Part shown: piece after piece, positions 1 to 64,000 of the stretch
How the letters are laid out: each line of letters starts with the position of its first letter
Numbering within the stretch: the stretch's first letter is position 1
The notes under the pieces: model-generated
What the model saw: the letters and a program-made list of their open reading frames with translations, nothing else
What the model was told of the DNA's origin: nothing
The model's database searches: none
Translations under genes and position numbers: made by a program
IMG/VR virus record: IMGVR_UViG_3300033571_024432
Coordinates: 1-64,000 of that record
Length of the DNA stretch: 64,000 nt
Reading direction: 5' to 3' (one strand)
From: a virus

Positions 1-2
1 AT

Positions 3-125
3 CACGGTACAGGTACAATACATGAAAACGAACCTGAGCAGATGCATATTATAACTTTTGGAGATGATACATCTTTTTATAAATATATTGGTACATTTGA
101 CAATATTCATAATAAATTTTTATAA
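3..125 (+). CDS. 3' end of a gene paralogous to 52778 and 54462 (putative ART-like family), 5'-truncated by the window edge
   Basis: Manual translation from base 3 gives HGTGTIHENEPEQMHIITFGDDTSFYKYIGTFDNIHNKFL*, matching NNTGTIHENEPTQMHILTFGENDSFYEYVGTF in 54462..56294. Confidence 0.85.
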   Translation, partial: HGTGTIHENEPEQMHIITFGDDTSFYKYIGTFDNIHNKFL

Positions 126-159
126 ATATATTGGTGCTTTTTACAATATTCATAATTTA
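74..159 (+). repeat. Imperfect 43-bp tandem duplication
   Basis: tttttataaatatattggtacatttgacaatattcataat starts at 74; tttttataaatatattggtgctttttacaatattcataat starts at 117. Confidence 0.85.
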
Positions 160-199
160 TTCAATAAATATAAAATAAAATAATAAAAAAGGTATTTTT

Positions 200-1201
200 A
201 TGCTATTAAATGAAAGAAAGTTAATTAATACATTAAAAAAATTAATAAAAGAAGCTTTAAAATCAACAGATTTTCAAAATTTTAGAATATCTCCAAAAGA
301 TAAAGGCTCACATCCAATGTATAAAGGTTCTAGAGATGGTAAAGAATATTTTATAAAATTTCCAGGAACAGGTCGTTTTACAAATGATGGACCAATATTA
401 AATGCATTAAATGAATATTTGTTTTTTAAATTATATGAATTATATGCAAATGCAGGACCTGAAAATAAACAATATTTTAGACAACCAAGTGATGTTCAGT
501 TAGTTATGATGAATAATAATCGTGGTGGTGTTAATTTAGGTATTGGCTCTGTAACAGCAACTGTAACTGATGAGTTTGGTGGAGGAGGTGGTTATCAAAG
601 TGTAGGTTACAAGATAAAAGAATATGTAAATGAAATTTGGCATGATGCAGGTTTACATGTAGGTAGTAGATATTATGTTGATTCTTTATTTGCAAACTGG
701 GATCAACCAAAAAATATGATTTATGATATAGAAAAAAATAAAGCTACAAATAAATACAAATTAAAAGGTGTTACAGGTATTGATCCTGGTGGTTCTGGTT
801 TTTATAGGGCTAGAGGTGAGCGTAAAGAACCTTCTCAGTTTGCTGATTCGACTGATGTTACTGAATTGGATCAATTTGGAAGAATGCCTAGTCGTGATAT
901 CAGGGATGGAGCGGGTGGAACTTACTTATATCCTTTCAGAAATGATAGTTTATCTCAACGAATATTTTTTAGCGTATCCAAAGAAGATATTATTAATAAA
1001 ATAAGTGAAGTTTGTAATGAGGTTTCTCAAGATTTAATAGATAATTCTTTAGCCGATTTTGAAGATAATTTATTAGAAAATTTTCAAAACGATTGCGAAA
1101 GATTAAAAGAAATTTTGCCTAGAAGATATGATATAATAGCAAATAGAATCAAAACTGGCAATATACCTAGAACAGAAAAAACAAGTAAAAATCAATTTTA
1201 A
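200..1201 (+). CDS. Atypical kinase-like protein (PI3K/PI4K or HipA-like) with N-terminal leader
   Basis: YFIKF...NEYLFFKLY (Lys/Glu pair), DSLFANWD..N catalytic-loop-like segment, and GIDPGG (IDxG metal-binding-like). Confidence 0.5.
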   Translation: MLLNERKLINTLKKLIKEALKSTDFQNFRISPKDKGSHPMYKGSRDGKEYFIKFPGTGRFTNDGPILNALNEYLFFKLYELYANAGPENKQYFRQPSDVQLVMMNNNRGGVNLGIGSVTATVTDEFGGGGGYQSVGYKIKEYVNEIWHDAGLHVGSRYYVDSLFANWDQPKNMIYDIEKNKATNKYKLKGVTGIDPGGSGFYRARGERKEPSQFADSTDVTELDQFGRMPSRDIRDGAGGTYLYPFRNDSLSQRIFFSVSKEDIINKISEVCNEVSQDLIDNSLADFEDNLLENFQNDCERLKEILPRRYDIIANRIKTGNIPRTEKTSKNQF

Positions 1202-1216
1202 TTTAAAAAATAATAA

Positions 1217-1245
1217 TTGTAGAATCTTATAAAAAATAATATAAT
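1217..1245 (+). promoter_or_regulatory. Sigma70-type promoter TTGTAG-N17-TATAAT
   Basis: Intergenic; one mismatch to the TTGTAA-N17-TATAAT element found exactly four times in the window. Confidence 0.55.
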
Positions 1246-1271
1246 TTTTAAATGAATATAAGGATTTTAAA

Positions 1272-1628
1272 ATGAATATTGAAATATTACAAAAAATTAA
1301 AAATAAAAAAGAAGATGATTTATATTTTATACAAATGGAAGAAGCCCCTTTTTATTTTAAAATTGGTAGAACTAAAAATATTGAAAAAAGATTAAAACAA
1401 TTACAAACAGGTTCAGGAATAAAATTAAGATTGGTTCATTTATTTAAAGGTATGGGTCATAAAGAAAAATATTTACATGAAGAATTATATAGATGGAGAC
1501 AATCTGGAGAATGGTTTGCAAGTAATAGATATTCTATTGGTGCATTACCTACTGAATTTTATGAAAAACTAAATGAAAATTCATTAATACAAGATAATGA
1601 AAACTGGGTTATGGGTATAAAAAAATAA
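1272..1628 (+). CDS. GIY-YIG superfamily protein, T5orf172/MUG113 type
   Basis: LYFIQ...FKIGRTKNIEKRLKQLQTG...EKYLHEEL...GEWF. Confidence 0.8.
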   Translation: MNIEILQKIKNKKEDDLYFIQMEEAPFYFKIGRTKNIEKRLKQLQTGSGIKLRLVHLFKGMGHKEKYLHEELYRWRQSGEWFASNRYSIGALPTEFYEKLNENSLIQDNENWVMGIKK

Positions 1629-1648
1629 ACAACAACACCATCTAACCA

Positions 1649-1667
1649 ATCTAATACGTGGACAAAA
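1649..1667 (+). repeat. 19-bp intergenic element, copy 1 (ATCTAATACGTGGACAAAA)
   Basis: Identical to 40384..40402; abuts the ATG at 1668. Confidence 0.85.
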
Positions 1668-1925
1668 ATGTATTTTGTATATCTTTTAATATGCAATGAT
1701 AATTCTTTATATTGCGGAATAACTAATAATTTAGAAAAAAGAATAAATGAACATAATAATTCTAAAAAAGGCGCAAAATATACTTTAAGTAGAAGACCTG
1801 TTAAATTATACTGGTATACAATAACAGAAAATAAATCTTATGCATTAAAATTAGAATATAATATTAAAAAAATGACTAGAAAAAATAAATTAAATTTAAT
1901 AGAATATATTTGCCCATATTTATAA
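1668..1925 (+). CDS. Small GIY-YIG nuclease (YhbQ-like)
   Basis: YFVYLLICNDNSLYCGITNNLEKRINEHN...GAKYT..RRPVKL...ALKLEYNIKK. Confidence 0.88.
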   Translation: MYFVYLLICNDNSLYCGITNNLEKRINEHNNSKKGAKYTLSRRPVKLYWYTITENKSYALKLEYNIKKMTRKNKLNLIEYICPYL

Positions 1926-1948
1926 ATATTTATAAAAACAGGCGACGT

Positions 1949-3226
1949 ATGATTATAACAGAAAAAAAAATTAGAATTTTAATTAAAAAATTATTAGAAA
2001 GTAATTTAACAGATCTAGAAAAAAGATACAAAGAAGATATTATACAAAAAAATTCTGATATTAAAAATAGATATAAACAAAAAAATTTAACTCCAAATAG
2101 TTGGGATTTTTTAGATTATACTGCTAATATTTTGAGAAGTTTAGATAAACCTGATCCTAAAATTTATGGTACAAATCATTTTTCGTTAGGACAAAAAATA
2201 GAGAAAGTAGACGAAATATTAAGAAACGATTTAGGTTTTAAGAAAGTAGGGTTTGGAGCATTTCGTGAAGTATATGCACGTGAAGATGTACCATTTATTG
2301 TTAAATTAGAAGCGGCTTCATTTGGAAATATAACTGGATCAAATTCAAATGAATATGATAAATATTTTAATTACGGTCCTGATAATTATCCTAGAAATGA
2401 TCTTTTTACAAAGATTTATGCATATGATCATAAAGATTCAGCATGGATTATATTTGAAAAAGTTAATGTATTTAGTCCAAATAATAAAAATTTAGTTATA
2501 TATGATATGTTCGCACCTTTTATAAATTTTTTAAGTAAAATACTAAATTTTATAATGAATGATTCTTATTATAGTAAATATTATAATCGTAGTAACTATT
2601 TAGATGCTATTATTAAAAAAGATGAATCATATGCAACAGAAATTTTTCATAATATTATAACATTTATTGAACAGGTATCAACTAATTATAAAAAAACTGG
2701 TGATTTACAAGAAGCATTTATTAATACTTTTATTAATTTGATATTGATATATGCATTTGGCAAACATATATATTCTATAGACAATCCTTTTACTAAGATG
2801 TATCATAAAGAAATAAATGAACAAAATAAATTTGTAAATATATTTAAAAAGAGATTATCAGATGCTAATATTAAGATTAAAATAACACCAGATATTTCAT
2901 ATATTTGTAACTTTTTAAAGAATGATGAAGTTAAAGATCTACATATTGGTAATGTAGGTTATAGAAATGATGCATTAACTACTAATAAAAATAAACCATG
3001 GGAGAGTTTTGTTATATTGGATTTTGGAGAATTTGGTAATTTAGATAAAATGTCTATAGAAATAGATGATAATCAATATAACCAAGAAGAATTAGATCAA
3101 CAAATGTTTAATGATTTAGAAAATTTATCAGATGAAGAGTTGAGTAGAATGGAAAACGAATCTTTTGATTTTGATGAAATGAATTATGATTATTTAGATG
3201 ATTTAGATGATGATAAAAAAGAATAA
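1949..3226 (+). CDS. Protein kinase-like enzyme, paralog 1, with N-terminal leader and acidic tail
   Basis: GFGAFREVY Gly-loop, FIVKLE, WIIFEKV hinge, DLHIGN catalytic loop, ILDFG. Start moved from 1910 to the ATG at 1949 (MIITEKKIRILIKKLLES). Confidence 0.8.
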   Translation: MIITEKKIRILIKKLLESNLTDLEKRYKEDIIQKNSDIKNRYKQKNLTPNSWDFLDYTANILRSLDKPDPKIYGTNHFSLGQKIEKVDEILRNDLGFKKVGFGAFREVYAREDVPFIVKLEAASFGNITGSNSNEYDKYFNYGPDNYPRNDLFTKIYAYDHKDSAWIIFEKVNVFSPNNKNLVIYDMFAPFINFLSKILNFIMNDSYYSKYYNRSNYLDAIIKKDESYATEIFHNIITFIEQVSTNYKKTGDLQEAFINTFINLILIYAFGKHIYSIDNPFTKMYHKEINEQNKFVNIFKKRLSDANIKIKITPDISYICNFLKNDEVKDLHIGNVGYRNDALTTNKNKPWESFVILDFGEFGNLDKMSIEIDDNQYNQEELDQQMFNDLENLSDEELSRMENESFDFDEMNYDYLDDLDDDKKE

Positions 3227-3244
3227 TAATTTTATATATAAATG

Positions 3245-3334
3245 ATCACCAGAACATCCAGAATTAATCTTATATTGAAGAATATAATTTATATTTATTT
3301 TATTACTTTATTTAATTCTGGATGTTCTGGCGAT
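3245..3334. repeat. 23-bp inverted repeat with one mismatch and a 44-nt AT-rich spacer
   Basis: atcaccagaacatccagaattaa (3245..3267) versus ttaattctggatgttctggcgat (3312..3334). Confidence 0.85.
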
Positions 3335-3356
3335 AAAATAATAAAATAATAAATAT

Positions 3357-3385
3357 TTGTAAAGTTTTAAATTTTTAATTATAAT
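3357..3385 (+). promoter_or_regulatory. Sigma70-type promoter TTGTAA-N17-TATAAT
   Basis: TTGTAA 3357-3362 and TATAAT 3380-3385, upstream of the ThyX-like cluster. Confidence 0.65.
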
Positions 3386-3436
3386 AATTTTATATACATT
3401 TATTATTTTATTATTTTATACTAAAAAGAGGGATTT

Positions 3437-4381
3437 ATGACAGAGCAAAAAGGTTTTAAAAATAGTTTTCTAGATTCTGTAGGTGTAGAAATTGTTCGAA
3501 CAACACATGAAAAGCCATTTGAAATGTTTTGGGATTGGTTTAAACAAACATGGATTACATTACAAGATGTTAAATTTGATCATACAAATGAAGAACATTG
3601 GCAAGCTTGTTTAGATGTATTAAGTAGAAATGCACTTCCTACACCTATGGAAGTATTAAATTTTGAAATTAAAGTAACAGGTTTAAGTAGAGTTGCATTG
3701 GCACAAATCACAAGAGGTAGAGTAGGTTGGGCTTATGTTGTTGAATCTCAAATGCCTCAACATATTAATCATATGGTAACAATCCCAGCAAATATTGCTA
3801 GACATGAAAAATTCTCAGAAAGAGCACAATTATTAGCTAAATTATCACAAGATTTATATGATGATATGTATAATGATGGTATTCCACCTCAAGATTGTAG
3901 ATATTTAACTTTACATGGACAACAAACAGCAATGATTATGCAATGTAATTATGCTGCATTATTAGGGTATTTTGCAAGAAGATGCGAAAATGGTTTAACT
4001 GATGAACTCAATTTAGTAGGTAGATTAATTTTAAGGGAATTAAAAAATACATTTTTAAATGCAGACGGAACAGATAAATGTGAAGGTAGCGGTTGGTCAA
4101 TTTTACTAAATAAAATGGACGGCATGGGAGGAAGTAAAGTATGTCTAAATGTTGATAAAGTTTTTGGAAATACAGGTCGTGCTCCATCTGCAAATAATAA
4201 GGTTCCAACATTATTAGATGGTTCATGTGATTACGATTTTAGTAAATCAGCATGGTATTTTGAATTACAAGATTTACCTGAAGATTTATTATTTCCTGGT
4301 GAAAAAGAAATGATTGAAGATTTTAAAAACATTGGATTTGTAGGTAGATTAAAAAAGTTAGAAGAAAGTAGAAAGAAATAA
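3437..4381 (+). CDS. Divergent flavin-dependent thymidylate synthase (ThyX)-fold protein
   Basis: FEIKVTGLSRVALAQITRGRVGWAYVVESQ aligns with the ThyX RHRxxxxxxxSxR region; PPQDCRYL and CNYAALLGYFARRC align with later ThyX blocks. Confidence 0.7.
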   Translation: MTEQKGFKNSFLDSVGVEIVRTTHEKPFEMFWDWFKQTWITLQDVKFDHTNEEHWQACLDVLSRNALPTPMEVLNFEIKVTGLSRVALAQITRGRVGWAYVVESQMPQHINHMVTIPANIARHEKFSERAQLLAKLSQDLYDDMYNDGIPPQDCRYLTLHGQQTAMIMQCNYAALLGYFARRCENGLTDELNLVGRLILRELKNTFLNADGTDKCEGSGWSILLNKMDGMGGSKVCLNVDKVFGNTGRAPSANNKVPTLLDGSCDYDFSKSAWYFELQDLPEDLLFPGEKEMIEDFKNIGFVGRLKKLEESRKK

Positions 4382-4908
4382 TGTCAGTATTTATTTTTGA
4401 TGGTCCAGATGGTTGTGGTAAAACTACATTAGCTAAAAGAATATCTAAAGAATTAAATATGCCATATCATAAGAACCCATATGAACATGGTGAATGGAAA
4501 CACCCTGATAGATATAAACTTATGTTGAGATATACTGATCTTTATTTTTTAACATATTTAAAAAATTCTAGAAATGATGTATGTTTAGATAGATCATGGA
4601 CAACAGAATGGGTATATAGTCAAGTATTTAATAGAGGTAATGATTTTGAATTTCTTCATAAATTAGATGATTTATTATCGTCAATTGAAAACAGCGTATT
4701 AATTATTACAACAAGGACAAATTTACCAAATCAGGAAGACGAGTTAGAAGGAATTAATGATAATTGGTTTAAAATTAGAGACAAGTATGAAGAATTATCT
4801 AGTTGGACAAAAAACAAAGTGATTTATATCAATACAGAGAATAAAACGCAAGAAGAAACATATGTATATTGTTTAGAAAAATTAAAACAATTAGGATTAT
4901 TAAAATGA
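4381..4908 (+). CDS. Thymidylate/dNMP kinase-like P-loop protein
   Basis: FIFDGPDGCGKTT Walker A and CLDRSW..EWVYS (DR motif of TMP kinases). ATG overlaps the upstream stop. Confidence 0.8.
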   Translation: MSVFIFDGPDGCGKTTLAKRISKELNMPYHKNPYEHGEWKHPDRYKLMLRYTDLYFLTYLKNSRNDVCLDRSWTTEWVYSQVFNRGNDFEFLHKLDDLLSSIENSVLIITTRTNLPNQEDELEGINDNWFKIRDKYEELSSWTKNKVIYINTENKTQEETYVYCLEKLKQLGLLK

Positions 4909-5105
4909 GTAATTTAAAAGAAAATATTTATAATGATTTAGGTATTATTGAACTTAGAGAAAATTTAAAAAATCTTAATATAGAAATATCTAAAATTGAT
5001 ACAGAAATTTTGCAACTTGCACAAAAAAAATCATATTTACAATCATGTCTACATTCAATAAATAATGAATTGAATAAAGATTTATTAAATCAAAATTACA
5101 AATAA
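4905..5105 (+). CDS. Small coiled-coil hypothetical protein
   Basis: ATG at 4905 overlaps the upstream stop; heptad pattern. Confidence 0.55.
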   Translation: MSNLKENIYNDLGIIELRENLKNLNIEISKIDTEILQLAQKKSYLQSCLHSINNELNKDLLNQNYK

Positions 5106-5118
5106 GGAAAAATATACG

Positions 5119-5496
5119 ATGAATTTAGAACCCTTTGGACCACATCTTACATTTGATATAAAATGTAAAAATACTGAAGCATTAAACGACTACAATAAAG
5201 TTTTTAAGTTTTTACATGAATTGCCTGATAAAATTGGAATGACAAAAATTACGCAACCATATGTTTTTCCATATGCAGGCTTAGTTCCTGAAGATGAAGG
5301 TATTACAGGGATTGTGATTATTGCTGAATCACATATTAGTATTCATACGTTTCCTATGAAAAATTACGCGTTTATTGATATTTTTTCATGCAAACCATTT
5401 GATTGGTCAAATATCAGTAATATTATCAAAGATACATTTCAAGCTGATGAAATGGAATTTAATATAGTACAAAGAGGAAAAGATTTTCCTAGATAA
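5119..5496 (+). CDS. speD: S-adenosylmethionine decarboxylase proenzyme (pyruvoyl-dependent)
   Basis: FGPHLTFD...GITGIVIIAE|SHISIHTFP...AFIDIFSCKPFD...RG; the self-cleavage site E-S is intact. Confidence 0.9.
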   Translation: MNLEPFGPHLTFDIKCKNTEALNDYNKVFKFLHELPDKIGMTKITQPYVFPYAGLVPEDEGITGIVIIAESHISIHTFPMKNYAFIDIFSCKPFDWSNISNIIKDTFQADEMEFNIVQRGKDFPR

Positions 5497-5506
5497 AAAG
5501 GCTTTT

Positions 5507-5827
5507 ATGTCACAAGAATTTTTTGAAAAATATAAAAATGAAATCACAAGAATTATTAATGTTTTAATGGCACTATTCTCATTATTAGTAGGCTTTAATA
5601 TTGGTTCAGGATCTAGAAATCAAGAAATAAATATTTTAAAAAACCAATTAAAAGAATCAAATGAGTTTATTAATGTTTTAAATAAAACATATAATGATGA
5701 AAAAAAATCTTATGATTTAAAATGTAAACAAGAAATAAATAATGCCATTCTTTTTGAAATAAAAAACAAAGAACAAATGATTAAAGAATACAAATCAATT
5801 TGTAAAGAATTTAATGAAATGAAGTGA
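5507..5827 (+). CDS. Membrane protein with N-terminal TM and coiled coil
   Basis: Hydrophobic IINVLMALFSLLVGFNIG followed by a coiled coil. Confidence 0.6.
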   Translation: MSQEFFEKYKNEITRIINVLMALFSLLVGFNIGSGSRNQEINILKNQLKESNEFINVLNKTYNDEKKSYDLKCKQEINNAILFEIKNKEQMIKEYKSICKEFNEMK

Positions 5828-5830
5828 AAA

Positions 5831-6310
5831 ATGAAAAATAAATTTTTAATTACCATTTTTTTTTTAATATGCTTTAATTTAAATGCACAAGAAAAAATAA
5901 ATGATGTTAATCAAAATGGTTTACCAGATCAACATGAAAATTCAATTTTAAGAACAGCTGAAAGAATTTGTAATATGCCTGGTATACAGGATATTTTAAG
6001 TAAGCAAATTGAAGATCTTAAGCTACAAATTGTTGAATTAAAAACAGAAAAAGAAAAGTTAGAAAAAACAATATCAGATAATAAAATAAAATTTGATATT
6101 GAATTTAAAGAAAAAGAAAATCAATGTAATGATAAAATAAAAGATATTAATTTAGAAAAAGATAAATTATTATCAACTTTATCTGATAAAAAACAAGAAT
6201 TGGCTGTCTGCGAAATAAAACAAAATGAAAAATTATTAGACAGATTTATCACTGCTGGGATTGGTGTTTTTGGCGCATCTTCATGCTTTTTTATTCAAAA
6301 ATTAGATTAA
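5831..6310 (+). CDS. Signal-peptide-bearing coiled-coil protein with hydrophobic C-terminus
   Basis: MKNKFLITIFFLICFNLNA signal-like N-terminus; FITAGIGVFGASSCFF near the C-terminus. Confidence 0.6.
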   Translation: MKNKFLITIFFLICFNLNAQEKINDVNQNGLPDQHENSILRTAERICNMPGIQDILSKQIEDLKLQIVELKTEKEKLEKTISDNKIKFDIEFKEKENQCNDKIKDINLEKDKLLSTLSDKKQELAVCEIKQNEKLLDRFITAGIGVFGASSCFFIQKLD

Positions 6311-6367
6311 AAATAATATATAATTAGGATATATAAAATATAATAATATAGAATATCGGGTTTAAAA

Positions 6368-6853
6368 ATGTCTAATATGGGAATTAACTCTTCAAATAAT
6401 GATTTTAACGCTTTAATAATTCAACAACTCAATCATATTTCAAATCAAATATCAAAACAAACTAGTGAATTAAACGCAGAAATTCAATCTTTAAAAAAAG
6501 AAATGTCATCTTTAAACGCAAAATTTGAAGCATAAGACGGTTTAATTAATAGTCTAGAAAATTGGAAAAAAGATGTATCTCAAATTATTACATTACACGA
6601 TTTGACAGAATTAAAATCACAAAAACAAACTATTACAATTATTCAAAACAAATTAGATCAACATGATACTGAATTAATTAATTTATCAACAAATCACAAT
6701 AATGATGATACAAGATATTCTAATAAATTTAAAGATATCGACGATTCAATTAGACAACTACAAGAATTTAAAATAAAAGCTTTCACAATTTTTAGCGTTG
6801 TTCAAATTATCATGACAGTTGCTCTTTTTTGGAAAGAAATGTTTGGAAAATAA
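6368..6853 (+). pseudogene. Coiled-coil plus C-terminal TM gene interrupted by one in-frame TAA (6533-6535)
   Basis: ATG 6368 is in frame with track ORF 6602..6853; the only break is GCA-TAA-GAC. Confidence 0.65.
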
Positions 6854-6900
6854 TACATATATATTATATAAATTATAATTAAACAAAAACAGGAGAAAAA

Positions 6901-7161
6901 ATGAGAATTTCCAAAGACAGATTATCACAAATTATTGCAGAAGAATATTCACGCGCAAAAAGAAATAGACTAAATGAAGGAACACAATATAATCCTATCA
7001 AATTAGACCCACAATCACTTCGTCTTATGATTATGCAAGAAGCAAGAAAAATCGAAGAAGAAAGACTTTTAGAATCACATAGAAATAGAAAAAATGTCAT
7101 CAAACTAGATGCACACTCACTCAGACAAATGATTATGCAAGAAGCAAGAAGATATAATTAA
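6901..7161 (+). CDS. Small repeat protein, putative head core or internal protein
   Basis: RBS AGGAG; repeats IKLDPQSLRLMIMQEAR and IKLDAHSLRQMIMQEAR, separated by LNE and LLES. Confidence 0.7.
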   Translation: MRISKDRLSQIIAEEYSRAKRNRLNEGTQYNPIKLDPQSLRLMIMQEARKIEEERLLESHRNRKNVIKLDAHSLRQMIMQEARRYN

Positions 7162-7176
7162 TTTTTTTTATTTTTT

Positions 7177-7205
7177 TTGTAAAAGTAATTTTATTTTATT
7201 ATAAT
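7177..7205 (+). promoter_or_regulatory. Sigma70-type promoter TTGTAA-N17-TATAAT
   Basis: TTGTAA 7177-7182 and TATAAT 7200-7205. Confidence 0.65.
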
Positions 7206-7248
7206 ATCCTTTATAAATTAAAAAAATAAAAACAAAGGATATTTTATT

Positions 7249-7464
7249 ATGCAATTAACTCCAGAACAAGTAGGTTCAGTCAATCTTTTATTAGCAGCAG
7301 CTCAATTAGCACAAAAAAGAGGCGCTTTTTCATTGAAAGAAGCACACGCTTTACAAGAAGCAATTGAACTACTAGCACCTCATACAGCTTCAGAAGAAGA
7401 AATGCAACAAATGCATCAAGCACAACAAGAACAAGAATTAAATCAAGAAAGAACAGAAAAATAA
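7249..7464 (+). CDS. Hypothetical protein
   Basis: RBS AAGGA; downstream of the promoter at 7177. Confidence 0.7.
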   Translation: MQLTPEQVGSVNLLLAAAQLAQKRGAFSLKEAHALQEAIELLAPHTASEEEMQQMHQAQQEQELNQERTEK

Positions 7465-7509
7465 TTTTTTTTGTGTAAAATAATTTTTTATTAATATTTA
7501 TAATTAAGC

Positions 7510-7547
7510 TCATGCCAATTGACAAACGGAATATACACGTGGCATGA
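7510..7547 (+). promoter_or_regulatory. Leader hairpin upstream of 7580
   Basis: tcatgcca (7510-7517) pairs with tggcatga (7540-7547) in an unusually GC-rich intergenic patch. Confidence 0.45.
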
Positions 7548-7579
7548 AATCATGTATACTATAAAAATAGGAGAGTCAA

Positions 7580-8062
7580 ATGCCAAAGATTATCATTGAT
7601 GACACAAAAGGTCTATATCAAACATCAGGTAAGGGTGTGGTCGGTTTAACACAATCCAAGACAGTAAATGTCGCTTGGGTATCAGGTGCTACAATTAGTT
7701 CAGGCGCAATTGTTGTACCAGCAAATTCTTTAATTACAGCTTTTCATACAGTTGTAACTACAACATTAGTAGGTGGCGCAACCCCATCAGTAACTGTAGG
7801 TACTACTGTAGCTGGTAATGAATTAGCTCTATCTAAACAAATTTCAAATACAGCAGCACAGGCTGTTGCTGGAAAAGGCCAAAGTACTAATCCTGAATTA
7901 AACACAGCTTTAGCAGCCGATGCAGGTAATGAACAATTAGTAATTGTGGCTGGTCAAGCTTATAGAGCCGCTGAAACAACTGCACATTTTACAATTACAG
8001 CTGCTGCTAATTTAACAGCAGGTGCTGCACAATTTACAGTTGAATTTATTACATTTGCGTAA
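7580..8062 (+). CDS. Putative virion structural protein (decoration or fibre-like), paralog A
   Basis: Ala/Gly/Thr/Val-rich, AGGAG RBS. Shares N-terminal KIIIDDxKGLYQT and C-terminal FxVEFITF with 8080..8610. Lies upstream of neck genes. Confidence 0.55.
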   Translation: MPKIIIDDTKGLYQTSGKGVVGLTQSKTVNVAWVSGATISSGAIVVPANSLITAFHTVVTTTLVGGATPSVTVGTTVAGNELALSKQISNTAAQAVAGKGQSTNPELNTALAADAGNEQLVIVAGQAYRAAETTAHFTITAAANLTAGAAQFTVEFITFA

Positions 8063-8079
8063 GAATAGAGGTAAAGATT

Positions 8080-8610
8080 ATGTCAGTTAAAATTATTATT
8101 GATGATGCCAAAGGTTTGTATCAAACTGGTGCAACTTCTGGCGGTGTGGTAGGTATTAAACAAACAAGATCTTCCTCTGGCGTTGCAGCTGGTGGTAATG
8201 ATTTAATTGTATCAGGCCCTATTACAATTCCAGCTAATTCTTTAATCACAGGCTATCATGCTGTAATTACTTCAGCATTAGGCTTTGCAGATGTTGCAGA
8301 TGTAGGTTTCAGTTTTGGAAACAATGCTGATGGTACAGATGAAACATATTTACAATTAGTTGATAATTCGCTTTGTGATGCTGCTGCTGATGCATTAAAT
8401 GCACTTGCTGTAGGTATTGGAAATAGCACTTCTTCAAGTTTATCAACAGGTTTAGATACAGCCGATACAAATACACCTCTTACAATGAAGGCAGGGGCTC
8501 AAAAAATTGGTAATGCAGACGTAGATATTTATGGTGCTTTAGTTGCTAGTCAAAATATTGATGCAGGTGGTACTGTGCAATTTGTTGTTGAATTTATAAC
8601 ATTTTCTTAA
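8080..8610 (+). CDS. Putative virion structural protein (decoration or fibre-like), paralog B
   Basis: Tandem paralog of 7580..8062 (shared IPANSLIT and VEFITF). Confidence 0.55.
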   Translation: MSVKIIIDDAKGLYQTGATSGGVVGIKQTRSSSGVAAGGNDLIVSGPITIPANSLITGYHAVITSALGFADVADVGFSFGNNADGTDETYLQLVDNSLCDAAADALNALAVGIGNSTSSSLSTGLDTADTNTPLTMKAGAQKIGNADVDIYGALVASQNIDAGGTVQFVVEFITFS

Positions 8611-8621
8611 GGAGATTCTAA

Positions 8622-8927
8622 ATGAGTGAAGAAAAAAAGGCAGACGCTGTCGTCGAAGAAAAAGAAGTCAAAAAATCTGCCAAAAAATCAGAAGAAGTTA
8701 AAGCTGAGGTTAAGGTTGCAGAACCTAAAAAAGAAGTTAAAGAAGTTAAGGTAACAAATGTTAAAAAAGAATTTGTTGTAGGCGCCAAAGTTGTAGATAA
8801 GAAAAAAAGACAATTTACTATTCATAGTTTTCCGGAAGGTGAATTACACGACTTGTCTAATATTGTTTTAAAAAATGCTGATGACGTATTAAGTATACAA
8901 GTTAAAGGCAAGTTGCAATTAGTTTAA
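8622..8927 (+). CDS. Lys/Glu-rich hypothetical protein
   Basis: AAGGAG RBS; low-complexity charged N-half. Confidence 0.7.
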   Translation: MSEEKKADAVVEEKEVKKSAKKSEEVKAEVKVAEPKKEVKEVKVTNVKKEFVVGAKVVDKKKRQFTIHSFPEGELHDLSNIVLKNADDVLSIQVKGKLQLV

Positions 8928-8953
8928 GTTTATATAATTTAATAGAATAACGT

Positions 8954-9016
8954 AAAATCCTCTCGAGATATTCATAATTAGAAATAATAGAATATTGATG
9001 AGAGGATTTTTTTTTT
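8954..9016 (+). promoter_or_regulatory. Long hairpin covering the RBS of the neck gene, followed by a U-tract
   Basis: aaaatcctctc (8954-8964) pairs with gagaggatttt (9000-9010); inner atattc/gaatat; T-run up to the ATG at 9017. Confidence 0.6.
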
Positions 9017-10285
9017 ATGGCTAGTTTTGCAAATACTACAAATGCAACACCATTTGCAATATATGATGATGACATACATTTTCAGATGGATGCAGATAGT
9101 ATGTTAACATTTGTTAGACGTAAATTGGGTGATGATATAATTAGCGTTGAATTAACAAATAAACAAATATGGGCAGCTTTTGAGGAAGCAACATTAGAAT
9201 ATTCAAGATTTATAAATGAAAATATGCTTGAAAGTCATATGCATAGTTTATTAGGGATTCCAATCACAAATGTAAATACAAATATAGGACCTAATGGTGC
9301 AGAAGGAAAATTACCTAAAGAAAATTTTGATATATTTCTTAGAAAAGCTGAAGTATATGCAACAGAAGGTGGCGTTGCAGGTAATGTTGATCATTATATT
9401 GGATATATTAAATTAGAACAAGGTCGACAAGATTATAATATTACAACAGAACTTACATATAAAAAAGACGGGCAAGAATATTTGGTATTTAATCAGTTAG
9501 GATTAGGAGAATTTGAACCTGACCCAGATGATCCTACTCAATTAATTTTTGTTGAATATCCAGCAGGTGATTCTAGAAAACGTCAAAAAACAAAACCTAG
9601 AATATATGAAATAATGCATTTTAGTCCTCAGGCAGCATATCGTTTTTTTGATACAACCAGTTCAATAAATTATTTAAATAATCAGTTTGCTTTTGAATCA
9701 TTTACACCTGAAACTGTTTTTTATGTTTTACCTGTTTTTGAAGATGTTTTACGTGCAGGGCAATTAGATATAAGTAATCGTATAAGACGTTCTAATTACA
9801 GTTATGAATTACATGGTAATAATATTCGAATATATCCTAAACCAACGCAAGAAAATCCATATAGTTTATTTATTAGATTTGCATTTCCTTTAAATCCTTT
9901 AAAACCAGATATACCTGATGATAAAATTAACGGTGTATCAAATATTAGTAATGTTCCATATGGAAATTTGCAATATAACGGTTTAAATTCAATTGCTAGG
10001 CATTGGATTAGAGAATTTACTTTGGCTTTAAGTCGAGAAATGTTAGGTATAGTTAGAAGTAAATTCTCAAGTATTCCTATACCTGGGGGGGATTTGCAGT
10101 TAAATGGTTCTGATTTAATTTCTAGCGGTCGTGATGATCAAGAGAAATTAAAAACTCAATTAAAAGAGACATTAGAAAAGATGACAATGTCTAAGATTCT
10201 TGAAAATCAAAATAATCAAGCCGATCAATTACAAAATTTATTGAAAAAAATACCCATTCCAAATGGGCCATTTTTGATGGGATAA
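9017..10285 (+). CDS. Neck protein (T4 gp13-like adaptor)
   Basis: RRKLG...VELTNKQI..AFEEA N-terminus and WIREFTLAL.REMLG.VRSKF..IPIPGG.LQLNG C-terminus; gene position. Confidence 0.75.
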   Translation: MASFANTTNATPFAIYDDDIHFQMDADSMLTFVRRKLGDDIISVELTNKQIWAAFEEATLEYSRFINENMLESHMHSLLGIPITNVNTNIGPNGAEGKLPKENFDIFLRKAEVYATEGGVAGNVDHYIGYIKLEQGRQDYNITTELTYKKDGQEYLVFNQLGLGEFEPDPDDPTQLIFVEYPAGDSRKRQKTKPRIYEIMHFSPQAAYRFFDTTSSINYLNNQFAFESFTPETVFYVLPVFEDVLRAGQLDISNRIRRSNYSYELHGNNIRIYPKPTQENPYSLFIRFAFPLNPLKPDIPDDKINGVSNISNVPYGNLQYNGLNSIARHWIREFTLALSREMLGIVRSKFSSIPIPGGDLQLNGSDLISSGRDDQEKLKTQLKETLEKMTMSKILENQNNQADQLQNLLKKIPIPNGPFLMG

Positions 10286-10295
10286 AGTGAATTAA

Positions 10296-10976
10296 ATGGC
10301 AAGATTATTTTTTACTGAAAAAGAAGCAGATCTGTTTTCAGATTTAACAAAAGAAATTATTAAAGATGTTATAGGTCAAAAGATATACTATTATCATGTT
10401 AGAGAAGATTTATCAAATCCACATGCATTGTATGAGGAAAGTATAGAAAAAGCGTTTGATCCACCTATTGAAATTGATTGTTTAGTTGAATGGCAAGCAG
10501 CTGATGTTAAATTGACTAATTTTGGATATGAACAAACAAAAAACATTACTGTTTTTTTACATCCTCGTGATTTAAAAGATAAAGATTTAAGTATAAATGA
10601 AGGTGATTTTTTTCAATTCGGTGAATATTTTTTTGAAGCTACAACAATTATTGTTGAAAAAATTATGTTTGGTCAAACTGAACGTATTGCTGGTTATAAA
10701 ATGCAAGGTAAACAAGCACGTATTAATCTTATTAATAAACGATTAAATGGACCTGTTAGTGATATGTATATTGACGAAAATGCAACACAAAAAGTTTTTG
10801 AGCAACAAAGAGGTTTTGAAAAAACATCATCTGGTATTGAAACTGGTGATACAAGACAATTAAGAAAAGATGGTATATTGGAAGAACCAATTACAGGACA
10901 AAAGCAAGTAAAACCCCAACCTAGCAAAATAAATGCAAATACTATAAAATCATCATTTTATGGTGAAGGAGATTAA
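10296..10976 (+). CDS. Neck protein (T4 gp14-like head closure)
   Basis: GQKIYYY...LYEES..KAFDPPIEI...EGDFFQFGE; follows the gp13-like gene. Confidence 0.65.
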   Translation: MARLFFTEKEADLFSDLTKEIIKDVIGQKIYYYHVREDLSNPHALYEESIEKAFDPPIEIDCLVEWQAADVKLTNFGYEQTKNITVFLHPRDLKDKDLSINEGDFFQFGEYFFEATTIIVEKIMFGQTERIAGYKMQGKQARINLINKRLNGPVSDMYIDENATQKVFEQQRGFEKTSSGIETGDTRQLRKDGILEEPITGQKQVKPQPSKINANTIKSSFYGEGD

Positions 10977-10978
10977 AA

Positions 10979-12166
10979 ATGACTACAAGATTTACCAGGG
11001 ATGATATAGATTTTAATGCAGTCGCAACTGGTTATGAAGGTGTAAATTTTACAGGATTAACAATTCCTTCATGTGGAATTGAAGATTTAGATAAAGCTGT
11101 TTTTAATCTTTTTGATAAAGAAATACCTTTATTTTATGAATTAGATGGAGAAAGAAAAAGAATACCAGTTATTTTTGCAACAGGTGAACGTTTTGCAATA
11201 TTAAGAAAAAAGAAGCCAATTAGAGATAGAAGCGGTGCAATAATATTACCTTTAATTTCTATATCTAGGACATCATTAGAACAAGGCGCGCCAAAAGGTA
11301 CAGCTGATAATGCTATGTTACCGCATATTATAAAAAGACGTTTATCTGAAGAAGATTTACAAGAACAACAACTTAGAAATAAAGAAAATCTTGAAAATGT
11401 AAAAAATACATTAGGACAAGAAGAAGGAAATACTTCTGTAAATATTTTAAATAAAAATTTGAGTTTAATACCTAAAATGTCTAACTCAAATATTTATGAA
11501 ATAATAGAAATGCCACCTATAAATTATATGGGTGCAACTTACGAAATTGCTATTTGGACAAACTTTCAGCAAGAAGCGAATAGAATATTTGAAACAATTT
11601 TAAAATCATATACAATAAATGTTAGTCAACAATTTAGACTAGATTCAGATAAACCATATTGGTTTTCAGGTTTTGTAAGTAGTCAAATATCTACAGATAC
11701 ATCATATTCAGATATGACAGAAAATGAAAGATATGTTAAAATGAATTTGACATTAACAGCAAATGGTTATGTTATTTTACCTAATATGATGGGTGGTAAA
11801 ACAGCATTAAGATCTTTTATTTCTGCACCTAAAATTTCTTTTGATGTTTATCAAGATGAATCAGCTGTTCTACCTTTACATGGTTTAGGAGGACCTATTG
11901 ATAACACTTTTGATTCACACGTTTTTGATGATTTACAAGCAGAAGATGATCCTATGCCTTCATCTAATATAGGTATTGATTCAATGAATAACCAAATTAA
12001 TTTATTAACGAATAAACCAGGGTATATCGCCCAAAATGATATTAGAGACCCTAATAAAACTAATATTACAAAATATGGTGTATATGATATTAGCAGAAAA
12101 AAAGGTGAAGTCGCATATAAAGGTCTAGCTGCCCAAAATATTTTATTAAATTTCTCTAATAAATAA
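10979..12166 (+). CDS. Tail terminator/completion protein (gp15-like)
   Basis: IPVIFATGERFA...LPLISISRT; lies between the neck and sheath genes. Confidence 0.6.
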   Translation: MTTRFTRDDIDFNAVATGYEGVNFTGLTIPSCGIEDLDKAVFNLFDKEIPLFYELDGERKRIPVIFATGERFAILRKKKPIRDRSGAIILPLISISRTSLEQGAPKGTADNAMLPHIIKRRLSEEDLQEQQLRNKENLENVKNTLGQEEGNTSVNILNKNLSLIPKMSNSNIYEIIEMPPINYMGATYEIAIWTNFQQEANRIFETILKSYTINVSQQFRLDSDKPYWFSGFVSSQISTDTSYSDMTENERYVKMNLTLTANGYVILPNMMGGKTALRSFISAPKISFDVYQDESAVLPLHGLGGPIDNTFDSHVFDDLQAEDDPMPSSNIGIDSMNNQINLLTNKPGYIAQNDIRDPNKTNITKYGVYDISRKKGEVAYKGLAAQNILLNFSNK

Positions 12167-12264
12167 AATCAAATTAATAAATATTAAAAATTATTTAAAT
12201 CTGTTTTTCTACACGATAATTATCATTAAATTAAATAGCTTTATAGAAAGAAATAGGAGAAAAA

Positions 12265-15016
12265 ATGAGCGAGCAAGTATTCAAATCACCAGGATTTTTT
12301 GAAAGAGAAATCGAGGTGCAATCAAAACCTCCCAAAAAAGAACCTAATTCATCTCCAGTTGGTATTATTGGCGCAGCTGAAAAAGGCCCGGCTTTCGTAC
12401 CAATCATTTTAAATTCAATGGATGATTATACCAATGTCTTTGGAGATGTACAAAAGGATAAACTTGCAGGACACGCAGTATCAGAATTTTTTACAGTAAA
12501 ACAAGGCGGTACAGGGGCAATTCAATATATTAGAACATTAGGAAATTCAGATAAATCAGGTTTTACTGCAGATATGCAATTATTATGTTCTACTCACCAA
12601 ATTGATGTAAATGAAAACAAGGTTTCAAATAATTTTGCAGGCGCTGATCAATTAGCAGCTGATGGTAAATTATTACGTGCTGTTTTTATATTACATAAAG
12701 ACTGCACTTTATCAATTGCAAGTGGAAAATTAACAGTTAATGTAGGTTTAACAGGAATTAAAGCAAGAAGTGTTGTAATATCTTTTGACCAAAACGATAA
12801 TAATTATTTGGATAAAGTATTAAATACTGATCCATTTAAATTGGAAGAATATGGATATTATCTATATGCACATTTTCCAATTCAAAGCATTTATGCATCA
12901 GCAGTTGCTGCTGAATTAATAACACTTAATAATGGTGATTTTTCAAAGAAATTCAGTTCTCCTAAATCGCCTAAGTTTATAAGTCAGCCATTTGGTTCAA
13001 AAGAATATGAATTATTTGAAATCGAAACAATTGATGATGGTATTTATGCAGCAGGAAAATATAAAATTAGTATCAGCAATTTAAGAGCATCTACAGATGT
13101 TGATTATAAATTTGGAACATTTAATTTAGAGGTTAGAGATTTAAATGATACTGATGATTCACCTTTAATATATGAATCATATACAAATTGTTCTTTAGAT
13201 CCTTCATCAAGTAATTATATTGCAAAATTAATTGGTAATAAAAAAGTAAAATTTGATGATAGTGTTGCAACAGAAAAAAGATTAATTACATCAGGAGAAT
13301 ATGATAATCAATCAAATAGAATTAGAATAGTTATATCTGAAGATGTAAAAAATGGAATTATCCCTCCTGAATCATTACCTTTTGGTTTTAAAGGTATTCC
13401 AACAATTTCTACCGATATTACTTCTGGTACTGATGATTATGTTTCACCGCCATTACCATTTCGATTTAAGGTAACAAAAGGAAAATTTGATGTTACCAAT
13501 ACATCAGTTATTGGTGCTAAAGGACAATATGAAAATGTTGATGTAAATAAATATTGGGGTATTATTAATTTTAATATTGATAGTATCGATACACCTAATA
13601 ATAGAGCAACAACAGGTATGCAAACTAATTCATTAGTTGAAAATTTATGTAAATTTATGGGTAATAATGTTACAACAGCTGAAAATTCAATAGTTTCTGA
13701 TGATTTAAATTCTAATAAATTTACTTTGGCAAGAGTTGTATTTAATGAAACAACAGTTGGTGATGTATCTGATCAAGTATCTGAAAGTTTTGGTAGCGCT
13801 GTGTATTGGAGAGGTGGTACATATGATCCAGTTACATATAAAATATTAGTTGCTGCTAATGATACAAGAGTATCAATGGCATCAGTATTATCAGAAAGTA
13901 AAGAAAAATTCAATAAATTTTCAGCATTTTCAAAATTTACAGCACCATTGTTTGGAGGTTTTGATGGTTTAAATATATTTGATAAAGATTCAGTTAATAT
14001 GAATGACAGATCTTGTTCAACAGAAGCTGGTGGGAAAGCTATTGGATATGCTAGTGGTTTGAATGATACAACAGATGCAAGTTTACAAGGTGAAAAATTA
14101 TCTAATAATATTGTTTCTGCATATATTGATGCTGTAAATATAATGTTAGAACCAGCAACTGCATATGTACATGTTATATTATTGCCTGGTATTAGAGAAA
14201 AATTAATTACAAATCATGTAGCATTAAAAACAGCAGAATTTGGTAAAGCAATTTATTTGATGGATATTACATTATGATTCAGCTGGTGGTAGATTATTTG
14301 GTGATAAATCATTAGCTGATAAAAAGGCAGATATTTCAAGTACTATTTCAAAATTGAATGCTAGAAATTTTGATAATAATTATGTTGCAACATATTTTCC
14401 TGATGTATTATTTGATGATGCATCAGATAAAATTGTAGGATTATCAAAGAGAGTTATAAATTTACCTTCTTCTGTTATTGCGATGAGTGCATTAGCCAAG
14501 AGTGAAGGATCTAGAACAATTCAACCATGGTTTGCTCCTGCAGGTTTTGGTAATGGTGCTAATCCTAGAATTAAAGGTGTTACTGTAAGATTGAAAGCTG
14601 ATGATCGTGATGATTTATATGAAAACAAAATTAATCCTATTGCAACTTTTCCAACAAATCAATATGTTATTTTTGGTCAAAAAACTTTACAAGTTTCAAA
14701 TACTGCATTAAGTAGAGTCAATGTAAGAAGATTAATGATTGAAGTTAAACGTGGTGTTGAAAGAGCAGCACAAGCTTTATTATTTGAACCAAATAATCAA
14801 AGAACAAGAGATAATTTTTCAAATACTGTAAATGCATTTTTATCAAATATCAAATTAAATAGTGGTATTGAAAATTATAGAATTGTTATTAGTAATGATC
14901 CTAATGAAATTGATCAAAATATTTTAAGTGGTAAAATAATTATAGTACCTACAAGAGTTGTTGAATTTATTGCTATGGATTTTGTTGTAACTAATAGCGG
15001 TGTAACATTTGCATAA
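12265..15016 (+). CDS. Tail sheath protein 1, broken by a +1 frameshift near 14269
   Basis: SPGFFEREI and KGPAFVP N-terminus; WFAPAG, INPIA and RVNVRRL C-terminus. Frame 1 ends MDITL* at 14277, and the +1 frame from 14270 (HYDSAGG...KLNARNFD) is open into ORF 14354..15016. Confidence 0.8.
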
Positions 15017-15109
15017 AATAAAATATTTATTTTAACTATTATCAAGCAAAATCTTTTGTTCTCAAATAATTAATCTTAAAATAAATTAAATTTTATAGGA
15101 GATTTCATT

Positions 15110-18100
15110 ATGGCCGGACAAGGTTCAGCTAGAGTTTCCCTTAGGGAAATTGATTTATCAGCGCCAACGCCTGTTAATAGAGTGCTAACAGGTACACCAG
15201 CAGGTGTAGTAGGGCGTGCAAAGCGTGGTCCTGCATTCATACCCACAATTTTTTCAAATATTCAAGAATTTCAAGATATATTTGGCTCTTTCAGTGATAA
15301 AGGTCTTGATTCAAACTCAAATTTGTTCGGGCCATTGGCAGTTAATGAATGGATGAGCGGCAATCCTGGACAAGGTGCTTTTGTTCGTTTATTAGGTGCT
15401 GGTAATACACCTGGTTTTACAGTTGGTACAAAACAACTAGGTACAAATGGTAATGAGATTAGTAATTCTTTTGCAAACAATACTAATAATGTTAATATCG
15501 CTGGTAAAACATTTATGTTAGGTCATTTTGCAAAAAGTGTTACAAATTCAAAATATCTATCAGAATCAGGTATAAAAAAAATACCACTAAGAGAAGTGTC
15601 AAAAATAGTAGTAACTAATACATCAGATGGTATTAACACAGGTGATACTTTGACAATCAAGGCATATGGAGATCCTCAGTCTGAAGAAAAAACTTTTACA
15701 TTTGATGGCAATGGGCCTGCATCAGCAACTGTTATTCAACATAATGGTACTGATGCAATAGCTACTGCAACTGCAATTAAAAATGCAATTAATTCAGCTT
15801 TTAATACTACAAAAAAAGTTATTGCAACATCTTCAACTAATACTGTTACATTAACACAATTTGTAGATGATATATCAGGTAATATTAATATTTCTGTTAC
15901 AAAAACAGGCGCAGCTGGATTAACAATTACAATGAATGATTTATCATCTTCTGACACACAATTATTTACATTATTACGTGGTGTTTTAATGACTCCACAT
16001 AATGTAAAAGCAACTGTTGAATCAAATATTGCAGGTAAAGAAGAAGCGCCTCAGAATAATCAAGCAGATTCTGATGTAGGATATAGCATTGGTAATATTG
16101 ATACAACTACTTTAGGTTTTACTTTATATTTAGTTGGACATTTAGATACAAATATTAATAAGATTGAATGTTCTTTTGATCCAAGTCAATCAAATTATTT
16201 TGCTAAAGTTTTGAATAAAGATCCACATAAGATTGAAGAATATGGTCACTATTTATATTCACATTATGATATTGATAAAAATATTATTTCATTACCTTCT
16301 GATGGTGATTTAAAAAAAGAAGATAATACAAATGCAAGCATTACAGCATGCGGAACTTTTTGTGTATCTAGTGGAGAGGTTGTGTTTGAAAATTTTCAAA
16401 AAAGATTTCAAACAGCTGTTTCACCTTGGGTAGTAAGTCAAGATTTTGGTATTGAACCTGATGGTAGTAATAATAGTGGTATTGGTGATTCTGTAATTAA
16501 ATTATTTAGATTTCATGCATTGGATGATGGTGAAATAGGAAATAATCAAATTAAGGTTACAGTATCAAATTTGGTTAAAGGTGAGTTTGGTGGATTTGGT
16601 ACATTTGATGTTGCTATTGAAAAATTAGATACAAACCCATTGAAGAATTCAGTATTAGTAGGTTGGAAAAGATTAAGTCTAGATCCTAATTCATTAAATT
16701 ATATAGCACGTATAATTGGTGATAAAAGAGTATATTGGGATTTTGATGCAAGTAAACCTGGTTTGCAAGAAGAAGGATCATATAGTGTAACAAATAAATA
16801 TGTAAGAGTTGAAGTGTCAGATGAGGTAAAAAATTTAGATTTACCTGCTGAAACTTTACCTTGTGGTTTTGCTGGAATTAAGCAATTGCATTTCACAAAA
16901 GAAAATGGTGATGCATATTTTGTAGAAAACACTAAGTTATTGACTAATTATTTAAAATATATGACAGAGCCACCTATACCTATGATTAGATCAATTGGTA
17001 AAATAGTTCAAAGTGCAACTGAATCTAAGGAACCAAAAGTTATGCCTTGGGGTATAAAATTTGCTGAAAAACTTAATTTAGATGTAGGTGATAATGGGTT
17101 TAAGGAATATATTGAACAAAGATTTAATAATAGTATTAAAAATTATTCAAAATTATTTAATGAAAATATTTGGAATATTAAATATATTGAAGGTGATTCT
17201 ACAAAATCTCAGATTGATTATGCAAATGATCATAATTTCTTTCATTTAGAAAAAATTCGTATAACAAAAAAGGTAGATAATTCAATTGATAATACAAAAT
17301 GGGGTGATGCAATATTTGTTAGAAATTCTGATGTTTCAAGCGATACAGCACCTACTGACGCATCTGCATCTAGACGTTTTTTTAGAATGAAAAATGATTT
17401 AAGCTTAAGTAATAGTAAATATTTATCATTTAGCTTCTTTATGCAAGGTGGATTTGATGGTTTAAATATTTTTGATATTGATCAACATCATTTATCTGAT
17501 GCTGCTTGTGTAAAAGAAGCTAAAACACAAAATAAAACAGGTTCATCAATTGAAACATATCAGAAAGCTATAGATGTATATTCAGATAAAGCAGCTGCAG
17601 AAATTCAGTTATTGGTTGTACCTGGTATTAGAGAACCATCTATTACAAATTATGGTGTGTTAGCATCTGAGAGTCGTTTTGATACATTATATTTGATGGA
17701 TCCTGAGCAAGTTGATGCGACTGGCACTGTAATTGTTGATAGTGAAACAATACCATCAGTTAATAAAACAATTCAGACATTTGCAAGTAGATCATTAGAT
17801 ACATCATTTGCTGCTTCATTTTTTCCAGATGTTGTATTAAATAAACCAAATGGTGGTTCTATTAAAGTTCCTCCAACAATTGCAGCATTAGGTGTAATGA
17901 GTCGTGCAGATAATGGTGGTAATGCTCCATGGTATGCTCCTGCAGGTATTAATAGAGGTTTAGTTAATGCATCAGCAACAGAATTTTCTATTAGTCGTGA
18001 GCAGTTAGATGAGTTATATGATAATGATATTAATCCAATATATATACCTGCTGGTAGAGATCAAGTATATGTATTTGGACAAAAAACATTATTGAAGAAT

Positions 18101-18418
18101 CCATCTGCATTGGATAGAATAAATGTTAGACGTTTATTAATTTATGTTAGACGTAAAGTTAAACAAATAGCAAATTCATTCTTATTTTCGCCAAATAGAG
18201 AAGATACATTAAAAGCATTTTCAAATGCTGTTGAACCGATTATGGCAAATATTAAAGCGCAACAAGGTGTTGAAAGATATAAAGTGCAGATTGATACATC
18301 TACAACAACTCAATCAGATGTTGAGAATAATACAATTCGTGGCAAAATATATTTACAACCAACAAAGTCAACTGAGTTTATTTCTCTTGACTTTGAAGTT
18401 AGAAATTCAATTGATTAA
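15110..18418 (+). CDS. Tail sheath protein 2 (intact)
   Basis: RGPAFIP, GGFDGLNIF, PWYAPAG..RG, INPI, FGQKTL, LDRINVRRLL, RGKIYLQPTKS.EFI. Confidence 0.92.
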   Translation: MAGQGSARVSLREIDLSAPTPVNRVLTGTPAGVVGRAKRGPAFIPTIFSNIQEFQDIFGSFSDKGLDSNSNLFGPLAVNEWMSGNPGQGAFVRLLGAGNTPGFTVGTKQLGTNGNEISNSFANNTNNVNIAGKTFMLGHFAKSVTNSKYLSESGIKKIPLREVSKIVVTNTSDGINTGDTLTIKAYGDPQSEEKTFTFDGNGPASATVIQHNGTDAIATATAIKNAINSAFNTTKKVIATSSTNTVTLTQFVDDISGNINISVTKTGAAGLTITMNDLSSSDTQLFTLLRGVLMTPHNVKATVESNIAGKEEAPQNNQADSDVGYSIGNIDTTTLGFTLYLVGHLDTNINKIECSFDPSQSNYFAKVLNKDPHKIEEYGHYLYSHYDIDKNIISLPSDGDLKKEDNTNASITACGTFCVSSGEVVFENFQKRFQTAVSPWVVSQDFGIEPDGSNNSGIGDSVIKLFRFHALDDGEIGNNQIKVTVSNLVKGEFGGFGTFDVAIEKLDTNPLKNSVLVGWKRLSLDPNSLNYIARIIGDKRVYWDFDASKPGLQEEGSYSVTNKYVRVEVSDEVKNLDLPAETLPCGFAGIKQLHFTKENGDAYFVENTKLLTNYLKYMTEPPIPMIRSIGKIVQSATESKEPKVMPWGIKFAEKLNLDVGDNGFKEYIEQRFNNSIKNYSKLFNENIWNIKYIEGDSTKSQIDYANDHNFFHLEKIRITKKVDNSIDNTKWGDAIFVRNSDVSSDTAPTDASASRRFFRMKNDLSLSNSKYLSFSFFMQGGFDGLNIFDIDQHHLSDAACVKEAKTQNKTGSSIETYQKAIDVYSDKAAAEIQLLVVPGIREPSITNYGVLASESRFDTLYLMDPEQVDATGTVIVDSETIPSVNKTIQTFASRSLDTSFAASFFPDVVLNKPNGGSIKVPPTIAALGVMSRADNGGNAPWYAPAGINRGLVNASATEFSISREQLDELYDNDINPIYIPAGRDQVYVFGQKTLLKNPSALDRINVRRLLIYVRRKVKQIANSFLFSPNREDTLKAFSNAVEPIMANIKAQQGVERYKVQIDTSTTTQSDVENNTIRGKIYLQPTKSTEFISLDFEVRNSID

Positions 18419-18464
18419 CATAGTTAATTATATATAAAGAAATAAACATTAGGAGAAATAAAAC

Positions 18465-18956
18465 ATGGCGATTGAAACATTAAGTGTCGCGGAGATGATT
18501 CCAAATAAATTTGAACCAAAAAGAGGTAATCGATGGGTTTTTGCAATTGAAGGACTTGATTCATTTTTGATTAAGTCAGCAGCAAGACCTAGTATTACAA
18601 TTGGTTCTCAAACAATAAATTATATTAATTCACAAAGACATATTGCTGGGAAAGTTACATTTGGTAGTATAACTGTTAATCTTTACGATCCAATTGCACC
18701 ATCAGGCGCGCAGCAAGTAATGGAATGGGTTAGAACACATGGTGAGACAGTATCAGGTAGAGCAGGTTATGCTGATTTCTATAAGAGAGATTGTCAAATT
18801 AAGTTATTAGATCCTGTTGGAACAGTTATTGAATTATGGGATTTAAAAGGTTGTCAATTGGAAAGTGCAAATTATAGTAGTTTATCATATGATAATGATG
18901 ATTTATTAATGATTGATTTAAGTATTAAATTTGATAACTGCGTATTACAATATTAA
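18465..18956 (+). CDS. Tail tube protein (gp19-like)
   Basis: FEPKRGNRW...ITVNLYDPIAPSGAQQVMEW...KLLDPVGTVIELW; immediately follows the sheath. Confidence 0.88.
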   Translation: MAIETLSVAEMIPNKFEPKRGNRWVFAIEGLDSFLIKSAARPSITIGSQTINYINSQRHIAGKVTFGSITVNLYDPIAPSGAQQVMEWVRTHGETVSGRAGYADFYKRDCQIKLLDPVGTVIELWDLKGCQLESANYSSLSYDNDDLLMIDLSIKFDNCVLQY

Positions 18957-19009
18957 TAAATAATTTCTTTTTCACTATAATTATACATAAAATCATTAGT
19001 GAAAGACAA

Positions 19010-22000
19010 ATGGCATATTCAATTAACTCTCAACAAGTATCTATAAAAATATCAGATTCGTCAAGAGATTTTTATATTAAATCAAACCCAAATATAAATA
19101 AACAAACAGTATCAATTATTGGTAATTCATTATTAGGGTTGCCTTTTGTACCTTCTTTTTCAAATGAATTTTTATTTACTGAAAATGGTATAAATGATTT
19201 TAATAATTTTTCAACAAAAAATGGTACATTTATTGAAAATTTAAAAGAATATGATCAAAATATATTACCATATATCTCAGCATATTCAGTATTAGAGAAT
19301 CAAGGACAACTAAACTTTACAAAAATTTTAGGTTTAGATTTATCAAAAGACAAAAATCAAACAAAATATAATGGTTTAAAACCTGGATTTCAAATAAAAA
19401 ATACTCAAAAAATATATTGTTTATATTTAAATGTATCTAAAAAAGATTTAACTTTATTGAATAATATAAATTTTAATATATTAAATGATCAAGAAAATCA
19501 AAATATATTTATAGGATATATTATAACAGATGAAAACGTTTCTTTAAATATTTCAAGTTTAAATGATGATGAATTTTTATTACAAATAACTGGCTCTAAT
19601 TATTTAATAAATAATAACAGCTCAAAATCACAAAAATTTTTGCAAGATTATGTTTTTAAAAATGTTTCAAATGATAAACCATTTAATGAAGTATCTTTTT
19701 CATTCAATAAAACAGATCAAGATGATATTTTTTGGAAAAATGTTTTAAATTTAAATTATAAAAGATTAAAAGATTTTGGATATTGTTTCATTAATTATGC
19801 TGACGGTTTAAATAATTTATTTGATTCATTTAAAATTAATTCATGTAATTTATTAAATTTAACAAATGTTCAATTAAAGGATTTTCAAGAAGAATATACA
19901 TATGCAGAGACTCCATGGGTAGTAAGTCAAGGGTTTTATGGAAATTCAGAATATAATGATCGTACAGATTTATCTTTGCGTGTTAAAAAATTATTTAAAA
20001 TACATGCAATAAACCCTGGAAAATTTTCAAATAATTTAGGTATAAAAATTATTCCTAGATCATTAGGTGATGAAGAAAATTTTGCATCATTTGATTTGTT
20101 TTTAATAAATAAAAAAAATGAAGAAACAATTTGGGGTATTACAAATTTAAATTTAGATAAAGAAAGCGAAAATTATATTTGTCGTGTAATTGGCTCTCAA
20201 AAAATATTTTTTGATTTAAATACAAAAAATATATGTGTAGAAGGTGAATATGTCAATCAAAATCCGTGGATAAGAATTGAGATATCAGATTATATTGAAT
20301 CAAATAACTTTAAAAAATATTCAGTACCTACAGGTTTTTTAGGATATAAAAGAAAAATTGAACATAATAGTAATGGTATTATTCATAATTTACTTAATTA
20401 CTCAAAAATAATTCAAACAGATGTAAATAATCCAAAAAAATTATCAAAAAAACATGCTTGGGGAAAAAATTTTAAAAATATAAAATTTATAAATAATAAT
20501 GATAATTTATTTGAATCATTTCAAGCTGTAATTGATCCATATATTGATCAGGTTAATTATACTTTTAAAAATACAATCAAATATAACAAACCACAATTAA
20601 ATTATATTTGTTATAATTATGAAGATTTGATACAAGAAAGAAGTATAGAATTAGACGAATATTTAAACAAAAATTTTTATCAAAATGATATTGATGATGC
20701 TTTTAAAAACGAAGATATGTTTCATTTAGAAAAAATAGTATTATTAAATGAAAAAGTCAAAAATATAAACAACTATATTCAAAGATGGGACTTATCAAAA
20801 TATATACATACTGGCGAAAATATAAATACTTTATTAAATTCTAATTTTGAATGGAATCACTTATTTGAAAATAAAACAGATGTAGAAAAAATATTATATT
20901 ATTTTACAATTAGTAATAAAAATACTGTTTATAAAAGTACTAAATCAATTGATTCAATTGAAGAAACACAAAAATTTGATGATGAAACATCTGTTTTAAG
21001 CTTTGTATTAGATTTGAATGGCGGATTTGATGGTTTAAATATATTTGACATAGATGAATATTCTATTAATAATAAAGGTTTAGAAAAAAGTCAATATTTA
21101 CGAGAATTATATAAAATAGCAATTGATTGTATCATGAATCAATCTAATGGACAAAATGAAATAATATATTTACCTGAAATTTATAATAATGACGTTATAG
21201 AATATCTAATCAGTCAAAATGAAACTCGTGATTCTTTATTAATACTTGATAAACCTTTATATAACGTGAATAATTCAATTATTTATTGCAATCAATTGGT
21301 AGATTTAGACAAATCAATTGAACCTAGATTTAATTGGTCTTTTAAAAAATATAAATATAAATACATTGGTGATGTAGATATTATTTCTAATGATGAAATT
21401 GATATAAATAAAACAATATTAAATTTAACATATGATTATAACTTATCAAATATTTCAACTTTTTTTAATTATTCATTAATTGAAATATTAGGTTCTTCAA
21501 GACTTACAAATGATAATATAACAAGACAATTTATGGTGCCAACTGGATTAATAGCAACTTATGTTTTAATGAATTATGATAATATATCAAATAATAAAAT
21601 GAATCCAATATCAAACATATTATTAAATAATATTGGCGATTTCCAAATTAAATTAAATTATTGTAATATATTAAATCATGATCATCCAAGATTATTAGAA
21701 AATCAAAAGTTATTTAACAACTTAAAAGTTAATATGTTTTATCTAGATATAATAAACGGAATAAATACTTTCACGTTTTTTTCAAACAAAACAAACGGAT
21801 TTGAAAAAAATTCAAATGTTTTATCAAGATTAAATATTTCTAATGTATTATTGGATATTAAAAAGAAAATAAAATTTGTAAGCTTAAATTTTATTTTTGA
21901 ACAAATAAAATCTCAAGATGATGTACTGAGAAAATTAAATTCATTATATACATTATTATTAACACAATATAAAACTAATGGCGAAATATTAGACTTTAAA

Positions 22001-22120
22001 ATAAAATTAGATGCAGAATCAACATCATTAGAAGATTTGATTAATAATCTTATAAGAGGCGCAATTTATATTAAATTCCCAGGTCAAAGTAATATTGAAA
22101 TAGTAAAAATAGATATTTAA
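19010..22120 (+). CDS. Third, degenerate tail-sheath paralog
   Basis: GLPFVP, ETPWVVSQ, LFKIHA, NYICRVIG, FHLEKI and GGFDGLNIFDID are shared with sheath 2; WxAPAG is absent; very Asn/Ile-rich. Confidence 0.75.
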   Translation: MAYSINSQQVSIKISDSSRDFYIKSNPNINKQTVSIIGNSLLGLPFVPSFSNEFLFTENGINDFNNFSTKNGTFIENLKEYDQNILPYISAYSVLENQGQLNFTKILGLDLSKDKNQTKYNGLKPGFQIKNTQKIYCLYLNVSKKDLTLLNNINFNILNDQENQNIFIGYIITDENVSLNISSLNDDEFLLQITGSNYLINNNSSKSQKFLQDYVFKNVSNDKPFNEVSFSFNKTDQDDIFWKNVLNLNYKRLKDFGYCFINYADGLNNLFDSFKINSCNLLNLTNVQLKDFQEEYTYAETPWVVSQGFYGNSEYNDRTDLSLRVKKLFKIHAINPGKFSNNLGIKIIPRSLGDEENFASFDLFLINKKNEETIWGITNLNLDKESENYICRVIGSQKIFFDLNTKNICVEGEYVNQNPWIRIEISDYIESNNFKKYSVPTGFLGYKRKIEHNSNGIIHNLLNYSKIIQTDVNNPKKLSKKHAWGKNFKNIKFINNNDNLFESFQAVIDPYIDQVNYTFKNTIKYNKPQLNYICYNYEDLIQERSIELDEYLNKNFYQNDIDDAFKNEDMFHLEKIVLLNEKVKNINNYIQRWDLSKYIHTGENINTLLNSNFEWNHLFENKTDVEKILYYFTISNKNTVYKSTKSIDSIEETQKFDDETSVLSFVLDLNGGFDGLNIFDIDEYSINNKGLEKSQYLRELYKIAIDCIMNQSNGQNEIIYLPEIYNNDVIEYLISQNETRDSLLILDKPLYNVNNSIIYCNQLVDLDKSIEPRFNWSFKKYKYKYIGDVDIISNDEIDINKTILNLTYDYNLSNISTFFNYSLIEILGSSRLTNDNITRQFMVPTGLIATYVLMNYDNISNNKMNPISNILLNNIGDFQIKLNYCNILNHDHPRLLENQKLFNNLKVNMFYLDIINGINTFTFFSNKTNGFEKNSNVLSRLNISNVLLDIKKKIKFVSLNFIFEQIKSQDDVLRKLNSLYTLLLTQYKTNGEILDFKIKLDAESTSLEDLINNLIRGAIYIKFPGQSNIEIVKIDI

Positions 22121-22183
22121 ATTTTATAAAATACATATTTTAATTAAAATAATAAAAAAATAAAATAAATAGGAAAAAATTAT

Positions 22184-23065
22184 ATGGCAAAAAACCCTTT
22201 AAATTCTGAATTATCAGGTGAAGAAAGTCCAGATATTAGTCAAATGAAACATACAGCACAATTATCTCAAGGTAAATTTGTTGTTCAAAATGTTGTAAAA
22301 GATATTTTCGGTTTAGAAGTACCTACTGAATCTGTTCCTCTACCTTCTAGAGGTGTTATATATTCTCCTGACTCACCTTTATACGGTCAAGAAACATTAG
22401 ATATTAAAGCAATGACTGCACGTGAAGAAGATATTTTAATGTCTAGGGCTTATATTAAAAACGGTACTGTTATTACAGAACTAATTAAATCATGTTTAAT
22501 AAATAAAAACATAGATCCTGACGAAATGATTGCAGGTGATAGAAATGCAATCATGATTGCTTTACGTATTACAGGATATGGTTCAGACTATAATGTTGAA
22601 TGTGAATGTCCAAAATGCGCAAAAACATCAGAACAAACATTCTTTTTAAATGAATTAGGTATTAAACGTCTACAAATTGATCCAATCTCTGAAGGTTCAA
22701 ATTTATTTGAAATTCAATTACCCATCTCTAAAAAAGTAGTTAAGGTAAAATTTTCAAATGGATATGATGAAAAAGATCTAGTCGCTTTACAGGAAAAAAA
22801 GAAAAAGATGGGTATTCAACAAGATACAATCGTAACTGATAAACTAACAAACTCAATAGTCTCAGTACAAGGTATTACAGATCGTACAAAAATTGGAATG
22901 TTTATTAAAGATATGCCAGCTAGAGACAGTTTAGCTTTAAGAAAGTTCTTAGAGGAACATGAACCAGGTATGGATATGGATGTTACTATGAAATGTAAAC
23001 ACTGCTTTGAAGAAAGCGAGGTAAAGCTACCTATTGGGGCTTCATTTTTTTGGCCTGACAAATGA
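22184..23065 (+). CDS. Tail/baseplate assembly chaperone (T4 gp26-like)
   Basis: VPLPSRG..Y...MTAREEDIL...GDRNAIMIALRITGYG; two CxxC pairs; ends FFWP. Confidence 0.75.
   Translation: MAKNPLNSELSGEESPDISQMKHTAQLSQGKFVVQNVVKDIFGLEVPTESVPLPSRGVIYSPDSPLYGQETLDIKAMTAREEDILMSRAYIKNGTVITELIKSCLINKNIDPDEMIAGDRNAIMIALRITGYGSDYNVECECPKCAKTSEQTFFLNELGIKRLQIDPISEGSNLFEIQLPISKKVVKVKFSNGYDEKDLVALQEKKKKMGIQQDTIVTDKLTNSIVSVQGITDRTKIGMFIKDMPARDSLALRKFLEEHEPGMDMDVTMKCKHCFEESEVKLPIGASFFWPDK
23045..23051 (+). other. Candidate programmed frameshift site (TTT TTT T)
   Basis: A 7-T run reads F-F in both the upstream frame (FFWP) and the +1 frame (FFGL). Confidence 0.5.
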
Positions 23066-23324
23066 TTATAGACCTTTGCTTTGGGATGAAATATTTTATC
23101 TGATATATTATATGGGATTTTCATTCCAAGACGCAAACTCATTACCAATCAGACAAAGAAAATGGTTTATAGAAAGATTTATAAAAGAAATCAAACAAAG
23201 TCAAGAAAATAATTCACCTCCACCCACTAAGGCAATGCATACACAAACGCCTGAAACACGCATGTTTTCAAATAACTCAACTCATAGAAATATTTCCCCA
23301 AATAGACTAAATAGACCTGTATAA
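23046..23324 (+). CDS. Second tail-assembly-chaperone segment, probably made as a frameshift extension
   Basis: FFGLTNDYR...EIFYLIYYMGFSFQDANSLPIRQRKWFIERF; only a TTG start with no evident RBS; lies upstream of the tape measure gene. Confidence 0.65.
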   Translation, partial: FFGLTNDYRPLLWDEIFYLIYYMGFSFQDANSLPIRQRKWFIERFIKEIKQSQENNSPPPTKAMHTQTPETRMFSNNSTHRNISPNRLNRPV

Positions 23325-23365
23325 TTTATAAAATCAGACTATATATTAATATACAAAGGATTTTT

Positions 23366-23617
23366 ATGAAAAAACAAGATAATTTAATACATAATGCAGC
23401 CTCAAAATATATTTTAGGCGAAAATATAAATATAGAAATAAACGGTAAAAAAGAACAATTATCATGTTTAAATAATTTAATAGATGTATCAAAAAAATTA
23501 TATGAATCTTTAAATGATAAATCTACTTCATTAAATGAAATAATGCAAATAATTGAACAAAAAAATAAACTAGCTGACACTTTTTATAATATATCTGGGA
23601 TTAAATGGAAGTTATAA
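23366..23617 (+). CDS. Hypothetical protein
   Basis: AAGGA RBS; co-oriented with neighbours. Confidence 0.65.
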   Translation: MKKQDNLIHNAASKYILGENINIEINGKKEQLSCLNNLIDVSKKLYESLNDKSTSLNEIMQIIEQKNKLADTFYNISGIKWKL

Positions 23618-23629
23618 AAGGTATTTAAA

Positions 23630-26600
23630 ATGGATTTTGAAAATAAATTAAAAGCATTATTTGATGATATGTTTGGTGGACCAAATAATCCTATTGCAGA
23701 TGCATATATTACACAAGCAAAAAAATTAAAAGACAGTCTTGAAAAAAGTGTTGAGAAATATGCTAAAGATAACAGCTTATTTGATCTAAACGAATTTCAA
23801 ACTGAATTAAATGGTATACAAAATGACGTTTTTAAAAATTCTTTTGATAGTGCTTTACAACAATTAAAAACAAAAACTGATGAATTTACTCACGTGCAAG
23901 ACACAACGCAAGGTAAACAATTTTTAAAGCAAGCTGAAAATTTTAGAGACAATATTATTGAAAAATATAAAGATAATATGAGTAAAATACAAGAGCAATT
24001 GCAACAAAATATTGATAACCCTACACAAAAAAGTCAATTATTAAATAAAGCTAAAGAATTAACAGTACAATTTAATAAAGATAGAGTACAATTTGGAGAA
24101 AACGCCTTATTGAATTTATCAACAATGACAAAAAATGCTGGAGATATTTTAAATGCGCAAATTGATCAAACTGATATGAATCGAGAAAGATATAGAAATT
24201 TATTAGAGAGTTCTGCACCTCTTGCTAAATTTAGAAAAGGTTTAGCGTTGATGAATAGGAATTTTGCTGAAACTGTTATACAATCTCCTATTTTAGCAGC
24301 GACACAAATGTTAATACCTTTGATGTTGAATTCAGGTGCTATGATGAATTATGATCCAAATTCAGGGTTAATTAGTAATTTATTAACTGGCTTTTTAACA
24401 GGACCGATTGGTTTAGCTATGAGTACAATTAAAAATATACCTAATGTTGTAGCATCACTAATTCCTGCATTAAATGGTATTATTACTAGTTTGAATGGTT
24501 TAATGAAAGGGTTTTTAGCTATACCATTGAGTATTATTAGTAATGCAAATAAATTAGGTGAAGAAATAAGGAAAGAAAATAATAAAATATTTAATTATTT
24601 GGAGAAAATGGAGGAATCATATCAAAAATCTTCAAGAATAGGTAAAACTTTTGTGCAAATGCATGAAAGATTATCTTCAATGCGTTTAAGTTTTGATGTT
24701 GATAGAGATAGTCCTTTAAATAGATTATATGATGCTGGTGGTGATGAATTAATAAATAGAATTATGACTGAAAATGATGCTATTTTAAAGGCTATGGGCA
24801 CTCGTGGTGCAATAATGGCAGAAGCAGTGCAAAAGAATGCAACTTATTATTATAGCGCTAAAAAATTGATGAATTTGGCAGATGATGATATTAAATATTT
24901 AACAAATACAGCTATTGCATTAGGTAAGTCATTCCCAACTGTATTTGAAGAATTGAGAAAGGCAACAAAAGATGCTGCTGATCATTTTAATTTAGATTTT
25001 AAAGTTATGTCAAAAGATGTTTTAACATTAAGAAAAGATATTACAAATTTTGCTCATAAAACATCTGCAGAATTGGCAACAGTTGTAGGTAAAATATCGC
25101 AAATGGGTGTCGAGTTGCAAGATGCAATGACAATATTTAATAAATTTCAGACATTTGAAGATGCAGCTACAGCTACATCACAATTAAGTCAATCATTTGG
25201 TATGATGATTGATTCAATGCAACTTTTAAAAGCAGAATCACCTGATCAGATGTTAGAAATGTATCGTGATGCATTTTTAGCAACAGGAAAATCATTTCAA
25301 GATATGGATCGTTTTAATAGATCATTATTGATTCAACAAACAGGTTTAACAGAACAGGCAGCACAAGCATTATTTAGTGCAGAAAACGCTGGTAAAACAT
25401 ATGAAGAATTAATGGCTGAGGCTGATGCTAATGACCCTACAAAAAAACAGCTAAAAGCTATTGAACAAATGAGAGATGCTATTGTTGAATTGAAACAAGA
25501 TTTGACAAAAACATTTACAAGTTTATTTGGAGAAGATGGACCTATTCAACAAGGTTTAAAAAATGCTTTTGTAATGAATCCAAGATTAAGAAGTTCTTTT
25601 GAAAGTATAACAAACGCATTAAATGAAGTATATAAATCATTTTCATTTACTTCTCAAAAAGCAATTTCAGAAATGATTGGTCCTGCTGTTAAATTAATTA
25701 ATAAATTAGCAAAATATCTAAAAGGTGATTTTCTAATACAAGCAAAAGAAGGCGTTGCTGGTGTATTTCAAACAATATCAGGTTATGTTAATAATCAACA
25801 AAAAGATATACAAAAAGGTTTTGATAAAATAATGAATGCTTTTAGACCAATTACTAAATTCTTTTTAGGTATTGGTACACAAGTATTTAAATCTATTTTA
25901 ACTAGTATTATAGATGGTTTACCGTCTTTATTACAAGTTATAAGCAATACATTAGATGAAATAATAGCATGGACAGAAAGATCAACAGGTCCTGGTATAT
26001 TTTCTAAATTTTTGGATTGGTTAGGTATTGCACCTAATTCAAAAGAATACTCTAATTTAAAATTAAAATTAACCCAAATTGCAGATTCTATTTTCGGAAC
26101 AGATGCAACTGAAGGTATTTTTAGTAAAATGATTAAAGTTTTAAAAAATCTTTTTATAAATGTAAAAAGTGAAATATCAGGATTATTTACTTCTATTTTA
26201 TCAGGTCCTGATTTTATTAATGCTATTACAAGATTAACATATGGTATTGGACAAACATTACGATCAGGATTTTTTGATTTTGGAGAAACGAATCAAGATA
26301 ATATTGCTGCACTTATTAACGCATTTACAGTTGAAAGAAATATAACACCTATAAATCAAGCTGTTGAAGATGGTGTAATTAATCAAAATGGATCAATTGT
26401 AAAAATAGATAATCAGGATCAGGTATTAGCTATGAAAGAAAATGGTCCTATTTACAAGTTAATTAATTCTTCATTGAAAAATCAGTTATCATATGATGAT
26501 ATGTATAGAGCATCACGTGATGGAATGATAGAAGCATTAAATAGTATGAAAGATGAGAAACCGATTATTATTAAGTTGAATGGTGAAGCTGTAGGTGAAG

Positions 26601-26731
26601 GATTATTAGCAAGTGGATTTACTGCTATGTTAGGAAATCCAAATAAAACAAGGCAATATCCAACATTATCATCTGATGCATTACAATATCCTGATTCACA
26701 AATACCATCAAATAGATTTAGAAATACTTAG
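23630..26731 (+). CDS. Tape measure protein
   Basis: 1033 aa, helical, Ala/Leu/Gln-rich, with FQTFEDAA..TSQLS and a hydrophobic central stretch; canonical position after the chaperones. Confidence 0.75.
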   Translation: MDFENKLKALFDDMFGGPNNPIADAYITQAKKLKDSLEKSVEKYAKDNSLFDLNEFQTELNGIQNDVFKNSFDSALQQLKTKTDEFTHVQDTTQGKQFLKQAENFRDNIIEKYKDNMSKIQEQLQQNIDNPTQKSQLLNKAKELTVQFNKDRVQFGENALLNLSTMTKNAGDILNAQIDQTDMNRERYRNLLESSAPLAKFRKGLALMNRNFAETVIQSPILAATQMLIPLMLNSGAMMNYDPNSGLISNLLTGFLTGPIGLAMSTIKNIPNVVASLIPALNGIITSLNGLMKGFLAIPLSIISNANKLGEEIRKENNKIFNYLEKMEESYQKSSRIGKTFVQMHERLSSMRLSFDVDRDSPLNRLYDAGGDELINRIMTENDAILKAMGTRGAIMAEAVQKNATYYYSAKKLMNLADDDIKYLTNTAIALGKSFPTVFEELRKATKDAADHFNLDFKVMSKDVLTLRKDITNFAHKTSAELATVVGKISQMGVELQDAMTIFNKFQTFEDAATATSQLSQSFGMMIDSMQLLKAESPDQMLEMYRDAFLATGKSFQDMDRFNRSLLIQQTGLTEQAAQALFSAENAGKTYEELMAEADANDPTKKQLKAIEQMRDAIVELKQDLTKTFTSLFGEDGPIQQGLKNAFVMNPRLRSSFESITNALNEVYKSFSFTSQKAISEMIGPAVKLINKLAKYLKGDFLIQAKEGVAGVFQTISGYVNNQQKDIQKGFDKIMNAFRPITKFFLGIGTQVFKSILTSIIDGLPSLLQVISNTLDEIIAWTERSTGPGIFSKFLDWLGIAPNSKEYSNLKLKLTQIADSIFGTDATEGIFSKMIKVLKNLFINVKSEISGLFTSILSGPDFINAITRLTYGIGQTLRSGFFDFGETNQDNIAALINAFTVERNITPINQAVEDGVINQNGSIVKIDNQDQVLAMKENGPIYKLINSSLKNQLSYDDMYRASRDGMIEALNSMKDEKPIIIKLNGEAVGEGLLASGFTAMLGNPNKTRQYPTLSSDALQYPDSQIPSNRFRNT

Positions 26732-26781
26732 AGATATTTATTATAATTAATACTTAATAATATACTAAGGATTAATTATAC

Positions 26782-27066
26782 ATGTTTGAAATAGATTATT
26801 TAAAATTATTAACAGAGCAAAAAATATATAATGCTTTTTTTGAACTTATAAAAAAAAATACAACAATGTCAGATATTGATATTAATAATTATTTAGAAAA
26901 TAGAATAAATCATCATGGTAAAAAAATGAATAATATCATGTCAGAACATATTGATTTTTATCAAAAGGCCAAAGATAAAGGTTCTACAAATAAAGAAATT
27001 GATAGAAAATTAGACGAAATGGTAAATAATATAAAGACACAGTCTAAAAATTTTAATAAGGAATAA
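26782..27066 (+). CDS. Hypothetical protein with a short LLTE leader
   Basis: AAGGA RBS; MFEIDYLKLLTEQ. Confidence 0.6.
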   Translation: MFEIDYLKLLTEQKIYNAFFELIKKNTTMSDIDINNYLENRINHHGKKMNNIMSEHIDFYQKAKDKGSTNKEIDRKLDEMVNNIKTQSKNFNKE

Positions 27067-27068
27067 TT

Positions 27069-29975
27069 ATGGCACCTTATATTCTATCTACTAATGGTTC
27101 AATTCTTAAAGTTGAAAAAACGCAAAATAATGAATCTAGTTTAACAGAAACAGATTTAAATAAAAAATCAGGTGTTATACATGATTATTTAAGAGATGTG
27201 AGATTGAATGATAAAATTTTAGATGCGAATCAAAATAATCAATTTCAAAATGATAAATTTTCAGAATTAAATACGCAGAATTTATTTAATGTAACAGGAT
27301 CTATAGATTCTAAATATAACAATTACGTAATTGGCAAAACAGATAATCTGATTAATAAATCGTTTGGAAATTCTGTTATTGGAGAAGATGTTGATCCTGT
27401 TAACTATTATAAACCATATAATTCAGTTTTTGATTTAAATCTAGAAGAATTAATAAATATTGATGGAAGCGAAGCAAAAGGATTACAAATATTTGCTGAT
27501 GAATTACAACTTAATTTTTTTGGAGTAAATGGTTTATATATAGATTCATCTTCTCATATTGATGATGTAACTGCAGCATTATTATCTTTTGTTGATATAT
27601 CAATAGGATCAATTATTCCTATTACAGCTGTTACATTAGCACAATCTTTATTACAAGCTGCTCAAGCAGGACCAAATGATCCTTTTGGAATATTACCAAA
27701 AATAGATTCATCTGATGTTATTTCAAATAGAATGGGAAGATTTATATCTTATATTAAGATTAATGAAAATACAAATACAACATTGGCTATTTTTCTAAAT
27801 CCTATAATAGAAGGTTTAGTTTCATTTCTGAATATAATCGAAAAATTAATGAATTTTCCAAAAATACCTATTGGTAATGGCGTAGGAGGTATTGCAAAAT
27901 TATTATATACAAATATAGTCGGTTTCATTATTGGTTATATTTCATATTTATTACCAGGCTTTAAAATAGGAAAAAATTTAGCGTCAACTAATAATCCAGC
28001 ATTGGTAATTGCTTCAATATTGGTTGATATAGGCGTTTCTTTATTAACCGTAGATTCTTCAAGACATAATTTAAACATGTTAATTAGAAAAATAATCACA
28101 AACAGATATTTTAACGAAGTAATTATTCCTAAGGCTAAAACAACAACAAAAAACGGTGAAAAATATGAATACGCAGGTCAATCATTAATCACATTATCTC
28201 AATTTTTCTATAGATTCATCGGACAAAGAATTTCAGCGGGTGAAAAGCAACTTAAAATATTAGAAAATGAAAATAAATCAAAAATAAATAGACCATTTTC
28301 TATACAAAAAATAAAAGAACTCCCATTAGAAAAAGAAAGTGCAGAAAATTCAATTGGACCAATACCTATTGGACCAAATATTTTATCAAATACAAATAAC
28401 TCAGACGATACAACCAAACAAACTCAGAATTCATTAAACAAATCAATATATTCTTTTGGCACAGTAATTCAAAATGGCGCAAAAAATTCAAACTCTTTCT
28501 TTAAATATTATAATAAATTAATTGAACAAAATATGAAAATGTCAGGAGAACTTACAGGTAAATATATAAAAAGATTGGATCAAGAACATGTAAAAGAAAT
28601 AGAAAAAATAATAGATTCAGATTATATGCCTCTATCAATTCAAGATTTAAGAACTAACGAAGTTTTTAAATTTCATGCTTTCGTTGAAGGATTTCAAGAT
28701 CAATTTACTGTAAATTGGGAAGATGCAGGCGCAGGATTTGGAAGAATGGATCCTATTAAAATATATAAAAGCACAACCAGAAGTGTAACTGTTGATTTCT
28801 GGTTAATAGCAATGGGTAAAGATGATTTCGATACAATGTGGTGGATGATAAATAGATTACTAAATTTAATCTATCCTCAATGGACTAAGGCTACACCTGC
28901 TTTTATAGAAAATCAAAAAGAAGCAGGCGTTAATTTTGGACAAGCTTTTACACAACTACCTGCAACTTCACCGTTAGTTAGACTTAGATTAGGTGATTTA
29001 TTCACTTCAAATTATTCTAAAAAAAGTATGGCCAAAATATTTGGGTTTGATGAATCATTAAATTTAAAATCTGAAGGAAATATAATAAATATTTCTTTTT
29101 CTAGATTACAATCTTTATTTAATGATTTTAAACAAACAAAACCTAATTTTTATGAATTAATAGGATGGACAATAGCAGATTCTAAAGAAATCAGAAGTAA
29201 CAAATTGGATATATCTGAATATGAATACTCAACTGGAAATAAAAAATTTAATATTTTAAAGAAATCATTCATAGAACAAAATCCTTTATATTTTAATACA
29301 GCAGAATATTATCCTTCTGTTGCGATTGCTGATTCTGCGTCAATTTTAAAAGATTTTTTACAAACAAAAGATTATGATAATCTTTTAAATCAACCTCCTA
29401 AAAATAAAGAATATTATATTTTAAATTATGCAACAATTGGTATAGAGAAGCAAGACGACGGGAATGTTTTAATATTGGCTTATTTAACTAAACAACAAGC
29501 CAAGTCTGGAAAAACACGTGACTACGATAATTTTTCTATTTCTGCTCTTCGTAATTTTTTTATATCTTATATTTTTGATGAAGGTATTAAAAGTCAAAAG
29601 AATCAAGAAAATTATGATGCATTAAATAAATTTATGTCATCTACACTTGATGGTAAAGTGAATAATCCTATAATAAAAGCATTTGAGAGTACTATGGGTG
29701 AAGGGTTAGCTGGAACAATAAATAGTTTATCAGTAAATTTTGATCAAAATATACCGTGGGAGATAGATAATGGTAGTCGTGCGCCAATGGGTGTTAAAAT
29801 AAATATAGCGTTGAATGTTATACATGATATATTACCAGGTTTGGATCATAATGGACTGATGCGTGCACCAATATATCGTGTTGGAAATATTAATAGACAA
29901 TTATTTGGTGGTAGTGTATATGATGAATTATCATTTAATGCAGATTCAAATACTAAATTTAAGGATGGAAATTAA
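27069..29975 (+). CDS. Baseplate or tail-tube initiator-like protein (gp48/gp54-like domain)
   Basis: FHAFVEGFQDQFTVNWE...GRMDPIKIYKSTTRSVTVDFWLIA and PLVRLRLGDL...SLSVNFDQNIPWEID...P. Confidence 0.6.
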   Translation: MAPYILSTNGSILKVEKTQNNESSLTETDLNKKSGVIHDYLRDVRLNDKILDANQNNQFQNDKFSELNTQNLFNVTGSIDSKYNNYVIGKTDNLINKSFGNSVIGEDVDPVNYYKPYNSVFDLNLEELINIDGSEAKGLQIFADELQLNFFGVNGLYIDSSSHIDDVTAALLSFVDISIGSIIPITAVTLAQSLLQAAQAGPNDPFGILPKIDSSDVISNRMGRFISYIKINENTNTTLAIFLNPIIEGLVSFLNIIEKLMNFPKIPIGNGVGGIAKLLYTNIVGFIIGYISYLLPGFKIGKNLASTNNPALVIASILVDIGVSLLTVDSSRHNLNMLIRKIITNRYFNEVIIPKAKTTTKNGEKYEYAGQSLITLSQFFYRFIGQRISAGEKQLKILENENKSKINRPFSIQKIKELPLEKESAENSIGPIPIGPNILSNTNNSDDTTKQTQNSLNKSIYSFGTVIQNGAKNSNSFFKYYNKLIEQNMKMSGELTGKYIKRLDQEHVKEIEKIIDSDYMPLSIQDLRTNEVFKFHAFVEGFQDQFTVNWEDAGAGFGRMDPIKIYKSTTRSVTVDFWLIAMGKDDFDTMWWMINRLLNLIYPQWTKATPAFIENQKEAGVNFGQAFTQLPATSPLVRLRLGDLFTSNYSKKSMAKIFGFDESLNLKSEGNIINISFSRLQSLFNDFKQTKPNFYELIGWTIADSKEIRSNKLDISEYEYSTGNKKFNILKKSFIEQNPLYFNTAEYYPSVAIADSASILKDFLQTKDYDNLLNQPPKNKEYYILNYATIGIEKQDDGNVLILAYLTKQQAKSGKTRDYDNFSISALRNFFISYIFDEGIKSQKNQENYDALNKFMSSTLDGKVNNPIIKAFESTMGEGLAGTINSLSVNFDQNIPWEIDNGSRAPMGVKINIALNVIHDILPGLDHNGLMRAPIYRVGNINRQLFGGSVYDELSFNADSNTKFKDGN

Positions 29976-29977
29976 AA

Positions 29978-30283
29978 ATGAATAGATATAAAAACAATGG
30001 AGTATTTGTTGATAATAGTGTGATGGTATCATCTAAATATATGACATCTAAATTGACATCTGAGATATATCAGGCATGTGAAAGTGGATTGATTCCATTT
30101 AAGTTTTCTGTATTTAAATCAGGAGATAGACTTGATTTGATATCAGGGAATGAATATGGAAATGGATTTGATTGGTGGTTAATAGCTGCAGCTAGTGGAA
30201 TAGGTTGGTGGTTGCAGATAAATGATGATACAGTATTGAGAATACCCGATCGTGATAAAATAAGAGAAAGATTTAATTTATAA
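29978..30283 (+). CDS. LysM-like baseplate wedge protein
   Basis: GDRLDLIS..EYG....WWLIAAASGI...LRIP. Confidence 0.75.
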   Translation: MNRYKNNGVFVDNSVMVSSKYMTSKLTSEIYQACESGLIPFKFSVFKSGDRLDLISGNEYGNGFDWWLIAAASGIGWWLQINDDTVLRIPDRDKIRERFNL

Positions 30284-30351
30284 AATATATTATCTGAGAT
30301 TTATTTTTATAATTGATATAGTTAATAAATAAAATATTGGATTAATTATAA

Positions 30352-33300
30352 ATGGCTGAAAATATAAATCGTTCTAATACTAGTAGAATATTTAATGAAA
30401 ATAATTTTTCTAGATTTTTACCAATTATTTCAAATGTAGAATTTTTAAAACAATCATCTCAAGGTAATAAAGCAAATGCTGATATTACTGATACGTCATT
30501 TATTGGAAAAAAATTAGGTAAAATGGCAAATGTAATAATTGGTGATCAAACATCGCAGATAGAATTACAAAAAATATCAGAATTAATTCAATCAGTTTCA
30601 AAATTTGGTTTATTTACAAATGAAATATTAAAAGATGTAAAAAATATCAAAGATATTGGCGATTCAATCAAAATAACTTATATAAAGCCTAGTGATTTAG
30701 ATAAGTTTTTTGGTAATAATCAAAGTGTCAATTTTTCTACTGCTAATAATAATAGTAAAATATTGAATGAAAAAGATATTGCAACTTTATTTAATGAAAA
30801 TCCTAAAGAAATTAATAATTTAGATGAATTACAATTTACAAAAAATACAAAAAACAATACTTTTAAACATACAAAAAATTTAAATCGTCAAGGTTTAAGT
30901 GCTATACAAATATTAAATCCAAATTTGAGAGCGTGTTTTAAAAATAGTCAAGAAATTGATGCTTTTTTCAATATGATTAGTACATTAGACATGTCTATGG
31001 CTATTCCATATGTAAAAGCTGATTTAATTATTCCTGAATCATTTACACAACAAAAGGCTAGCGCAGAGTCAGGCGACACTAAAGATATACAGAAAAAAAG
31101 ATATATAACAGCATCATTACATAATTTTTTATATGGTTCAGAATTTGCATCTGATGCTAATAATTTTACAAATAATTCAAGGGCTATTAATGGCGAATAT
31201 AAAAACGATGAATATTCTTTTCGAGCTTATAAATCAAATAGACCTACAAGTGCAGATGGTAGCTATGATAATCAAGCAAATGATAATAGCACAAGTTCGC
31301 CAGCATCAACTAATAAAATAGTTCAAGAAAAATATATACGTCAGCATATGAATAATGCTATATTTTTTGCGCCACAAACAATGGTAAATGCTGATATTGA
31401 TTTGAATAATACATCAGGCGTTGTGTCTAAAGATGCCGTGATTGATAAATTCAGACCTTTTATGAGTATTTTAAGTTTATCATTTGATGTAAGACCTAGT
31501 AAAGGTTTGATGTTTTATAAAACAGCATCTATGGAAATGATATTATATGACAAAGCTAGAATGCCAGAAATTGCTCCATTTATTAAACCTGAATTATTGA
31601 ATGTACATTCTTCTGAAATTATATTGGAATACGGTTGGCAACATAATTTAGGAGATACTGATATTATTCCTGACGATGATATTGCTAATAGAAATCCTAT
31701 TGCACAATTTATTAATAGTTTAAAGGTTCGTGAAAAATATGTTATTGTTAATAGTTCATATAATATTAATGAAAATGGTACTGTTACAATAAGTTTAAGT
31801 CTTTCAATGAAAGGTCCTACAGAATTACGTGGGACACCTATGCCACAAGATTCTGCATTAGCAGAACTTGAATCAAAATTGATTAGATATACACAATTTT
31901 TTAAAAATGAAATATTTAAACAAAAATTTAAAGGTGAAGAAGTAAACGCATTTGGAAATCTATCAAATTCTCTTTCAAAGGCAATTGGCACTGGAAATAT
32001 AGATAGCAAAGACATAAATGAAATTAGATCACAAATTTCAAAATTTCGAAAAGAAAACGATTCAATTAAACAAACAAAACAATATTCTGAAATATTTAAT
32101 GATATTGAATTACAATTAAAAAATGCTACTGACGTTATTACTGACGCAGCAAAGACTAAAAAAAGTTTTTTAGATAACAATTTTAATTTTTTAAATGATC
32201 CTAAGATATTTGAAAATGATCCTTTTATTGATGAATTGTGGTGGAAAAAAAATGGATTTGATAATAAGACACATGTAAGTTTAGGTTGCATTTTAACATA
32301 TATAGTTGGAAAGTTTATATTAAAAGTTAATACATTTGATGAAATACAATTGGTTTTTTATAATTTAAATGCAAAAGCAATTAGGGCTAGTTATTTAAAT
32401 ATTGCGTCAATACCAGTTAATCTAGATAATTTTAAGCAGTGGATTCAAAAAACATTAAATCGTATCACAAAAATATCAGTTGAAGAATTAATAACTTTAA
32501 TATTAAAAAGATGTGTAAATGAAAAAGCAGCAGATGTTTATGGTTTAAATCAATTTTTTATATATGATCAAAATGATTCAGCTGTATTTAATACAAGAAA
32601 GAATCAGATTGAAAATAATGAAGATATTGATCAAAAAAAAGTAATAACTGAAGAGCAAAACAAAGCAGATATTCAACAAATAAATAAAAGTTTAAAAGGA
32701 GAAATATTTAAACAATATTATGACTTTAAAATTGAAGAATTTGGTCGTGATACTACTGAAGAAGCAATTAAAAAAAAGTTGGACGAGTTAAATCAAGGAA
32801 TATATGATTTAACATTTAATACACCAAAAGTAGTTATGAATTTTGATTCAATTTATCATGAGAACGATAAAAATATTTCAATTTTAAGAATACACTTTTA
32901 TGATAATTTAGATAATCCGTATGAATCATTAACAGATGTAATCTCTTCAATACAAAGTGGTAATATTTCAAAAGCTTTATCTTCTATTCATACATACAGA
33001 ATGTCAAAATATCAAGGTAAAAATTCTGTATCAACAACAGATACAACAACAAGTACAAATGAACCTATTCAACAACAGCAATTAGCAAATGAAGCAAAAG
33101 AAATAATACAATATTTAATTTCAGAAAAAATAATTAAACTAACTAAAAAAAATAATGGTACAGAAACTCAAACAAACGATCTATTTGATAATAATTTATC
33201 AAGCATCAAAATTAATATAACAGATAAATTTGATAAAACAAATCAGTTTATAAATTTGAAACAAAAATTTAAATCTTATATGCCTTCATTGACATTAGGG

Positions 33301-33891
33301 CAAACTAGAAGTGCATTATTGAGTGGTAACATCACTACAAATCAAGATGCTAAGTATTCAACTGCTTTATTGACAAGACAAAGTGGTGAAGTATTTACTT
33401 CTCCTGAACAAGATGTTGATATAGATTTATTTAATGAGAGTAATGAAGCACCGATGTTTGTAATACCTTCACAGGCGTCTGCACAAATTATTGGCTGTCC
33501 TTTAATTAATTTTTCACAATTAATTTTTTTAGATTTTAATACAGGCACAACTGTTGATAATATGTATTTTGTAAATGGTATTAAACATTCAATTACACCA
33601 GGAAAATTTTCAACAGATTTAACATTGGTTCAAAACGATTTATACTCAAGATATGAATCACAAGCAACATCTATCGCACAATTTTTAATAAATCTCAGAG
33701 ATTTAAATGACGCTAATAAAAAAGATGAACTTAAAGATGCAGCAAATGCAAATATCGAAATGCAAAGAAGATCACCTAACTCAGGTTCAGAATCAAAAAC
33801 TGAAGATTTTATTGTTCAAAATCAAGAAGCAAATTACTTGTTTGATATTTACATTCAGTATGAAAATCATGCTGGAAATAATGATGATTAA
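30352..33891 (+). CDS. Baseplate hub protein (gp27/gpD-like)
   Basis: LEYGW, plus C-terminal IIGCPLI..SQLIFLDF.T....NMYFVNGIKHSITPGKFSTDL. Confidence 0.6.
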   Translation: MAENINRSNTSRIFNENNFSRFLPIISNVEFLKQSSQGNKANADITDTSFIGKKLGKMANVIIGDQTSQIELQKISELIQSVSKFGLFTNEILKDVKNIKDIGDSIKITYIKPSDLDKFFGNNQSVNFSTANNNSKILNEKDIATLFNENPKEINNLDELQFTKNTKNNTFKHTKNLNRQGLSAIQILNPNLRACFKNSQEIDAFFNMISTLDMSMAIPYVKADLIIPESFTQQKASAESGDTKDIQKKRYITASLHNFLYGSEFASDANNFTNNSRAINGEYKNDEYSFRAYKSNRPTSADGSYDNQANDNSTSSPASTNKIVQEKYIRQHMNNAIFFAPQTMVNADIDLNNTSGVVSKDAVIDKFRPFMSILSLSFDVRPSKGLMFYKTASMEMILYDKARMPEIAPFIKPELLNVHSSEIILEYGWQHNLGDTDIIPDDDIANRNPIAQFINSLKVREKYVIVNSSYNINENGTVTISLSLSMKGPTELRGTPMPQDSALAELESKLIRYTQFFKNEIFKQKFKGEEVNAFGNLSNSLSKAIGTGNIDSKDINEIRSQISKFRKENDSIKQTKQYSEIFNDIELQLKNATDVITDAAKTKKSFLDNNFNFLNDPKIFENDPFIDELWWKKNGFDNKTHVSLGCILTYIVGKFILKVNTFDEIQLVFYNLNAKAIRASYLNIASIPVNLDNFKQWIQKTLNRITKISVEELITLILKRCVNEKAADVYGLNQFFIYDQNDSAVFNTRKNQIENNEDIDQKKVITEEQNKADIQQINKSLKGEIFKQYYDFKIEEFGRDTTEEAIKKKLDELNQGIYDLTFNTPKVVMNFDSIYHENDKNISILRIHFYDNLDNPYESLTDVISSIQSGNISKALSSIHTYRMSKYQGKNSVSTTDTTTSTNEPIQQQQLANEAKEIIQYLISEKIIKLTKKNNGTETQTNDLFDNNLSSIKINITDKFDKTNQFINLKQKFKSYMPSLTLGQTRSALLSGNITTNQDAKYSTALLTRQSGEVFTSPEQDVDIDLFNESNEAPMFVIPSQASAQIIGCPLINFSQLIFLDFNTGTTVDNMYFVNGIKHSITPGKFSTDLTLVQNDLYSRYESQATSIAQFLINLRDLNDANKKDELKDAANANIEMQRRSPNSGSESKTEDFIVQNQEANYLFDIYIQYENHAGNNDD

Positions 33892-33915
33892 AAATTAGAT
33901 TAAGAAAGAATAAAT

Positions 33916-34692
33916 ATGATAAATAGTAATATTGATAAAATTGGTGAAATCAGAGGCATAAGTTTTGTATATACATTAAAACCTACATTAAATTTATTAG
34001 GATTAAAACCTAGCAGTGATAAACCGGTTAGCATTATAGTTAAAGGGACTGAATCAATAAATTTATCACTTTCTAATTTAGAAAGAATTAATAGTCTTGA
34101 TATAATTCCACCAGAATATCAAACAAACGCAACTAATTTATTAATTAAATTTTCAGCATTATTAAATCGTTGTTTTGTTATAGATAATAAAAGTTTTTAT
34201 GGTAATGAAAATATAGGTTCTTTTAAGTTACCATTTATATCTGGGTATAGAAGTGTAAATTCAAATGATAGTGTCGGTGGTGCACAAAATTCAAAACATT
34301 TAACAGGCGAAGCTCTTGATTTTAATTTACAGTATGCAGCTGACGCTATAGTTGATGTTATAAAAATTTCTTACTTAATTTTAAAAGATGTATATAAAAT
34401 AGATGATAATACTCTTAATAATTTATTTGATATTAAAAATAATAATACTAATTCAAATGAACCAAATATTTTTACATTTAAAGATCTAGCATATAAACGT
34501 CAGGTATTACAAATAAATAGTACAGATGTTGATTCATTGCCTAAAACATTTTTTGTTTATGAACAACAAAATTTTATACATGTAGATATTAGGAAAGAAG
34601 AAGAAGGAAAAATAATATTTCAAGCAAAAGAAAGACCAACCACTAGCAACATAAAAAAACCAACATCAAATAATGAGAATGATAATGATTAA
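33916..34692 (+). CDS. Peptidase M15 family Zn peptidoglycan peptidase
   Basis: ISGYRS..N..VGGAQNSKHLTGEALDF...FIHVD (His, Asp, His ligands). Confidence 0.85.
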   Translation: MINSNIDKIGEIRGISFVYTLKPTLNLLGLKPSSDKPVSIIVKGTESINLSLSNLERINSLDIIPPEYQTNATNLLIKFSALLNRCFVIDNKSFYGNENIGSFKLPFISGYRSVNSNDSVGGAQNSKHLTGEALDFNLQYAADAIVDVIKISYLILKDVYKIDDNTLNNLFDIKNNNTNSNEPNIFTFKDLAYKRQVLQINSTDVDSLPKTFFVYEQQNFIHVDIRKEEEGKIIFQAKERPTTSNIKKPTSNNENDND

Positions 34693-36124
34693 TAATTTAA
34701 AAAAAAATAAAGATTTTGTAAATATAATAAAAATTAACGAAACAGAAAATGATAAAATATTAAAAAAATTTTTAGAAATATCTGCGGATCATATTAAACC
34801 TGGATTATATATAAGTCCCCAATATGATTTTCAATTAATAACAAATGATATTCGTAATAAAATAGGAGCAAATGATTATATTAATTATTTAAATTCGATA
34901 GATGAAGAAACTGTATCACTTGCTGGAACAAATAAAAATAGTAAAATAACAAATACTAAAATTTTAAATGAAAAACAAATAGATAAAATTGTTGATAATC
35001 TTAATGCTTTTAAAAGTTTTGATACACAAAATAACCAAAAAAGATCATATTTCGATTTTATATTTCCAATGAGATTATTGAAAGATGATACACAACTTTC
35101 AGATGATGATTTTTTAAATTATGTAATGCAACCTATATTTTTAGTAATTAGAATATTTGATATATCAAAAAAAGTAGATATTGATGCAACAATATCAAAA
35201 GTAAAAGATAAAACAAATGTTAATTTTAATAGTAATGATATCAGAGAAATTGACTTAATATTAGAAGATAATTCTTCTAAATATGAAGTTTTCTTTTTAG
35301 TTAAAGAAGACAATAATATTATTTTTTATTCTGATGTTATTATGCAAAGCATTAATAATTCAACAAATATTAAAAATATTTTATATGCAGAAGAAACATA
35401 TTTTAAAAAAACAAAAATAAGTAAAAAAGATTCACCTTTCGATCATTTAGATATTAATATTTCTTTTGATGAAAAAAAAATAACATTATCAAGCAATTTC
35501 AATTTTTCAATTAGAAATAAACCATTCGAAAATAATGCAAATTATAGTTATGCAGAGTATTCAAGTAAATTTAAAATTAATAATTTTTTTAAAGCGGCAG
35601 CAAATAATGAACATGTTATTAATTTTAACAATTTCAAAATAAACGAAAATGACACTTTAATTCATAATAATTTATTTTTAGATAGTTATACAAAAGATAA
35701 AGATACCAGTGACGCTTTTGCTGAAGCTATAAAAAATAAAAGTACAGAAAAAGATATTCAATTAAGAAATATAACTCAGTTATATTATGAGTTAATTTCA
35801 TCTGATGATACTAGGTTATCATTAAGAAATTTACAAAAATTTAAATCAGAGATACGGGCTTGGAATAACATATGTCATATAATTACTAACAATAAGAATA
35901 TATATTCAAATTATTTTGAGTTGACAAATGCTAGTGCAGATTTATGGCCTATGGCATTTTCAACTGTAGGTATGAGAGGATATTATATTCTTACTTTGGA
36001 AGGATATATAAATGAAATATATGAAGGATTGAAAAACCCAATTAAAGAACATTCTATTGATTTAAATGAATTGTATAAGTATATTGTTAATAATATAATA
36101 AGATTAGATGTAACATTACTTTAA
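34685..36124 (+). CDS. Hypothetical protein
   Basis: Long ORF coupled to the upstream gene; no motif recognised. Confidence 0.6.
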   Translation: MINNLKKNKDFVNIIKINETENDKILKKFLEISADHIKPGLYISPQYDFQLITNDIRNKIGANDYINYLNSIDEETVSLAGTNKNSKITNTKILNEKQIDKIVDNLNAFKSFDTQNNQKRSYFDFIFPMRLLKDDTQLSDDDFLNYVMQPIFLVIRIFDISKKVDIDATISKVKDKTNVNFNSNDIREIDLILEDNSSKYEVFFLVKEDNNIIFYSDVIMQSINNSTNIKNILYAEETYFKKTKISKKDSPFDHLDINISFDEKKITLSSNFNFSIRNKPFENNANYSYAEYSSKFKINNFFKAAANNEHVINFNNFKINENDTLIHNNLFLDSYTKDKDTSDAFAEAIKNKSTEKDIQLRNITQLYYELISSDDTRLSLRNLQKFKSEIRAWNNICHIITNNKNIYSNYFELTNASADLWPMAFSTVGMRGYYILTLEGYINEIYEGLKNPIKEHSIDLNELYKYIVNNIIRLDVTLL

Positions 36125-36143
36125 ATTTATATAGGTTTTTTTT

Positions 36144-37181
36144 ATGGATCAAGAATTGTATTCAATTTTTTTAGAAAATGAAGTATTTGTAGATTTTAAA
36201 AAGTTTTTTAAGGATTTAAAAACTGATTTTAATATGTTGAGTTTACCTAAGCATTTCATAGGAAGATATGAAGAAGAAGTTGATAAGATTGAAAATTTGA
36301 TTATTAAGAAGGATGAGAAAAATTATAGATATGTGTTTAATAAGAATAATGAGTTATTTAAAAAAATACGAGATATAAGAGTTGATAAATTATTATTGAG
36401 TATGTATAAAAAGATTGAGAAGCATGAAGGTAATATTTCTTTGTTGAATAGTTTTCGTGATGGTGATTGTATTGAATATACTAGATCTGAGATTGTAACA
36501 GGTAGATTGAGTATTAAGAATGGTCCTAAATTGATGAATTTGCCTAAAAAATATAGAAATATATTGAAAAGTCGATTTGATAATGGCGAGATTTTGATGG
36601 TGGATTATAAATCTTTGGAACCGAGAGTTGCAAGATATATAGTGGGTGAGAAAGCTGCAGAGGATATATATCAGGACATTTGTGATAGAATGGATTTTTT
36701 GGTTGATAGAAGTGTGATGAAAAAAGCTGTGATATCTGTGTTATATGGTATATCAGAGGAAAGTATGAATATTGGAGAATTGTCTCTAGATAAGGTTAGA
36801 GACATCAGGATGAAAGTTTTGGAGTATTTTAATATAAATTATATTCTTAAACTTGCGATGCAACAGAACGCATCTGGATATTATATGACTTATTTTGGTC
36901 GACCTATTCATTGGAATAAAGAAGAAGTTCATTTGAATCAAATTTTGAATGGTTATATTCAAGGGACAGCAGTTGATGTTGCATTATCAGGATTTTTGGA
37001 GTTAGTTAATAATTTCGATGATAAAATGATACCAATTGGATTAATTCATGATGCGATGTTGGTAGATGTAGCAGCAGAAAGTAAAAATTCTTTTGTAAAG
37101 TTAGTAAAAAATAATTATAATTATAATAACTTAGGTTACTTTCCTTTAAATATAGAAACTATTTCACAAAGAAAGAGTTAA
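36144..37181 (+). CDS. polA: Minimal family A DNA polymerase domain
   Basis: TGRLS, DYKSLEPR (motif A), R...KKAVISVLYG (motif B), IQGTAVD, IHDA (motif C). Confidence 0.8.
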   Translation: MDQELYSIFLENEVFVDFKKFFKDLKTDFNMLSLPKHFIGRYEEEVDKIENLIIKKDEKNYRYVFNKNNELFKKIRDIRVDKLLLSMYKKIEKHEGNISLLNSFRDGDCIEYTRSEIVTGRLSIKNGPKLMNLPKKYRNILKSRFDNGEILMVDYKSLEPRVARYIVGEKAAEDIYQDICDRMDFLVDRSVMKKAVISVLYGISEESMNIGELSLDKVRDIRMKVLEYFNINYILKLAMQQNASGYYMTYFGRPIHWNKEEVHLNQILNGYIQGTAVDVALSGFLELVNNFDDKMIPIGLIHDAMLVDVAAESKNSFVKLVKNNYNYNNLGYFPLNIETISQRKS

Positions 37182-37185
37182 TTTT

Positions 37186-37809
37186 ATGAATACAATGAAT
37201 GAAAATCAATTGACAGACTTATATACTACATATTCTGGTTATTTGAATAGATTCCAAGATGAAAATATTAATAAATTTTTAGAAGAAAATGGAGAAAGAT
37301 TATTGTTATCTACATATGGATTAAAAAAAGATGATCCTTATTGTGGACCAGGTGGTATTATGAAATATGCATTGGATTCTTTTGCAATTTCAACAAAAAT
37401 GTTAAAAGCAATTCAATTTGATGTGAATCAAGAAGAGATTTCAATCAAATCATTAGCATTAATTACATTATTAGGATTAATTGGCAGAATGGGTGATTTA
37501 GAAAATGAACAATTTGTCGAACAAAAGAGTGATTGGCACAGAAATAAATTAGGTCAATTATATGATTGGAATCCAAATTGTCAAAAAATGTCAATTCCAC
37601 ACAGATCATTATTTTTATTACAACATTATAATATTAAACTAACATATCAAGAAATGTTAGGCATTATTTGTTCAGAAGGTATGCATTTAGAAGAAAACAG
37701 ATTTTATGTAAATGATTTACCTATTGTTTCAAAAGTTGCTATGATGTCTTTTGATTTAGCTTATGAGAATGAAAGAAAATTTATTAAATTAAATAACGTA
37801 AATGTATAA
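37186..37809 (+). CDS. HD-domain-like protein with degenerate metal ligands
   Basis: GPGGIMKYALD, LLGLIGRMGD, Y.WN....M....RSLFLLQHY.I.L...E..GI..SEG resemble the phage HD hydrolase layout. Confidence 0.5.
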   Translation: MNTMNENQLTDLYTTYSGYLNRFQDENINKFLEENGERLLLSTYGLKKDDPYCGPGGIMKYALDSFAISTKMLKAIQFDVNQEEISIKSLALITLLGLIGRMGDLENEQFVEQKSDWHRNKLGQLYDWNPNCQKMSIPHRSLFLLQHYNIKLTYQEMLGIICSEGMHLEENRFYVNDLPIVSKVAMMSFDLAYENERKFIKLNNVNV

Positions 37810-37841
37810 AAAAATATATTTAATAATATTAGGTGATAATC

Positions 37842-38039
37842 ATGAATCAAAATCAAATATTATTAAATATATTTAATCGTTTATTGGCAGAATCAGATTT
37901 AAATGAATTTTCTGCTTTAGGTGGTGGTGCAATCACAGGTTTTAGCTCACCTGCGCCATATATTATCGATAAAAAAAATCGAGTTAGAAAAAAAAGAAGA
38001 AAAAAATTATCTGAAATTGATTTCAACAAAGAGATGTAA
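37842..38039 (+). CDS. Small protein with leader motif
   Basis: ATG 37842 after AGGTGA; RLLAESDLNEFSALGGGAITGF followed by a basic tail. Confidence 0.6.
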   Translation: MNQNQILLNIFNRLLAESDLNEFSALGGGAITGFSSPAPYIIDKKNRVRKKRRKKLSEIDFNKEM

Positions 38040-38041
38040 AA

Positions 38042-38254
38042 ATGCAAGAAAAAGATAAATCAAATCCACAACATTATAAAAATAAAGTATCTCCAATAGA
38101 TATAATTGAAATGTATGATTTGAATTTTAGTTTAGGAAATGTAATTAAATATGTATTGAGGGCTGGTAAGAAAGATGGTGAAAGTGATTATGATGATTTA
38201 AGTAAAGCTTTATGGTACTTAAATAGGGAAATAGATCGATTGAATTTAAAATAA
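38042..38254 (+). CDS. DUF3310 (SaV-like) protein
   Basis: NPQHY...IDIIE...FSLGNVIKYVLRAGKKD...DLSKALWYL. Confidence 0.8.
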   Translation: MQEKDKSNPQHYKNKVSPIDIIEMYDLNFSLGNVIKYVLRAGKKDGESDYDDLSKALWYLNREIDRLNLK

Positions 38255-38357
38255 TAATATATAATATTAAAATGAATATTATATGAGTTTATTAAAAAAG
38301 TGTAATATTATTATGATATTAACAAAGATTCATATGAGTCAAAAGAAAGAGAATAAA

Positions 38358-39488
38358 ATGACTAGTTTTAAAAATATTTTAAATAATTTTTTATTTGAAT
38401 CTACAGATAATCCCAAAAGTATTGAAATGGATTTAGATAAAAGATATGAAAATGATATCGAATTAAAAGATATTGAATTTAAATCAAGTCCTGGTTGGTA
38501 TGAATTAGATATGATTATACACGACTTAAAAAAAATAAGTAAAAAAAATTTTATTTCTCCAGACAAAATATCAATTAATGATTTTTTATTAAGTAAAGGT
38601 TATAATCTATTAGGTAGTGGAGCTTATAGAGACGTTTATTCTATGAGTAATTGTCCATGGGTAATAAAAGTTGATAAATCACTTAGGGGTAATTATAATA
38701 CTAGGGAATTAAATATTTATTTTTATAAAAAAATGGGAACAGGAACATTAGGTTTATATCCTAAAATATATGCATGGGATAATACTGTAAATAAATTACG
38801 TGGTAAATTGATAAAAGATGATCAAAGTCCTGTTAGATGGATTATATTTGAAAAAGTAGTACCAATTAAAACCGTTTCAACTTTAAAAAGTATTTTTAAA
38901 CCTTTTTATAGAGATTTAGACTTATATTTAAATGAATTAATCAAAATAGGATTAGCTGAACATTCTATTTTTGATTATATTAATGATGATCCTGAATATG
39001 AAAAAGCTGCAGGATATACAACAGAAGATATGAATACAATGAATTGGTGGAAATTAATTTATGATAATTTATTACAATTAAAGAAATTCAGAAGAGTTTC
39101 AATTCGTAATATGAAAAAACATTTTACTGATCCTTCTTTATATAATCTTTCTCAAAAAGAAAATGAATTATTTTTCTCAAAAGGCAAAGTTAATGATACA
39201 AATATTAATACAACTTTTTTAAAATTTTTATTTAAGCAGATTCATCAAAGATATATCGAATCAGATGTGTTAGAAAGAAAATTTGTTAATATATCTTTTA
39301 AAATCTGCGATGATCTAGGTATTTTTAAATCATTTTCTCCTGACGTAGCTTATATTTATAAAGACTTTGCGAATGATATGTGGGAAGATATGCATATTAA
39401 AAATCTTGGTTATAGACCTCATATTTTAGAAAAATCATTAAATTCATGGGAATCTCTAGCATTTTTGGATTTTGCTGAGGATTATTAA
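38358..39488 (+). CDS. Protein kinase-like enzyme, paralog 2
   Basis: LGSGAYRDVY, WVIKV, WIIFEKV, DMHIKN, FLDFA. Start moved to MTSFKNILNNFLFES. Confidence 0.8.
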   Translation: MTSFKNILNNFLFESTDNPKSIEMDLDKRYENDIELKDIEFKSSPGWYELDMIIHDLKKISKKNFISPDKISINDFLLSKGYNLLGSGAYRDVYSMSNCPWVIKVDKSLRGNYNTRELNIYFYKKMGTGTLGLYPKIYAWDNTVNKLRGKLIKDDQSPVRWIIFEKVVPIKTVSTLKSIFKPFYRDLDLYLNELIKIGLAEHSIFDYINDDPEYEKAAGYTTEDMNTMNWWKLIYDNLLQLKKFRRVSIRNMKKHFTDPSLYNLSQKENELFFSKGKVNDTNINTTFLKFLFKQIHQRYIESDVLERKFVNISFKICDDLGIFKSFSPDVAYIYKDFANDMWEDMHIKNLGYRPHILEKSLNSWESLAFLDFAEDY

Positions 39489-39520
39489 ATTATATATAAA
39501 TATTAAAGGTTATTATTACA

Positions 39521-40357
39521 ATGGAAATATTAAGAAAATATATCAATTTATTATTTGAATCATCTGGAAATTATAATATTGATAATGAAAAAGAATTATT
39601 TGAAACAATTAAAGCATTAAAAGAAAATAAAATGAGATATACAATCGAATATTCAAATTTTATTTCAGATGTTTTAGGATTTGATTTAATTGGACAAGGT
39701 GAAACAAGAACAGTTTATTCTAAACCTGGATTAAATTTTGTAATAAAAACAGGTGATAGAGAAAATTTAAGAGAAATTAGACACATTTTAAAATATAATT
39801 TAATTAATTTACCAAAACTATATGCATATGATGAAGATAAAGGTTATTGGATGATAGTAGAAAAAGTAGAGCTATTTAAAAAAGTAGATTCTGAATTTGA
39901 TCATACTGACTTCAATTCTAACGTATTTTTACAAATATTTCCAACTGCAAATGAACTTATAAATATAATAGAGGAGTTAATTCAAAAAGGTTTATTAGAC
40001 GAAAAAATATATGAAGGTTATTCTGAATATTATTATTTATCTTTTAATGAAAAATATTATTTAACTTACGATATTATACAAAAAACAATTGATGAATATA
40101 GCGTATCTTTATTTGAAAGCTTTCTATATTACTGTGAAGATTATTTTATTAATGTAGATTCAGAACAAATAGATAATATCAAATCAAAAATATCCAATAT
40201 TGTTACATCAGATATTGATTATTTAAAAAGTGTATTGAATAATACACAAATTATAGATATTCATATTGACAATATTGGATATAGAAAAAACGAAGAAAAC
40301 AAATATACAATTAAAGATCTAATTATCTTAGATACTGCTGGTATTCAACACACATAA
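39521..40357 (+). CDS. Protein kinase-like enzyme, paralog 3
   Basis: IGQGETRTVY, FVIKT, WMIVEKV, DIHIDN, ILDTAG. Confidence 0.78.
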   Translation: MEILRKYINLLFESSGNYNIDNEKELFETIKALKENKMRYTIEYSNFISDVLGFDLIGQGETRTVYSKPGLNFVIKTGDRENLREIRHILKYNLINLPKLYAYDEDKGYWMIVEKVELFKKVDSEFDHTDFNSNVFLQIFPTANELINIIEELIQKGLLDEKIYEGYSEYYYLSFNEKYYLTYDIIQKTIDEYSVSLFESFLYYCEDYFINVDSEQIDNIKSKISNIVTSDIDYLKSVLNNTQIIDIHIDNIGYRKNEENKYTIKDLIILDTAGIQHT

Positions 40358-40383
40358 AAAAATTAAAAAAACAACCCACCACC

Positions 40384-40402
40384 ATCTAATACGTGGACAA
40401 AA
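40384..40402 (+). repeat. 19-bp intergenic element, copy 2 (ATCTAATACGTGGACAAAA)
   Basis: Identical to 1649..1667. Confidence 0.85.
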
Positions 40403-40452
40403 TAATATATAAATATAAAATTATAATAATTAATAACAAAAAAGGTTTATAA

Positions 40453-41640
40453 ATGCTTTATTTAAGAAAATATATTAAATTGTTATTTGAATCATCAGAT
40501 CTATCTGCACTTGAAAATAAATATTCATCTGAAATTATTAAAAAAAAATATCCTCAAAGCCATTATGAATTACATCATATAATAGATGAATTAAAAGACG
40601 TTTCAAAGAAATACGTAGGAAAAGAATGTTTAAACAAGTTAAAAGAAAAGATATTAGAAAATAACTATGAATTATTAGGTGAAGGTAATTATAGATCAGT
40701 TTATTCTAAACCTGAAGTGGATTTTATAATAAAATTATCAAGAAAAACTATAGAAGAAATTGACGATGATGTAGAAAAATATATAGAAGGTCAAAAGCAA
40801 TATAATATCGCTTTTCCAGACAGTCCTAAAAAATATAATGAAACACATTTTGATATAATTAGGAAAGCAAAAAAAGATACAGCTAGAGGAAATAGCATTG
40901 AATATAATAAAAGTTTGGAATATGGTAATAAATTTTTTACAAAGCAATATGCCGTTGATGAAAAAAATAATTATTGGGTTATTTCAGAAAAAGTAAATAA
41001 ACTGTATGGCAAAGATTTCGGAAAGTTTTTTCCATATTTGTATAACTTATATATAAAATTGCTTGTTAGTTATATAAAAATATTTTTTAGAATAGAAGAT
41101 ATAACAGAAGAAAAAGTAATGACTCATATTAATAGTGATTCATTTTTACAATCTTTTTTTCTTGCTGGAAAAGTAGAGTTTATGGATTCTATTTTTTCAG
41201 GATTAGAAAATAAAAGAATTTTTAATTTTAAAGATATTTTAAAACAATTTATATTTATTACTAACCCTTTTTGTGAATCTTCTGGCGTTGAATTAGTAAC
41301 AGCAATTCTTAAAGAAATCTCCGATATTGAACATTTAAAAGAATTAAATAAAGAAATATATAATATTCCTATAAGAAATGGTAATTATTTGTCAGGTATT
41401 GTTGAAGATATTATGTTAGAAATAGGAAATTTATCAAGTAATTTAAGTTATTTATTAAATGATATGTATACTGATTTAAATATGTCTCTTAATGATTTCC
41501 CAGATTTAACTTACTTGATGAATATTGTAATTAATGCAAATTTTAAAGATTTCCATGTAGATAATATTGGATATAGGAATAATGATATGAATAAAGAAAA
41601 GCCATGGAAAAATTTAGTCTTTTTAGATTATGGCAATTAA
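40453..41640 (+). CDS. Protein kinase-like enzyme, paralog 4
   Basis: LGEGNYRSVY, FIIKL, WVISEKV, DFHVDN, FLDYG. Confidence 0.8.
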   Translation: MLYLRKYIKLLFESSDLSALENKYSSEIIKKKYPQSHYELHHIIDELKDVSKKYVGKECLNKLKEKILENNYELLGEGNYRSVYSKPEVDFIIKLSRKTIEEIDDDVEKYIEGQKQYNIAFPDSPKKYNETHFDIIRKAKKDTARGNSIEYNKSLEYGNKFFTKQYAVDEKNNYWVISEKVNKLYGKDFGKFFPYLYNLYIKLLVSYIKIFFRIEDITEEKVMTHINSDSFLQSFFLAGKVEFMDSIFSGLENKRIFNFKDILKQFIFITNPFCESSGVELVTAILKEISDIEHLKELNKEIYNIPIRNGNYLSGIVEDIMLEIGNLSSNLSYLLNDMYTDLNMSLNDFPDLTYLMNIVINANFKDFHVDNIGYRNNDMNKEKPWKNLVFLDYGN

Positions 41641-41665
41641 TAATAAAAAATTTTTATAAAAACTT

Positions 41666-41694
41666 TTGTAAAGTAATAAAAATAATATTATAAT
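41666..41694 (+). promoter_or_regulatory. Sigma70-type promoter TTGTAA-N17-TATAAT
   Basis: TTGTAA 41666-41671 and TATAAT 41689-41694, upstream of the SSB gene. Confidence 0.65.
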
Positions 41695-41768
41695 ATAAAT
41701 ATATATTAAATAATATAATTTAATTTAATATAAACATTTAAAAACTAAACATTTAAAGGAAAATTTAT

Positions 41769-42596
41769 ATGGCTATCGATCTCGCTGCTATTCGTAAAAA
41801 ATTAAATCAAATCTCTGGCGTTTCTTCAAAGAGAAACATCACATGGCGTCCTGAAGAAGGTCAAGAATATCAAGTTCGTTTGTTATCATTCCCAAATAAT
41901 GATGGACAACCATTCAAAGAAATCATGTTTTACTATAATATTGGTACTAATCCAGGTCTTGTTGCACCTTTTCAATTTGGAAAACCAGATCCTATTCAAG
42001 AATTGATTACAAAATTAAGAGATGAAGGTTCAAAAGAAAGTTATGAACTTGCAAAGAAACTTTATCCTAAAATGCGTTGTTTTGCCCCTGTTGTTGTCAG
42101 AGGTGAAGAAGATAAAGGTGTTAGAATTTGGTCATTTGGCAAAACTTTATATCAAAATATCTTAAATCTAATGTTAGATGAAGATTATGGTGATATTACT
42201 GATATTCATCAAGGTAGAGATTTAAAATTAACATGCACAAAATCACCTGGAAAGACATTTGCTGATACAGAAGTTAGGCCTCGTGCAAAAAATACACCTT
42301 TAGCTGATCGTGAAGATGCAATTAATAAATTGGTTGCATCAATTCCTGATGTTTCTGAATTATTTGAAACAAAATCATATGTTGAACTTGAAAAGATCGT
42401 TAATGATTGGTTAAATGGTGATAATGAAAAAGAAACAGGAACAGTTAAAGGTGGTTCAAACACACAAGCAAGCGACTTTTTAGAAGATGACGAAGAAATC
42501 CAAGTAAAACCTTCACAAACAAAAACAACAAAACCTTCACAAACAAATAATTCTAAATATTCAAATTTAAATGACGCCTTTGCAGATCTTGAATAA
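41769..42596 (+). CDS. Single-stranded DNA-binding protein (T4 gp32-like)
   Basis: WRPEEG...VRLL...PFKE..FYY...GKPDPI...KLYPKMR.FAPVVVRG...DITD...GRD; acidic C-terminus ending AFADLE. Confidence 0.85.
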   Translation: MAIDLAAIRKKLNQISGVSSKRNITWRPEEGQEYQVRLLSFPNNDGQPFKEIMFYYNIGTNPGLVAPFQFGKPDPIQELITKLRDEGSKESYELAKKLYPKMRCFAPVVVRGEEDKGVRIWSFGKTLYQNILNLMLDEDYGDITDIHQGRDLKLTCTKSPGKTFADTEVRPRAKNTPLADREDAINKLVASIPDVSELFETKSYVELEKIVNDWLNGDNEKETGTVKGGSNTQASDFLEDDEEIQVKPSQTKTTKPSQTNNSKYSNLNDAFADLE

Positions 42597-42697
42597 ATGC
42601 AGATCTTGAATACAATTATTCTTTATTTCTTTGCTTTTTCTTATTTTTTACTAAAATATATTATATTAAAACTACTTTTAAACAAAAGGACTTTTTT

Positions 42698-45007
42698 ATG
42701 GCCGCACCTAAAAAGAAAATAAGTCAGGATTTACAACCTGATCTAATCACTGATGACTTTACTAGTGATCTCATTAAATCTCTAAATAAAGAACGTGGTA
42801 TGCGTATTGCATACAATCTCTCATCAGATGAATCACCTACACATGTCAAACGTTGGATTAGCACAGGCTCAATTCAACTTGACTATATTATTTCAAATCG
42901 TAAAAATGGCGGTCTTCCAGAAGGTCGTATTATCGAAATCTTCGGTCCACCATCGATTGGTAAATCACATATAGCCTCTCAGATTGCTAAATCAACTCAA
43001 AGAGCAGGTGGTATTGTTGTTTATATTGATACAGAAAATGCTGTTAGTATTGAAAATCTTAAAACTTTAGGTGTCGATATCTCAAAGCGCTTTGTCTATG
43101 TCGATACACACTGCACAGAAGAAGTCTTTAGTATCGCTGAAAGTACTATCATGAAATCTAAAGCTATGCAAAAAGATGTTCCTGTAACAATTATCTGGGA
43201 CTCAGTTGCAGCAACATCACCTAAGGCTGAATTGGCAGGTGAATACGATAAAGATAGTATCGGTCTTCAAGCTCGAGCCATTTCAAAAGGTATGAGAAAA
43301 ATTACAGGTGTTATCGCTAATCAGAATATTCTCTTTGTCTGTCTTAATCAAGTACGAACAAAGATGGGTGTAATGTATGGCGATCCTTCAACAACTCCTG
43401 GAGGTGAAAGCTACGCCCCCTATTCTAGAGTATAAATAGAAAATTAATTCCGTGAATTGCTGGAAACCCTTTAGAGTCTTTATTACTACAACATGATAAG
43501 TAATTGTGAGTGTGAAAGTTTGAAAAAATAAAGAATTAGGCAATCAGCAGCCAAGCATCCTGGTGACAGGTTGAAGGTTCAGAGACTAGTGTTAGTAACC
43601 TTTATCGATTTGTCATTATTTACCACAGAAAAACGAAGAAAGATAAAGAAGAAAAGACCTATGAGCGCGGAACAAAAATATAAATGCGAAATTTGTGGAA
43701 AATATTTCAAGTCAATTACAAATTCACATCTAAAGAAACATCAAATTACAACATATGAATACAAAGATATGTATCCTAATGTTGTTTTTGGAAATTTTGA
43801 AAGATTTAATAATTGGAGAGTGTCAGAAGAGAATAAACAAAATTGCATAAAAATGTCGCAAAAAGTTTATTCAAATGATGATATTAATTCAAGAAGAGTA
43901 CAATCAATCAAAAAAGTTACAAAAAGTCAAGAATATAAAAGTAGTCAATCCCAAAAAATGAAATTAGTTGCAAAAACAGAGAAAATGATTTCTTTTTACA
44001 ATGAAGCAAAAGAAAGAATTACACCTTGGATGAAAAAATCTAATTTCGAAAGATGGGAAATATTATACGGTTTAGAAGAAGCAAATAGACGTTTAGAGGA
44101 TTGGACAAAAAGGAATGTTTTACCTTCTAATTCAAGAAATACTAAACCTGAAATATTATTCATGAATATTTTAGACAATCTATGCTTATCATTTACTACG
44201 CAGAAAAGAGTTGGTAAATATATTTGCGACTTCTATCTTCCTGACTATAATTTGATTGTTGAAATCGATGGTAATTATTGGCATGCAAATCCCGAGATAT
44301 ATAAATCGACAGATATTATTGGACCAAAAAGATTTTCAGCCCAGAAAATATGGGAAAAAGACAATAATAAAAGTGCGTATATTCTTAATAAAAATTTTAA
44401 TTTGTTAAGATATTGGGAAAATGATATTAAAAATATTTCGTATGAAAAAGTTTTTGAAGATATAGTCCAAACATCTAAGAAATTAGATGAAGAAAAGGTC
44501 GCAATTCCTTTCCACTCATCTGTAAGAATTAAATTAGGCGCAGGTAGCCCAATTGAAGGTGCAGATAAAGAACCTATTGGTATTAATGTATCAGCGAAAA
44601 TTATTAAAAATAAAGTATCAGCCCCATTTAGAAAAGCTGAATTTAGAATTATTTTTGGTAAAGGCATTTTTGAACATGAAGAAATTTTTGATACATTAAG
44701 AAAATTAGGTGAATTTGAATATAATGGTAAAAAAGTGTGTATTGATGGCAATGGTGCTTGGAAATCATTAGTAGTTACTACAATGACAGATGTTATTGAG
44801 ATAGAAAAAAAGTTTTATAAGTCTGATTTCGATAAAATCATGAATGATCCTTTATATAAGGAATACATTGATGTTGCAATTGAAAAAGCATATACAAAAT
44901 CGTCCAATGATATTTTAGTAGAAGATATTGATCAAGATTCTTATATTGAAAATGAAGCTGCAGCGATGGCTTTAGTAGAAAATGATTATTTAGCAGGTGA
45001 TGATTGA
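42698..45007 (+). CDS. recA: RecA/UvsX recombinase, spliced: join(42698..43405,44498..45007), 405 aa
   Basis: GPPSIGKS Walker A, IIWDSVAA Walker B, LNQVR. Splicing restores DPSTTPGG|VAIPFHSSVRIKL. Confidence 0.92.
43406..44497 (+). mobile_element. Group I self-splicing intron in recA
   Basis: 5' exon ends in U (GGT). P gaattgctggaaa 43454, Q aatcagcagcc 43542, R gttcagagacta 43577, S aagatatagtcc 44457; terminal G at 44497. gcccccu can pair with the exon end as P1. Confidence 0.92.
43661..45007 (+). CDS. Intron-encoded homing endonuclease (C2H2 Zn finger plus Vsr/DUF559-like domain); ORF has no stop before recA exon 2
   Basis: CEICGK....TNSHLKKH; TKPE...CDFY...IVEIDGNYWH...KD......LLRYWE. 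Confidence 0.8.
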   Translation: MSAEQKYKCEICGKYFKSITNSHLKKHQITTYEYKDMYPNVVFGNFERFNNWRVSEENKQNCIKMSQKVYSNDDINSRRVQSIKKVTKSQEYKSSQSQKMKLVAKTEKMISFYNEAKERITPWMKKSNFERWEILYGLEEANRRLEDWTKRNVLPSNSRNTKPEILFMNILDNLCLSFTTQKRVGKYICDFYLPDYNLIVEIDGNYWHANPEIYKSTDIIGPKRFSAQKIWEKDNNKSAYILNKNFNLLRYWENDIKNISYEKVFEDIVQTSKKLDEEKVAIPFHSSVRIKLGAGSPIEGADKEPIGINVSAKIIKNKVSAPFRKAEFRIIFGKGIFEHEEIFDTLRKLGEFEYNGKKVCIDGNGAWKSLVVTTMTDVIEIEKKFYKSDFDKIMNDPLYKEYIDVAIEKAYTKSSNDILVEDIDQDSYIENEAAAMALVENDYLAGDD

Positions 45008-45990
45008 TGCAAACTGAATTACTTATTGATGGTTTAAATAATTTTATTCGACATTTCTCGACAAATCCTAAAATGTCTATGTATAATGAACCTTGTGGTG
45101 CAATTTCAGGAGTTTTAGGAACGATATATAGAGGTATTGAAAAATATAAACCTGATAAAGTAACTGTTGTATGGGAAGGTGGTGGTAGTATCAGACGAAG
45201 AGCATTATATCCTGAATATAAGGCAGGACGTAAGCCATTAAGTTTAAATCGACCATATTCAGATTATGAGAAAAGAAATCCAAATGAAAATGATAATTGG
45301 GATTGGCAATTAAGAACGTTGATTCATCTTTTACCAATGTTAAAAATTGGTCAAATATATATAGATGACTGTGAAGCAGATGATGTTATTGCATATATTT
45401 GTAAATGGAAGTCTAGAGAAGATGCGAAAATTATCATTAGTACTGATCATGATTATTTACAATTAATTGATGATAAGACACGAGTTTGGACGCCTAGAAA
45501 ACATCATAATTTATATGATAAAGATGAAGTAAAATTAATGTTTGGTATACCCCCACACAATTTTTGTGTAGCTAGATGCTTCACTGGTGATACATCTGAT
45601 AACATTAGAGGGATAGTAGGCGTTGGTTATAAGTATTTAATTAAATACGCGCCAAAGATTACTGGTGATGATCCTGTAACAATTGAAGAAGTATTAGCAG
45701 AAGCAGCAATGTCTCTTGAAACAGCCAAGAATGAAAAAAAGGCAATTGTTAGATGTGAAAAAATCGCTAGTTTTCCATTACAACAAGCCAAATTGAATTG
45801 GCAGTTGATGAATCTAGATAATCCGCAAATGTCTGCTACACAAATACAACAATTAATTTATCAACATGATCTACAGAGAAAAATGTCTCCAAAGCTAGAA
45901 GTTAAGAAATTTCTTAGTAATCAAGGTTTAAATAATATTGACGTTGATTTATTTGGAATGATGGTACAAAATACATTGGCTAAAGATTAA
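45004..45990 (+). CDS. 5'-3' exonuclease / RNase H (T4 rnh, FEN-like)
   Basis: LLIDGLN, VWEG, YPEYKAGRK, EADDVIA, STDHDYLQL, GDTSDNIRGIVGVG. Confidence 0.9.
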   Translation: MMQTELLIDGLNNFIRHFSTNPKMSMYNEPCGAISGVLGTIYRGIEKYKPDKVTVVWEGGGSIRRRALYPEYKAGRKPLSLNRPYSDYEKRNPNENDNWDWQLRTLIHLLPMLKIGQIYIDDCEADDVIAYICKWKSREDAKIIISTDHDYLQLIDDKTRVWTPRKHHNLYDKDEVKLMFGIPPHNFCVARCFTGDTSDNIRGIVGVGYKYLIKYAPKITGDDPVTIEEVLAEAAMSLETAKNEKKAIVRCEKIASFPLQQAKLNWQLMNLDNPQMSATQIQQLIYQHDLQRKMSPKLEVKKFLSNQGLNNIDVDLFGMMVQNTLAKD

Positions 45991-46009
45991 AAATTATATT
46001 TTTAATGAA

Positions 46010-46038
46010 TTGTAAATGTATGTTTTAATTAATAATAT
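46010..46038 (+). promoter_or_regulatory. Promoter variant TTGTAA-N17-TAATAT
   Basis: Upstream of the helicase gene. Confidence 0.45.
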
Positions 46039-46087
46039 TTAATTTATATTATAAATCTATTTTTTTAATAATTAACAGGAAAATTCA

Positions 46088-47467
46088 ATGAATATTACTG
46101 AAAAAAGTTTTTCGAAATACGGCAAATCATTTCAAGAGAAAGTATTTCAAAGTTTATTAAGCGATCGTATTTGGGCTGCGCAAATGATTGAGGTAATGGA
46201 TCCTAGTTATTTTGATATTAAATATTTATCATTTTTGTGTGAGAAATATTTTAAGTATTATGATAAATATAAATCTTTTCCTACTTTATCATTATTAGTA
46301 ACAATTGTAAAAGAAGAGTTTGAAAAAAATAACGATACTATTTTAAGAGATCAAATTATTGAATATTTGACTAGAATGAAAACAAATCCTGATTTAGGTG
46401 ATATTGAATATATCAAAGATAAATCATTGGAATTTTGTAAAAGACAAGTTTTTAAAGAGGCTCTAGAAAAAAGTGTGCAAATGATTCAAACAGAAAATTA
46501 TGATTCTGTTTTAGGTATCATGAAAGATGCTATTGCTGCAGGTTTACCATCATCTCAAGGACATGATTTCTTTGAAGATATTCAAGCAAGATTTGTAAAA
46601 GTCAATAGATTAGCTGTTCCTACAGGTTTAAAAAGACTTGATGATAAAGATTTATTACGAGGTGGTTTAGGTAGAGGAGAAATTGGTGTTCTTGCAGCAC
46701 CTACTGGTGTTGGTAAATCACATTTTTTGGTTGCAATGGGAGCTAATGCAATGCGTCATGGTAAAAATGTTATTCATTATACATTTGAATTAACAGAGAC
46801 TGATGTTGGTTTAAGATATGATTCAAACTTATGTGATATTCCTTCAAATGAAATTGTTGATAGAAAAGACGAAGTAATTGAAAAATATAATAACATGGAT
46901 TTAGGTAGACTTGTTATTAAAGAATATCCAACAGGAACAGCAACTGTTAATACTTTAAGAACGCATATTGAAAAACTATCGTTGAAAGGTTTTGTACCAA
47001 ATATTATTATTGTAGATTATGCTGATGTTATGAGATCTAGTCGTAAAATGGAAAGTTTAAGACATGAATTAAAATTAGTATATGAAGAATTAAGAAATCT
47101 TGCAATGGATTTAAATTTACCTATTTGGACAGCATCGCAAGCAAATAGAGACGCATCAAATTCAGATGTTGTAGGTCTTGAAAATATGTCTGAGGCTTAT
47201 GGTAAAGCAATGGTCGCCGATATTGTTTTATCTTTAAGCAGAAAACCTACAGAAAAAGCAACAGGGCAAGCAAGACTTTTTGTTGCTAAAAATAGAGCAG
47301 GTCGTGATGGTATTTTATTTCCAATATCAATTGATACAGCTAAATCTAAGTTTGCAATTTTAGATGATACAGAAATGACATTGAATGAAATAATGCAGCA
47401 AGACAAGACAGACATGAAAGAAATTTTAAAAAGAAAATGGAATGAAGTTCAAAATAAGGATGAATAA
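46088..47467 (+). CDS. Replicative DnaB/gp41-like helicase
   Basis: APTGVGKS, YTFEL, IVDY, IWTASQANR, KNRAG. Confidence 0.92.
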   Translation: MNITEKSFSKYGKSFQEKVFQSLLSDRIWAAQMIEVMDPSYFDIKYLSFLCEKYFKYYDKYKSFPTLSLLVTIVKEEFEKNNDTILRDQIIEYLTRMKTNPDLGDIEYIKDKSLEFCKRQVFKEALEKSVQMIQTENYDSVLGIMKDAIAAGLPSSQGHDFFEDIQARFVKVNRLAVPTGLKRLDDKDLLRGGLGRGEIGVLAAPTGVGKSHFLVAMGANAMRHGKNVIHYTFELTETDVGLRYDSNLCDIPSNEIVDRKDEVIEKYNNMDLGRLVIKEYPTGTATVNTLRTHIEKLSLKGFVPNIIIVDYADVMRSSRKMESLRHELKLVYEELRNLAMDLNLPIWTASQANRDASNSDVVGLENMSEAYGKAMVADIVLSLSRKPTEKATGQARLFVAKNRAGRDGILFPISIDTAKSKFAILDDTEMTLNEIMQQDKTDMKEILKRKWNEVQNKDE

Positions 47468-47470
47468 TAA

Positions 47471-47953
47471 ATGATTAAAGTATATACAACAGAAAAATTA
47501 AAAAAAGTTTTAAATGAAAAAAATATTCAAAATTATGTTCCTGCTTATGCTGGAGAAAGTGTAGGATTAGATTTATACGCAACACAAAAAGTACAATTTG
47601 ATCCAGCAACTTCATTATTAGGCGATAAAGGATCAACTATTCCAACTGGATTACATATTGCATTACCTAGATCATACGCAGGTTTAATTCTTGAAAGAGG
47701 TTCAATTACAAAAACACCTTTAAAAGTAAGGGCAGGTGTAGTTGATCCAGGATATACGGGTGAAATATTTGTAAATGCTGTAAACGTTTCAGATACTTCG
47801 TATTTAATTAAAGAAGGTGATAAATTACCTTTTCAAATTATTGTTGTAAAATGTGACAATGATTTTCAGGTAATTCAAGAAGAAGAATATTTAGAAATTA
47901 CTAAATCATCTTTGAGACAGAACGGACAAGTAGGAAGTTCTGATAAAAAATAA
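47471..47953 (+). CDS. dut: Trimeric dUTPase
   Basis: GLDL, ERGS, GVVDPGYTGEI, RQNGQVGSSD. Confidence 0.88.
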   Translation: MIKVYTTEKLKKVLNEKNIQNYVPAYAGESVGLDLYATQKVQFDPATSLLGDKGSTIPTGLHIALPRSYAGLILERGSITKTPLKVRAGVVDPGYTGEIFVNAVNVSDTSYLIKEGDKLPFQIIVVKCDNDFQVIQEEEYLEITKSSLRQNGQVGSSDKK

Positions 47954-47972
47954 ATTTATATATTGAGGTTTT

Positions 47973-49115
47973 ATGAAATATAATGGTATAGAAATTGATG
48001 TTAATTATGATAATAATTTAAGTGAACAAGCATATTCATTACTTAAAGATTATTATATGTTAGAAGGTGAAACAACACCTCAAATGAGTTATGCTAGGGC
48101 TGCATTAGCTTTTTGTTATAATGATTTTGAATTAGCACAAAGAATTTATGAATATGCAGCTAAAAACTGGTTTATGTTTAGCTCTCCAATTTTGTCAAAC
48201 GCTAAAACGCAAGACGGGAAAAACTCAAAAGGTTTACCTATCAGTTGTTTTTTAAGTTATGTTGATGATTCATTAGAAGGTTTAATGGATCACTCTAATG
48301 AATTAAGATGGATGTCTGTTAAAGGCGGTGGCGTTGGAGGTCATTGGTCAGCAGTTAGAGCAAATAGCGAAATTTCTCCAGGACCTATACCTTTTTTAAA
48401 GACTGTTGATGCAGATATGACAGCTTATAGACAAGGAAAAACTCGTAAAGGCAGTTATGCTGCATATATTGATATTAGTCACCCTGATATTGTTGAATTT
48501 TTAAATATTAGAGTACCTACAGGCGGTGATAGTCATCGTAAATGTTTTAATCTTAATAATGCAATTAATATTACAGATGATTTTATGAATGCAGTATTGG
48601 AAAACCAAGATTGGAAATTAATTGATCCTAAAACAAAAAGCGTTAGAGATACTATTAATGCACGTGAATTATGGCAACGTATTTTAGAAGTCAGATTTAG
48701 AACAGGTGAACCATATCTTAATTTCATTGATGAAGCGAATAGAAAATTACCACAATATCAACAAGAAAAAGATTTAAAGATACATGGCAGCAATTTGTGT
48801 ATAACTGGAGATTCTTTATTAACAGTTATGATTGATAATCAAATCAAAGAAATGAATATTAAAGACGTTATTACAGAGTTTGAAGAAAATAAAGATATTT
48901 ATGTATTATCATATAATATTGATAAGAAAATAAATGAGTTTCAAAAAGTGTTAGAAGGTCAATTAATGTCAGAAAGTGCTGAATTGTTGGAAATCGAGGA
49001 TGATGAAACAGGATTTAAATTAATTTGTACACCTGAGCATTTGATTTTTACAAAAAACAGAGGCTACGTGATGGCTAAAGACCTTACAGAACAAGATGAA
49101 CTGTTAATAAAATAA
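47973..49115 (+). CDS. nrdA: Class Ia RNR alpha subunit, N-fragment plus split intein N-half
   Basis: SSPILSN, PISCF, GGGVG, GSYAAY, TGEPY, HGSNL|CITGD; no ATP-cone evident. Confidence 0.93.
   Translation: MKYNGIEIDVNYDNNLSEQAYSLLKDYYMLEGETTPQMSYARAALAFCYNDFELAQRIYEYAAKNWFMFSSPILSNAKTQDGKNSKGLPISCFLSYVDDSLEGLMDHSNELRWMSVKGGGVGGHWSAVRANSEISPGPIPFLKTVDADMTAYRQGKTRKGSYAAYIDISHPDIVEFLNIRVPTGGDSHRKCFNLNNAINITDDFMNAVLENQDWKLIDPKTKSVRDTINARELWQRILEVRFRTGEPYLNFIDEANRKLPQYQQEKDLKIHGSNLCITGDSLLTVMIDNQIKEMNIKDVITEFEENKDIYVLSYNIDKKINEFQKVLEGQLMSESAELLEIEDDETGFKLICTPEHLIFTKNRGYVMAKDLTEQDELLIK
48798..49112 (+). mobile_element. Split intein, N-half (105 aa)
   Basis: CITGDS block A and CTPEHLIFTKNRGYVMAKDL block B, followed by a stop. 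Confidence 0.92.
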
Positions 49116-49160
49116 TGAAATTCACTCAGCCATAATTCTATATAAAAAAAAGGAAAACAA

Positions 49161-49922
49161 ATGAGTGAAAAATTTATTATTTATATTCATACTTTTAAAT
49201 CAACAAATAAATCATATATTGGTTATACATCATTAACTATTGAAAAAAGATTGCATAAACATATATTAAATTGTAAAGCAGGTTTTGAATCAAAGTTTTA
49301 TAGGGCTATAAAAAAATATGGAGTATCTGATATTGAAAGTCATATTTTACATGAATGTAAAAGTAAAGAAGAAGCAAAAGAAAAAGAAATCGAAATGATA
49401 AAAAATTTTGACACATTTGAAAATGGTCTAAATGAAACAATAGGCGGTGATGGAGGATGGATTGTTCCTGATGCTAAACTTGAAAGATGGAAGAAAACAA
49501 AAAGTGAAAGAATGTTAGGAGAGAGAAATCCGACATATTCAGGTGTAAAGGATATTGAAATTTTAGAAAAAGCATATGATTATTTTCTTAAGACAAATCA
49601 TATGCCGATTCGAAAATGGCAAATGTTTAGTAGCAAAGAATATAATTTTCCTAAGTCATATTCAAAATTTAGATTTAGAGAATATGGCTCAGGTTTAAAA
49701 GGTTTTAAAAATGCGATGAAAGAAATATATTCTCTAAATGATAATGATTTCAAATATGTCATAACCCAAGAACATATATCAAAGTTATCCAATTCAAAAA
49801 ATGGAAAGCATTGGTATATTAATATACATACGCAACAAAGAAGACAGTGTTTTGAGAAAGACATTGATAGAAAAGATTGGTTAACAGCCAATGAGATTAA
49901 AGGATTAAAAAATGGCAATTAA
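49161..49922 (+). CDS. Free-standing GIY-YIG homing endonuclease between the intein halves
   Basis: IIYIHTFKSTNKSYIGYT...RLHKH...AIKKYG...E...I..FDT...GLNETIGG. Confidence 0.88.
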   Translation: MSEKFIIYIHTFKSTNKSYIGYTSLTIEKRLHKHILNCKAGFESKFYRAIKKYGVSDIESHILHECKSKEEAKEKEIEMIKNFDTFENGLNETIGGDGGWIVPDAKLERWKKTKSERMLGERNPTYSGVKDIEILEKAYDYFLKTNHMPIRKWQMFSSKEYNFPKSYSKFRFREYGSGLKGFKNAMKEIYSLNDNDFKYVITQEHISKLSNSKNGKHWYINIHTQQRRQCFEKDIDRKDWLTANEIKGLKNGN

Positions 49923-50013
49923 AATAAAGAAAATTGAAAATACACAAGCTGTATACGATATTAAAGTAGAAAATAATCAAAATTTCTTTGCAAATAATAT
50001 GTTAATTCATAAT
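49912..50013 (+). mobile_element. Split intein, C-half (34 aa)
   Basis: MAIKIKK...VYDIKVENNQNFFANNMLIHN|C. Confidence 0.92.
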
Positions 50014-50973
50014 TGCAACGAGATTCATCTCGCAACTAACAAAGATCGAAGTGCAGTTTGTTGTTTATCATCATTAAACTTAGAAAAATTTGAAGAATGG
50101 AAAAATACAACAATCGTCGAAGATTGCATCACTTTTTTAGACAACGTACTTCAATATTTCATTGATAATGCTACAGATATAGGATTAAAAAAGGCTCGTT
50201 TTAGCGCAATTCAAGAAAGATCTTTAGGATTAGGTGCAATGGGTTTTCATGCTTATTTACAATCAAAAAATATACCATGGGAAAGTGCATTAGCTAAATC
50301 TCAAAATATGAAAATTTTCACATTAATTAAAGAAAGAGCATTTTCACAGACAAAAAAGCTTGCAAAAGAAAGAGGAGAGGCCCCTGATGCTATTGGTTAT
50401 GGCGTCAGAAATGCTCATCTTTTAGCTATAGCCCCTAATGCAAATAGTTCTATTATCGCAGGTACTTCTCCGTCAATAGAACCATATAAAAGTAATGCAT
50501 ATACACATCGTACTCGAGCAGGAGCTCATTTAGTTAAAAATCGTTATTTAGAAAATATACTAAATGAAAAATCTTTAAAAATTGAAGAAGAAAATAGACA
50601 AATTTGGTTAAATGAATTATGGACATCAATTATTACAAATGATGGATCAGTTCAGCATTTAGATTGTTTAAATGAATGGGAAAAAAATGTATTTAAAACA
50701 GCTTTTGAAATTGATCAAAGATGGTTAATTGATCATGCCGCTGATAGACAAGAATTTGTTTGTCAAGGACAAAGCGTAAATCTATTTTTTCCAGCAGGTA
50801 CAGATAAAGCAATTGTAAATGCTGTGCATTTAAGAGCATGGAAAAATAAATTAAAAGGTTTATATTATCTTCGTACAAATTCAGGTGCAAAAGCAGAAAA
50901 TGTCAGTGAAAAAGTCAGAAGTGATAAATTAAAAGACTTTAAAGATACTGATTGTTTAAGTTGTCAAGGATAA
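49912..50973 (+). CDS. nrdA: Split intein C-half plus class Ia RNR alpha subunit C-fragment
   Basis: HN|CNEI, CCLSSLN, RSLGLG.MG, AIAPNANSSII, CQGQSVN, KGLYYLR, terminal CLSCQG. Confidence 0.93.
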   Translation: MAIKIKKIENTQAVYDIKVENNQNFFANNMLIHNCNEIHLATNKDRSAVCCLSSLNLEKFEEWKNTTIVEDCITFLDNVLQYFIDNATDIGLKKARFSAIQERSLGLGAMGFHAYLQSKNIPWESALAKSQNMKIFTLIKERAFSQTKKLAKERGEAPDAIGYGVRNAHLLAIAPNANSSIIAGTSPSIEPYKSNAYTHRTRAGAHLVKNRYLENILNEKSLKIEEENRQIWLNELWTSIITNDGSVQHLDCLNEWEKNVFKTAFEIDQRWLIDHAADRQEFVCQGQSVNLFFPAGTDKAIVNAVHLRAWKNKLKGLYYLRTNSGAKAENVSEKVRSDKLKDFKDTDCLSCQG

Positions 50974-51005
50974 TATTATAATTTAAATTATTCAAAGGAT
51001 AATTT

Positions 51006-51650
51006 ATGTATCTTAATCTACCTTATACAAAAGTTTGGGTCAAACAAAGTTTTCTTCAAGGACCTGATAATTTTAAAACTGGACACGATCCTCATATGTT
51101 GGAGTCTTATTTAATTGGTGTGAGGGCAACACCTTATGAACCACCTTTATATGAGGTATATATACCAAAATATAACGCTTGTTATGACAAAGTTTTACAA
51201 AATGCAATTTTTGATAGAGATGAATCACCGCAAGAAGATATTTCCTTAACATATGTAGCGTGGTGGGATTGTATTTCAGATAATATTTTTTTATATCGCA
51301 AAAACCTCATGACAAATTGTCACGTGAGTATGCAGAATCGTCATAGTAAACATGTAGAAGGCCGATATTTATTTACTATAGATTTTAATAATCCTTATCA
51401 CCAGAGTGCTGTGCATATGGCTGAGAGTAAATTTTGGCAGGAACATAAATCAACGCATTATTTCTTTGATGAAAAAACAGGTGTATTATGTTGTGGCCCG
51501 AATAATAAGATGCGTTGGTTTCATAGTTCTTTAGGCACTAAAAATACTGAACGACCTCCTTTTCAGGTTTTTAATCCACCTGATCATTTTAGTCATGAAA
51601 TTAAAAAAAACATTGAATATTCAAATGAATTTGATTATCAAACAAAATAA
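51006..51650 (+). CDS. Hypothetical protein
   Basis: AAGGA RBS; WWDC and EHK.....G.....PNN..RW; lies between nrdA and nrdB. Confidence 0.7.
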   Translation: MYLNLPYTKVWVKQSFLQGPDNFKTGHDPHMLESYLIGVRATPYEPPLYEVYIPKYNACYDKVLQNAIFDRDESPQEDISLTYVAWWDCISDNIFLYRKNLMTNCHVSMQNRHSKHVEGRYLFTIDFNNPYHQSAVHMAESKFWQEHKSTHYFFDEKTGVLCCGPNNKMRWFHSSLGTKNTERPPFQVFNPPDHFSHEIKKNIEYSNEFDYQTK

Positions 51651-51764
51651 AAAATCAGATAAAAAGTTATGCTAACATTTAGTGTTAGATTATAATTGTA
51701 ATAATGTAATAGATCAAGTAAGATTTTATAATTAATAATATTAATAAAAAGTAAGAGAATAAAA

Positions 51765-52730
51765 ATGAGTTTAACAGAGAGTAATATTACATATAAGCCA
51801 TTTCAATATCCATGGGCAATGGAAATGGCTGAATCACATGAAAAGATTCATTGGGGAAGTTGGGAGGCAAAGTTACAGGAAGATGTTAATCAATGGAAAA
51901 GTGGTAAAATTTCACAATCTGAAAAAAATCATATTACACAAATTTTACGTCTTTTTACACAGTCTGATGTAGCAGTAGGCGGAAATTATTGTGATCTCTT
52001 TATACCTAAATTCAAGAATAACGAGATACGTTCTATGCTACTTTCTTTTGCAAACCGTGAAGGTACTCATCAACGTAGCTACGCCCTTCTAAATGATACG
52101 TTAGGTTTACCAGAAGAAGAGTATTCAGCTTTTTTATCATATCATCAATTAAAAGAAAAAATTGAATTTATGCAAAAAGCTGATGTTTCAACCAAAAAAG
52201 GCCTTGCATGTGCCTTGGCCCAATCAGCATGTAATGAAGGCATGTCACTTTTTAGCGCTTTTGTTATGTTATTAAATTATCAAAGATTTGGTAAGATGAA
52301 AGGTATGTGTGAGATTGTTGAATGGTCAATTAGAGACGAAACAATGCATGTGCAAGGTATGACGCAGCTATTTAGAGAATACGTAAAGGAAAATCCTAGA
52401 ATTGTAAATGATGAATTAAAGTCAGAAATTTATCGTATGTTTACAAATGCTGTTGATTTAGAAGATAAAGTGATTGATTTAGCTTATGATATGGGTGGGA
52501 CAGAAGGATTAACTTCTGATGAAGTGAAGGAATATATTAGGTATATTGCAGATAGAAGATTAATTCAATTAGGATTAAAACCTATTTTTAATATTAAAAC
52601 AAATCCATTATCTTGGTTGGACTGGATTATTAATGGAGATAGTTTTAAAAACTTTTTTGAGGGAGTTGTAACTGATTATAATGCTGATGGTATGTCTGGA
52701 AATACTTGGGGTTGGGATTTAATTAATTAA
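51765..52730 (+). CDS. nrdB: Class Ia RNR beta subunit
   Basis: FTQSD, EGTHQRSY (ExxH plus radical Tyr), EGMSLFSAF, RDETMH, NFFE. Confidence 0.95.
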   Translation: MSLTESNITYKPFQYPWAMEMAESHEKIHWGSWEAKLQEDVNQWKSGKISQSEKNHITQILRLFTQSDVAVGGNYCDLFIPKFKNNEIRSMLLSFANREGTHQRSYALLNDTLGLPEEEYSAFLSYHQLKEKIEFMQKADVSTKKGLACALAQSACNEGMSLFSAFVMLLNYQRFGKMKGMCEIVEWSIRDETMHVQGMTQLFREYVKENPRIVNDELKSEIYRMFTNAVDLEDKVIDLAYDMGGTEGLTSDEVKEYIRYIADRRLIQLGLKPIFNIKTNPLSWLDWIINGDSFKNFFEGVVTDYNADGMSGNTWGWDLIN

Positions 52731-52777
52731 TAAAATATAAAAAAAATAAATATATATAATAAAAAACAGGTATTTTT

Positions 52778-54418
52778 ATGATATTAAATGAAAAAAAATT
52801 AAATGAAATAATAAAAAAAGTTTTAAAGGAATCTAGATTTATTTTTGGTGATTATAAAGACGATCAAGGAAATTCTACAGATTTAAAAGCTGTTAATATA
52901 TCAAAAAAGTTGGGGAAACAATCAAACCCGCATGAAAGATGGACAAATCAGGATGAAAGAGAACAAATAATTGATGAAGTATATTCATTGGCAGGTCCAG
53001 ATGTATTTATTTCTTTTGTTGATCCATTTGAAAAAGGTGCAGATGGTTATTTAGCATCGCCTGCATTTAGTTTAAACCCGAATGCTACTTTTAATACACC
53101 TCATGGTATATATGCTTATCCTTTTGATAAAAACGATGCACAAAGATTTATAGAGACAGGTTCACCTACACCTTCTCCATTTGCTACAGGACGTAAATAT
53201 TTTCATTTAATGAGAATTGATTTAGCAAATCCAAATATAATTGTTTTTAATAAAGATGGAACATGTAATAGAAATATTAGTAATCAAGAATACGAGGCAA
53301 ATATCGACGAAATGATTAGAATGCATTATTTGTTTTTTAAAGATGAAATAATGAATTGTGTAATGAAATATGATCGTGAATATTGGCCACGTGGTGTTAA
53401 TAAGCAAACAGATAAAAATAAAAATGTTAAAATTGTTATTGATGAATATTATTTTAAAGATTCTAAAAAAGAAGAATTACAGAAATTTTTGAATAGTTTA
53501 AGATCTTCAACTAGAAGCATGTATATTGATAATAATTATTATAGACTTTATAAAGCAGCATACCATTTATCAAAAAATAAATATATGGGTGATTCATCAT
53601 CAGATGTAAATATTGATGCCAACTTAAATGTTAAATTTTCAAAAACAAGAGAGGTAAATTCTGAATTTTTTACATTGTTATTGAATAGGATTGGTATAAA
53701 GTGTGTTATCGATAAAGGAACAGGGGCAATACACCCAAATGAGCCAAGTCAAGTACATATTTTAACATTAGCAGATGATTCTTCTTATTATGAATATCTA
53801 GGTACATATCATAATAATTTAACAGCATCAGATGAATTGTTTTATTATTTCTTAAAAAATAATTTATCTGTTAATAAAAAATTTATTGCAATTGATAAAG
53901 ATAAAAAAATATTTGTTTGTGATATTACAAATGCTGAGGCAAAATTGGTAACATCAGTAGAACAATATATGGTTGAACACCCTGAGGATTTTGGACATCA
54001 TAAAATTAATAATGATGTTGATGTTGATGTTGATGTTGAAAATGAATATTCTAATGATCCTGATGTTATTCCATTAATAGATGAATGGGATGATGAAGAT
54101 TATGAAGATTATATTGAAACTTTCGGAATAAAGCCTACAAGAATGACAAAAAATCTAGAAAAAAAGTTCAAAAAAGAAAATTATCAAGAATTATATACAT
54201 TTTTTACTACAGAATTAGGATATCCACCAATTTTTATACCAGTCGATTGGAAAGAAATATCAAGCAAATTAAAAGTACCTTTATTGGTTTCTTTTGAGAA
54301 AAAAGTTAAAATATCTGCAATTTCAGGGTTAACATTTTTATTGAAAAAAATAGCTAAAAAATATTTTGGATATGAAAAAGTTTCGAACTCTTCTGATTCA
54401 AATGATGATGATTTTTAA
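52778..54418 (+). CDS. Leader-bearing protein with putative ART-like domain, paralog A
   Basis: FISF...SLNPNATFNTPHGIYAYP...GTGAIHPNEPSQ. Confidence 0.6.
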   Translation: MILNEKKLNEIIKKVLKESRFIFGDYKDDQGNSTDLKAVNISKKLGKQSNPHERWTNQDEREQIIDEVYSLAGPDVFISFVDPFEKGADGYLASPAFSLNPNATFNTPHGIYAYPFDKNDAQRFIETGSPTPSPFATGRKYFHLMRIDLANPNIIVFNKDGTCNRNISNQEYEANIDEMIRMHYLFFKDEIMNCVMKYDREYWPRGVNKQTDKNKNVKIVIDEYYFKDSKKEELQKFLNSLRSSTRSMYIDNNYYRLYKAAYHLSKNKYMGDSSSDVNIDANLNVKFSKTREVNSEFFTLLLNRIGIKCVIDKGTGAIHPNEPSQVHILTLADDSSYYEYLGTYHNNLTASDELFYYFLKNNLSVNKKFIAIDKDKKIFVCDITNAEAKLVTSVEQYMVEHPEDFGHHKINNDVDVDVDVENEYSNDPDVIPLIDEWDDEDYEDYIETFGIKPTRMTKNLEKKFKKENYQELYTFFTTELGYPPIFIPVDWKEISSKLKVPLLVSFEKKVKISAISGLTFLLKKIAKKYFGYEKVSNSSDSNDDDF

Positions 54419-54461
54419 TTTTATTTAATATATATATATTAAAAAAAGTATATATTAAATT

Positions 54462-56294
54462 ATGATATTAACTAGAAACAAATTAAATAAAATAATAAAA
54501 AATAATTTAAAAGAAACCAGATTTATTTTCGGTGATTATGAAGAAGAAGATGTTGATTCTAATGATAAAAATTTAAAAAAATCAACAGGATTATCAGCAA
54601 AAAATATGTCTAAAAATATAGGTTCAAAATTAAATTTCATGAAATTTAATTCTAATGAAGAATCTAAAGAATTTATAAAAAATATCGCAGGACCTGATAC
54701 TTTTATTTCTTTTATAGACCCTTATGAAAAAGAAGACGCTGATTCTGATGATTCTGAATCTGCGATGAAGGTTCCGTCATTTAGTTTAAATCCAAATGCT
54801 ACTTTTAATACACCTCATGGTATATATGCTTATCCTTTTGATACTAAACACTGTGAAAAATTTATTATAACAGGACAACCTACAAATGCTGAATTTGCTA
54901 TTGCAAGACCTTATTTTCATTTAATTAGAATTGATTTAAATCACCCAAATGTAATTAGTTTTAATGCAGATGGTAGTAGTAATAAAAGTATAAATAGAAA
55001 TAAATATTTAAAAGAACTTAATGAACTTATAAGAGTTCATTGTAAATATTATAATAAAGATGAAAATGAAAAAGAAAATATTTCAGAATCAATTAATGAA
55101 AGGCTTAAAGAATCAATACATTTTCAATTAAGAGATCTAGGGATGAGTAATGATGAAAAATTTGACAAATTAAAAGAAAAATTTTTAAATAATCATTATT
55201 ATAAATTATATAAAGCAGCTTTTTATTTATGCTTTGAAAATGTTTTAAGAAAGTCATATGGATCTGAAGAAAAAAATTCAGAACTATATGCATTATTATT
55301 AAATGTAATTGGTATGAAATGTATTGTTGATAATAATACAGGTACAATACACGAAAATGAACCAACGCAAATGCACATTTTGACATTTGGCGAAAATGAT
55401 TCTTTTTATGAATACGTAGGTACATTTAAAAATAATATAAAAGCAAATGAAAAAGAATTATCAGATTATATTTCAAATTTAAAGTATACAGATATTGTAA
55501 AATTTTATTCAAAATTAGACGGTAGCAAATGTTTTGATAAAAATCTAATTGATACTATTTTTAATTTATATAAAAATGATGATGATATAATGTCATTGTT
55601 TGTAAAATTAATTTATGAAAAATTAATGACATTTTGTTTCGATACAGAAGAAAGAATAGATATTATTAATAAAATAATATCACAAGACTTTGTTAATTGG
55701 TTAGAAACTTCTGTAGTAAGTGCTAGTGGTATGAAAAATATAAAAAAATGGTTAGGTATAAACGAAGAAAATATATCAAACAAGTATACTTCTTTAAAAG
55801 ACTGGATATCATTATTTAAAGAAAAAAGTAAAAGTCAAATTACATTTTTATTACACGAACATGTATTAAACAAATTTGATGGTCTAGAAATATTAATAGC
55901 AGCAAGAAATATAGATTTAAAAACATTTTGTTTATTATATGAAATAATAATGTATGAACATGAATTTAATAAAAAAATAACCGAACAAGATAATGCAACA
56001 AAAACTTTCCTGCTTAATACATTAAGTAATATTGATATAGATATATTTAAAAATATAATTAAAGCAACAGATATCGATTTATTTAAAGAACAAAATACTA
56101 TAGAAATGTTTATAAATAAAAACATTAATGATCTAAAAAGAATTGATATATTTTTTAATTATATTTCAAATTCTTTACCTCATATGGAAGATAAAATTAA
56201 GCAATATATAAAAAATAAAGTTAAAAATAAAAATGAATCATTAAAAAAATTAAAAGCGTTAATTAGATATGAATTAAAAAATATATTACATTAA
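54462..56294 (+). CDS. Leader-bearing protein with putative ART-like domain, paralog B
   Basis: FISF...SLNPNATFNTPHGIYAYP...NTGTIHENEPTQ; a near-identical 60-bp DNA block is shared with paralog A. Confidence 0.6.
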   Translation: MILTRNKLNKIIKNNLKETRFIFGDYEEEDVDSNDKNLKKSTGLSAKNMSKNIGSKLNFMKFNSNEESKEFIKNIAGPDTFISFIDPYEKEDADSDDSESAMKVPSFSLNPNATFNTPHGIYAYPFDTKHCEKFIITGQPTNAEFAIARPYFHLIRIDLNHPNVISFNADGSSNKSINRNKYLKELNELIRVHCKYYNKDENEKENISESINERLKESIHFQLRDLGMSNDEKFDKLKEKFLNNHYYKLYKAAFYLCFENVLRKSYGSEEKNSELYALLLNVIGMKCIVDNNTGTIHENEPTQMHILTFGENDSFYEYVGTFKNNIKANEKELSDYISNLKYTDIVKFYSKLDGSKCFDKNLIDTIFNLYKNDDDIMSLFVKLIYEKLMTFCFDTEERIDIINKIISQDFVNWLETSVVSASGMKNIKKWLGINEENISNKYTSLKDWISLFKEKSKSQITFLLHEHVLNKFDGLEILIAARNIDLKTFCLLYEIIMYEHEFNKKITEQDNATKTFLLNTLSNIDIDIFKNIIKATDIDLFKEQNTIEMFINKNINDLKRIDIFFNYISNSLPHMEDKIKQYIKNKVKNKNESLKKLKALIRYELKNILH

Positions 56295-57760
56295 TTATTC
56301 TTTGATTCATTAAATTTTTCTAAGTAATATTGATATATTTCGTTTGTAATATTTTCAGTTGATTCTTTTTCTAAATCAATATTTCTTTCATTAACTATTT
56401 TTTTAAAATTTTTTAATAAAGAAATAGAAGGTTTAGACTTTTTACTATTGTCTAGTTTTAAAAATTTCCTAAAATCATACATTTTATTATTTGAGTTTGA
56501 TATATTTTTTAAAAATGTTATATCATTATTAATTTTTACTATTTTTTTTCTATCATTCATTAGTGGTAATTTATTCTTTCTACAAAAACTTTCCAAGTTT
56601 TGTAGAAAATATATAAAAACATCAATAATTTGATCTGTAATTTCAGTAGGATCTGTTCCACCATGAGCTTTTTTTAATTTTTCAATAAATGATTGATAAT
56701 TATTAATAATATTATCAACTTCTGGAATATCGCCAGATTGATAATCAAAAACGTATAATTTTCTACTTTCAATCCAATTTGAATTTGGTACAATTAAATG
56801 TTTATTAAAATATGCATCTGCAATTGACCAAGCGATAAAAGATCCTATAAATTTTAATACAGGAATGAAAAGCACCTCATTTAATTTATTTGTTTTTTTA
56901 TAAGATTTGACATATGATTCGGTATATGGAATAAAACCCTTTACTTTATTTGGAAGCACTTCCTCGGCAACGTCAATAGGTTTAAAAGCATCTTTAACTT
57001 TATTTTTAATAAAAGATCCTATTTTTTTAGTTTGATTTTTAGCTACACCTGGTGATACTAGACTTGTTACGGCTGTAAATCCATCTCCTTCATCACCTTC
57101 AAAATAATCTATCCAATCTTCATCGCCTGTATAATAAGATTTTTGTTTAGAAATATATAAACTACTTCCTTCTTCATTAATAACATCAGAAATTGCATGA
57201 CGTATATATTCAGATTCTGAATTATCTAACATTATACATATTTTCTTTTTATTTCCATTTAATAATATTTTAAATTTAGATGTTAGAATTAATTCATTAT
57301 ATTCTTTTTGTTTATTATTATCAATTTTATCGCCATTTGATATAGATTTAAAAAATTTAGTATATTTTTGATAATTATCTATAGGTATTTGTTTCCATTC
57401 AGTAAAATATTTTTTTAAATTTTCATCATCTTGAGACAATTTTTCAAAACCAGATAACTTAGCAATACTTTTATTAATTTCTTTTTTAATATTTGTGTTA
57501 AAAAAAGGTAAATTATCTGTAAGAGATTTTTTTTGATTATATAATTTTTGTACAGAACTCATAATTTGATTATTTGTAATAATCTTATAACATTTTTCAT
57601 AAAATAAATTTAGTACGTCGTCTCCTATAGTTGAATCATCTTCTTGTCCTTCTTTCTCGTCATATGAATCTTCTAAATTATTTTGATTAAGCTCTTTTAA
57701 AATTTTTTCTATAATTATTTTTTTTATTTGACTTTCATTAATAATTTTTATATCACTCAT
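56291..57760 (-). CDS. Hypothetical protein with leader motif
   Basis: 489-aa ORF; MSDIKIINESQIKKIIIEKILKE; short hydrophobic segment LFIPVLKFIGSFIAWSIA. Confidence 0.75.
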   Translation of the reverse strand: MSDIKIINESQIKKIIIEKILKELNQNNLEDSYDEKEGQEDDSTIGDDVLNLFYEKCYKIITNNQIMSSVQKLYNQKKSLTDNLPFFNTNIKKEINKSIAKLSGFEKLSQDDENLKKYFTEWKQIPIDNYQKYTKFFKSISNGDKIDNNKQKEYNELILTSKFKILLNGNKKKICIMLDNSESEYIRHAISDVINEEGSSLYISKQKSYYTGDEDWIDYFEGDEGDGFTAVTSLVSPGVAKNQTKKIGSFIKNKVKDAFKPIDVAEEVLPNKVKGFIPYTESYVKSYKKTNKLNEVLFIPVLKFIGSFIAWSIADAYFNKHLIVPNSNWIESRKLYVFDYQSGDIPEVDNIINNYQSFIEKLKKAHGGTDPTEITDQIIDVFIYFLQNLESFCRKNKLPLMNDRKKIVKINNDITFLKNISNSNNKMYDFRKFLKLDNSKKSKPSISLLKNFKKIVNERNIDLEKESTENITNEIYQYYLEKFNESKNN

Positions 57761-57875
57761 AAAACTTATATCCTATTTTTATATAAAATAAATATATTAT
57801 ACTTTTTTTTATTTATAAATTAAAATTGATTAATTTTCATTCTTAATCATAACAATAATTTTATTGAATTTATTT

Positions 57876-59282
57876 TTATTTTGATTGATTTAACTGTATA
57901 GTCTTTGTGTTTGGTTTATTTGAATTTGTTTGAAGTTGATTATTAGATGTTTTTTTAGCAGCTCTGTCTTTGAACATTTTTTCTAATGAAATATTGGCAG
58001 CGTCTTCTAACTCTGTTATTTTGCTTAATGCATCACTTACATTAATATTTGATTTAAGTACTTTATTTAAACCTTTTTCTTTTGCTTCTTGTAGGGATTT
58101 GTCTGTCCATTCTTTATCACTGTCAGCAATGCAATATAGGTATCTAAATAATGTTCTTGATATGACAATATATTGTGATACTTTAAACATTTGATTGCCA
58201 TAAAAAGCAGCTAAATATTTTCCTAAATTATTAACATTTTTTAACTTATCTATAGTGGGTTGAAGTTTATCACTATTTTTATCGTTATTATACAAACCCA
58301 CAAGTATTTCGTTTTGCGGATTTGTTAAATAATCAGTAATTTTTGAAATTAAATCTTTATTTTCTGTAATTGGACCAAATTTTTTAATTCCTTTTTTAGC
58401 CAAAATTTGTTCAAATTTTTTAGTAGATTTAGAAGTGTCTTGTAAAGCATTCATTAATTGTGGATTTAACAAAATTTTTGCCAATTCAAAATAACCGCCA
58501 TTAAGTTGAGGGATTCTAAATAATACTGGCAATTCATTACTTTCAACTGTTACGTTATTTTGATTTTGATTTTGTGTTTGAGGATTATTATTAGCAATAT
58601 AATCTTTATTATTATTAACATATTCATCATCTAAATATTTGAATACAGCACTTACGTCAATTAATTTTTTGTAAAGGTCAGATTCAGTAAATATAATTAT
58701 TGCCTTAGCATCAAAAAAGTTTTTTTTCTCTGCACCGAATAACGTGACGGAATCATACTCAGTATAATAATTAACAAGATCAGAATCATATGTATATCCT
58801 TCAAATTGAGCAAATTTCTTTTGAAGTTCATCATATATATTATTATTTGACTTTTTAATCATTATTATTTTGTGCCTACCACCGTCAAAATGACTTGATT
58901 GAAGTTCGCTTGTTTTTAATATTAAAGTAGGATCAGCATCAAAAAGATTGCTTTTTGCATCTCCTTTAATTATATTATCACGATAAGATAAATTTTTGTT
59001 TGCAATATCATCATCCACTTTTAAGTAATTTTCAATTACTCCTGCAATTTCTTTATTCAAATAAACTGATTTGTCTGTATTACTTGAATTTAAGAATTCG
59101 TTTAATTGATTGTCTGTGCTATCTTGTTGTTGATCAGCGACTGAAGTCGCTGTGTCATCTTGCTCTTCCCCAACAACGTCATCAACTTCTTCCTCTTCTT
59201 TTAATAATTTTTTTTTATAATTTTCTATAAGCTTTGTTTTTATAATTTTTCTTATAACTGATTCGTTAATTCTTTTTAACAT
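57876..59282 (-). CDS. Hypothetical protein with leader motif
   Basis: 468-aa ORF; MLKRINESVIRKIIKTKLIE...LLKEE. Confidence 0.75.
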   Translation of the reverse strand: MLKRINESVIRKIIKTKLIENYKKKLLKEEEEVDDVVGEEQDDTATSVADQQQDSTDNQLNEFLNSSNTDKSVYLNKEIAGVIENYLKVDDDIANKNLSYRDNIIKGDAKSNLFDADPTLILKTSELQSSHFDGGRHKIIMIKKSNNNIYDELQKKFAQFEGYTYDSDLVNYYTEYDSVTLFGAEKKNFFDAKAIIIFTESDLYKKLIDVSAVFKYLDDEYVNNNKDYIANNNPQTQNQNQNNVTVESNELPVLFRIPQLNGGYFELAKILLNPQLMNALQDTSKSTKKFEQILAKKGIKKFGPITENKDLISKITDYLTNPQNEILVGLYNNDKNSDKLQPTIDKLKNVNNLGKYLAAFYGNQMFKVSQYIVISRTLFRYLYCIADSDKEWTDKSLQEAKEKGLNKVLKSNINVSDALSKITELEDAANISLEKMFKDRAAKKTSNNQLQTNSNKPNTKTIQLNQSK

Positions 59283-59386
59283 AAAAATCCTTTAAATTGT
59301 TTTAATAATAAATATATCTATGATTTAAATTTAGTTTATATAAAATAGATATATATTAATATTAAGAAGTATTTATGTGAGATGAT

Positions 59387-59836
59387 ATGATATATGTTAG
59401 AGTTGAAGATTTGTATTCTTTGATAAGAGAGAGTATATATGAAAATATGAATGTTGATCAGGAGTATTTGACTGAGACTGTATCTATGTGGTTGGATGAT
59501 GAGACTGATCATAAGATTGATGATACAGCTGAAAAGCATAATATGCCTCCTGGATCTTTAGCATCAATTTATCGAAAAGCATTGGCTAGATGGTTTAAAG
59601 TAAATAGATATGGAGATGGTAAAGATCAGCATTTACATGCGTTGAAAGATGTGCAAAATTTTATATATAATAAAGATGAGTTTAGATCAAAACATCCTGT
59701 TGAGTGGAATCGTGTGAAAAAGTTTAGGAAGAAGAAGATATCTGATGATTTTGCACACAATATTGAGATGCGAAAGAAGCGATTGCAGAGATTGAAGATG
59801 AAAAAAATGCGTCAGCGTATGTTAGATAATTCATAG
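59387..59836 (+). CDS. Hypothetical protein with leader motif (possibly DUF5824-like)
   Basis: LYSLIRESIYE; AEK.....SL..IYRK....W...H....VQNFI pattern, recognised from memory only. Confidence 0.5.
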   Translation: MIYVRVEDLYSLIRESIYENMNVDQEYLTETVSMWLDDETDHKIDDTAEKHNMPPGSLASIYRKALARWFKVNRYGDGKDQHLHALKDVQNFIYNKDEFRSKHPVEWNRVKKFRKKKISDDFAHNIEMRKKRLQRLKMKKMRQRMLDNS

Positions 59837-59916
59837 AAAATATAAAATAGTAAAAGTATATTTTATTTATTATAATAGTATTATAAGTTTTATTTTATAG
59901 ATTTATTAGAAAGAAA

Positions 59917-60561
59917 ATGAATATGAATTGTATTTATAATGTTTCTCCTAATTTAAAAGTTGTTGAATTGAGACAAGATCCGTTGATGATAAATATTACA
60001 ACGATTGATGAAGAAACAGCAGCTGAATTTAGAGATGCCATGTCCATGGCACATAATTCAGGACAAGAAGTTATTCCTATTATTATTGATAGTTATGGTG
60101 GTAATGTTCATAGTTTGTTATCTATGGTTGATTGTATTGTTGAATCTAAGCGAAAAGTTGCTACGATTGTAATAGGTAAAGCATTAGGTTGTGCTTCTAT
60201 TTTGGCTGCTATGGGAAACAAAGGTTTACGTTTTGTATCTCCTAATGCATCATTAATGTTAAATAATGTAAGTAAAGAAAGTTGGGGTAAAACTGGTGAT
60301 TTTAAACCTGATAGTAGAGAAGTTGAAAGATTATATAAACTTGTATGTAAAATGCTTGACAAAAATTGTGATAAAGAAGAAGGATATTTTGAATCACTTA
60401 TCAAAGATAAAGGTGGTTGTGATTGGTATTTTGAAGCTTCTGATGCTGTTGATTATAACTTGATTGATCATATTAAACTGCCATGGATGGAAGTAAATAT
60501 ACAACCTGAATATCAATTTGATAATATTAAATATAAGGAGAATGTCAATGAAATTGATTAG
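59917..60561 (+). CDS. ClpP-like protein lacking the catalytic Ser and His
   Basis: IIIDSYGG; GKALGCAS where ClpP has Ser; MLNN where ClpP has MxH. Confidence 0.8.
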   Translation: MNMNCIYNVSPNLKVVELRQDPLMINITTIDEETAAEFRDAMSMAHNSGQEVIPIIIDSYGGNVHSLLSMVDCIVESKRKVATIVIGKALGCASILAAMGNKGLRFVSPNASLMLNNVSKESWGKTGDFKPDSREVERLYKLVCKMLDKNCDKEEGYFESLIKDKGGCDWYFEASDAVDYNLIDHIKLPWMEVNIQPEYQFDNIKYKENVNEID

Positions 60562-61156
60562 AAATATTTCTAAAAAGATTAAAGAATTAGAGATGAGATT
60601 GGCGCCTGTTATAATTTGTGTTAATGATTTTACAGAAGAGAATGCAAATCAATTTATTAAAGAAATTGGATTAGCACATAACACTGGACAGCCTATTATT
60701 CCTGTTGTAATTGATAGTTATGGCGGTGATGTATATTCATTAGGTCGTATGATTGATGCTATTAAAAATGCAACTTTACCTGTTGCGACTATAGTTGAAG
60801 GAAAAGCAATGAGTTGTGGAGCTATTCTGATGACATATGGAACCAAAGGATATCGTTATTGTAATCAAGATGCAACAGTTATGATGCATGATATTAGTGC
60901 TTCATCTTATGGTAAAATTGAAGAAATACGTAGTTCATTACAAGAAGTTGATAGATTACAAAGTAAAATTTTAGCAGAAGTTGATAGAAATTGTTGTCAG
61001 GAAAAAGGTTATTTTAATAAAAATATTCATGATAAAGGTCGAGCAGATTGGTTTATTAATCCTGATGAAGCTCTTGCGATAGGTATGTGTGATAAATTAG
61101 GAAATCCTAATTTAAATATTGATTTTAAAGTTGACATTTCGTTTAAATTTGATTGA
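60548..61156 (+). CDS. clpP: ClpP-family serine protease (triad intact)
   Basis: VIDSYGG, GKAMSCGA (Ser), MMHD (His), ADWF..PDEAL..G..D. Start ATG 60548 follows AAGGAG. Confidence 0.85.
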   Translation: MKLIRNISKKIKELEMRLAPVIICVNDFTEENANQFIKEIGLAHNTGQPIIPVVIDSYGGDVYSLGRMIDAIKNATLPVATIVEGKAMSCGAILMTYGTKGYRYCNQDATVMMHDISASSYGKIEEIRSSLQEVDRLQSKILAEVDRNCCQEKGYFNKNIHDKGRADWFINPDEALAIGMCDKLGNPNLNIDFKVDISFKFD

Positions 61157-61168
61157 AAGAAAAAAAAT

Positions 61169-61864
61169 ATGGTAGAATATAATAACAAAATTTATTTATA
61201 TGAAGATAATATAGGATATGTTGAGTATATTCAACATGTTGGTAATGATTTAACAATCGTTAATGCTGCGCGTGTATCGACAGGAAAAGAATCTGTAAAT
61301 TTTGAAGAGAAAGATAGGAAATTATTAGATTTTCTGATCAAATCAGGACATACATCAACTCTTGAACATAATATCTTAACTGTTAGATGTAAAGTTCCAA
61401 TGTTTATTTCTAAACAACATATGAGGCATAGAACACAATCATATAATGAAATAAGTAGAAGATATACAGCAGAAAAAATTGAATTTTATATCCCTGATTC
61501 ATTAAGACCGCAGGATAAAAAGAATCGTCAAGCAACATTGATGGAAGAATATAATCCTTTATTAGAAACAACAGGCTTTGATGCTATTAATAGTTTAAGA
61601 TTACATTGTGAAAATTCAAAAAAAGTATATGATGAAATGATTCAAAAAGGTGTAGGAAGAGAAATGGCTAGAATGTATTTACCTCAGAATTTATATACTA
61701 CATATTGGGCTACAGCTAATTTAAATAATTGGATGGATTTTGTATCTAAAAGATCTCATATAGATGCGCAATATGAGATTAGACAATTGGCTGAAGGTGT
61801 TGAAAAAATTATTAGAGATTTATGGCCTTTTGCATATGAATCATATTTAAATAATAAAAAATAA
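61169..61864 (+). CDS. thyX: Canonical flavin-dependent thymidylate synthase
   Basis: IVNAARVS, GHTSTLEH, RHRTQSYNEISRRY, AQYEIR. Confidence 0.95.
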   Translation: MVEYNNKIYLYEDNIGYVEYIQHVGNDLTIVNAARVSTGKESVNFEEKDRKLLDFLIKSGHTSTLEHNILTVRCKVPMFISKQHMRHRTQSYNEISRRYTAEKIEFYIPDSLRPQDKKNRQATLMEEYNPLLETTGFDAINSLRLHCENSKKVYDEMIQKGVGREMARMYLPQNLYTTYWATANLNNWMDFVSKRSHIDAQYEIRQLAEGVEKIIRDLWPFAYESYLNNKK

Positions 61865-61904
61865 TAATATTGAATAAATAGATATTAATTAAAAGGAATA
61901 AACA

Positions 61905-63626
61905 GTGTTAATATCTGATGAAAGTTTATTAAGAAAATATATTAATAATTTAATATTTGAAGGTTTTACTCCACAAAATCCTTCTATTTCTTTTGTTGAT
62001 AGTAGTAAATTTATAAATCCTATTTATAATAAAATATGTAAGGAAATTTTACCATTAGTTTTAGGTGAATTAAATAAATTTTATCCTGATTTAAGTCAAT
62101 TTATATTTAAATCATTTAATAATAAATATACAGTACATAAAGATAAATTATTAAATGCATTATCTGATCCTGCTTTTATTACATCAATATTGTCTAAACT
62201 TCCTGATTTAAAAAATTTTATCGATATTAATGAAATGTTGACTCCAGATAATGTTCGATTTATAAAATTAATTAATAATAATTTAGGTGGATTTAAAATA
62301 TTAAATTCTGATACTCCTTTTAATGTTCAAATATTTTTTTCAAATAATGATGCTGGTTTATGGTCAAATAATATAACAAATATAAATATCCCAAAAGACG
62401 CATATGCAGGGTTTTTTCAATTGGTCGGATATAAACAAACAGGTATAGAATGTTATATAACTTTTAATTTATTTCATTTTATATATCACTCTTTTTTTAT
62501 ATATTATGTTGGTGTTACAAGAAAAAATGATTCATGGGAAAATGTATTTAATAAATATCTGAGTGATTCTATTAAAATTCAATTATTAAAAGTAATAAGA
62601 CATGAATTAGAGCACGCATTTCAGACAACAAATAATCTTTTAAATAAGATGAAAACTCGTCTTATTAATTATATAAATCCTATTTTAAAGCAGACAAGAA
62701 ATAAAGAAAGAAAAATAAGGGCTAAAGATAGGTTAGCAGGTAAAAATATTGCCATACCAATTAAATCAAGTATTGTATCTTTTTTAAAAGATAAAAATAC
62801 TGATTATCTTCATTTTAAAAAATTGACGCTAATATTATTAGAAACATTACGTGAAAGTCCTTCAATATCTATACAATATAGTGTTAATAAAAAAAGAAAA
62901 GGATATGGCTTTACTAAAACAAATCCTAATATTTTAAAATATTCAAATCAAAAATATGTAAATCAAAATAATAATATTGCTAGTGATCGCGAATCTAAAT
63001 TATATCGATATGATCCAGTTGAAATAATTCCGCAATTAAATGATCTTGTAATGTCATATGTATTTGCTGCTGCTGGATTTTTTGCAAATGTAGAATCGGC
63101 AATAGATTGGTTTTTTGAATTTATTGAATCTGATTTATTTAAAGAAAAATATGCTTTTGAAAAAGATTCAAAAACAAAAACTGATATATTAGAGGCATTT
63201 TTAAAGAATTCTAATTGTTTAAAAAATAAAGAGTTTGTAATTGATGATGTATTAATTAATAATAAATTACCATATAAATCTTTTAATTTTACAGAAGATT
63301 TTAATGAAATAATTAATGAATTTATTAATAATTTTAATTATATAACAATTGGTCAATCAGACTTATTATTTGATTTATTATCTGTTAAATCAAATGAACG
63401 TAATATTTATTTTGATGAAAGCACACCTACAGTAAATATTAATAGATCTGAATCTGTTTTAACAGATACTGATATCTTAAACGATCCTCAAACAAAGTCA
63501 GTAAATATTACTGATTTAAATAATTATAGAGATAAGCTTGGAAAAGAAATTAAAAATTTGTTTATTAAAAAAATGAAAAAATTGTGGCAACAAAAAAATA
63601 TGTTGAATATAAATTTAGATATTTAA
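61905..63626 (+). CDS. Leader-bearing protein with a zincin HExxH motif
   Basis: GTG start after AAGGA; SLLRKYINNLIFEG leader; VIRHELEHAFQ; downstream YRYDPVE. Confidence 0.6.
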   Translation: MLISDESLLRKYINNLIFEGFTPQNPSISFVDSSKFINPIYNKICKEILPLVLGELNKFYPDLSQFIFKSFNNKYTVHKDKLLNALSDPAFITSILSKLPDLKNFIDINEMLTPDNVRFIKLINNNLGGFKILNSDTPFNVQIFFSNNDAGLWSNNITNINIPKDAYAGFFQLVGYKQTGIECYITFNLFHFIYHSFFIYYVGVTRKNDSWENVFNKYLSDSIKIQLLKVIRHELEHAFQTTNNLLNKMKTRLINYINPILKQTRNKERKIRAKDRLAGKNIAIPIKSSIVSFLKDKNTDYLHFKKLTLILLETLRESPSISIQYSVNKKRKGYGFTKTNPNILKYSNQKYVNQNNNIASDRESKLYRYDPVEIIPQLNDLVMSYVFAAAGFFANVESAIDWFFEFIESDLFKEKYAFEKDSKTKTDILEAFLKNSNCLKNKEFVIDDVLINNKLPYKSFNFTEDFNEIINEFINNFNYITIGQSDLLFDLLSVKSNERNIYFDESTPTVNINRSESVLTDTDILNDPQTKSVNITDLNNYRDKLGKEIKNLFIKKMKKLWQQKNMLNINLDI

Positions 63627-63829
63627 TCTATAATTTCATCTATAAAATGTTGCAACCAAACTAATGGTACTATATTCTTTTTACCATCTAAAAAATATTC
63701 TATTTCATCATATCCACCGTCATTTTCAGCTAAATTTATTTTTATAAAAAGACCATATACATCATCTTTTTTAAATAATTTATTCACTAACTGTTCTTTT
63801 TTATCTATGTTTTGTAAAACACTACTCAT
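63623..63829 (-). CDS. Small hypothetical protein
   Basis: ATG-started 68-aa ORF, convergent with 61905..63626. Confidence 0.5.
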   Translation of the reverse strand: MSSVLQNIDKKEQLVNKLFKKDDVYGLFIKINLAENDGGYDEIEYFLDGKKNIVPLVWLQHFIDEIID

Positions 63830-63840
63830 TTTATTATAAT
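63812..63840 (+). promoter_or_regulatory. Sigma70-type promoter TTGTAA-N17-TATAAT
   Basis: TTGTAA 63812-63817 and TATAAT 63835-63840, upstream of the AGGAG/ATG at 63884. Confidence 0.6.
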
Positions 63841-63883
63841 ATTCTATATACTTACGCTAATATAAAATTAAATAGGAGTAAAA

Positions 63884-64000
63884 ATGAAATTACATGATAA
63901 TTCAATTTCGCATATTGCCAAAATTGTGCAAATGGCAATTTTAACAGGAACAGACATTGTTGATAATCTACGTTCTGTTGAATTTGATATTGAAAATGAT
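63884..64000 (+). CDS. Hypothetical protein, 3'-truncated by the window edge
   Basis: AGGAG RBS; MKLHDNSISHIAKIVQMAILTGTDIVDNLRSVEFDIEND. Confidence 0.7.
   Translation, partial: MKLHDNSISHIAKIVQMAILTGTDIVDNLRSVEFDIEND

Follow-up and report, generated by a model that had tools for sequence, protein, structure and literature searches.

Leader genes in the window

The window analysed here spans 64,000 nucleotides (positions 1 to 64,000 of IMG/VR record IMGVR_UViG_3300033571_024432) and belongs to a contig of 116.7 kb that encodes 125 proteins. The source phage is an uncultured T4-like jumbo myophage from freshwater samples, for which the contig is 44% complete; its T4-like marks are Pfam matches to gp32, gp15 and baseplate proteins, and also a sheath. 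The original prediction held that 14 proteins encoded between positions 200 and 63,626 carry a common amphipathic N-terminal leader, and we found all 14 N-termini at the starts assigned to them. In what follows, P1 denotes the Glu after which a leader would be cut, a slash separates it from P1′, and genes lie on the plus strand unless stated otherwise.

Four of these genes are paralogues, here termed family A, and encode kinase-like proteins: 1949 to 3226 (leader residues 1 to 17, nt 1949 to 1999, ending L-L-E/S), 38358 to 39488 (leader nt 38358 to 38399), 39521 to 40357 (nt 39521 to 39559), and 40453 to 41640 (nt 40453 to 40491), the last three all ending L-F-E/S. Two others, 52778 to 54418 (leader nt 52778 to 52831, ending L-K-E/S) and 54462 to 56294 (leader nt 54462 to 54515, ending L-K-E/T, with a C-terminal helix that is also leader-like), are paralogues belonging to family B, which has four members on the contig and a predicted ART-PolyVal-like fold. 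At 1949, 37842, and 38358, the leader starts at an ATG inside a longer open reading frame, and this start is confirmed by homologues: P0141 and P0143 begin in the same way as the product of 1949 to 3226, and P0140 begins at the Met equivalent to that of 38358 to 39488.

The ORFans, which have no Pfam or PHROG match, are encoded at 200 to 1201 (333 amino acids; leader residues 1 to 18, nt 200 to 253, ending I-K-E/A) and, on the minus strand, at 56291 to 57760 (489 amino acids; leader nt 57692 to 57760, ending L-K-E/L) and 57876 to 59282 (468 amino acids; leader nt 59223 to 59282, ending L-I-E/N), where in both cases an acidic linker follows the leader. A single-protein scan of IMG/VR with the product of 200 to 1201 gave no match. 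The 573-amino-acid product of 61905 to 63626 (GTG start; leader nt 61905 to 61961, ending I-F-E/G) also has no Pfam or PHROG match; it had been called an HExxH peptidase, and the motif itself, at residue 233, is the part of that assignment which stands.

The smaller proteins are encoded at 37842 to 38039 (65 amino acids; leader nt 37842 to 37892, ending L-A-E/S), 59387 to 59836 (149 amino acids; leader nt 59387 to 59431, ending I-R-E/S), and 6901 to 7161 (86 amino acids; leader nt 6901 to 6942, ending I-A-E/E). The gene at 59387 has two diverged copies in relative L012, both leader-bearing. In the product of 6901 to 7161, the leader helix recurs in the middle of the protein and at its C-terminus, and a 91-amino-acid protein resembling it adjoins the protease in the head module of a relative, G001; we regard it as a candidate prohead-core protein. 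The 94-amino-acid open reading frame at 26782 to 27066, between tail genes, has a weakly leader-like N-terminus (L-T-E/Q) without the basic character and hydrophobic periodicity of the other leaders; it is probably not a member, and its likeness may be due to chance. The set of 14 is thereby amended in both directions: the match at 26782 is weak and those at 6901 and 59387 are moderate, but the leader occurs in about 33 proteins on the contig, that is, in roughly a quarter of its genes, which take up about 31% of its length.

Leader sequence and controls

The leader is a basic amphipathic N-terminal helix of about 12 to 23 residues whose hydrophobic face is formed by P11, P8/P7, and P4/P3 and whose polar face carries the basic residues, and AF2 models it as a separate helix preceding the folded domain. 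The P1 Glu lies at residues 11 to 23 in 31 of the 33 proteins and at residues 31 and 34 in the remaining two; as it was picked by eye in the 33 leaders, its own conservation is by construction. At the other positions, P3 is Leu or Ile in 31/33 leaders (Leu, Ile, Met, or Val in all 33, and Ser, Ala, or Gly in none), P4 is Leu, Ile, or Phe in 24/33, and P7 is Leu, Ile, Tyr, or Phe in 25/33. About one leader in three has Glu, Asn, Leu, His, or Ile at P1′, which we counted against a T4-type reading. Where P1′ is Ser, it is encoded by TCN and AGY codons alike, which indicates selection at the protein level.

The T4 cleavage rule, written as the regular expression [LI]-x-E-[SGAT] and not tuned on the present genome, is found in the first 30 residues of 28 of the 125 contig proteins (22%), compared with 68/1048 internal windows of the same proteins and 6.5% of shuffled N-termini (p=1.1e-7). 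A position-specific scoring matrix (PSSM) trained on the 14 window leaders was then tested on the second half of the contig, which had played no part in its training; it scored 9 of 64 N-termini against 6 of 321 internal windows (p=1.3e-4), and at related loci the N-terminal enrichment was 20/46 against 23/507 (p=8.5e-13). Run on 64 kb of T4, the same expression recovered nine proteins known to be cut by gp21. The motif is enriched at N-termini and not internally. Two of the checks that accompanied the original prediction, the comparison with shuffled N-termini and the scan of the contig with a leader profile, came out in its favor, and so did its claim that the leader ends in the T4 gp21 motif.

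Could these N-termini merely look alike because a genome with 26% GC and K/I/L/N/E-rich proteins, together with paralogy, produces such sequences? Lys, Asn, Ile, and Leu each make up 9 to 10% of the proteome, 8 of the 33 proteins come from two paralogue families, and the P1 Glu had been picked by eye. Against such an artefact stand the internal-window and shuffled controls just given, the out-of-sample PSSM result, the two codon families of the P1′ Ser, the retention of the leader in homologues at 31 to 49% identity, and the Arg-rich leaders of a relative with 47% GC. The artefact explanation is largely refuted by these controls, and we consider it very improbable.

When the leader is trimmed off, the carriers fall into two four-member paralogue families and about 25 singletons. 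At least 27 sequence-unrelated groups bear the leader, so the description of the cargo as unrelated proteins holds for the set, although not within it for 1949, 38358, 39521, and 40453 or for 52778 and 54462, which are paralogues. Among 150 homologues of family A, the kinase-like domain is seen both with and without the leader. These distributions support the view that the leader is a portable module, separable from its cargo domain, as had been proposed. Replication, nucleotide-metabolism, and tail proteins were said to lack it, which was confirmed for every one with an N-terminus that we read or with identified domains. The cargo reaches 1269 amino acids. None of 25 leader proteins matched Pfam and none of 24 matched PHROGs above the cut-off, and ESM Atlas searches with the 828- and 1269-amino-acid leader proteins returned no usable match.

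The expected late-promoter motif TATAAATA lies upstream of 6 of the 33 leader genes and of 2 of the 92 others; where only intergenic gaps of at least 40 nt are considered, the proportions are 4/22 and 2/43, a difference that is not significant (p=0.095).

Predicted kinase-like and ART-PolyVal-like cargo

According to our structural comparison, family A is predicted to adopt a protein-kinase-like bilobal fold with a Gly-rich loop, the beta-3 Lys, a catalytic D..N loop, and a DFG-like Asp. The corresponding motifs GxGxxRxVY, beta-3 Lys, DxHxxNxG, and xLDxG are invariant or nearly so across 69 sequences. In the AF2 model of the product of 40453 to 41640 (pLDDT 81), the leader forms a helix at residues 2 to 14. 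On VIA re-alignment the best 50 structural matches listed for this model are all kinase-like, and nearly all are so in Foldseek, with middling scores (Z 5 to 7.8; Foldseek E of 0.03 or more and probability up to 0.96). Profile matches in the PDB are weak (SteC and p38), the four family A proteins have no Pfam match, PF18762 has no match on the contig, and one of the 69 homologues weakly matches Kinase-PolyVal (E=0.005). Five kinase-like proteins had been announced, of which four were verified; the product of 200 to 1201 has no match to the family A HMM and was ruled out as a fifth.

For family B, the BFVD structures matched include a viral PolyVal ADP-ribosyltransferase (E=8e-5, probability 1.0, TMt 0.52) and two further ART-PolyVal-like proteins, while a search of the PDB yielded only ParT (Z 5.2) and MbcT (Z 4.8). 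The claim of two ART-like proteins is partly borne out: similarity of predicted structures points to a possible ART-PolyVal-like fold, and no Pfam ART model, PF18760 included, has a match in the contig. The P1 Glu of family B is invariant in 15 homologues at 31 to 49% identity. No family B relative was found among GenBank phages, and a single-protein scan of IMG/VR with 52778 gave no match.

Relatives and the head module

A search of the contig, at 44% completeness, found no protease, capsid, or portal gene, which we counted against a T4-type reading. The relative G001, which shares family B, has a T4 portal, a gp21-type protease, and a gp23 capsid gene, with two leader genes directly downstream of the latter. 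Its protease belongs to Peptidase_S77 (E=1e-28), is 34% identical to gp21, and keeps the GELxHP and SSRGxG blocks; a Peptidase_S77 prohead protease is likewise encoded in G002, G003, and G004, three larger sheath-bearing relatives (187 to 324 kb). The N-terminus of the capsid protein ends L-x-E/G in both G001 and G002. Since G000 and G001 are colinear with adjacent parts of G002, the head module would lie just beyond position 1 of the window, which is the left end of the contig, and the present phage presumably encodes its own protease, capsid, and portal proteins there. Among the best 120 matches listed in the protease search, crowded by thousands of near-identical proteases, none lies on the 219-kb contig that carries the phage's own proteins, with copies of 52778 and 40453 that are identical to those in the window.

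Between close relatives, leader genes are 26 to 55% identical compared with 76 to 95% for flanking genes, and their copy number varies while the leader itself persists. The leaders of G002 (47% GC) include Arg-rich versions; the leader PSSM is not enriched in this genome, and the T4 expression is only weakly so (9.2% against 7.3%), which confines the expansion to the AT-rich sublineage.

A membrane, a phage-made compartment, or the phage ClpP pair or GroEL, acting in timed turnover or folding, would be conceivable targets of such a helix outside the capsid. Helices of this basic amphipathic shape can associate with membranes, the leader genes have two ClpP paralogues in their midst (59917 to 61156), and a GroEL-like gene is present on the contig. 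A non-capsid target leaves unexplained, however, the near-invariant L/I-x-E ending, its agreement with four functional positions of the T4 tag (see below), the same ending on capsid and head-module proteins of the relatives, and the location of family B beside the capsid gene, and we consider it quite improbable.

Comparison with known packaging systems

The T4 capsid-targeting sequence (CTS), carried by IPI, IPII, IPIII, Alt, and gp24 and cut off by gp21, is likewise an N-terminal propeptide, comparable in order of length, that ends in L/I-x-E, mostly followed by a small residue, and our inspection of the N-termini of T4 substrates confirmed the gp21 motif. In T4 IPIII, targeting depends on residues 4 and 7 (P7 and P4) and processing on residues 8 and 10 (P3 and P1) (PMC9026906); these four critical positions are the best-conserved ones of the present leader, and at P7 and P4 both tags have a hydrophobic or aromatic residue. 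Both are borne by unrelated, fast-evolving proteins, with an ADP-ribosyltransferase in the T4 set, both occur in a lineage with a gp21-family protease, and the nonconserved T4 IP genes show a turnover of cargo comparable to that of the leader genes. The differences concern length (10 to 20 residues for the T4 CTS; about 12 to 23 here, mostly 13 or more, with outliers at 31 and 34), the regular basic amphipathic helix of the present leader, its cargo, which reaches 1269 residues and includes predicted kinase-like enzymes, and scale, since the 117-kb contig encodes about 33 tagged proteins against about ten in the whole of T4. The leader PSSM neither scored the CTS highly nor was enriched on T4, which indicates that the present leader is longer than the T4 tag and partly different from it. 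We know of no characterised T4-like phage that packages close to the 33 tagged proteins encoded on 44% of this genome, and we counted this, too, against the T4-type reading.

On balance, we think that the leader is probably a T4-type capsid-targeting propeptide, and the leader system would be a greatly expanded form of the known T4 CTS system. By analogy with T4, the leader helix would dock each protein onto the scaffolding core during prohead assembly, and a prohead protease of the gp21 family (Peptidase_S77) would then remove it by cutting after the P1 Glu, behind Leu or Ile at P3. The mature proteins would remain inside the head, and at least the enzymes among them would be expected to exit together with the DNA upon infection, which would make this an unusually large group of enzymes accompanying phage DNA. 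Core binding, cleavage, packaging, and ejection of the leader proteins are what we infer from this analogy; that delivery might precede any phage transcription is pure inference.

Such a propeptide might also serve prohead-core assembly with a mainly structural cargo, that is, inner-head or scaffold proteins comparable to the phiKZ-type inner body instead of injected effectors. Small size or acidic low-complexity stretches, known from T4 gp67 and gp68, are common among the tagged proteins, the product of 6901 to 7161 resembles a multiply cut core protein in having the helix three times, and in giant phages the number of packaged head proteins is about 50 (PMC7411985). Nevertheless, the two four-member families have predicted enzyme folds, kinase-like and ART-PolyVal-like, of a type found in injected effectors, and fast divergence with changing copy number suggests host conflict and not structure, so we regard a mainly structural cargo as unlikely.

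The giant phages phiKZ, 201phi2-1, and SPN3US offer a further comparison, since their propeptides are thought to act like the CTS (PMC5694885). In these jumbo myophages, a diverged gp21 homologue processes many head-internal and ejected proteins behind a Glu, at S/A/G-x-E sites and with propeptides that are mostly longer than 100 residues and have no leader in common, whereas the present proteins reuse one short leader with Leu or Ile at P3, as T4 has. With P3 never Ser, Ala, or Gly, the 33 leaders were not assigned to that class. Polyvalent proteins (Iyer et al. 2017, PMC5512222), with effector domains for which injection alongside the DNA is predicted, resemble the present cargo in their ADP-ribosyltransferase (family B, by structure) and Kinase-PolyVal domains (one family A homologue, weakly), but join many domains in one giant polypeptide, while here each domain has its own gene and tag.

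A bolder proposal, which we find possible without favoring it, is that an AT-rich, T4-like jumbo lineage has expanded capsid targeting about tenfold, so that roughly a quarter of the genes (about 31% of the contig) specify separately tagged, packaged, and injected proteins, kinase- and ART-like enzymes included, in an "unbundled" version of the polyvalent strategy. If this is true, the T4 mechanism, known so far for a handful of proteins, would be scalable to a large, fast-evolving arsenal and linked to effector domains otherwise fused in polyvalent proteins. A 15-residue sequence rule would then suffice to recognise which proteins an entire uncultured phage lineage packages and would assign a role to dozens of ORFans unrecognised by any database, and the leader would be a natural general-purpose packaging tag and an alternative tag for phage engineering.

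The leader genes are interspersed among replication genes, an arrangement that we counted against the T4-type reading.

Leader occurrence and sequence pattern

When the ORFs of the window were read, all 14 N-termini from which the original prediction had derived a common leader, i.e., a short N-terminal helix ending in Leu/Ile-x-Glu, were found as quoted, and about 19 further leaders were identified in the remainder of the contig, so that the leader is confirmed and is carried by about 33 of about 125 proteins, accounting for about 31% of the contig's length. The pattern [LI].E[SGAT], which was taken from prior knowledge of T4, was untuned on the contig and was scored in the first 30 residues, occurs in 28 of 125 proteins, against 6.5% of shuffled N-termini and 6.5% of internal 30-residue windows (p=1.1e-7). 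A matrix built from only the 14 leaders recovered, in the second half of the contig, 9 of 64 N-termini versus 6 of 321 internal windows (p=1.3e-4). Enrichment of the T4 pattern extends to the IMG/VR relative G001 (11/52 versus 6.6%, p=9e-4) and to eight related metagenome loci (20/46 versus 4.5%, p=8.5e-13), and in 64 kb of T4, used as a positive control, the same pattern picks out gp67, gp68, gp21, gp22, gp23, gp24, IPI, IPII, and IPIII. No significant enrichment of a late-promoter signal was detected upstream of the leader genes of the contig.

According to an alignment of 33 leaders, whose position counts depend on an anchoring Glu picked by eye (P1, the residue before the proposed cut), P3 is L/I in 31, P4 is L/I/F in 24, P7 is L/I/Y/F in 25, and P9 is K/R/N in 22, while P11 is mostly L/I/F. 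Such periodicity marks a basic amphipathic helix; AlphaFold models for two families place the leader in a separate N-terminal helix, residues 2 to 20 and 2 to 14, preceding the folded domain. The residue after the proposed cut, P1', is Ser in 13 leaders, Glu in 5, Gly in 3, Ala in 2, and Thr in 2, and since the Ser is encoded by TCT, TCA, AGT, and AGC, the constraint lies at the protein level.

Two small ORFs are worth recording here. The 86-amino-acid protein at window 6901-7161 contains a leader-like helix three times, at its N-terminus, middle, and C-terminus, as expected of a multiply cleaved core protein. At contig 115895-116491 (L003:11895-12491), a 40-amino-acid ORF has a perfect leader ending in I-Y-E|A, and the next ORF, of 182 amino acids, lies in another reading frame; their junction contains an A8 run, so that the break is due to a frameshift or else to a homopolymer error.

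Cargo proteins and modularity of the leader

After trimming of the leaders, BLAST and phmmer linked only two families, namely, the kinase-like family A (1949, 38358, 39521, and 40453) and the putatively ART-PolyVal-like family B (52778, 54462, and, on the contig, 71486 and 75532), leaving about 25 other proteins as singletons. The description of the cargo as unrelated therefore holds for most of the 14 proteins, with the exception of the family A members and of the pair 52778/54462. The protein at 200-1201 was rejected as a family A member since it is not matched by the family A HMM. No Pfam domain above cutoff was found in 25 leader proteins scanned, compared with 8 of 15 non-leader proteins, and PHROGs gave an informative match for none of 24 leader proteins scanned.

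For family A (AF2 pLDDT 81), the first 50 matches listed after VIA re-alignment are all protein-kinase-like, as are nearly all Foldseek matches, and include ABC1/ADCK, PRPK, Rio, APH(2''), and eukaryote-type kinases (Z 5 to 7.8; Foldseek probability at most 0.96, E at least 0.03); the Gly loop, the beta-3 Lys, DxHxxNxG, and xLDxG are conserved. Family B (AF2 pLDDT 80) resembles viral proteins that carry the name PolyVal ADP-ribosyltransferase (E=8e-5, probability 1.0) or ART-PolyVal-like, and its matches to the ParT and MbcT toxins and to a cyanophage pre-ejectosome chain are only weak. The Pfam models of PolyVal kinase and ART domains had zero matches in the contig scan. Injection together with the DNA has been predicted for polyvalent proteins (PMC5512222). 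In the protein at 61905, an HExxH motif is the only indication of the proposed peptidase identity.

Family B homologues from other metagenomes, 31 to 49% identical, all keep the leader, without any change of the Glu at P1. With a family A profile, 191 homologues were retrieved, and 60 among the best 150 start with a leader by a strict pattern that misses a few more; distant homologues start straight at the kinase-like domain or have it internally. Between close relatives and the contig, flanking genes are 76 to 95% identical, whereas leader genes are 26 to 55% identical and vary in copy number. The 74209 family has a single copy on the contig, but three or four in tandem in other places. All of these leader genes keep the leader. 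In these comparisons, the tag is modular and conserved.

In close relatives, L016:377-9975 and L017:207-7373 comprise three or four tandem paralogues (706 to 831 amino acids) of the single 74209-75471 gene, a copy-number-variable locus in which near-identical leaders end in L-L-E followed by Ala or Val.

Phage lineage and head maturation genes

The contig, a linear IMG/VR record of 116,707 bp whose first 64 kb form the window (44% complete by CheckV; GC 23 to 30%), is a piece of a T4-like jumbo myophage, given that it encodes three tail-sheath paralogues, a gp15-like sheath stabilizer, and a T4 baseplate protein, together with gp32, RecA/UvsX, DnaB, DnaE, RNR, ThyX, two ClpP proteins, GroEL, and a sigma factor; a gp19-like tube is a weak match, below cutoff. 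Sheath and capsid searches of GenBank retrieved no close cultured relative, the nearest being an uncultured 484-kb phage, Microcystis phage Mel-JY01, the Flavobacterium "immuto" phages, and RM378.

Several genes are of unusual structure or arrangement. The RNR alpha gene (window 47973-50973) looks fractured, with an N-terminal ORF, a GIY-YIG-like ORF (49161-49922), and an ORF starting with an intein C-terminal-like block ending in HN|C. The RecA/UvsX-like gene (42698-45007) is split, and 42698-43435 (PF00154) and part of 43571-45007, which has a Cys-rich N-terminal extension, match a single ORF of the 324-kb relative G002. A family A DNA polymerase seemingly spans several consecutive ORFs (34673-37809), with the DNA_pol_A match in 36144-37181; this ORF and 37186-37809 match two adjacent, separate ORFs of G002. 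The two ClpP genes are tandem paralogues (59917-61156; PF00574, 37% identical) amid a leader-gene cluster, adjoining ThyX. An exact 17-nt repeat, CTAATACGTGGACAAAA, has three plus-strand copies (window 1651-1667 and 40386-40402; contig 111206-111222), all just upstream of gene starts.

A gene for a Peptidase_S77 prohead protease was not found on the 116.7-kb contig, which is 44% complete; it is present in all three sheath relatives of 187 to 324 kb. G001 (80.7 kb, GC 24.5%), the only IMG/VR record besides the contig with family B, encodes a terminase-like protein, a T4 portal (PF07230, E=1e-79), a protease of the gp21 family (PF03420, E=1e-28), small proteins of the head module with N-termini ending in L/I/V-x-E, and a gp23 capsid protein (PF07068, E=1e-77), with two family B genes with leaders directly 3' of the capsid gene. 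The G001 protease shares 34% identity with T4 gp21 and retains the conserved His and Ser blocks, and the capsid N-terminus ends in L-x-E|G in G001 as well as in G002. Since the contig and G001 are each colinear with G002 (median protein identity 36% each), on whose map the G001 head module lies at 34 to 46 kb and the neck gene of window 9017 at 64 kb, the head module of the contig's phage is expected to lie immediately to the left of window position 1.

Comparison with the T4 capsid-targeting system

In T4 (NC_000866), IPII and IPIII have N-termini ending in I-A-E|A, gp24 in L-R-E|S, gp22 in I-A-E|A, and gp21 in L-I-E|T, the same ending motif as in the leaders described here. The first 10 residues of IPIII are enough for packaging, with residues 4 and 7 responsible for targeting and 8 and 10 for processing; foreign proteins fused to this capsid-targeting sequence (CTS) are packaged and delivered, and the trimming of Alt includes its C-terminus (PMC9026906; PMC5694885). 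Residues 4, 7, 8, and 10 of IPIII correspond to P7, P4, P3, and P1, the best-conserved leader positions; however, the leader is longer, and the T4 sequence does not score highly in the leader matrix. Consistent with several independent lines of evidence, the best available reading remains that of the original prediction, a tag by which, we infer, the cargo would be packaged, cleaved, and ejected. The system is probably not of a new kind, and we regard it as a strongly enlarged form of the CTS and gp21 system known from T4. In G002 (47% GC), Arg-rich versions are few and enrichment is not significant, so that the expansion is confined to the AT-rich sublineage. In a further likeness to T4, namely, to the C-terminal trimming of Alt, the family B protein at 54462-56294 and its homologues P0004, P0008, and P0016 have a leader-like amphipathic helix at the C-terminal end.

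Follow-up and report, generated by a model that had tools for sequence, protein, structure and literature searches.

A repurposed thymidylate synthase homolog encoded together with its own dNMP kinase is a known pattern in phages. To our knowledge, the phage pyrimidine-modifying synthases characterized to date are all homologs of ThyA. The T4 gp42/gp1 and SPO1-type pre-replicative base-replacement pathways follow this general logic, as do the 5-hydroxy-dCMP synthases RB69 gp48 and DLP3 gp80, which are accompanied by cognate dNMP kinases; ThyA-homolog 5hodCMP synthases such as that of RB69 use flavin and O2 in place of folate chemistry (PMC13326640). The ThyX fold has also been redirected to a new pathway. 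PolB of Streptomyces cacaoi (PDB 4P5B) is a ThyX paralog that was neofunctionalized as a UMP/dUMP C5-methylase in polyoxin biosynthesis (PMC5003785). Among phages, Bacillus phage SP-15, a 222-kb myovirus with 5-dihydroxypentyluracil in its DNA, encodes two Thy1 proteins, gp9 and gp130, and the authors of that study hypothesized that one is a thymidylate synthase and the divergent one a hydroxymethyl-dUMP synthase (PMC5977210).

The genome described here, from an uncultured large phage, also encodes two Thy1 proteins, one of which belongs to a divergent family that is paired with its own kinase. The window, by which we mean the whole 64,000-nucleotide stretch that was analyzed (positions 1 to 64,000 of IMG/VR virus record IMGVR_UViG_3300033571_024432), contains a ThyX-like gene, a kinase gene, speD, and a canonical thyX at exactly the positions given in the initial annotation, and the reading frames of the window described below, like the hexamer pair, lie on the + strand. 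The canonical copy (61169-61864) encodes a flavin-dependent thymidylate synthase of 231 amino acids that scores 166.5 bits against TIGR02170 (cut-off, 87.9), in agreement with its earlier identification as a canonical ThyX. Its sequence, MRHRTQSYNEISRRY, carries all of the canonical motifs (GHTSTLEH, RHRTQSYNEISRRY, ARMYLP, and KRSHIDAQYEIR). No ThyA-family gene was found in the genome.

The second open reading frame (3437-4381) encodes a divergent ThyX-fold protein of 314 amino acids, made up of a Thy1 core and, beyond it, a conserved C-terminal extension of some 110 residues. The protein reads TRGRVGWAYVVESQM and includes the stretch ...TRGRVGWAYVVESQMPQ. The Pfam Thy1 model (PF02511) matched this protein at 6.6e-19 (68.9 bits; cut-off, 24.8) over residues 50 to 205 only, and the TIGR02170 thyX equivalog model scored 50.3 bits, under its cut-off of 87.9. 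A monomeric AF2 model had a pLDDT of 95.2, and the top Foldseek matches to it were all ThyX (Mycobacterium tuberculosis and Thermotoga maritima) or PolB, with E values of about 1e-8 and target-normalized TM-scores of 0.6 to 0.77 against ThyX. The fold is thus common to this protein and to canonical ThyX/FDTS (PF02511, TIGR02170; T. maritima TM0449 and the M. tuberculosis enzyme), and the phage family differs from the latter by substitutions, by the C-terminal extension, and by forming a separate clade. The extension contains the motifs DKVFGNTGR and DYDFSKSAWY...LLFPGEKEM, and conservation runs across the whole protein (mean column identity of 54% in family alignment A1).

We compared active-site residues by aligning sequences to T. 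maritima ThyX and 53 canonical homologs, with 97 aligned members on the ThyX-like side. Canonical ThyX has 37 sites with at least 80% conservation; the ThyX-like family retains 20 of them, including Q75, R78, R80, S88, R147, N163, R174, and E182. The equivalents of the dUMP-binding residues Arg147 and Arg174 (R155 and R182) do not vary among the 97 members. Family-wide switches were found at H53L, H79G, R90M, Y91P, and E144Q, together with replacement of AQxEIR by LTDELN; E86V is a further change. The canonical positions H53, H79, R90, and Y91 are 87 to 100% conserved among the 53 ThyX proteins. Site 53, which we take to be the folate/NADPH-stacking residue of ThyX, is His in 96% of these canonical proteins and Leu in 84% of the ThyX-like members. 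In the protein encoded at 3437-4381, the GH(E/T)(T/S)P.EH motif is replaced by ALPTPMEV, and the ThyX motif RHR-x7/8-S-x-R-Y becomes RGR-x8-S-Q-M-P, in which only the two Arg residues and the Ser remain. The rewriting of this signature, His to Gly and the last Arg to Met, had been pointed out in the initial annotation, and it proved to be a family trait: the G...MP pattern is present in 116 of 120 members. With an active site rewired throughout the family, the second ThyX is no plain duplicate, as had also been proposed.

Judging by the alignment, the switches fall on residues with roles in folate stacking, dUMP-phosphate binding, and methylene transfer. In PolB, the counterparts of H79, R90, and E86 make contacts to the dUMP phosphate, O4, and O3' (PMC5003785), and S88, Y91, and R90 have been described as critical to methylene transfer (PMC11940539). 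The phosphate-binding residues S88, R147, and R78 are retained in the ThyX-like family, unlike H79, R90, and E86. PolB, one of the top structural matches, is likewise an extra ThyX that was drawn into a new pathway, but it keeps RHR, S-x-R, and Tyr and still methylates, whereas the phage family has lost these features and reads RGR and S-Q-M-P; the role of PolB is in antibiotic synthesis and not in a phage replication module.

The ThyX-like family comprises 142 clusters at 90% identity, all of them metagenomic; at 50% identity, 24 representatives have an E value no higher than 1e-30. The family was seen in viral and metagenome sequences only; no member was found in cultured phages, and a host or cellular origin was rejected, because a search through representative genomes from 185,579 prokaryote species yielded no close copy. 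In a phylogenetic tree, the ThyX-like proteins form a single clade apart from the 53 canonical ThyX proteins (SH-aLRT, 97.7; stem length, 1.18), which shows that the family arose once. Recent duplication of the canonical thyX was also rejected as a source of the ThyX-like gene, because of this separate clade on a long stem and because BLASTP between the two Thy1 proteins of this genome gave an E value of 0.41. SP-15 gp130 is not a close relative either: a Foldseek comparison gave 12% identity and a query-normalized TM-score of 0.43, and the motifs differ. The ESM Atlas returned generic "Thy1" cluster names only. We found no paper that describes the family, and a literature search on ThyX-like, paralogous, or homologous proteins in phages yielded only PolB and routine genome announcements.

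The ThyX-like gene overlaps the gene that follows it (4381-4908) by 1 nt, its stop codon and the next ATG forming TAATG. The downstream gene encodes a P-loop kinase of 175 amino acids with a thymidylate kinase/deoxynucleoside kinase (TMPK/dNK) fold, which matched phrog_761, annotated as "thymidylate kinase," at 6.7e-15. Its motifs include DGPDGCGKTT (P-loop) and LDRSW, and it carries a dNK-like DRS/DRA motif. The protein falls under the curated family cut-offs (21 versus 27 bits for PF02223 and 27.4 versus 83.25 bits for TIGR00041). An AF2 model (pLDDT, 89) returned the TMP kinases of Thermus, yeast, and Aquifex, SPbeta YorR, and dNKs as its top Foldseek matches (E value, 5e-7). On the evidence of this model, the identification as a TMP kinase is sound at the level of fold, and assignment as a general AAA or P-loop ATPase was rejected in favor of the TMPK/dNK fold. 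The junction of the ThyX-like gene with a TMP-kinase-like gene, which the initial annotation had described as translational coupling, was upheld by the 1-nt overlap and by the kinase fold.

A homolog of this kinase lies within about 3 kb of the ThyX-like gene in 43 of 51 related loci, and the pairing spans three subgroups that are 22 to 60% identical; gene neighborhoods were taken from IMG/VR loci. The reverse search agreed, with all 17 IMG/VR loci of the kinase lying on contigs that carry a ThyX-like gene. The combination that marks base-replacement pathways, an altered thymidylate synthase homolog with a cognate kinase, is thus present here, and the rewired site and the pairing fit the pattern of a repurposed synthase with a dedicated dNMP kinase that had been invoked for this locus. 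In RB69, DLP3, and T4-type systems, the synthase has a ThyA fold and the kinase is of the T4 gp1 type, whereas here we find a ThyX fold and a TMPK/dNK-like kinase. In SP-15, a dNK-family kinase follows gp9.

We postulate that 3437-4381 and 4381-4908 act together as a conserved module of two genes for making a noncanonical pyrimidine deoxynucleotide, a reading to which we give roughly even odds. The first gene would encode a neofunctionalized ThyX-fold enzyme. This enzyme may still bind a pyrimidine (deoxy)nucleoside monophosphate, and probably flavin, but may no longer carry out the folate-dependent reductive methylation that canonical ThyX performs. The dedicated TMP-kinase-fold kinase would phosphorylate the product, passing it through the triphosphate pool into phage DNA, and the canonical ThyX at 61169 would go on making dTMP in parallel. 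A rewired ThyX copy paired with its own kinase probably makes an unusual DNA pyrimidine; we infer that the product would be a C5-modified dUMP or dCMP (hydroxy, hydroxymethyl, or similar) that enters DNA.

The main rival explanation is an extra dTMP route, in which the ThyX-like protein, its active site rebuilt, still synthesizes dTMP and the kinase is a TMP kinase; together they would give a genome that is 75% A+T (25% GC) a second dTTP supply line. We consider this unlikely. The Thy1 fold and the nucleotide-binding Arg, Ser, and Gln residues are retained, and the neighbors in relatives include classical dTTP-supply genes, namely dUTPase (also fused to HD) and DnaE, besides the TMPK-fold kinase. 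In the complete 58-kb phage G005, the ThyX-like gene is the sole Thy1 homolog and ThyA is absent, so in such small phages it could simply be the thymidylate synthase. However, the whole family has L, G, M, and P in place of H53, H79, R90, and Y91, of which R90 and Y91 are tied to methylene transfer (PMC11940539), and the TIGR02170 score falls short of the thyX equivalog cut-off. Both a canonical ThyX and the ThyX-like protein are encoded in four large relatives or fragments, counting the present genome (G000 to G003, of which G002 is 93% complete), and these phages already have a canonical enzyme. G003 encodes a canonical ThyX adjoining a canonical TMP kinase, which passes the curated family score at 40.4 bits, as well as the ThyX-like gene with its own kinase. 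The C-terminal extension and, in some loci, a dedicated FNR-like reductase are also unneeded by an ordinary ThyX.

Other genes recur around the pair. A nucleoside deoxyribosyltransferase was found near the ThyX-like gene in 47 of 51 loci and a 5'-deoxynucleotidase in 45 of 51, the latter being an NT5C-MazG fusion in some loci and an HD/YfbR-type enzyme in others, two folds that are unrelated. Ordinary dTTP supply and salvage would also account for a partner set of dUTPase, nucleotidase, deoxyribosyltransferase, and kinase. The deoxyribosyltransferase-like partner matches true transferases far better (6evs, 5e-25) than DNPH1-type dNMP hydrolases (2e-3); we therefore disfavor the hydrolase assignment, and the case that a canonical nucleotide is being destroyed is weaker. 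In eight loci, a PyrK/FNR-like reductase lies downstream of the kinase, which argues that the ThyX-like enzyme is still redox-active. The nucleotidase and reductase partners were not found in the 116.7 kb of the present genome that was examined. Base-replacement pathways of the T4, SPO1, and RB69 type include an enzyme that eliminates the canonical dNTP or dNMP; here the search for one turned up only a MazG-like gene, at 64127-64495 of the genome, just beyond the end of the window.

These partners bear on a further alternative, in which the ThyX-like protein does not catalyze nucleotide modification. It might instead regulate by binding a nucleotide or flavin, serve as a subunit that coassembles with host or phage ThyX, or act on a nonphosphorylated substrate (a nucleoside or free base) in a salvage loop of deoxyribosyltransferase, nucleotidase, and kinase. 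The loss of H79, R90, and E86, which in ThyX and PolB contact the phosphate and O3' of dUMP (PMC5003785), would suit such a role, as would the near-constant presence of a true nucleoside 2-deoxyribosyltransferase and a 5'-deoxynucleotidase and the DRS/DRA motif of the kinase. We regard this as improbable: phosphate-binding S88, R147, and R78 are kept, conservation along the whole protein is very strong, the FNR-like partner suggests catalysis, and the small phages have the ThyX-like protein but no phage ThyX for it to pair with.

Returning to the modified-pyrimidine module, we speculate on a more specific form of it, which we hold only tentatively and would not be surprised to see fail. The ThyX-like protein would be the first phage enzyme for a new DNA pyrimidine to be derived from ThyX and not from ThyA, acting as a flavin-dependent, folate-independent C5-hydroxylase or hydroxymethylase on dUMP or dCMP and reduced in some lineages by its own FNR-like partner. 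The paired kinase would then phosphorylate the product, which would be incorporated into DNA. Genes for sugar or phosphocholine transfer follow the pair in relatives of the window, and a complete LicA-LicC-BCCT-LicD cassette lies downstream of it in some small phages; there the base might be decorated, for example with phosphocholine via this cassette or by a glycosyltransferase.

If the module does make a modified pyrimidine, recruitment of the ThyX fold would mean that phages reach modified DNA bases by two independent routes, and would suggest a flavin chemistry on nucleotides that is new. A large group of uncultured phages of water and gut, both small and very large, would then stand out as having DNA that may withstand restriction enzymes and give unusual results in sequencing or cloning. 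The family is compact (about 310 amino acids), with a high-confidence fold and its own kinase, and so is directly testable in the way that was done for RB69. If the protein makes dTMP instead, ThyX would be able to work without His53, Arg90, and Tyr91, which would bear on the debated ThyX mechanism and on the design of ThyX-targeted drugs.

Beyond the kinase lie a small conserved reading frame (4869-5105) and speD (5119-5496). The former encodes 78 amino acids from a TTG start and has no Pfam or PHROG match; copies that are 50 to 54% identical occupy the same place in L001 and L002, the two closest related loci. The latter encodes a class-1 pyruvoyl AdoMet decarboxylase homolog of the SpeD/SpeH type (AdoMet_dc, PF02675, 5.9e-26, 91.4 bits), with an intact self-cleavage site between AE and SH in the motif AESHISIHTFP and a TIGR03330 score of 73.2 bits, just under the cut-off of 75.65. 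Its best phage matches are in a 735-kb uncultured phage (62%) and Microcystis phage MaAM05 (56%) and among cyanophage speD genes. It resembles the stand-alone AdoMetDC/SpeD proteins of cyanophages and pelagiphages in its small size, its class-1 pyruvoyl type, and its intact ES cleavage site (PMC9992855, PMC10407285). Among the polyamine genes of phage genomes, stand-alone speD is the most frequent (PMC9992855), and certain phage homologs decarboxylate arginine or ornithine (PMC9992855, PMC10407285).

The initial annotation had placed speD in the same run as the pair, with SpeD supplying an amine substituent. The genes are indeed close-packed on the same strand, but speD does not follow the kinase directly, since the 78-amino-acid frame intervenes. 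Conservation of the trio in relatives had been set beforehand as a test; the pair passed and the trio failed. SpeD adjoins the pair in L001 and L002 only and is absent from the flanks of the 49 other loci, and G001 to G005, which carry the ThyX-like gene and two of which are 93% and 100% complete, have no AdoMet_dc match. A search for a spermidine-synthase-type aminopropyltransferase, which had been suggested as a check, found none in the examined 116.7 kb. We therefore rejected SpeD as part of the pathway, on the grounds of linkage in the two closest loci only and of the missing transferase; it is most likely a separate polyamine auxiliary gene, which would adjoin the pair in a small sublineage alone. 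The pathways of the phiW-14, M6, and ViI type employ a ThyA-type dUMP hydroxymethylase, a 5-hmdU DNA kinase, and aGPT-Pplase; the present genome lacks ThyA, and its kinase has the TMPK/dNK fold. Joint synthesis of an amine-substituted (aminopropyl- or putrescinyl-type) DNA pyrimidine by the ThyX-like protein, the kinase, and SpeD is very improbable, despite the close-packed run in this genome, L001, and L002, the involvement of decarboxylases in known thymidine hypermodification pathways (PMC8989533), and the arginine and ornithine decarboxylases among phage SpeD homologs, given the linkage in 2 of 51 loci, the kinase fold, and how very common stand-alone speD is in aquatic phages (PMC9992855).

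Upstream of the ThyX-like gene is a sigma-70-like hexamer pair, TTGTAA-17-TATAAT (3357-3385), that matches at 10 of 12 positions. It is weak evidence, and the proposal that the run is promoter led did not stand, with 33 sites of this kind against 31 expected in DNA of this composition, which is the chance level. AT-rich inverted repeats lie just upstream of it, at 3222-3357. Farther upstream are two GIY-YIG/T5orf172 homing-endonuclease-like reading frames (1272-1628 and 1668-1925; Pfam GIY-YIG, 1.2e-21; T5orf172/MUG113), which provide a context for relocation of the ThyX-like/kinase pair. In L001 and L005, too, the pair is flanked by a GIY-YIG homolog.

The DNA of the window has a G+C content of 25%. 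The window covers positions 1 to 64,000 of a 116.7-kb IMG/VR virus record, which CheckV estimates to be 44% complete, implying a phage genome of roughly 250 kb or more. The second, ThyX-like ORF (3437-4381) encodes a 314-aa protein that carries the motif TRGRVGWAYVVESQMPQ and matches Pfam Thy1 (6.6e-19) over residues 50-205 only. It is followed by a kinase gene (4381-4908, 175 aa), whose start shares the last base of the ThyX-like stop codon (TAATG), and by a gene for a 125-aa AdoMet_dc domain protein, SpeD (5119-5496; 5.9e-26), with the AE|SH self-cleavage motif. The initial annotation had placed these ORFs exactly, described the ThyX-like gene as translationally coupled to the kinase gene, and named a canonical ThyX at 61169-61864, which we confirm: the protein is full, has the motifs GHTSTLEH, RHRTQSYNEISRRY, ARMYLP, and KRSHIDAQYEIR, and scores 166.5 bits on TIGR02170 (cut-off, 87.9). 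The same annotation put speD in one promoter-led run with the pair. It does lie in the same region, but a conserved 78-aa ORF (4869-5105) separates it from the kinase gene, and the promoter-like site at 3357-3385 does not exceed what chance predicts in such A+T-rich DNA. Intergenic DNA ahead of the ThyX-like gene (3222-3357) contains a 46-nt inverted repeat, imperfect and richer in GC at its core (CACCAGAACATCCAGAATTAA / TTAATTCTGGATGTTCTGG), which could act as a regulatory hairpin or terminate transcription of the upstream gene.

The second ThyX represents a conserved family of its own, found solely among viral and metagenome sequences. A search of 5.8 billion proteins returned 142 clusters at 90% identity, all metagenomic and nearly all about 308 aa in length. 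Among 1.84 billion cluster representatives searched with a profile, 24 reached an E value of ≤1e-30, and about 30 matched over the full length, including a conserved C-terminal extension of ~110 aa with the invariant residues D240, G244, N245, G247, R248, S271, E276, and E289. Neither the representative genomes of 185,579 bacterial and archaeal species nor 50,697 deposited phage records yielded a close copy, and the full-length structural relatives in BFVD came from uncultured phages only. The very confident AF2 model (pLDDT, 95.2) had its best PDB matches in the ThyX proteins of M. tuberculosis and T. maritima and in the ThyX paralog PolB. In a maximum-likelihood tree of 97 family members and 53 canonical ThyX sequences, the family formed one side of a single branch (SH-aLRT, 97.7; stem length, 1.18). 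The protein falls below the curated thyX equivalog cut-off (50.3 bits versus 87.9, TIGR02170), and a recent duplication of the canonical gene is ruled out because the two Thy1 proteins of the record share no significant BLASTP similarity (E = 0.41). Full-text literature searches turned up no published description of the family; PolB was the only neofunctionalized ThyX paralog reported.

The active site was compared by HMM alignment to T. maritima ThyX, whose numbering we use, and column by column between the 53 canonical and 97 family sequences. Canonical ThyX has 37 positions with at least 80% conservation, and 20 of these are the same in the family; retained residues include E58, Q75, R78, R80, S88, R147, N163, R174, and E182. 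The signature is rewritten as first described (H79 to G and R90 to M), and the resulting G...MP pattern occurs in 116 of 120 members. Further family-wide switches are H53 to L, Y91 to P, E144 to Q, and AQxEIR to LTDELN, and V replaces E86. The nearest canonical relatives read GH.S..EH...SRxLLAQLTRHRIGxSYSVQSQRY and share an 8-residue spacing with the family, so that S104 can be securely aligned with S88, and M106 with R90. We take His53 to stack on the folate or NADPH ring in ThyX. Both S88 and Y91 are critical for ThyX activity, and R90 has been proposed to tune Y91 as the acid that aids methylene transfer from the flavin carbinolamine (PMC11940539). PolB residues that correspond to H79 and R90 contact the dUMP phosphate; the R90 counterpart also reaches O4, and the E86 counterpart contacts O3' (PMC5003785). 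From this pattern of retained and replaced residues, we infer that nucleotide binding, and probably flavin binding, survive in the ThyX-like protein and that folate-dependent reductive methylation as it is known would have been lost.

The kinase, unlike SpeD, is an obligate partner of the ThyX-like gene. We examined 51 loci, 29 from IMG/VR found with the family profile and 22 with the profile of a distant sub-group; the neighborhood counts come from pattern scans of IMG/VR contigs and are biased towards closer relatives. Every locus that was at least 56% identical and had downstream DNA encoded the kinase (16/16), either directly after the ThyX-like gene or within ~2 kb. In a sub-group at 40 to 44% identity, the adjoining gene encodes a 140-aa protein (LDGIDKTGKD) that is a shortened kinase homolog (hhalign probability, 92.5%; E, 5e-7), and one of the two kinase forms was present in 18 of the 22 loci of the most distant sub-group. 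In the reverse direction, the kinase profile identified 17 loci, each on a contig with the ThyX-like gene, one of them at a contig edge. The kinase has a TMPK/dNK fold and scores under curated TMP-kinase cut-offs. Some loci have the pair interrupted, by a NUMOD3/TnsA-like endonuclease gene in L012 (7014-7871), L014, and L016 or by a class I methyltransferase gene in L013 (6936-7985). In the window, the pair is preceded by two GIY-YIG/T5orf172 homing-endonuclease-like ORFs (1272-1628 and 1668-1925). The module may have been relocated or split by mobile endonucleases.

Most relatives have the pair within a replication and nucleotide metabolism module, adjoining DnaE. A nucleoside 2-deoxyribosyltransferase homolog (best PDB match 6evs, 5e-25, versus 2e-3 for DNPH1) occurred in 47 of the 51 loci, and a 5'-deoxynucleotidase of either of two unrelated folds, a MazG/dUTPase_2-NT5C fusion or an HD YfbR-like protein that is sometimes fused to a trimeric dUTPase, occurred in 45. 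The former, for example L003:3123-4088 (cluster c3, 12 loci), joins a MazG/dUTPase_2-type NTP pyrophosphatase to an NT5C-type 5'(3')-deoxyribonucleotidase and in many large relatives immediately precedes the ThyX-like gene; the HD YfbR-like enzyme takes this slot in small phages, with the dUTPase fusion in L071:7954-8889. A glutamine-synthetase-like gene (Gln-synt_C, 5.5e-16) is immediately upstream in L003 (4941-5957) and L004 (4904-5914). The record studied here has its deoxyribosyltransferase gene, a MazG-like gene, and DnaE shortly beyond the window end (64127-71425), adjoining the canonical ThyX, and the ThyX-like gene and kinase have been relocated beside speD and the GIY-YIG homing-endonuclease-like genes.

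In eight loci, the kinase is followed by a PyrK/FNR-like oxidoreductase gene, which was not found in the 116.7-kb sequence. The protein has ~190 aa and the motifs PGQC, GPxGxGF, and GGTG (L006:7426-8022; also L007, L008, L010, L011, L014, L016, and L023), and its profile hit the PyrK subunit of dihydroorotate dehydrogenase B along with other reductases of the FNR family (9e-5). This protein is possibly a dedicated flavin reductase for the ThyX-like enzyme.

By analogy with known phage base-replacement pathways, we postulate a two-step module, a reading to which we give an even chance: the ThyX-fold enzyme would modify a pyrimidine dNMP at C5 through flavin chemistry that has become independent of folate, and the dedicated kinase would take this product towards the triphosphate. 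A repurposed thymidylate synthase with its own kinase is a known kind of system; what is new here is the ThyX fold. Functionally, the closest precedent comes from RB69 and DLP3, whose 5-hydroxy-dCMP synthase is homologous to ThyA, unexpectedly uses flavin and O2, and depends on its cognate dNMP kinase for the modified base to appear in DNA (PMC13326640). Another Thy1-kinase pair occurs in Bacillus phage SP-15 (KT624200; L072:5512-7098), where the Thy1 protein gp9, in which KYR replaces RHR and a long insertion precedes SRRY, is directly followed by the dNK-family deoxynucleoside kinase gp10. Half of the thymine in SP-15 is replaced by a hypermodified base, the phage has two Thy1 proteins, and the authors of the SP-15 study guessed hydroxymethyl-dUMP to be the product of the divergent one, gp9 being the other (PMC5977210).

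Both Thy1 types, and no ThyA, were found in the record and in three other genomes (G001, G002, and G003). In G003, the record behind L010, a canonical ThyX immediately precedes a canonical TMP kinase (84797-85923; PF02223, 40 bits) ~10 kb from the ThyX-like gene and its kinase, so that one genome holds two parallel synthase-kinase pairs. Two possibilities, a cytosine substrate and partial thymine replacement, are each consistent with the presence of a canonical ThyX. R90 contacts O4, and its loss would be compatible with dCMP as a candidate substrate.

The main rival to a C5-modifying module, which we consider unlikely, is that the ThyX-like enzyme still makes dTMP with a rebuilt site; its partner set would equally suit plain dTTP supply, and small phages carry the ThyX-like copy alone, as in the complete 58-kb phage, where it is the sole Thy1 homolog. 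We find it improbable that the protein is noncatalytic or acts in salvage. The SpeD-dependent amine pathway of the initial annotation is highly improbable: of the proposed trio, only the ThyX-like gene and kinase stay linked in relatives, and SpeD adjoins them solely in the two closest (L001 and L002, 78 to 81% identity), being missing from the flanks of every other locus. AdoMet_dc gave no match in five other genomes that have the ThyX-like gene, among them the complete 58-kb phage and a 318-kb record that is 93% complete, and the expected aminopropyltransferase did not appear, as the 116.7-kb sequence has no spermidine-synthase-type gene. The best SpeD matches were from a 735-kb uncultured phage, Microcystis phage MaAM05, and cyanophages. 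AdoMetDC is reported to be the commonest phage polyamine gene, often stand-alone and sometimes neofunctionalized to an arginine or ornithine decarboxylase (PMC9992855, PMC10407285).

Downstream of speD, tandem paralogous ORFs (7580-8062 and 8080-8610; 37 to 39% identity by tblastn against L002) with no Pfam or PHROG matches are kept in L001 and L002. Tail-sheath genes begin near 11 kb: a T4 gp15-like tail-sheath stabilizer domain lies within 10979-12166, and adjacent ORFs at 14354-15016 (220 aa) and 15110-18418 (1,102 aa) each end in a Phage_sheath_1C domain, which places the start of the tail module ~5 kb after speD. In phages of ~55 kb, a complete phosphocholine cassette directly follows the ThyX-like gene and short kinase (L018:7228-11078; also L021, L024, L026, L056, and L070, across two ThyX-like sub-groups). 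It comprises a LicA-like choline kinase, a LicC-like nucleotidyltransferase, a BCCT choline transporter (1.9e-113), and LicD (3e-32), followed by a dUTPase, and might decorate a hydroxylated DNA base or modify the host surface.

Follow-up and report, generated by a model that had tools for sequence, protein, structure and literature searches.

Sequence profiles and predicted structures place four proteins of an uncultured phage, designated K1 to K4, among the phage-restricted minimal kinases, as distant members of the superfamily that includes phage T7 kinase (gp0.7/T7K). These proteins appear to be anciently duplicated and probably active kinases with a normal, ATP-binding N-lobe. The source phage is large and very AT-rich. 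Its record comprises 116.7 kb (44% complete), and the window analyzed here is a 64,000-nucleotide stretch of that record.

Four kinase-like paralogs and their conserved motifs

A preliminary description of this DNA had proposed four paralogs with a kinase fold, three in tandem and one apart, and all four open reading frames (ORFs) were found on the plus strand at the coordinates given in Table 1. Their alignment (A1) showed pairwise identities of 25–33%, and BLASTP revealed paralogy far above chance level (K2–K4, E = 3e-10; K1–K3, E = 3e-9 and 9e-7). The A1 profile recovered exactly these four copies across the 116.7-kb record. The starts of K1 and K4 were assigned to 38358 and 1949, and longer frames from 38283 and 1910 were set aside, because translation of the orthologs P0003 and P0004 starts with the Met of the leader; P0003 shares 74% identity with K1 and an equivalent Met start. 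K1–K3 are surrounded by replication genes (family A polymerase fragment, gp32, and RecA/UvsX).

Table 1. Positions of the kinase genes, their parts, and other features of the window
Feature	Coordinates	Strand	Description
K1	38358..39488	+	376 aa; in alignment A1, ortholog P0003; leader M1-E14 (terminal F-L-F-E-S); G-loop start 86; hinge end 167; helical region 168-343; catalytic D344-x-H-x-x-N349; DFG-position D371 (L-D-F-A); stop +5 residues
K1 leader	38358..38399	+	
K1 catalytic loop to DFG-position Asp	39387..39470	+	
K2	39521..40357	+	278 aa, shortest of the four; AF2 model and fold searches; leader M1-E13; G58-x-G60-x-x-R63-x-V-Y; K76 (β3); E85 (αC); hinge W110-V116; helical region 117-245; D246-x-H248-x-x-N251; D271 (L-D-T-A); stop +7 residues
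K2 leader	39521..39559	+	residues 1-13, M-E-I-L-R-K-Y-I-N-L-L-F-E, then S-S
K2 catalytic loop to DFG-position Asp	40256..40333	+	D246...N251...D271; invariant columns in A1, A2, and A4
K3	40453..41640	+	395 aa; AF2 model and fold searches; leader M1-E13; G-loop start 76; extra N-lobe helical insert ~97-145, upstream of αC; hinge end 181; helical region 182-365; D366-x-H-x-x-N371; D392 (L-D-Y-G); stop +3 residues
K3 leader	40453..40491	+	
K3 catalytic loop to DFG-position Asp	41548..41628	+	
K4	1949..3226	+	425 aa; ~35 kb away from K1-K3; orthologs P0004 and P0005; leader M1-E17 (K-K-L-L-E-S); G-loop start 101; helical region 173-329; D330-x-H-x-x-N335; D358 (L-D-F-G)
K4 leader	1949..1999	+	
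K4 catalytic loop to DFG-position Asp	2936..3022	+	
K4 acidic tail	3023..3223	+	67 residues after the core; 25 D/E, 4 K/R
65-aa ORF adjoining K1	37842..38039	+	not a kinase; leader L-L-N-I-F-N-R-L-L-A-E-S, K/R-rich tail; no match in PHROG search
ClpP-like genes (two)	59917..61156		GroEL-like gene elsewhere on the same record
ORF	200..1201		may be an unrelated HipA/PI-kinase-like kinase

The invariant columns of A1 include G-x-G-x-x-R-x-V-Y, (V/I)-I-K, and N..E, together with Y-A-x-D...W-x-I-x-E-K-V, D-x-H-x-x-N-x-G-Y-R, and L-D-(F/T/Y). All motifs previously listed for the four proteins (the glycine loop, the β3 Lys, W.I.EKV, DxHxxN, and D(F/Y/T)x) were thus recovered in this alignment. The hinge motif (Y/L)AxD was also present, but it is always Y-A-x-D, and the Leu variant does not occur. 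Across 49 family members, R63, K76, W110, N251, and D271 (K2 numbering) are invariant, and G60, E85, D246, and G253 are at least 90% conserved. K1–K4 keep the PKL catalytic set, namely the Gly-rich loop, the β3 Lys, the αC Glu, the catalytic Asp, the Asn at +5, and the metal-binding Asp.

Predicted fold and truncated architecture

Structure prediction, which the preliminary description had suggested as a check, yielded protein-kinase-like folds. The AF2 models of K2 (pLDDT 86.6, pTM 0.82) and K3 (pLDDT 82.9) display a bilobal PKL fold, with a five-stranded, αC-containing N-lobe and a helical C-lobe that holds the catalytic loop. The conserved residues map to β1/2, β3, αC, the catalytic loop, and β8 of the K2 model. 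Foldseek matches in the PDB were all kinase-fold proteins (best E = 2.4e-5). VIA-align searches against 48,161 chains returned exclusively protein-kinase-like structures among the top 50 for K2 (Z 5.5–7.4; 130–148 residues aligned) and mostly such structures for K3 (Z up to 6.5), values of at most 7.4 being middling by VIA-align's own scale.

K1–K3 terminate 3–7 residues past the DFG-position Asp and therefore have no activation segment, P+1 loop, or αF to αI; K4 has the same core, extended by its acidic tail. From the hinge to the catalytic loop, K1, K2, K3, and K4 have 176, 129, 184, and 157 residues, respectively. This region is all-helical in the K2 and K3 models, where it constitutes the entire C-lobe. 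The preliminary description had regarded this region as a large, divergent helical insert. It is indeed the most diverged part of the proteins (20–28% identity among paralogs versus 35–53% for the N-lobe and catalytic segments), but it is not a pure insertion: it represents an enlargement of the pre-catalytic helices, which occupy ~58 residues in T7K. This helical region is likely a recognition module for a substrate or partner.

Relationship to phage T7 kinase

Profile-profile alignment, PHROG matches, fold comparison, and intermediate sequences indicate that the earlier comparison with T7 gp0.7 reflects homology rather than analogy alone. Alignment of the family against T7K by hhalign gave a probability of 63% (E = 7e-5), and addition of short members gave 83% (E = 1e-5). 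The alignment is colinear through D-x-H-x-G-N, and the K2 segment D246...N251...D271 is colinear with T7K D195-M-H-S-G-N200. A fold search of BFVD retrieved as top matches uncharacterized proteins of phages, along with T7-like entries annotated as "protein kinase," with a best E value (4.8e-7) superior to that of every PDB match.

Although K1–K4 themselves matched neither phrog_15752 nor phrog_4301 at E = 0.1, phrog_15752, annotated as T7 gp0.7, was matched by 7 of the 49 family members (best E = 1.6e-7), and phrog_4301 by 30 of them, including the K1 ortholog P0003. Furthermore, six bridging proteins retrieved from 1.84 billion proteins with the K1–K4 profile were matched over the same segments by the T7K HMM (31–87 bits; 38–87 on five), with reversed-sequence controls scoring at most 2.6 bits. 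The T7 kinase domain Phage_T7_kinase (PF27024) also occurs in 17% of the members of a neighbor cluster in the ESM Atlas.

The two groups share their architecture. T7K is likewise a phage-restricted minimal kinase in which helices connect the hinge to the catalytic loop. Its motifs follow the same order as those of K1–K4: G-x-G...Y, V-I-K, the hinge, D-(L/M)-H-x-G-N-(I/L), and the metal-binding Asp. It is also truncated, with no activation segment or αF to αI past the DFG-position Asp.

Placement relative to other kinase families

Pfam searches of K1–K4 returned no kinase model, including Pkinase (PF00069) and APH/choline kinase even at E = 1, in a Pfam copy that does not contain PF27024 and in which T7K itself is unmatched. 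Sequence searches of the PDB and tblastn searches of isolate phages also gave no match for the four proteins. The label "eukaryotic-like" applied in the preliminary description could not be upheld, as K1–K4 have no Pkinase HMM match, no H-R-D motif, and no activation segment or A-P-E. Hanks-type Ser/Thr/Tyr kinases are excluded by these same absences together with that of αF to αI.

Membership of the APH/choline kinase family (PF01636) is disfavored by the Pfam result and by the absence of substrate-binding helices past the DFG-position Asp; the structural similarity to APH(2'') (Z 7.4) lies at the level of the shared fold only. Kinase-PolyVal (PF18762) was also rejected, with a sub-threshold match in 1 of the 49 members (E = 0.0046) and none in K1–K4.

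Age of the duplications and distribution of relatives

The earlier reading of an expanded family holds insofar as K1–K4 are paralogs, but the expansion did not occur recently in this phage. It is an old, conserved set, because each paralog has its own ortholog and the orthologs of K1, K2, and K3 co-occur. In the phylogenetic tree, every paralog pairs with its own ortholog (SH-aLRT 99–100), and the paralogs are not sisters. The helical region follows this pattern, with 76–79% identity to the ortholog (K1 and K2) against the low identity between paralogs.

For P0002, P0003, and P0006, the orthologs of K1–K3, the longest contig measures 68,226 nt in every case, and all three clusters are also represented on a 7,954-nt contig; the three co-occur on contigs whose lengths match. 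Tandem arrays of two to three copies were also found on four freshwater metagenome contigs (L008, L009, L013, and L014). The whole branch comprises at least 148 clusters at 50% identity and is metagenome-only.

N-terminal leader and its possible role in packaging

As initially claimed, K1–K4 all carry a leader. It is N-terminal and shared with unrelated ORFs, and consists of an amphipathic segment of ~13–17 residues ending in (L/F)-x-E followed by Ser, and its M1 and E13 are at least 90% conserved among the 49 family members. In the K2 model, the leader is a low-pLDDT helix followed by residues 13–15 at pLDDT <50. A PSSM trained on external relatives only scored 28.3 bits on K2, 31.4 on K3, 17.2 on K4, and 12.5 on the small ORF adjoining K1. 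Scores of at least 8 bits were reached by 11 of 123 N-termini versus 7 of 1,419 internal windows, and a broad leader regex matched 24 of 123 N-termini versus 28 of 1,050 internal windows. The leader is thus real, N-terminus-specific, and modular, and it is common to approximately 8–20 unrelated ORFs.

Glu is the residue after which the head proteases of T4-type and giant phages cleave, and the capsid-targeting sequences of T4 are N-terminal propeptides of 10–20 residues (PMC5694885). The T4 sequence, found on IPI–III and Alt and removed by gp21, is a short N-terminal peptide on unrelated proteins, as is the leader; both finish with hydrophobic-x-Glu, and the T4 cargo includes host-modifying enzymes. 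However, the T4 tag differs in sequence, and a gp21-like protease, gp23, and gp20 are absent from the available fragment. The head-gene models PF03420, PF07068, and PF07230 found nothing in the 116.7-kb record or in that of L006 (12% complete), the T4-type prohead protease, major capsid, and portal genes are missing from the 44%-complete record, and the head module as a whole is lacking in both. By analogy with T4, the leader may be a packaging or cleavage signal, an assignment we make tentatively. It would then most likely act as a T4-type capsid-targeting propeptide, cleaved after Glu by the head protease, and the kinases would thereby be delivered together with the DNA. The literature searched contained no report of a kinase as cargo of a T4-type targeting peptide.

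Alternatively, K1–K4 could be T7K-like protein kinases that are made in the infected cell and left unpackaged, a plausible scenario that falls short of probable. The leader might then serve as a docking helix (to a chaperonin, the scaffold of another compartment, or a membrane) or as a degradation or timing tag for phage ClpP-like proteases. T7K is an early, non-packaged protein. Its activity comes as a short early burst (PMC13645617). The position of K1–K3 between polymerase-related genes and gp32/RecA, the two ClpP-like genes and the GroEL-like gene on the record, and the failure to find a T4-type head protease there are all consistent with such a role. Against it, hydrophobic-x-Glu plus a small residue is the cleavage motif of T4-type and giant-phage head proteases, a low-confidence linker follows the leader in the K2 model, and the leader occurs on many otherwise unrelated proteins, like T4 internal proteins; missing head genes also mean little in a 44%-complete fragment.

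The replication-gene neighborhood of K1–K3 counts against packaging, as packaged late proteins would be expected elsewhere.

Proposed function

Homology and modeled structure suggest that K1–K4 are probably active T7K-like kinases acting on proteins. Phosphotransfer is likely, and protein substrates are somewhat favored by homology with T7K, a proven hyperpromiscuous Ser/Thr/Tyr kinase that broadly disarms bacterial defenses (PMC13645617). K1–K4 would accordingly be candidates to phosphorylate host and/or phage proteins, with cell takeover or blunted defenses as the possible outcome.

It is unlikely that K1–K4 are instead small-molecule kinases of the APH, choline-kinase, or methylthioribose-kinase type, with the helical region forming a ligand pocket for a metabolite, an antibiotic-like compound, a nucleotide-derived signal, or a cell-envelope sugar. 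The top Foldseek matches in the PDB do include PsiK, APH(2'')-IVa, and methylthioribose kinase (E = 2e-5 to 1e-3), APH(2'') leads the VIA-align list, ADCK3/UbiB-like proteins appear in that of K3, and enzymes of this kind typically have a C-lobe made of helices. We also take the D-x-H-x-G-N loop to resemble the D-L-H-x-G-N of many APH-family enzymes. However, the APH and choline-kinase Pfam models remain unmatched, APH-type substrate helices come after the DFG-position Asp, where K1–K3 have nothing, and the nearest relatives in sequence and structure are T7-like protein kinases, of which T7K has proven protein kinase activity (PMC13645617).

That K1–K4 are pseudokinases, or structural or scaffolding proteins acting by binding (for example, sequestering a host protein or nucleotide), is very improbable. 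In favor of this reading, the activation segment and substrate-positioning loop are absent, many pseudoenzymes adopt the kinase fold (IRAK3 and ULK4 are in the K2 structural list), and one fused relative has D-I-A-A-N-N in place of D-x-H-x-x-N in its first domain. Against it, the Lys and Glu, the catalytic Asp and its Asn, and the metal-binding Asp are kept in K1–K4 and nearly all 49 relatives, a retention unexpected without catalysis, and T7K is highly active although truncated in the same way.

In its fullest form, the reading of K1–K4 as packaged protein kinases would describe large aquatic phages of an uncultured lineage that pack a conserved set of three to five diversified T7K-like kinases, devoid of an activation loop, by means of a cleavable leader and inject them with the DNA; the HipA/PI-kinase-like product of ORF 200..1201 might join this set. 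Host or defense proteins would be phosphorylated before phage gene expression, and the helical lobes would aim the paralogs at different targets. This complete scenario is doubtful as a whole.

Comparison with known systems

K1–K4 differ from T7K in several respects. The T7K consensus reads F-D-M-H-S-G-N-I and I-T-D-P-V, whereas K1–K4 have D-x-H-x-x-N-(I/L/V)-G and, in place of D-P-V at the DFG position, D-F/Y/T-G/A (D-F-A, D-T-A, D-Y-G, and D-F-G in K1, K2, K3, and K4). D-P-V is conserved in Autographiviridae homologs, its Val less so in jumbo-phage and prophage homologs (PMC13645617). The invariant Arg of the Gly-rich loop is a feature of K1–K4, and the helical region of ~58 residues in T7K compares with 129–184. 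T7K also has a C-terminal shutoff/DNA-binding domain that is absent from K1–K4; this domain is likewise missing from jumbo-phage and bacterial T7K homologs (PMC13645617). Moreover, T7K is encoded by an Autographivirus in one copy per genome, in contrast to the four leader-bearing paralogs of a large myovirus. Nearly all reported T7K homologs are from T7-like phages; jumbo phages and prophages account for a few (PMC13645617). BFVD models of uncharacterized kinase-like proteins of jumbo phages (Pectobacterium phage CBB and Klebsiella phage RaK2) rank with the best fold matches; these proteins and those of phrog_4301, an unannotated phage family, have ~170–230 residues and, unlike K1–K4, a short helical region.

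The best solved-structure matches (Z 5–7.4) are RIO, Bud32/PRPK, HopBF1, OspG, and APH-family proteins. They have the N-lobe and catalytic core in common with K1–K4, and several lack a normal activation loop, but they keep C-lobe elements past the DFG-position Asp, of which the K1–K4 family has none. Pfam and PDB searches detected no sequence-level relation to them.

Kinase-PolyVal domains have lost the C-terminal subdomain while keeping active-site residues, and are predicted to be delivered with invading DNA and to target host proteins (PMC5512222). They resemble K1–K4 in this loss and retention, but they are domains of giant multidomain proteins, whereas K1–K4 stand alone with a short leader. 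The PolyVal diagnostics (a Glu preceding strand 2, a Gln in the final strand of the N-lobe, and a catalytic His-Asp insert; PMC5512222) were not seen in K1–K4.

Collectively, these comparisons extend the T7K superfamily to a deep, metagenome-only branch in which the kinase occurs in conserved arrays with a diversified helical lobe and a modular N-terminal tag. The family offers a natural series for substrate choice by a kinase without an activation segment. Should this tag prove to direct packaging, K1–K4 would be the first kinases of a phage to arrive ready-made along with its genome, and would represent the phage equivalent of the kinases carried in poxvirus and herpesvirus virions.

Conserved kinase motifs in four diverged paralogs

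Alignment of the four kinase-like paralogous ORFs (K1–K4) with MAFFT revealed 25–33% identity and invariant columns comprising G-x-G-x-x-R-x-V-Y, (V/I)-I-K, N..E, Y-A-x-D...W-x-I-x-E-K-V, D-x-H-x-x-N-x-G-Y-R and L-D-(F/T/Y). These columns match exactly the motifs that the preliminary description had listed for the four copies, and its observation that each copy carries the N-terminal leader held for 4/4. Pairwise BLASTP linked K2 with K4 (E = 3e-10) and K1 with K3 (E = 3e-9), and a four-sequence profile run against the record matched K1–K4 as the only copies. The starts at 38358 and 1949 agree with orthologues better than longer ORFs do. Across 49 family members, R63, K76, W110, N251 and D271 (K2 numbering) are invariant in 49/49, and G60, E85, D246 and G253 reach at least 90% conservation.

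Positions of the kinase-like paralogs in the window and of the structural elements in the K2 model
Feature	Position	Strand	External orthologue (identity)	Remark
K1	38358-39488	+	P0003 (74%)	paralogous ORF
K2	39521-40357	+	P0006 (84%)	paralogous ORF
K3	40453-41640	+	P0002 (47%)	paralogous ORF
K4	1949-3226	+	P0004 (58%)	paralogous ORF
beta-1 / beta-2	K2 55-59 / 63-67			flank G58-x-G60
beta-3	K2 73-78			carries K76
alpha-C	K2 80-92			carries E85
beta-4 / beta-5	K2 100-103 / 110-114			end in W-x-I-x-E-K-V hinge
seven helices	K2 133-239			no conserved residue
catalytic loop	K2 246-251			D246-x-H-x-x-N251
short strand	K2 252-254			no conserved residue
short strand	K2 267-269			then D271

Predicted fold and architecture

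Structure prediction, proposed earlier as a check on the kinase assignment, returned a kinase-like fold for both K2 and K3, in agreement with Foldseek and VIA-align. The AlphaFold2 model of K2, built with a 49-sequence family alignment (pLDDT 86.6, pTM 0.82), places its elements in canonical kinase order, and the K3 model, built with a further family alignment, reached a pLDDT of 82.9. Foldseek comparison of K2 with the PDB retrieved kinase-fold proteins only (E 2.4e-5 to 3e-3), with PsiK, APH(2''), methylthioribose kinase, Rio1/2, PRPK, RSK2 and TBK1 as matches. When K2 was compared with 48,161 chains by VIA-align, the best 50 rows were all protein-kinase-like folds (Z 5.5–7.4, 130–148 residues aligned, rmsd 3.5–5.8 Å), and K3 behaved likewise (Z up to 6.5), these Z-scores being middling by the tool's own warning. 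Because the matches are unanimous, the two models agree and the catalytic residues all lie on the right element, the kinase-like fold is a secure assignment.

After the Asp at the DFG position, K1, K2 and K3 continue for 5, 7 and 3 residues, respectively (K2 ends at residue 278), and K4 has an acidic tail of 67 residues (25 D/E, 4 K/R). The activation segment, P+1 loop and alpha-F to alpha-I are absent from K1–K4; the C-lobe consists only of the helices that lie between hinge and catalytic loop, a region of 176, 129, 184 and 157 residues in K1 to K4. This region had been described as a large, divergent helical insert. Large, helical and diverged it is, but since the C-lobe is made wholly of these helices, they represent enlarged normal pre-catalytic helices, for which the phage T7 protein kinase gp0.7 (T7K) has about 58 residues. 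In the N-lobe of the K3 model, about 50 further residues form a helical insert ahead of alpha-C.

Probable relationship to the T7 protein kinase

The HMM search against kinase families, also suggested at the outset, left K1–K4 unrecognised: nothing significant was found in Pfam or PHROGs, the best match being faint (YrbL-PhoP_reg, E = 0.021, K2 C-terminus). Profile searches of PDB sequences with the K1–K4 and 49-sequence alignments gave spurious helical matches only (Mx2, TAF6, designed proteins), a word-index protein search found one relative only, and no isolate phage was matched when K2 and P0046, a shorter relative, were compared by tblastn with 50,697 phage records. When the K1–K4 alignment was run as an HMM exhaustively against 1.84 billion cluster representatives, 148 proteins passed E <= 1e-3, of which 22 also passed E <= 1e-30.

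Fold matches of K2 in BFVD include annotated T7-like protein kinases of Enterobacter phage IME278, Pectobacterium phage Q19 and Pantoea phage SK1, proteins of the jumbo phages CBB and RaK2, and A0A7L7SMK1, a protein named in the T7K paper (PMC13645617); the best BFVD match (E = 4.8e-7) beats every PDB match. Alignment of the 49-sequence profile to 21 T7K sequences by hhalign gave a probability of 63% (E = 7e-5), rising to 83% (E = 1e-5) for a sub-alignment of 28 shorter members, and relaxed settings produced a colinear alignment from the Gly-rich loop through D-x-H-x-G-N. The unannotated phrog_4301 is matched by 30/49 members, with the K1 orthologue P0003 at 8e-5, and phrog_15752, annotated as T7 gp0.7, by 7/49 (best E = 1.6e-7), with P0011 and P0013 matching the latter. 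Furthermore, a T7K HMM scored 31–87 bits on P0044, P0055, P0142, P0109, P0148 and P0131, all retrieved by the window's own profile, and both profiles match identical segments of these six bridging proteins; reversed-sequence controls scored at most 2.6 bits. PF27024 (Phage_T7_kinase) occurs in 17% of members of an ESM Atlas neighbour cluster.

On this BFVD, hhalign, PHROG, bridging-HMM and ESM Atlas evidence, K1–K4 probably belong to the T7K superfamily as a remote branch, the link being indirect for the window proteins themselves. The earlier reading of eukaryotic-like (Hanks-type) kinases gives way to this placement, because Hanks-type features are absent.

Evolutionary history of the paralogs

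A maximum-likelihood tree built from 30 full-length members joins each window paralog to an external orthologue of its own (SH-aLRT 99–100), and none is another's nearest relative, a topology that rejects a recent lineage-specific expansion. The longest contig reported for P0002, P0003 and P0006 is 68,226 nt in all three cases, and a further member of each cluster lies on a contig of 7,954 nt, which suggests that a related phage keeps the K1–K2–K3 trio together. K3 is carried on a 219-kb contig. Tandem arrays of 2–3 copies, each with the leader, occur on freshwater metagenome contigs L008, L009, L013 and L014, and two copies are fused into a 713-aa protein at 7917-10058 of contig L006.

In the first copy of this fusion, D-I-A-A-N-N replaces D-x-H-x-x-N. 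The metagenome protein P0044 (1,021 aa) is a poly-kinase with four or five tandem T7K-like domains.

The helical region is 20–28% identical between paralogs; against the orthologues, identity is 76–79% for K1 and K2 and 33–43% for K3 and K4, in which it evolves faster than the core. These comparisons fit an ancient duplication, after which the helical lobe would have specialised.

Genomic setting

The source record, an IMG/VR virus entry whose first 64 kb make up the window, is linear, 116.7 kb long and 44% complete (CheckV), with a GC content of about 25%. Judged from its sequence, the source phage is contractile-tailed and far from every isolate. Its sheath, tube, baseplate-hub and adaptor genes gave only weak PHROG or tblastn matches, and a search of viral contigs for sheath relatives found none. 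Also encoded are gp32-like and RecA/UvsX-like proteins, a family A polymerase fragment, two ClpP-like proteins and ThyX.

The tail sheath appears to be in pieces (12265-18418, +): ORF 12265-14277 covers the N-terminal and ORF 14483-15016 (+) the C-terminal part of the sheath profile, and a second, complete sheath-like gene (1,102 aa) lies downstream at 15110-18418 (+). The RecA/UvsX-like gene is split (42698-45007, +), with its N-terminal part at 42698-43435 and its C-terminal part in frame behind an endonuclease-like ORF (43571-45007, +). Bases 43438-43590 share 72–79% identity with intron-like stretches of Staphylococcus, Lactococcus and Serratia phages; an Rfam scan of the split gene found no intron, no family reaching its gathering score. 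By eye, a ribonucleotide-reductase-like gene (47973-50973, +) appears interrupted by a GIY-YIG-type ORF (49161-49922), and the ORF that follows shows an intein-like H-N-C junction. The ClpP-like genes form a tandem, overlapping pair (59917-61156, +; PF00574, E ~1e-23 each) that adjoins ThyX and is not within a head module. Directly 5' of K4, there are two small ORFs (1272-1925, +), one T5orf172-like and the other GIY-YIG-like by motifs recognised by eye, which may be mobile endonuclease genes beside the isolated fourth kinase copy.

The shared N-terminal leader

The leader of K1–K4 is amphipathic and ends in (L/F)-x-E-S at residue 13–17. In the 49 family members its M1 and Glu show conservation of at least 90%, and in the K2 model the leader forms a separate low-confidence helix followed by a stretch with pLDDT <50. 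A leader PSSM built solely from external relatives and applied to the 116.7-kb record scored at least 8 bits at 11/123 N-termini versus 7/1,419 internal windows, the matches including non-kinase ORFs at 37842, 71486, 75532, 81185, 82230, 97372, 102090 and 104970; a looser pattern matched 24/123 N-termini versus 28/1,050 internal windows. Neighbouring genes of related contigs carry similar leaders. A sigma-70 promoter scan stayed at chance level (53 sites versus 48 expected), and the upstream motifs TATAAATA and TATATAA showed a weak signal, their enrichment ahead of leader genes being mild (p = 0.05 and 0.002) in this 25% GC genome.

ORF 37842-38039 (+; 65 aa, leader 12.5 bits), just 5' of the kinase trio, combines a stretch rich in Gly with a tail rich in Lys/Arg and is similar to the small, basic internal proteins that T4 carries as cargo. 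ORF 200-1201 (+; 333 aa) bears the same leader as K1–K4 and has no Pfam or PHROG match. It contains a Gly-loop plus Lys-like motif (G-S-R-D-G-K-E-Y-F-I-K-F), a D-x-x-x-x-N stretch (W-D-Q-P-K-N) and G-I-D-P-G-G, with ESM Atlas leads to HipA_2, PI3_PI4_kinase and LepB_N at 0.91. The ORF is a candidate for a fifth kinase with the leader, one that would belong to an unrelated superfamily. Two large tandem paralogs (52778-56294, +; 546 and 610 aa), lacking Pfam matches, carry near-identical leaders (M-I-L-N-E-K-K-L... and M-I-L-T-R-N-K-L...).

T4 capsid-targeting sequences are N-terminal propeptides of 10–20 residues, and the head proteases of T4, phiKZ, 201phi2-1 and SPN3US cleave after Glu at x-x-E motifs (PMC5694885). 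Because of these shared properties, the leader's resemblance to a T4 capsid-targeting propeptide is good. Models of T4-type protease, capsid and portal found no match on the record, which is uninformative at 44% completeness, the head module being likewise absent. A packaging function is roughly as likely as not; were the leader such a signal, the kinases would act just as the DNA enters. A literature search yielded no virion-packaged phage kinases except polyvalent-protein predictions.

Proposed mechanism and comparison with T7K

In the mechanism we propose, ATP would be held between the Gly-rich loop, in which the Arg is invariant, the K76–E85 pair and the hinge, and D246 and N251, together with D271-bound Mg, would catalyse transfer to a hydroxyl group. 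The active site should be constitutively open, since there is no activation loop, and any selectivity would have its source in the helical lobe, which is specific to each paralog, and in the acidic tail of K4. Homology with T7K makes proteins the most likely substrates, a reading we hold with modest confidence; that K1–K4 instead phosphorylate small molecules seems unlikely.

T7K itself is a hyperpromiscuous kinase of dual specificity, which phosphorylates the majority of host and phage proteins and works against defence systems; the G76F change in its Gly-rich loop is catalytically dead, and its homologues were found almost exclusively in phages (PMC13645617). With K1–K4 it has in common the motifs that read G-N-G-H-F...Y, V-I-K-V and F-D-M-H-S-G-N-I in T7K, as well as the truncated architecture, and it differs from them in its D-P-V motif and C-terminal shutoff domain.
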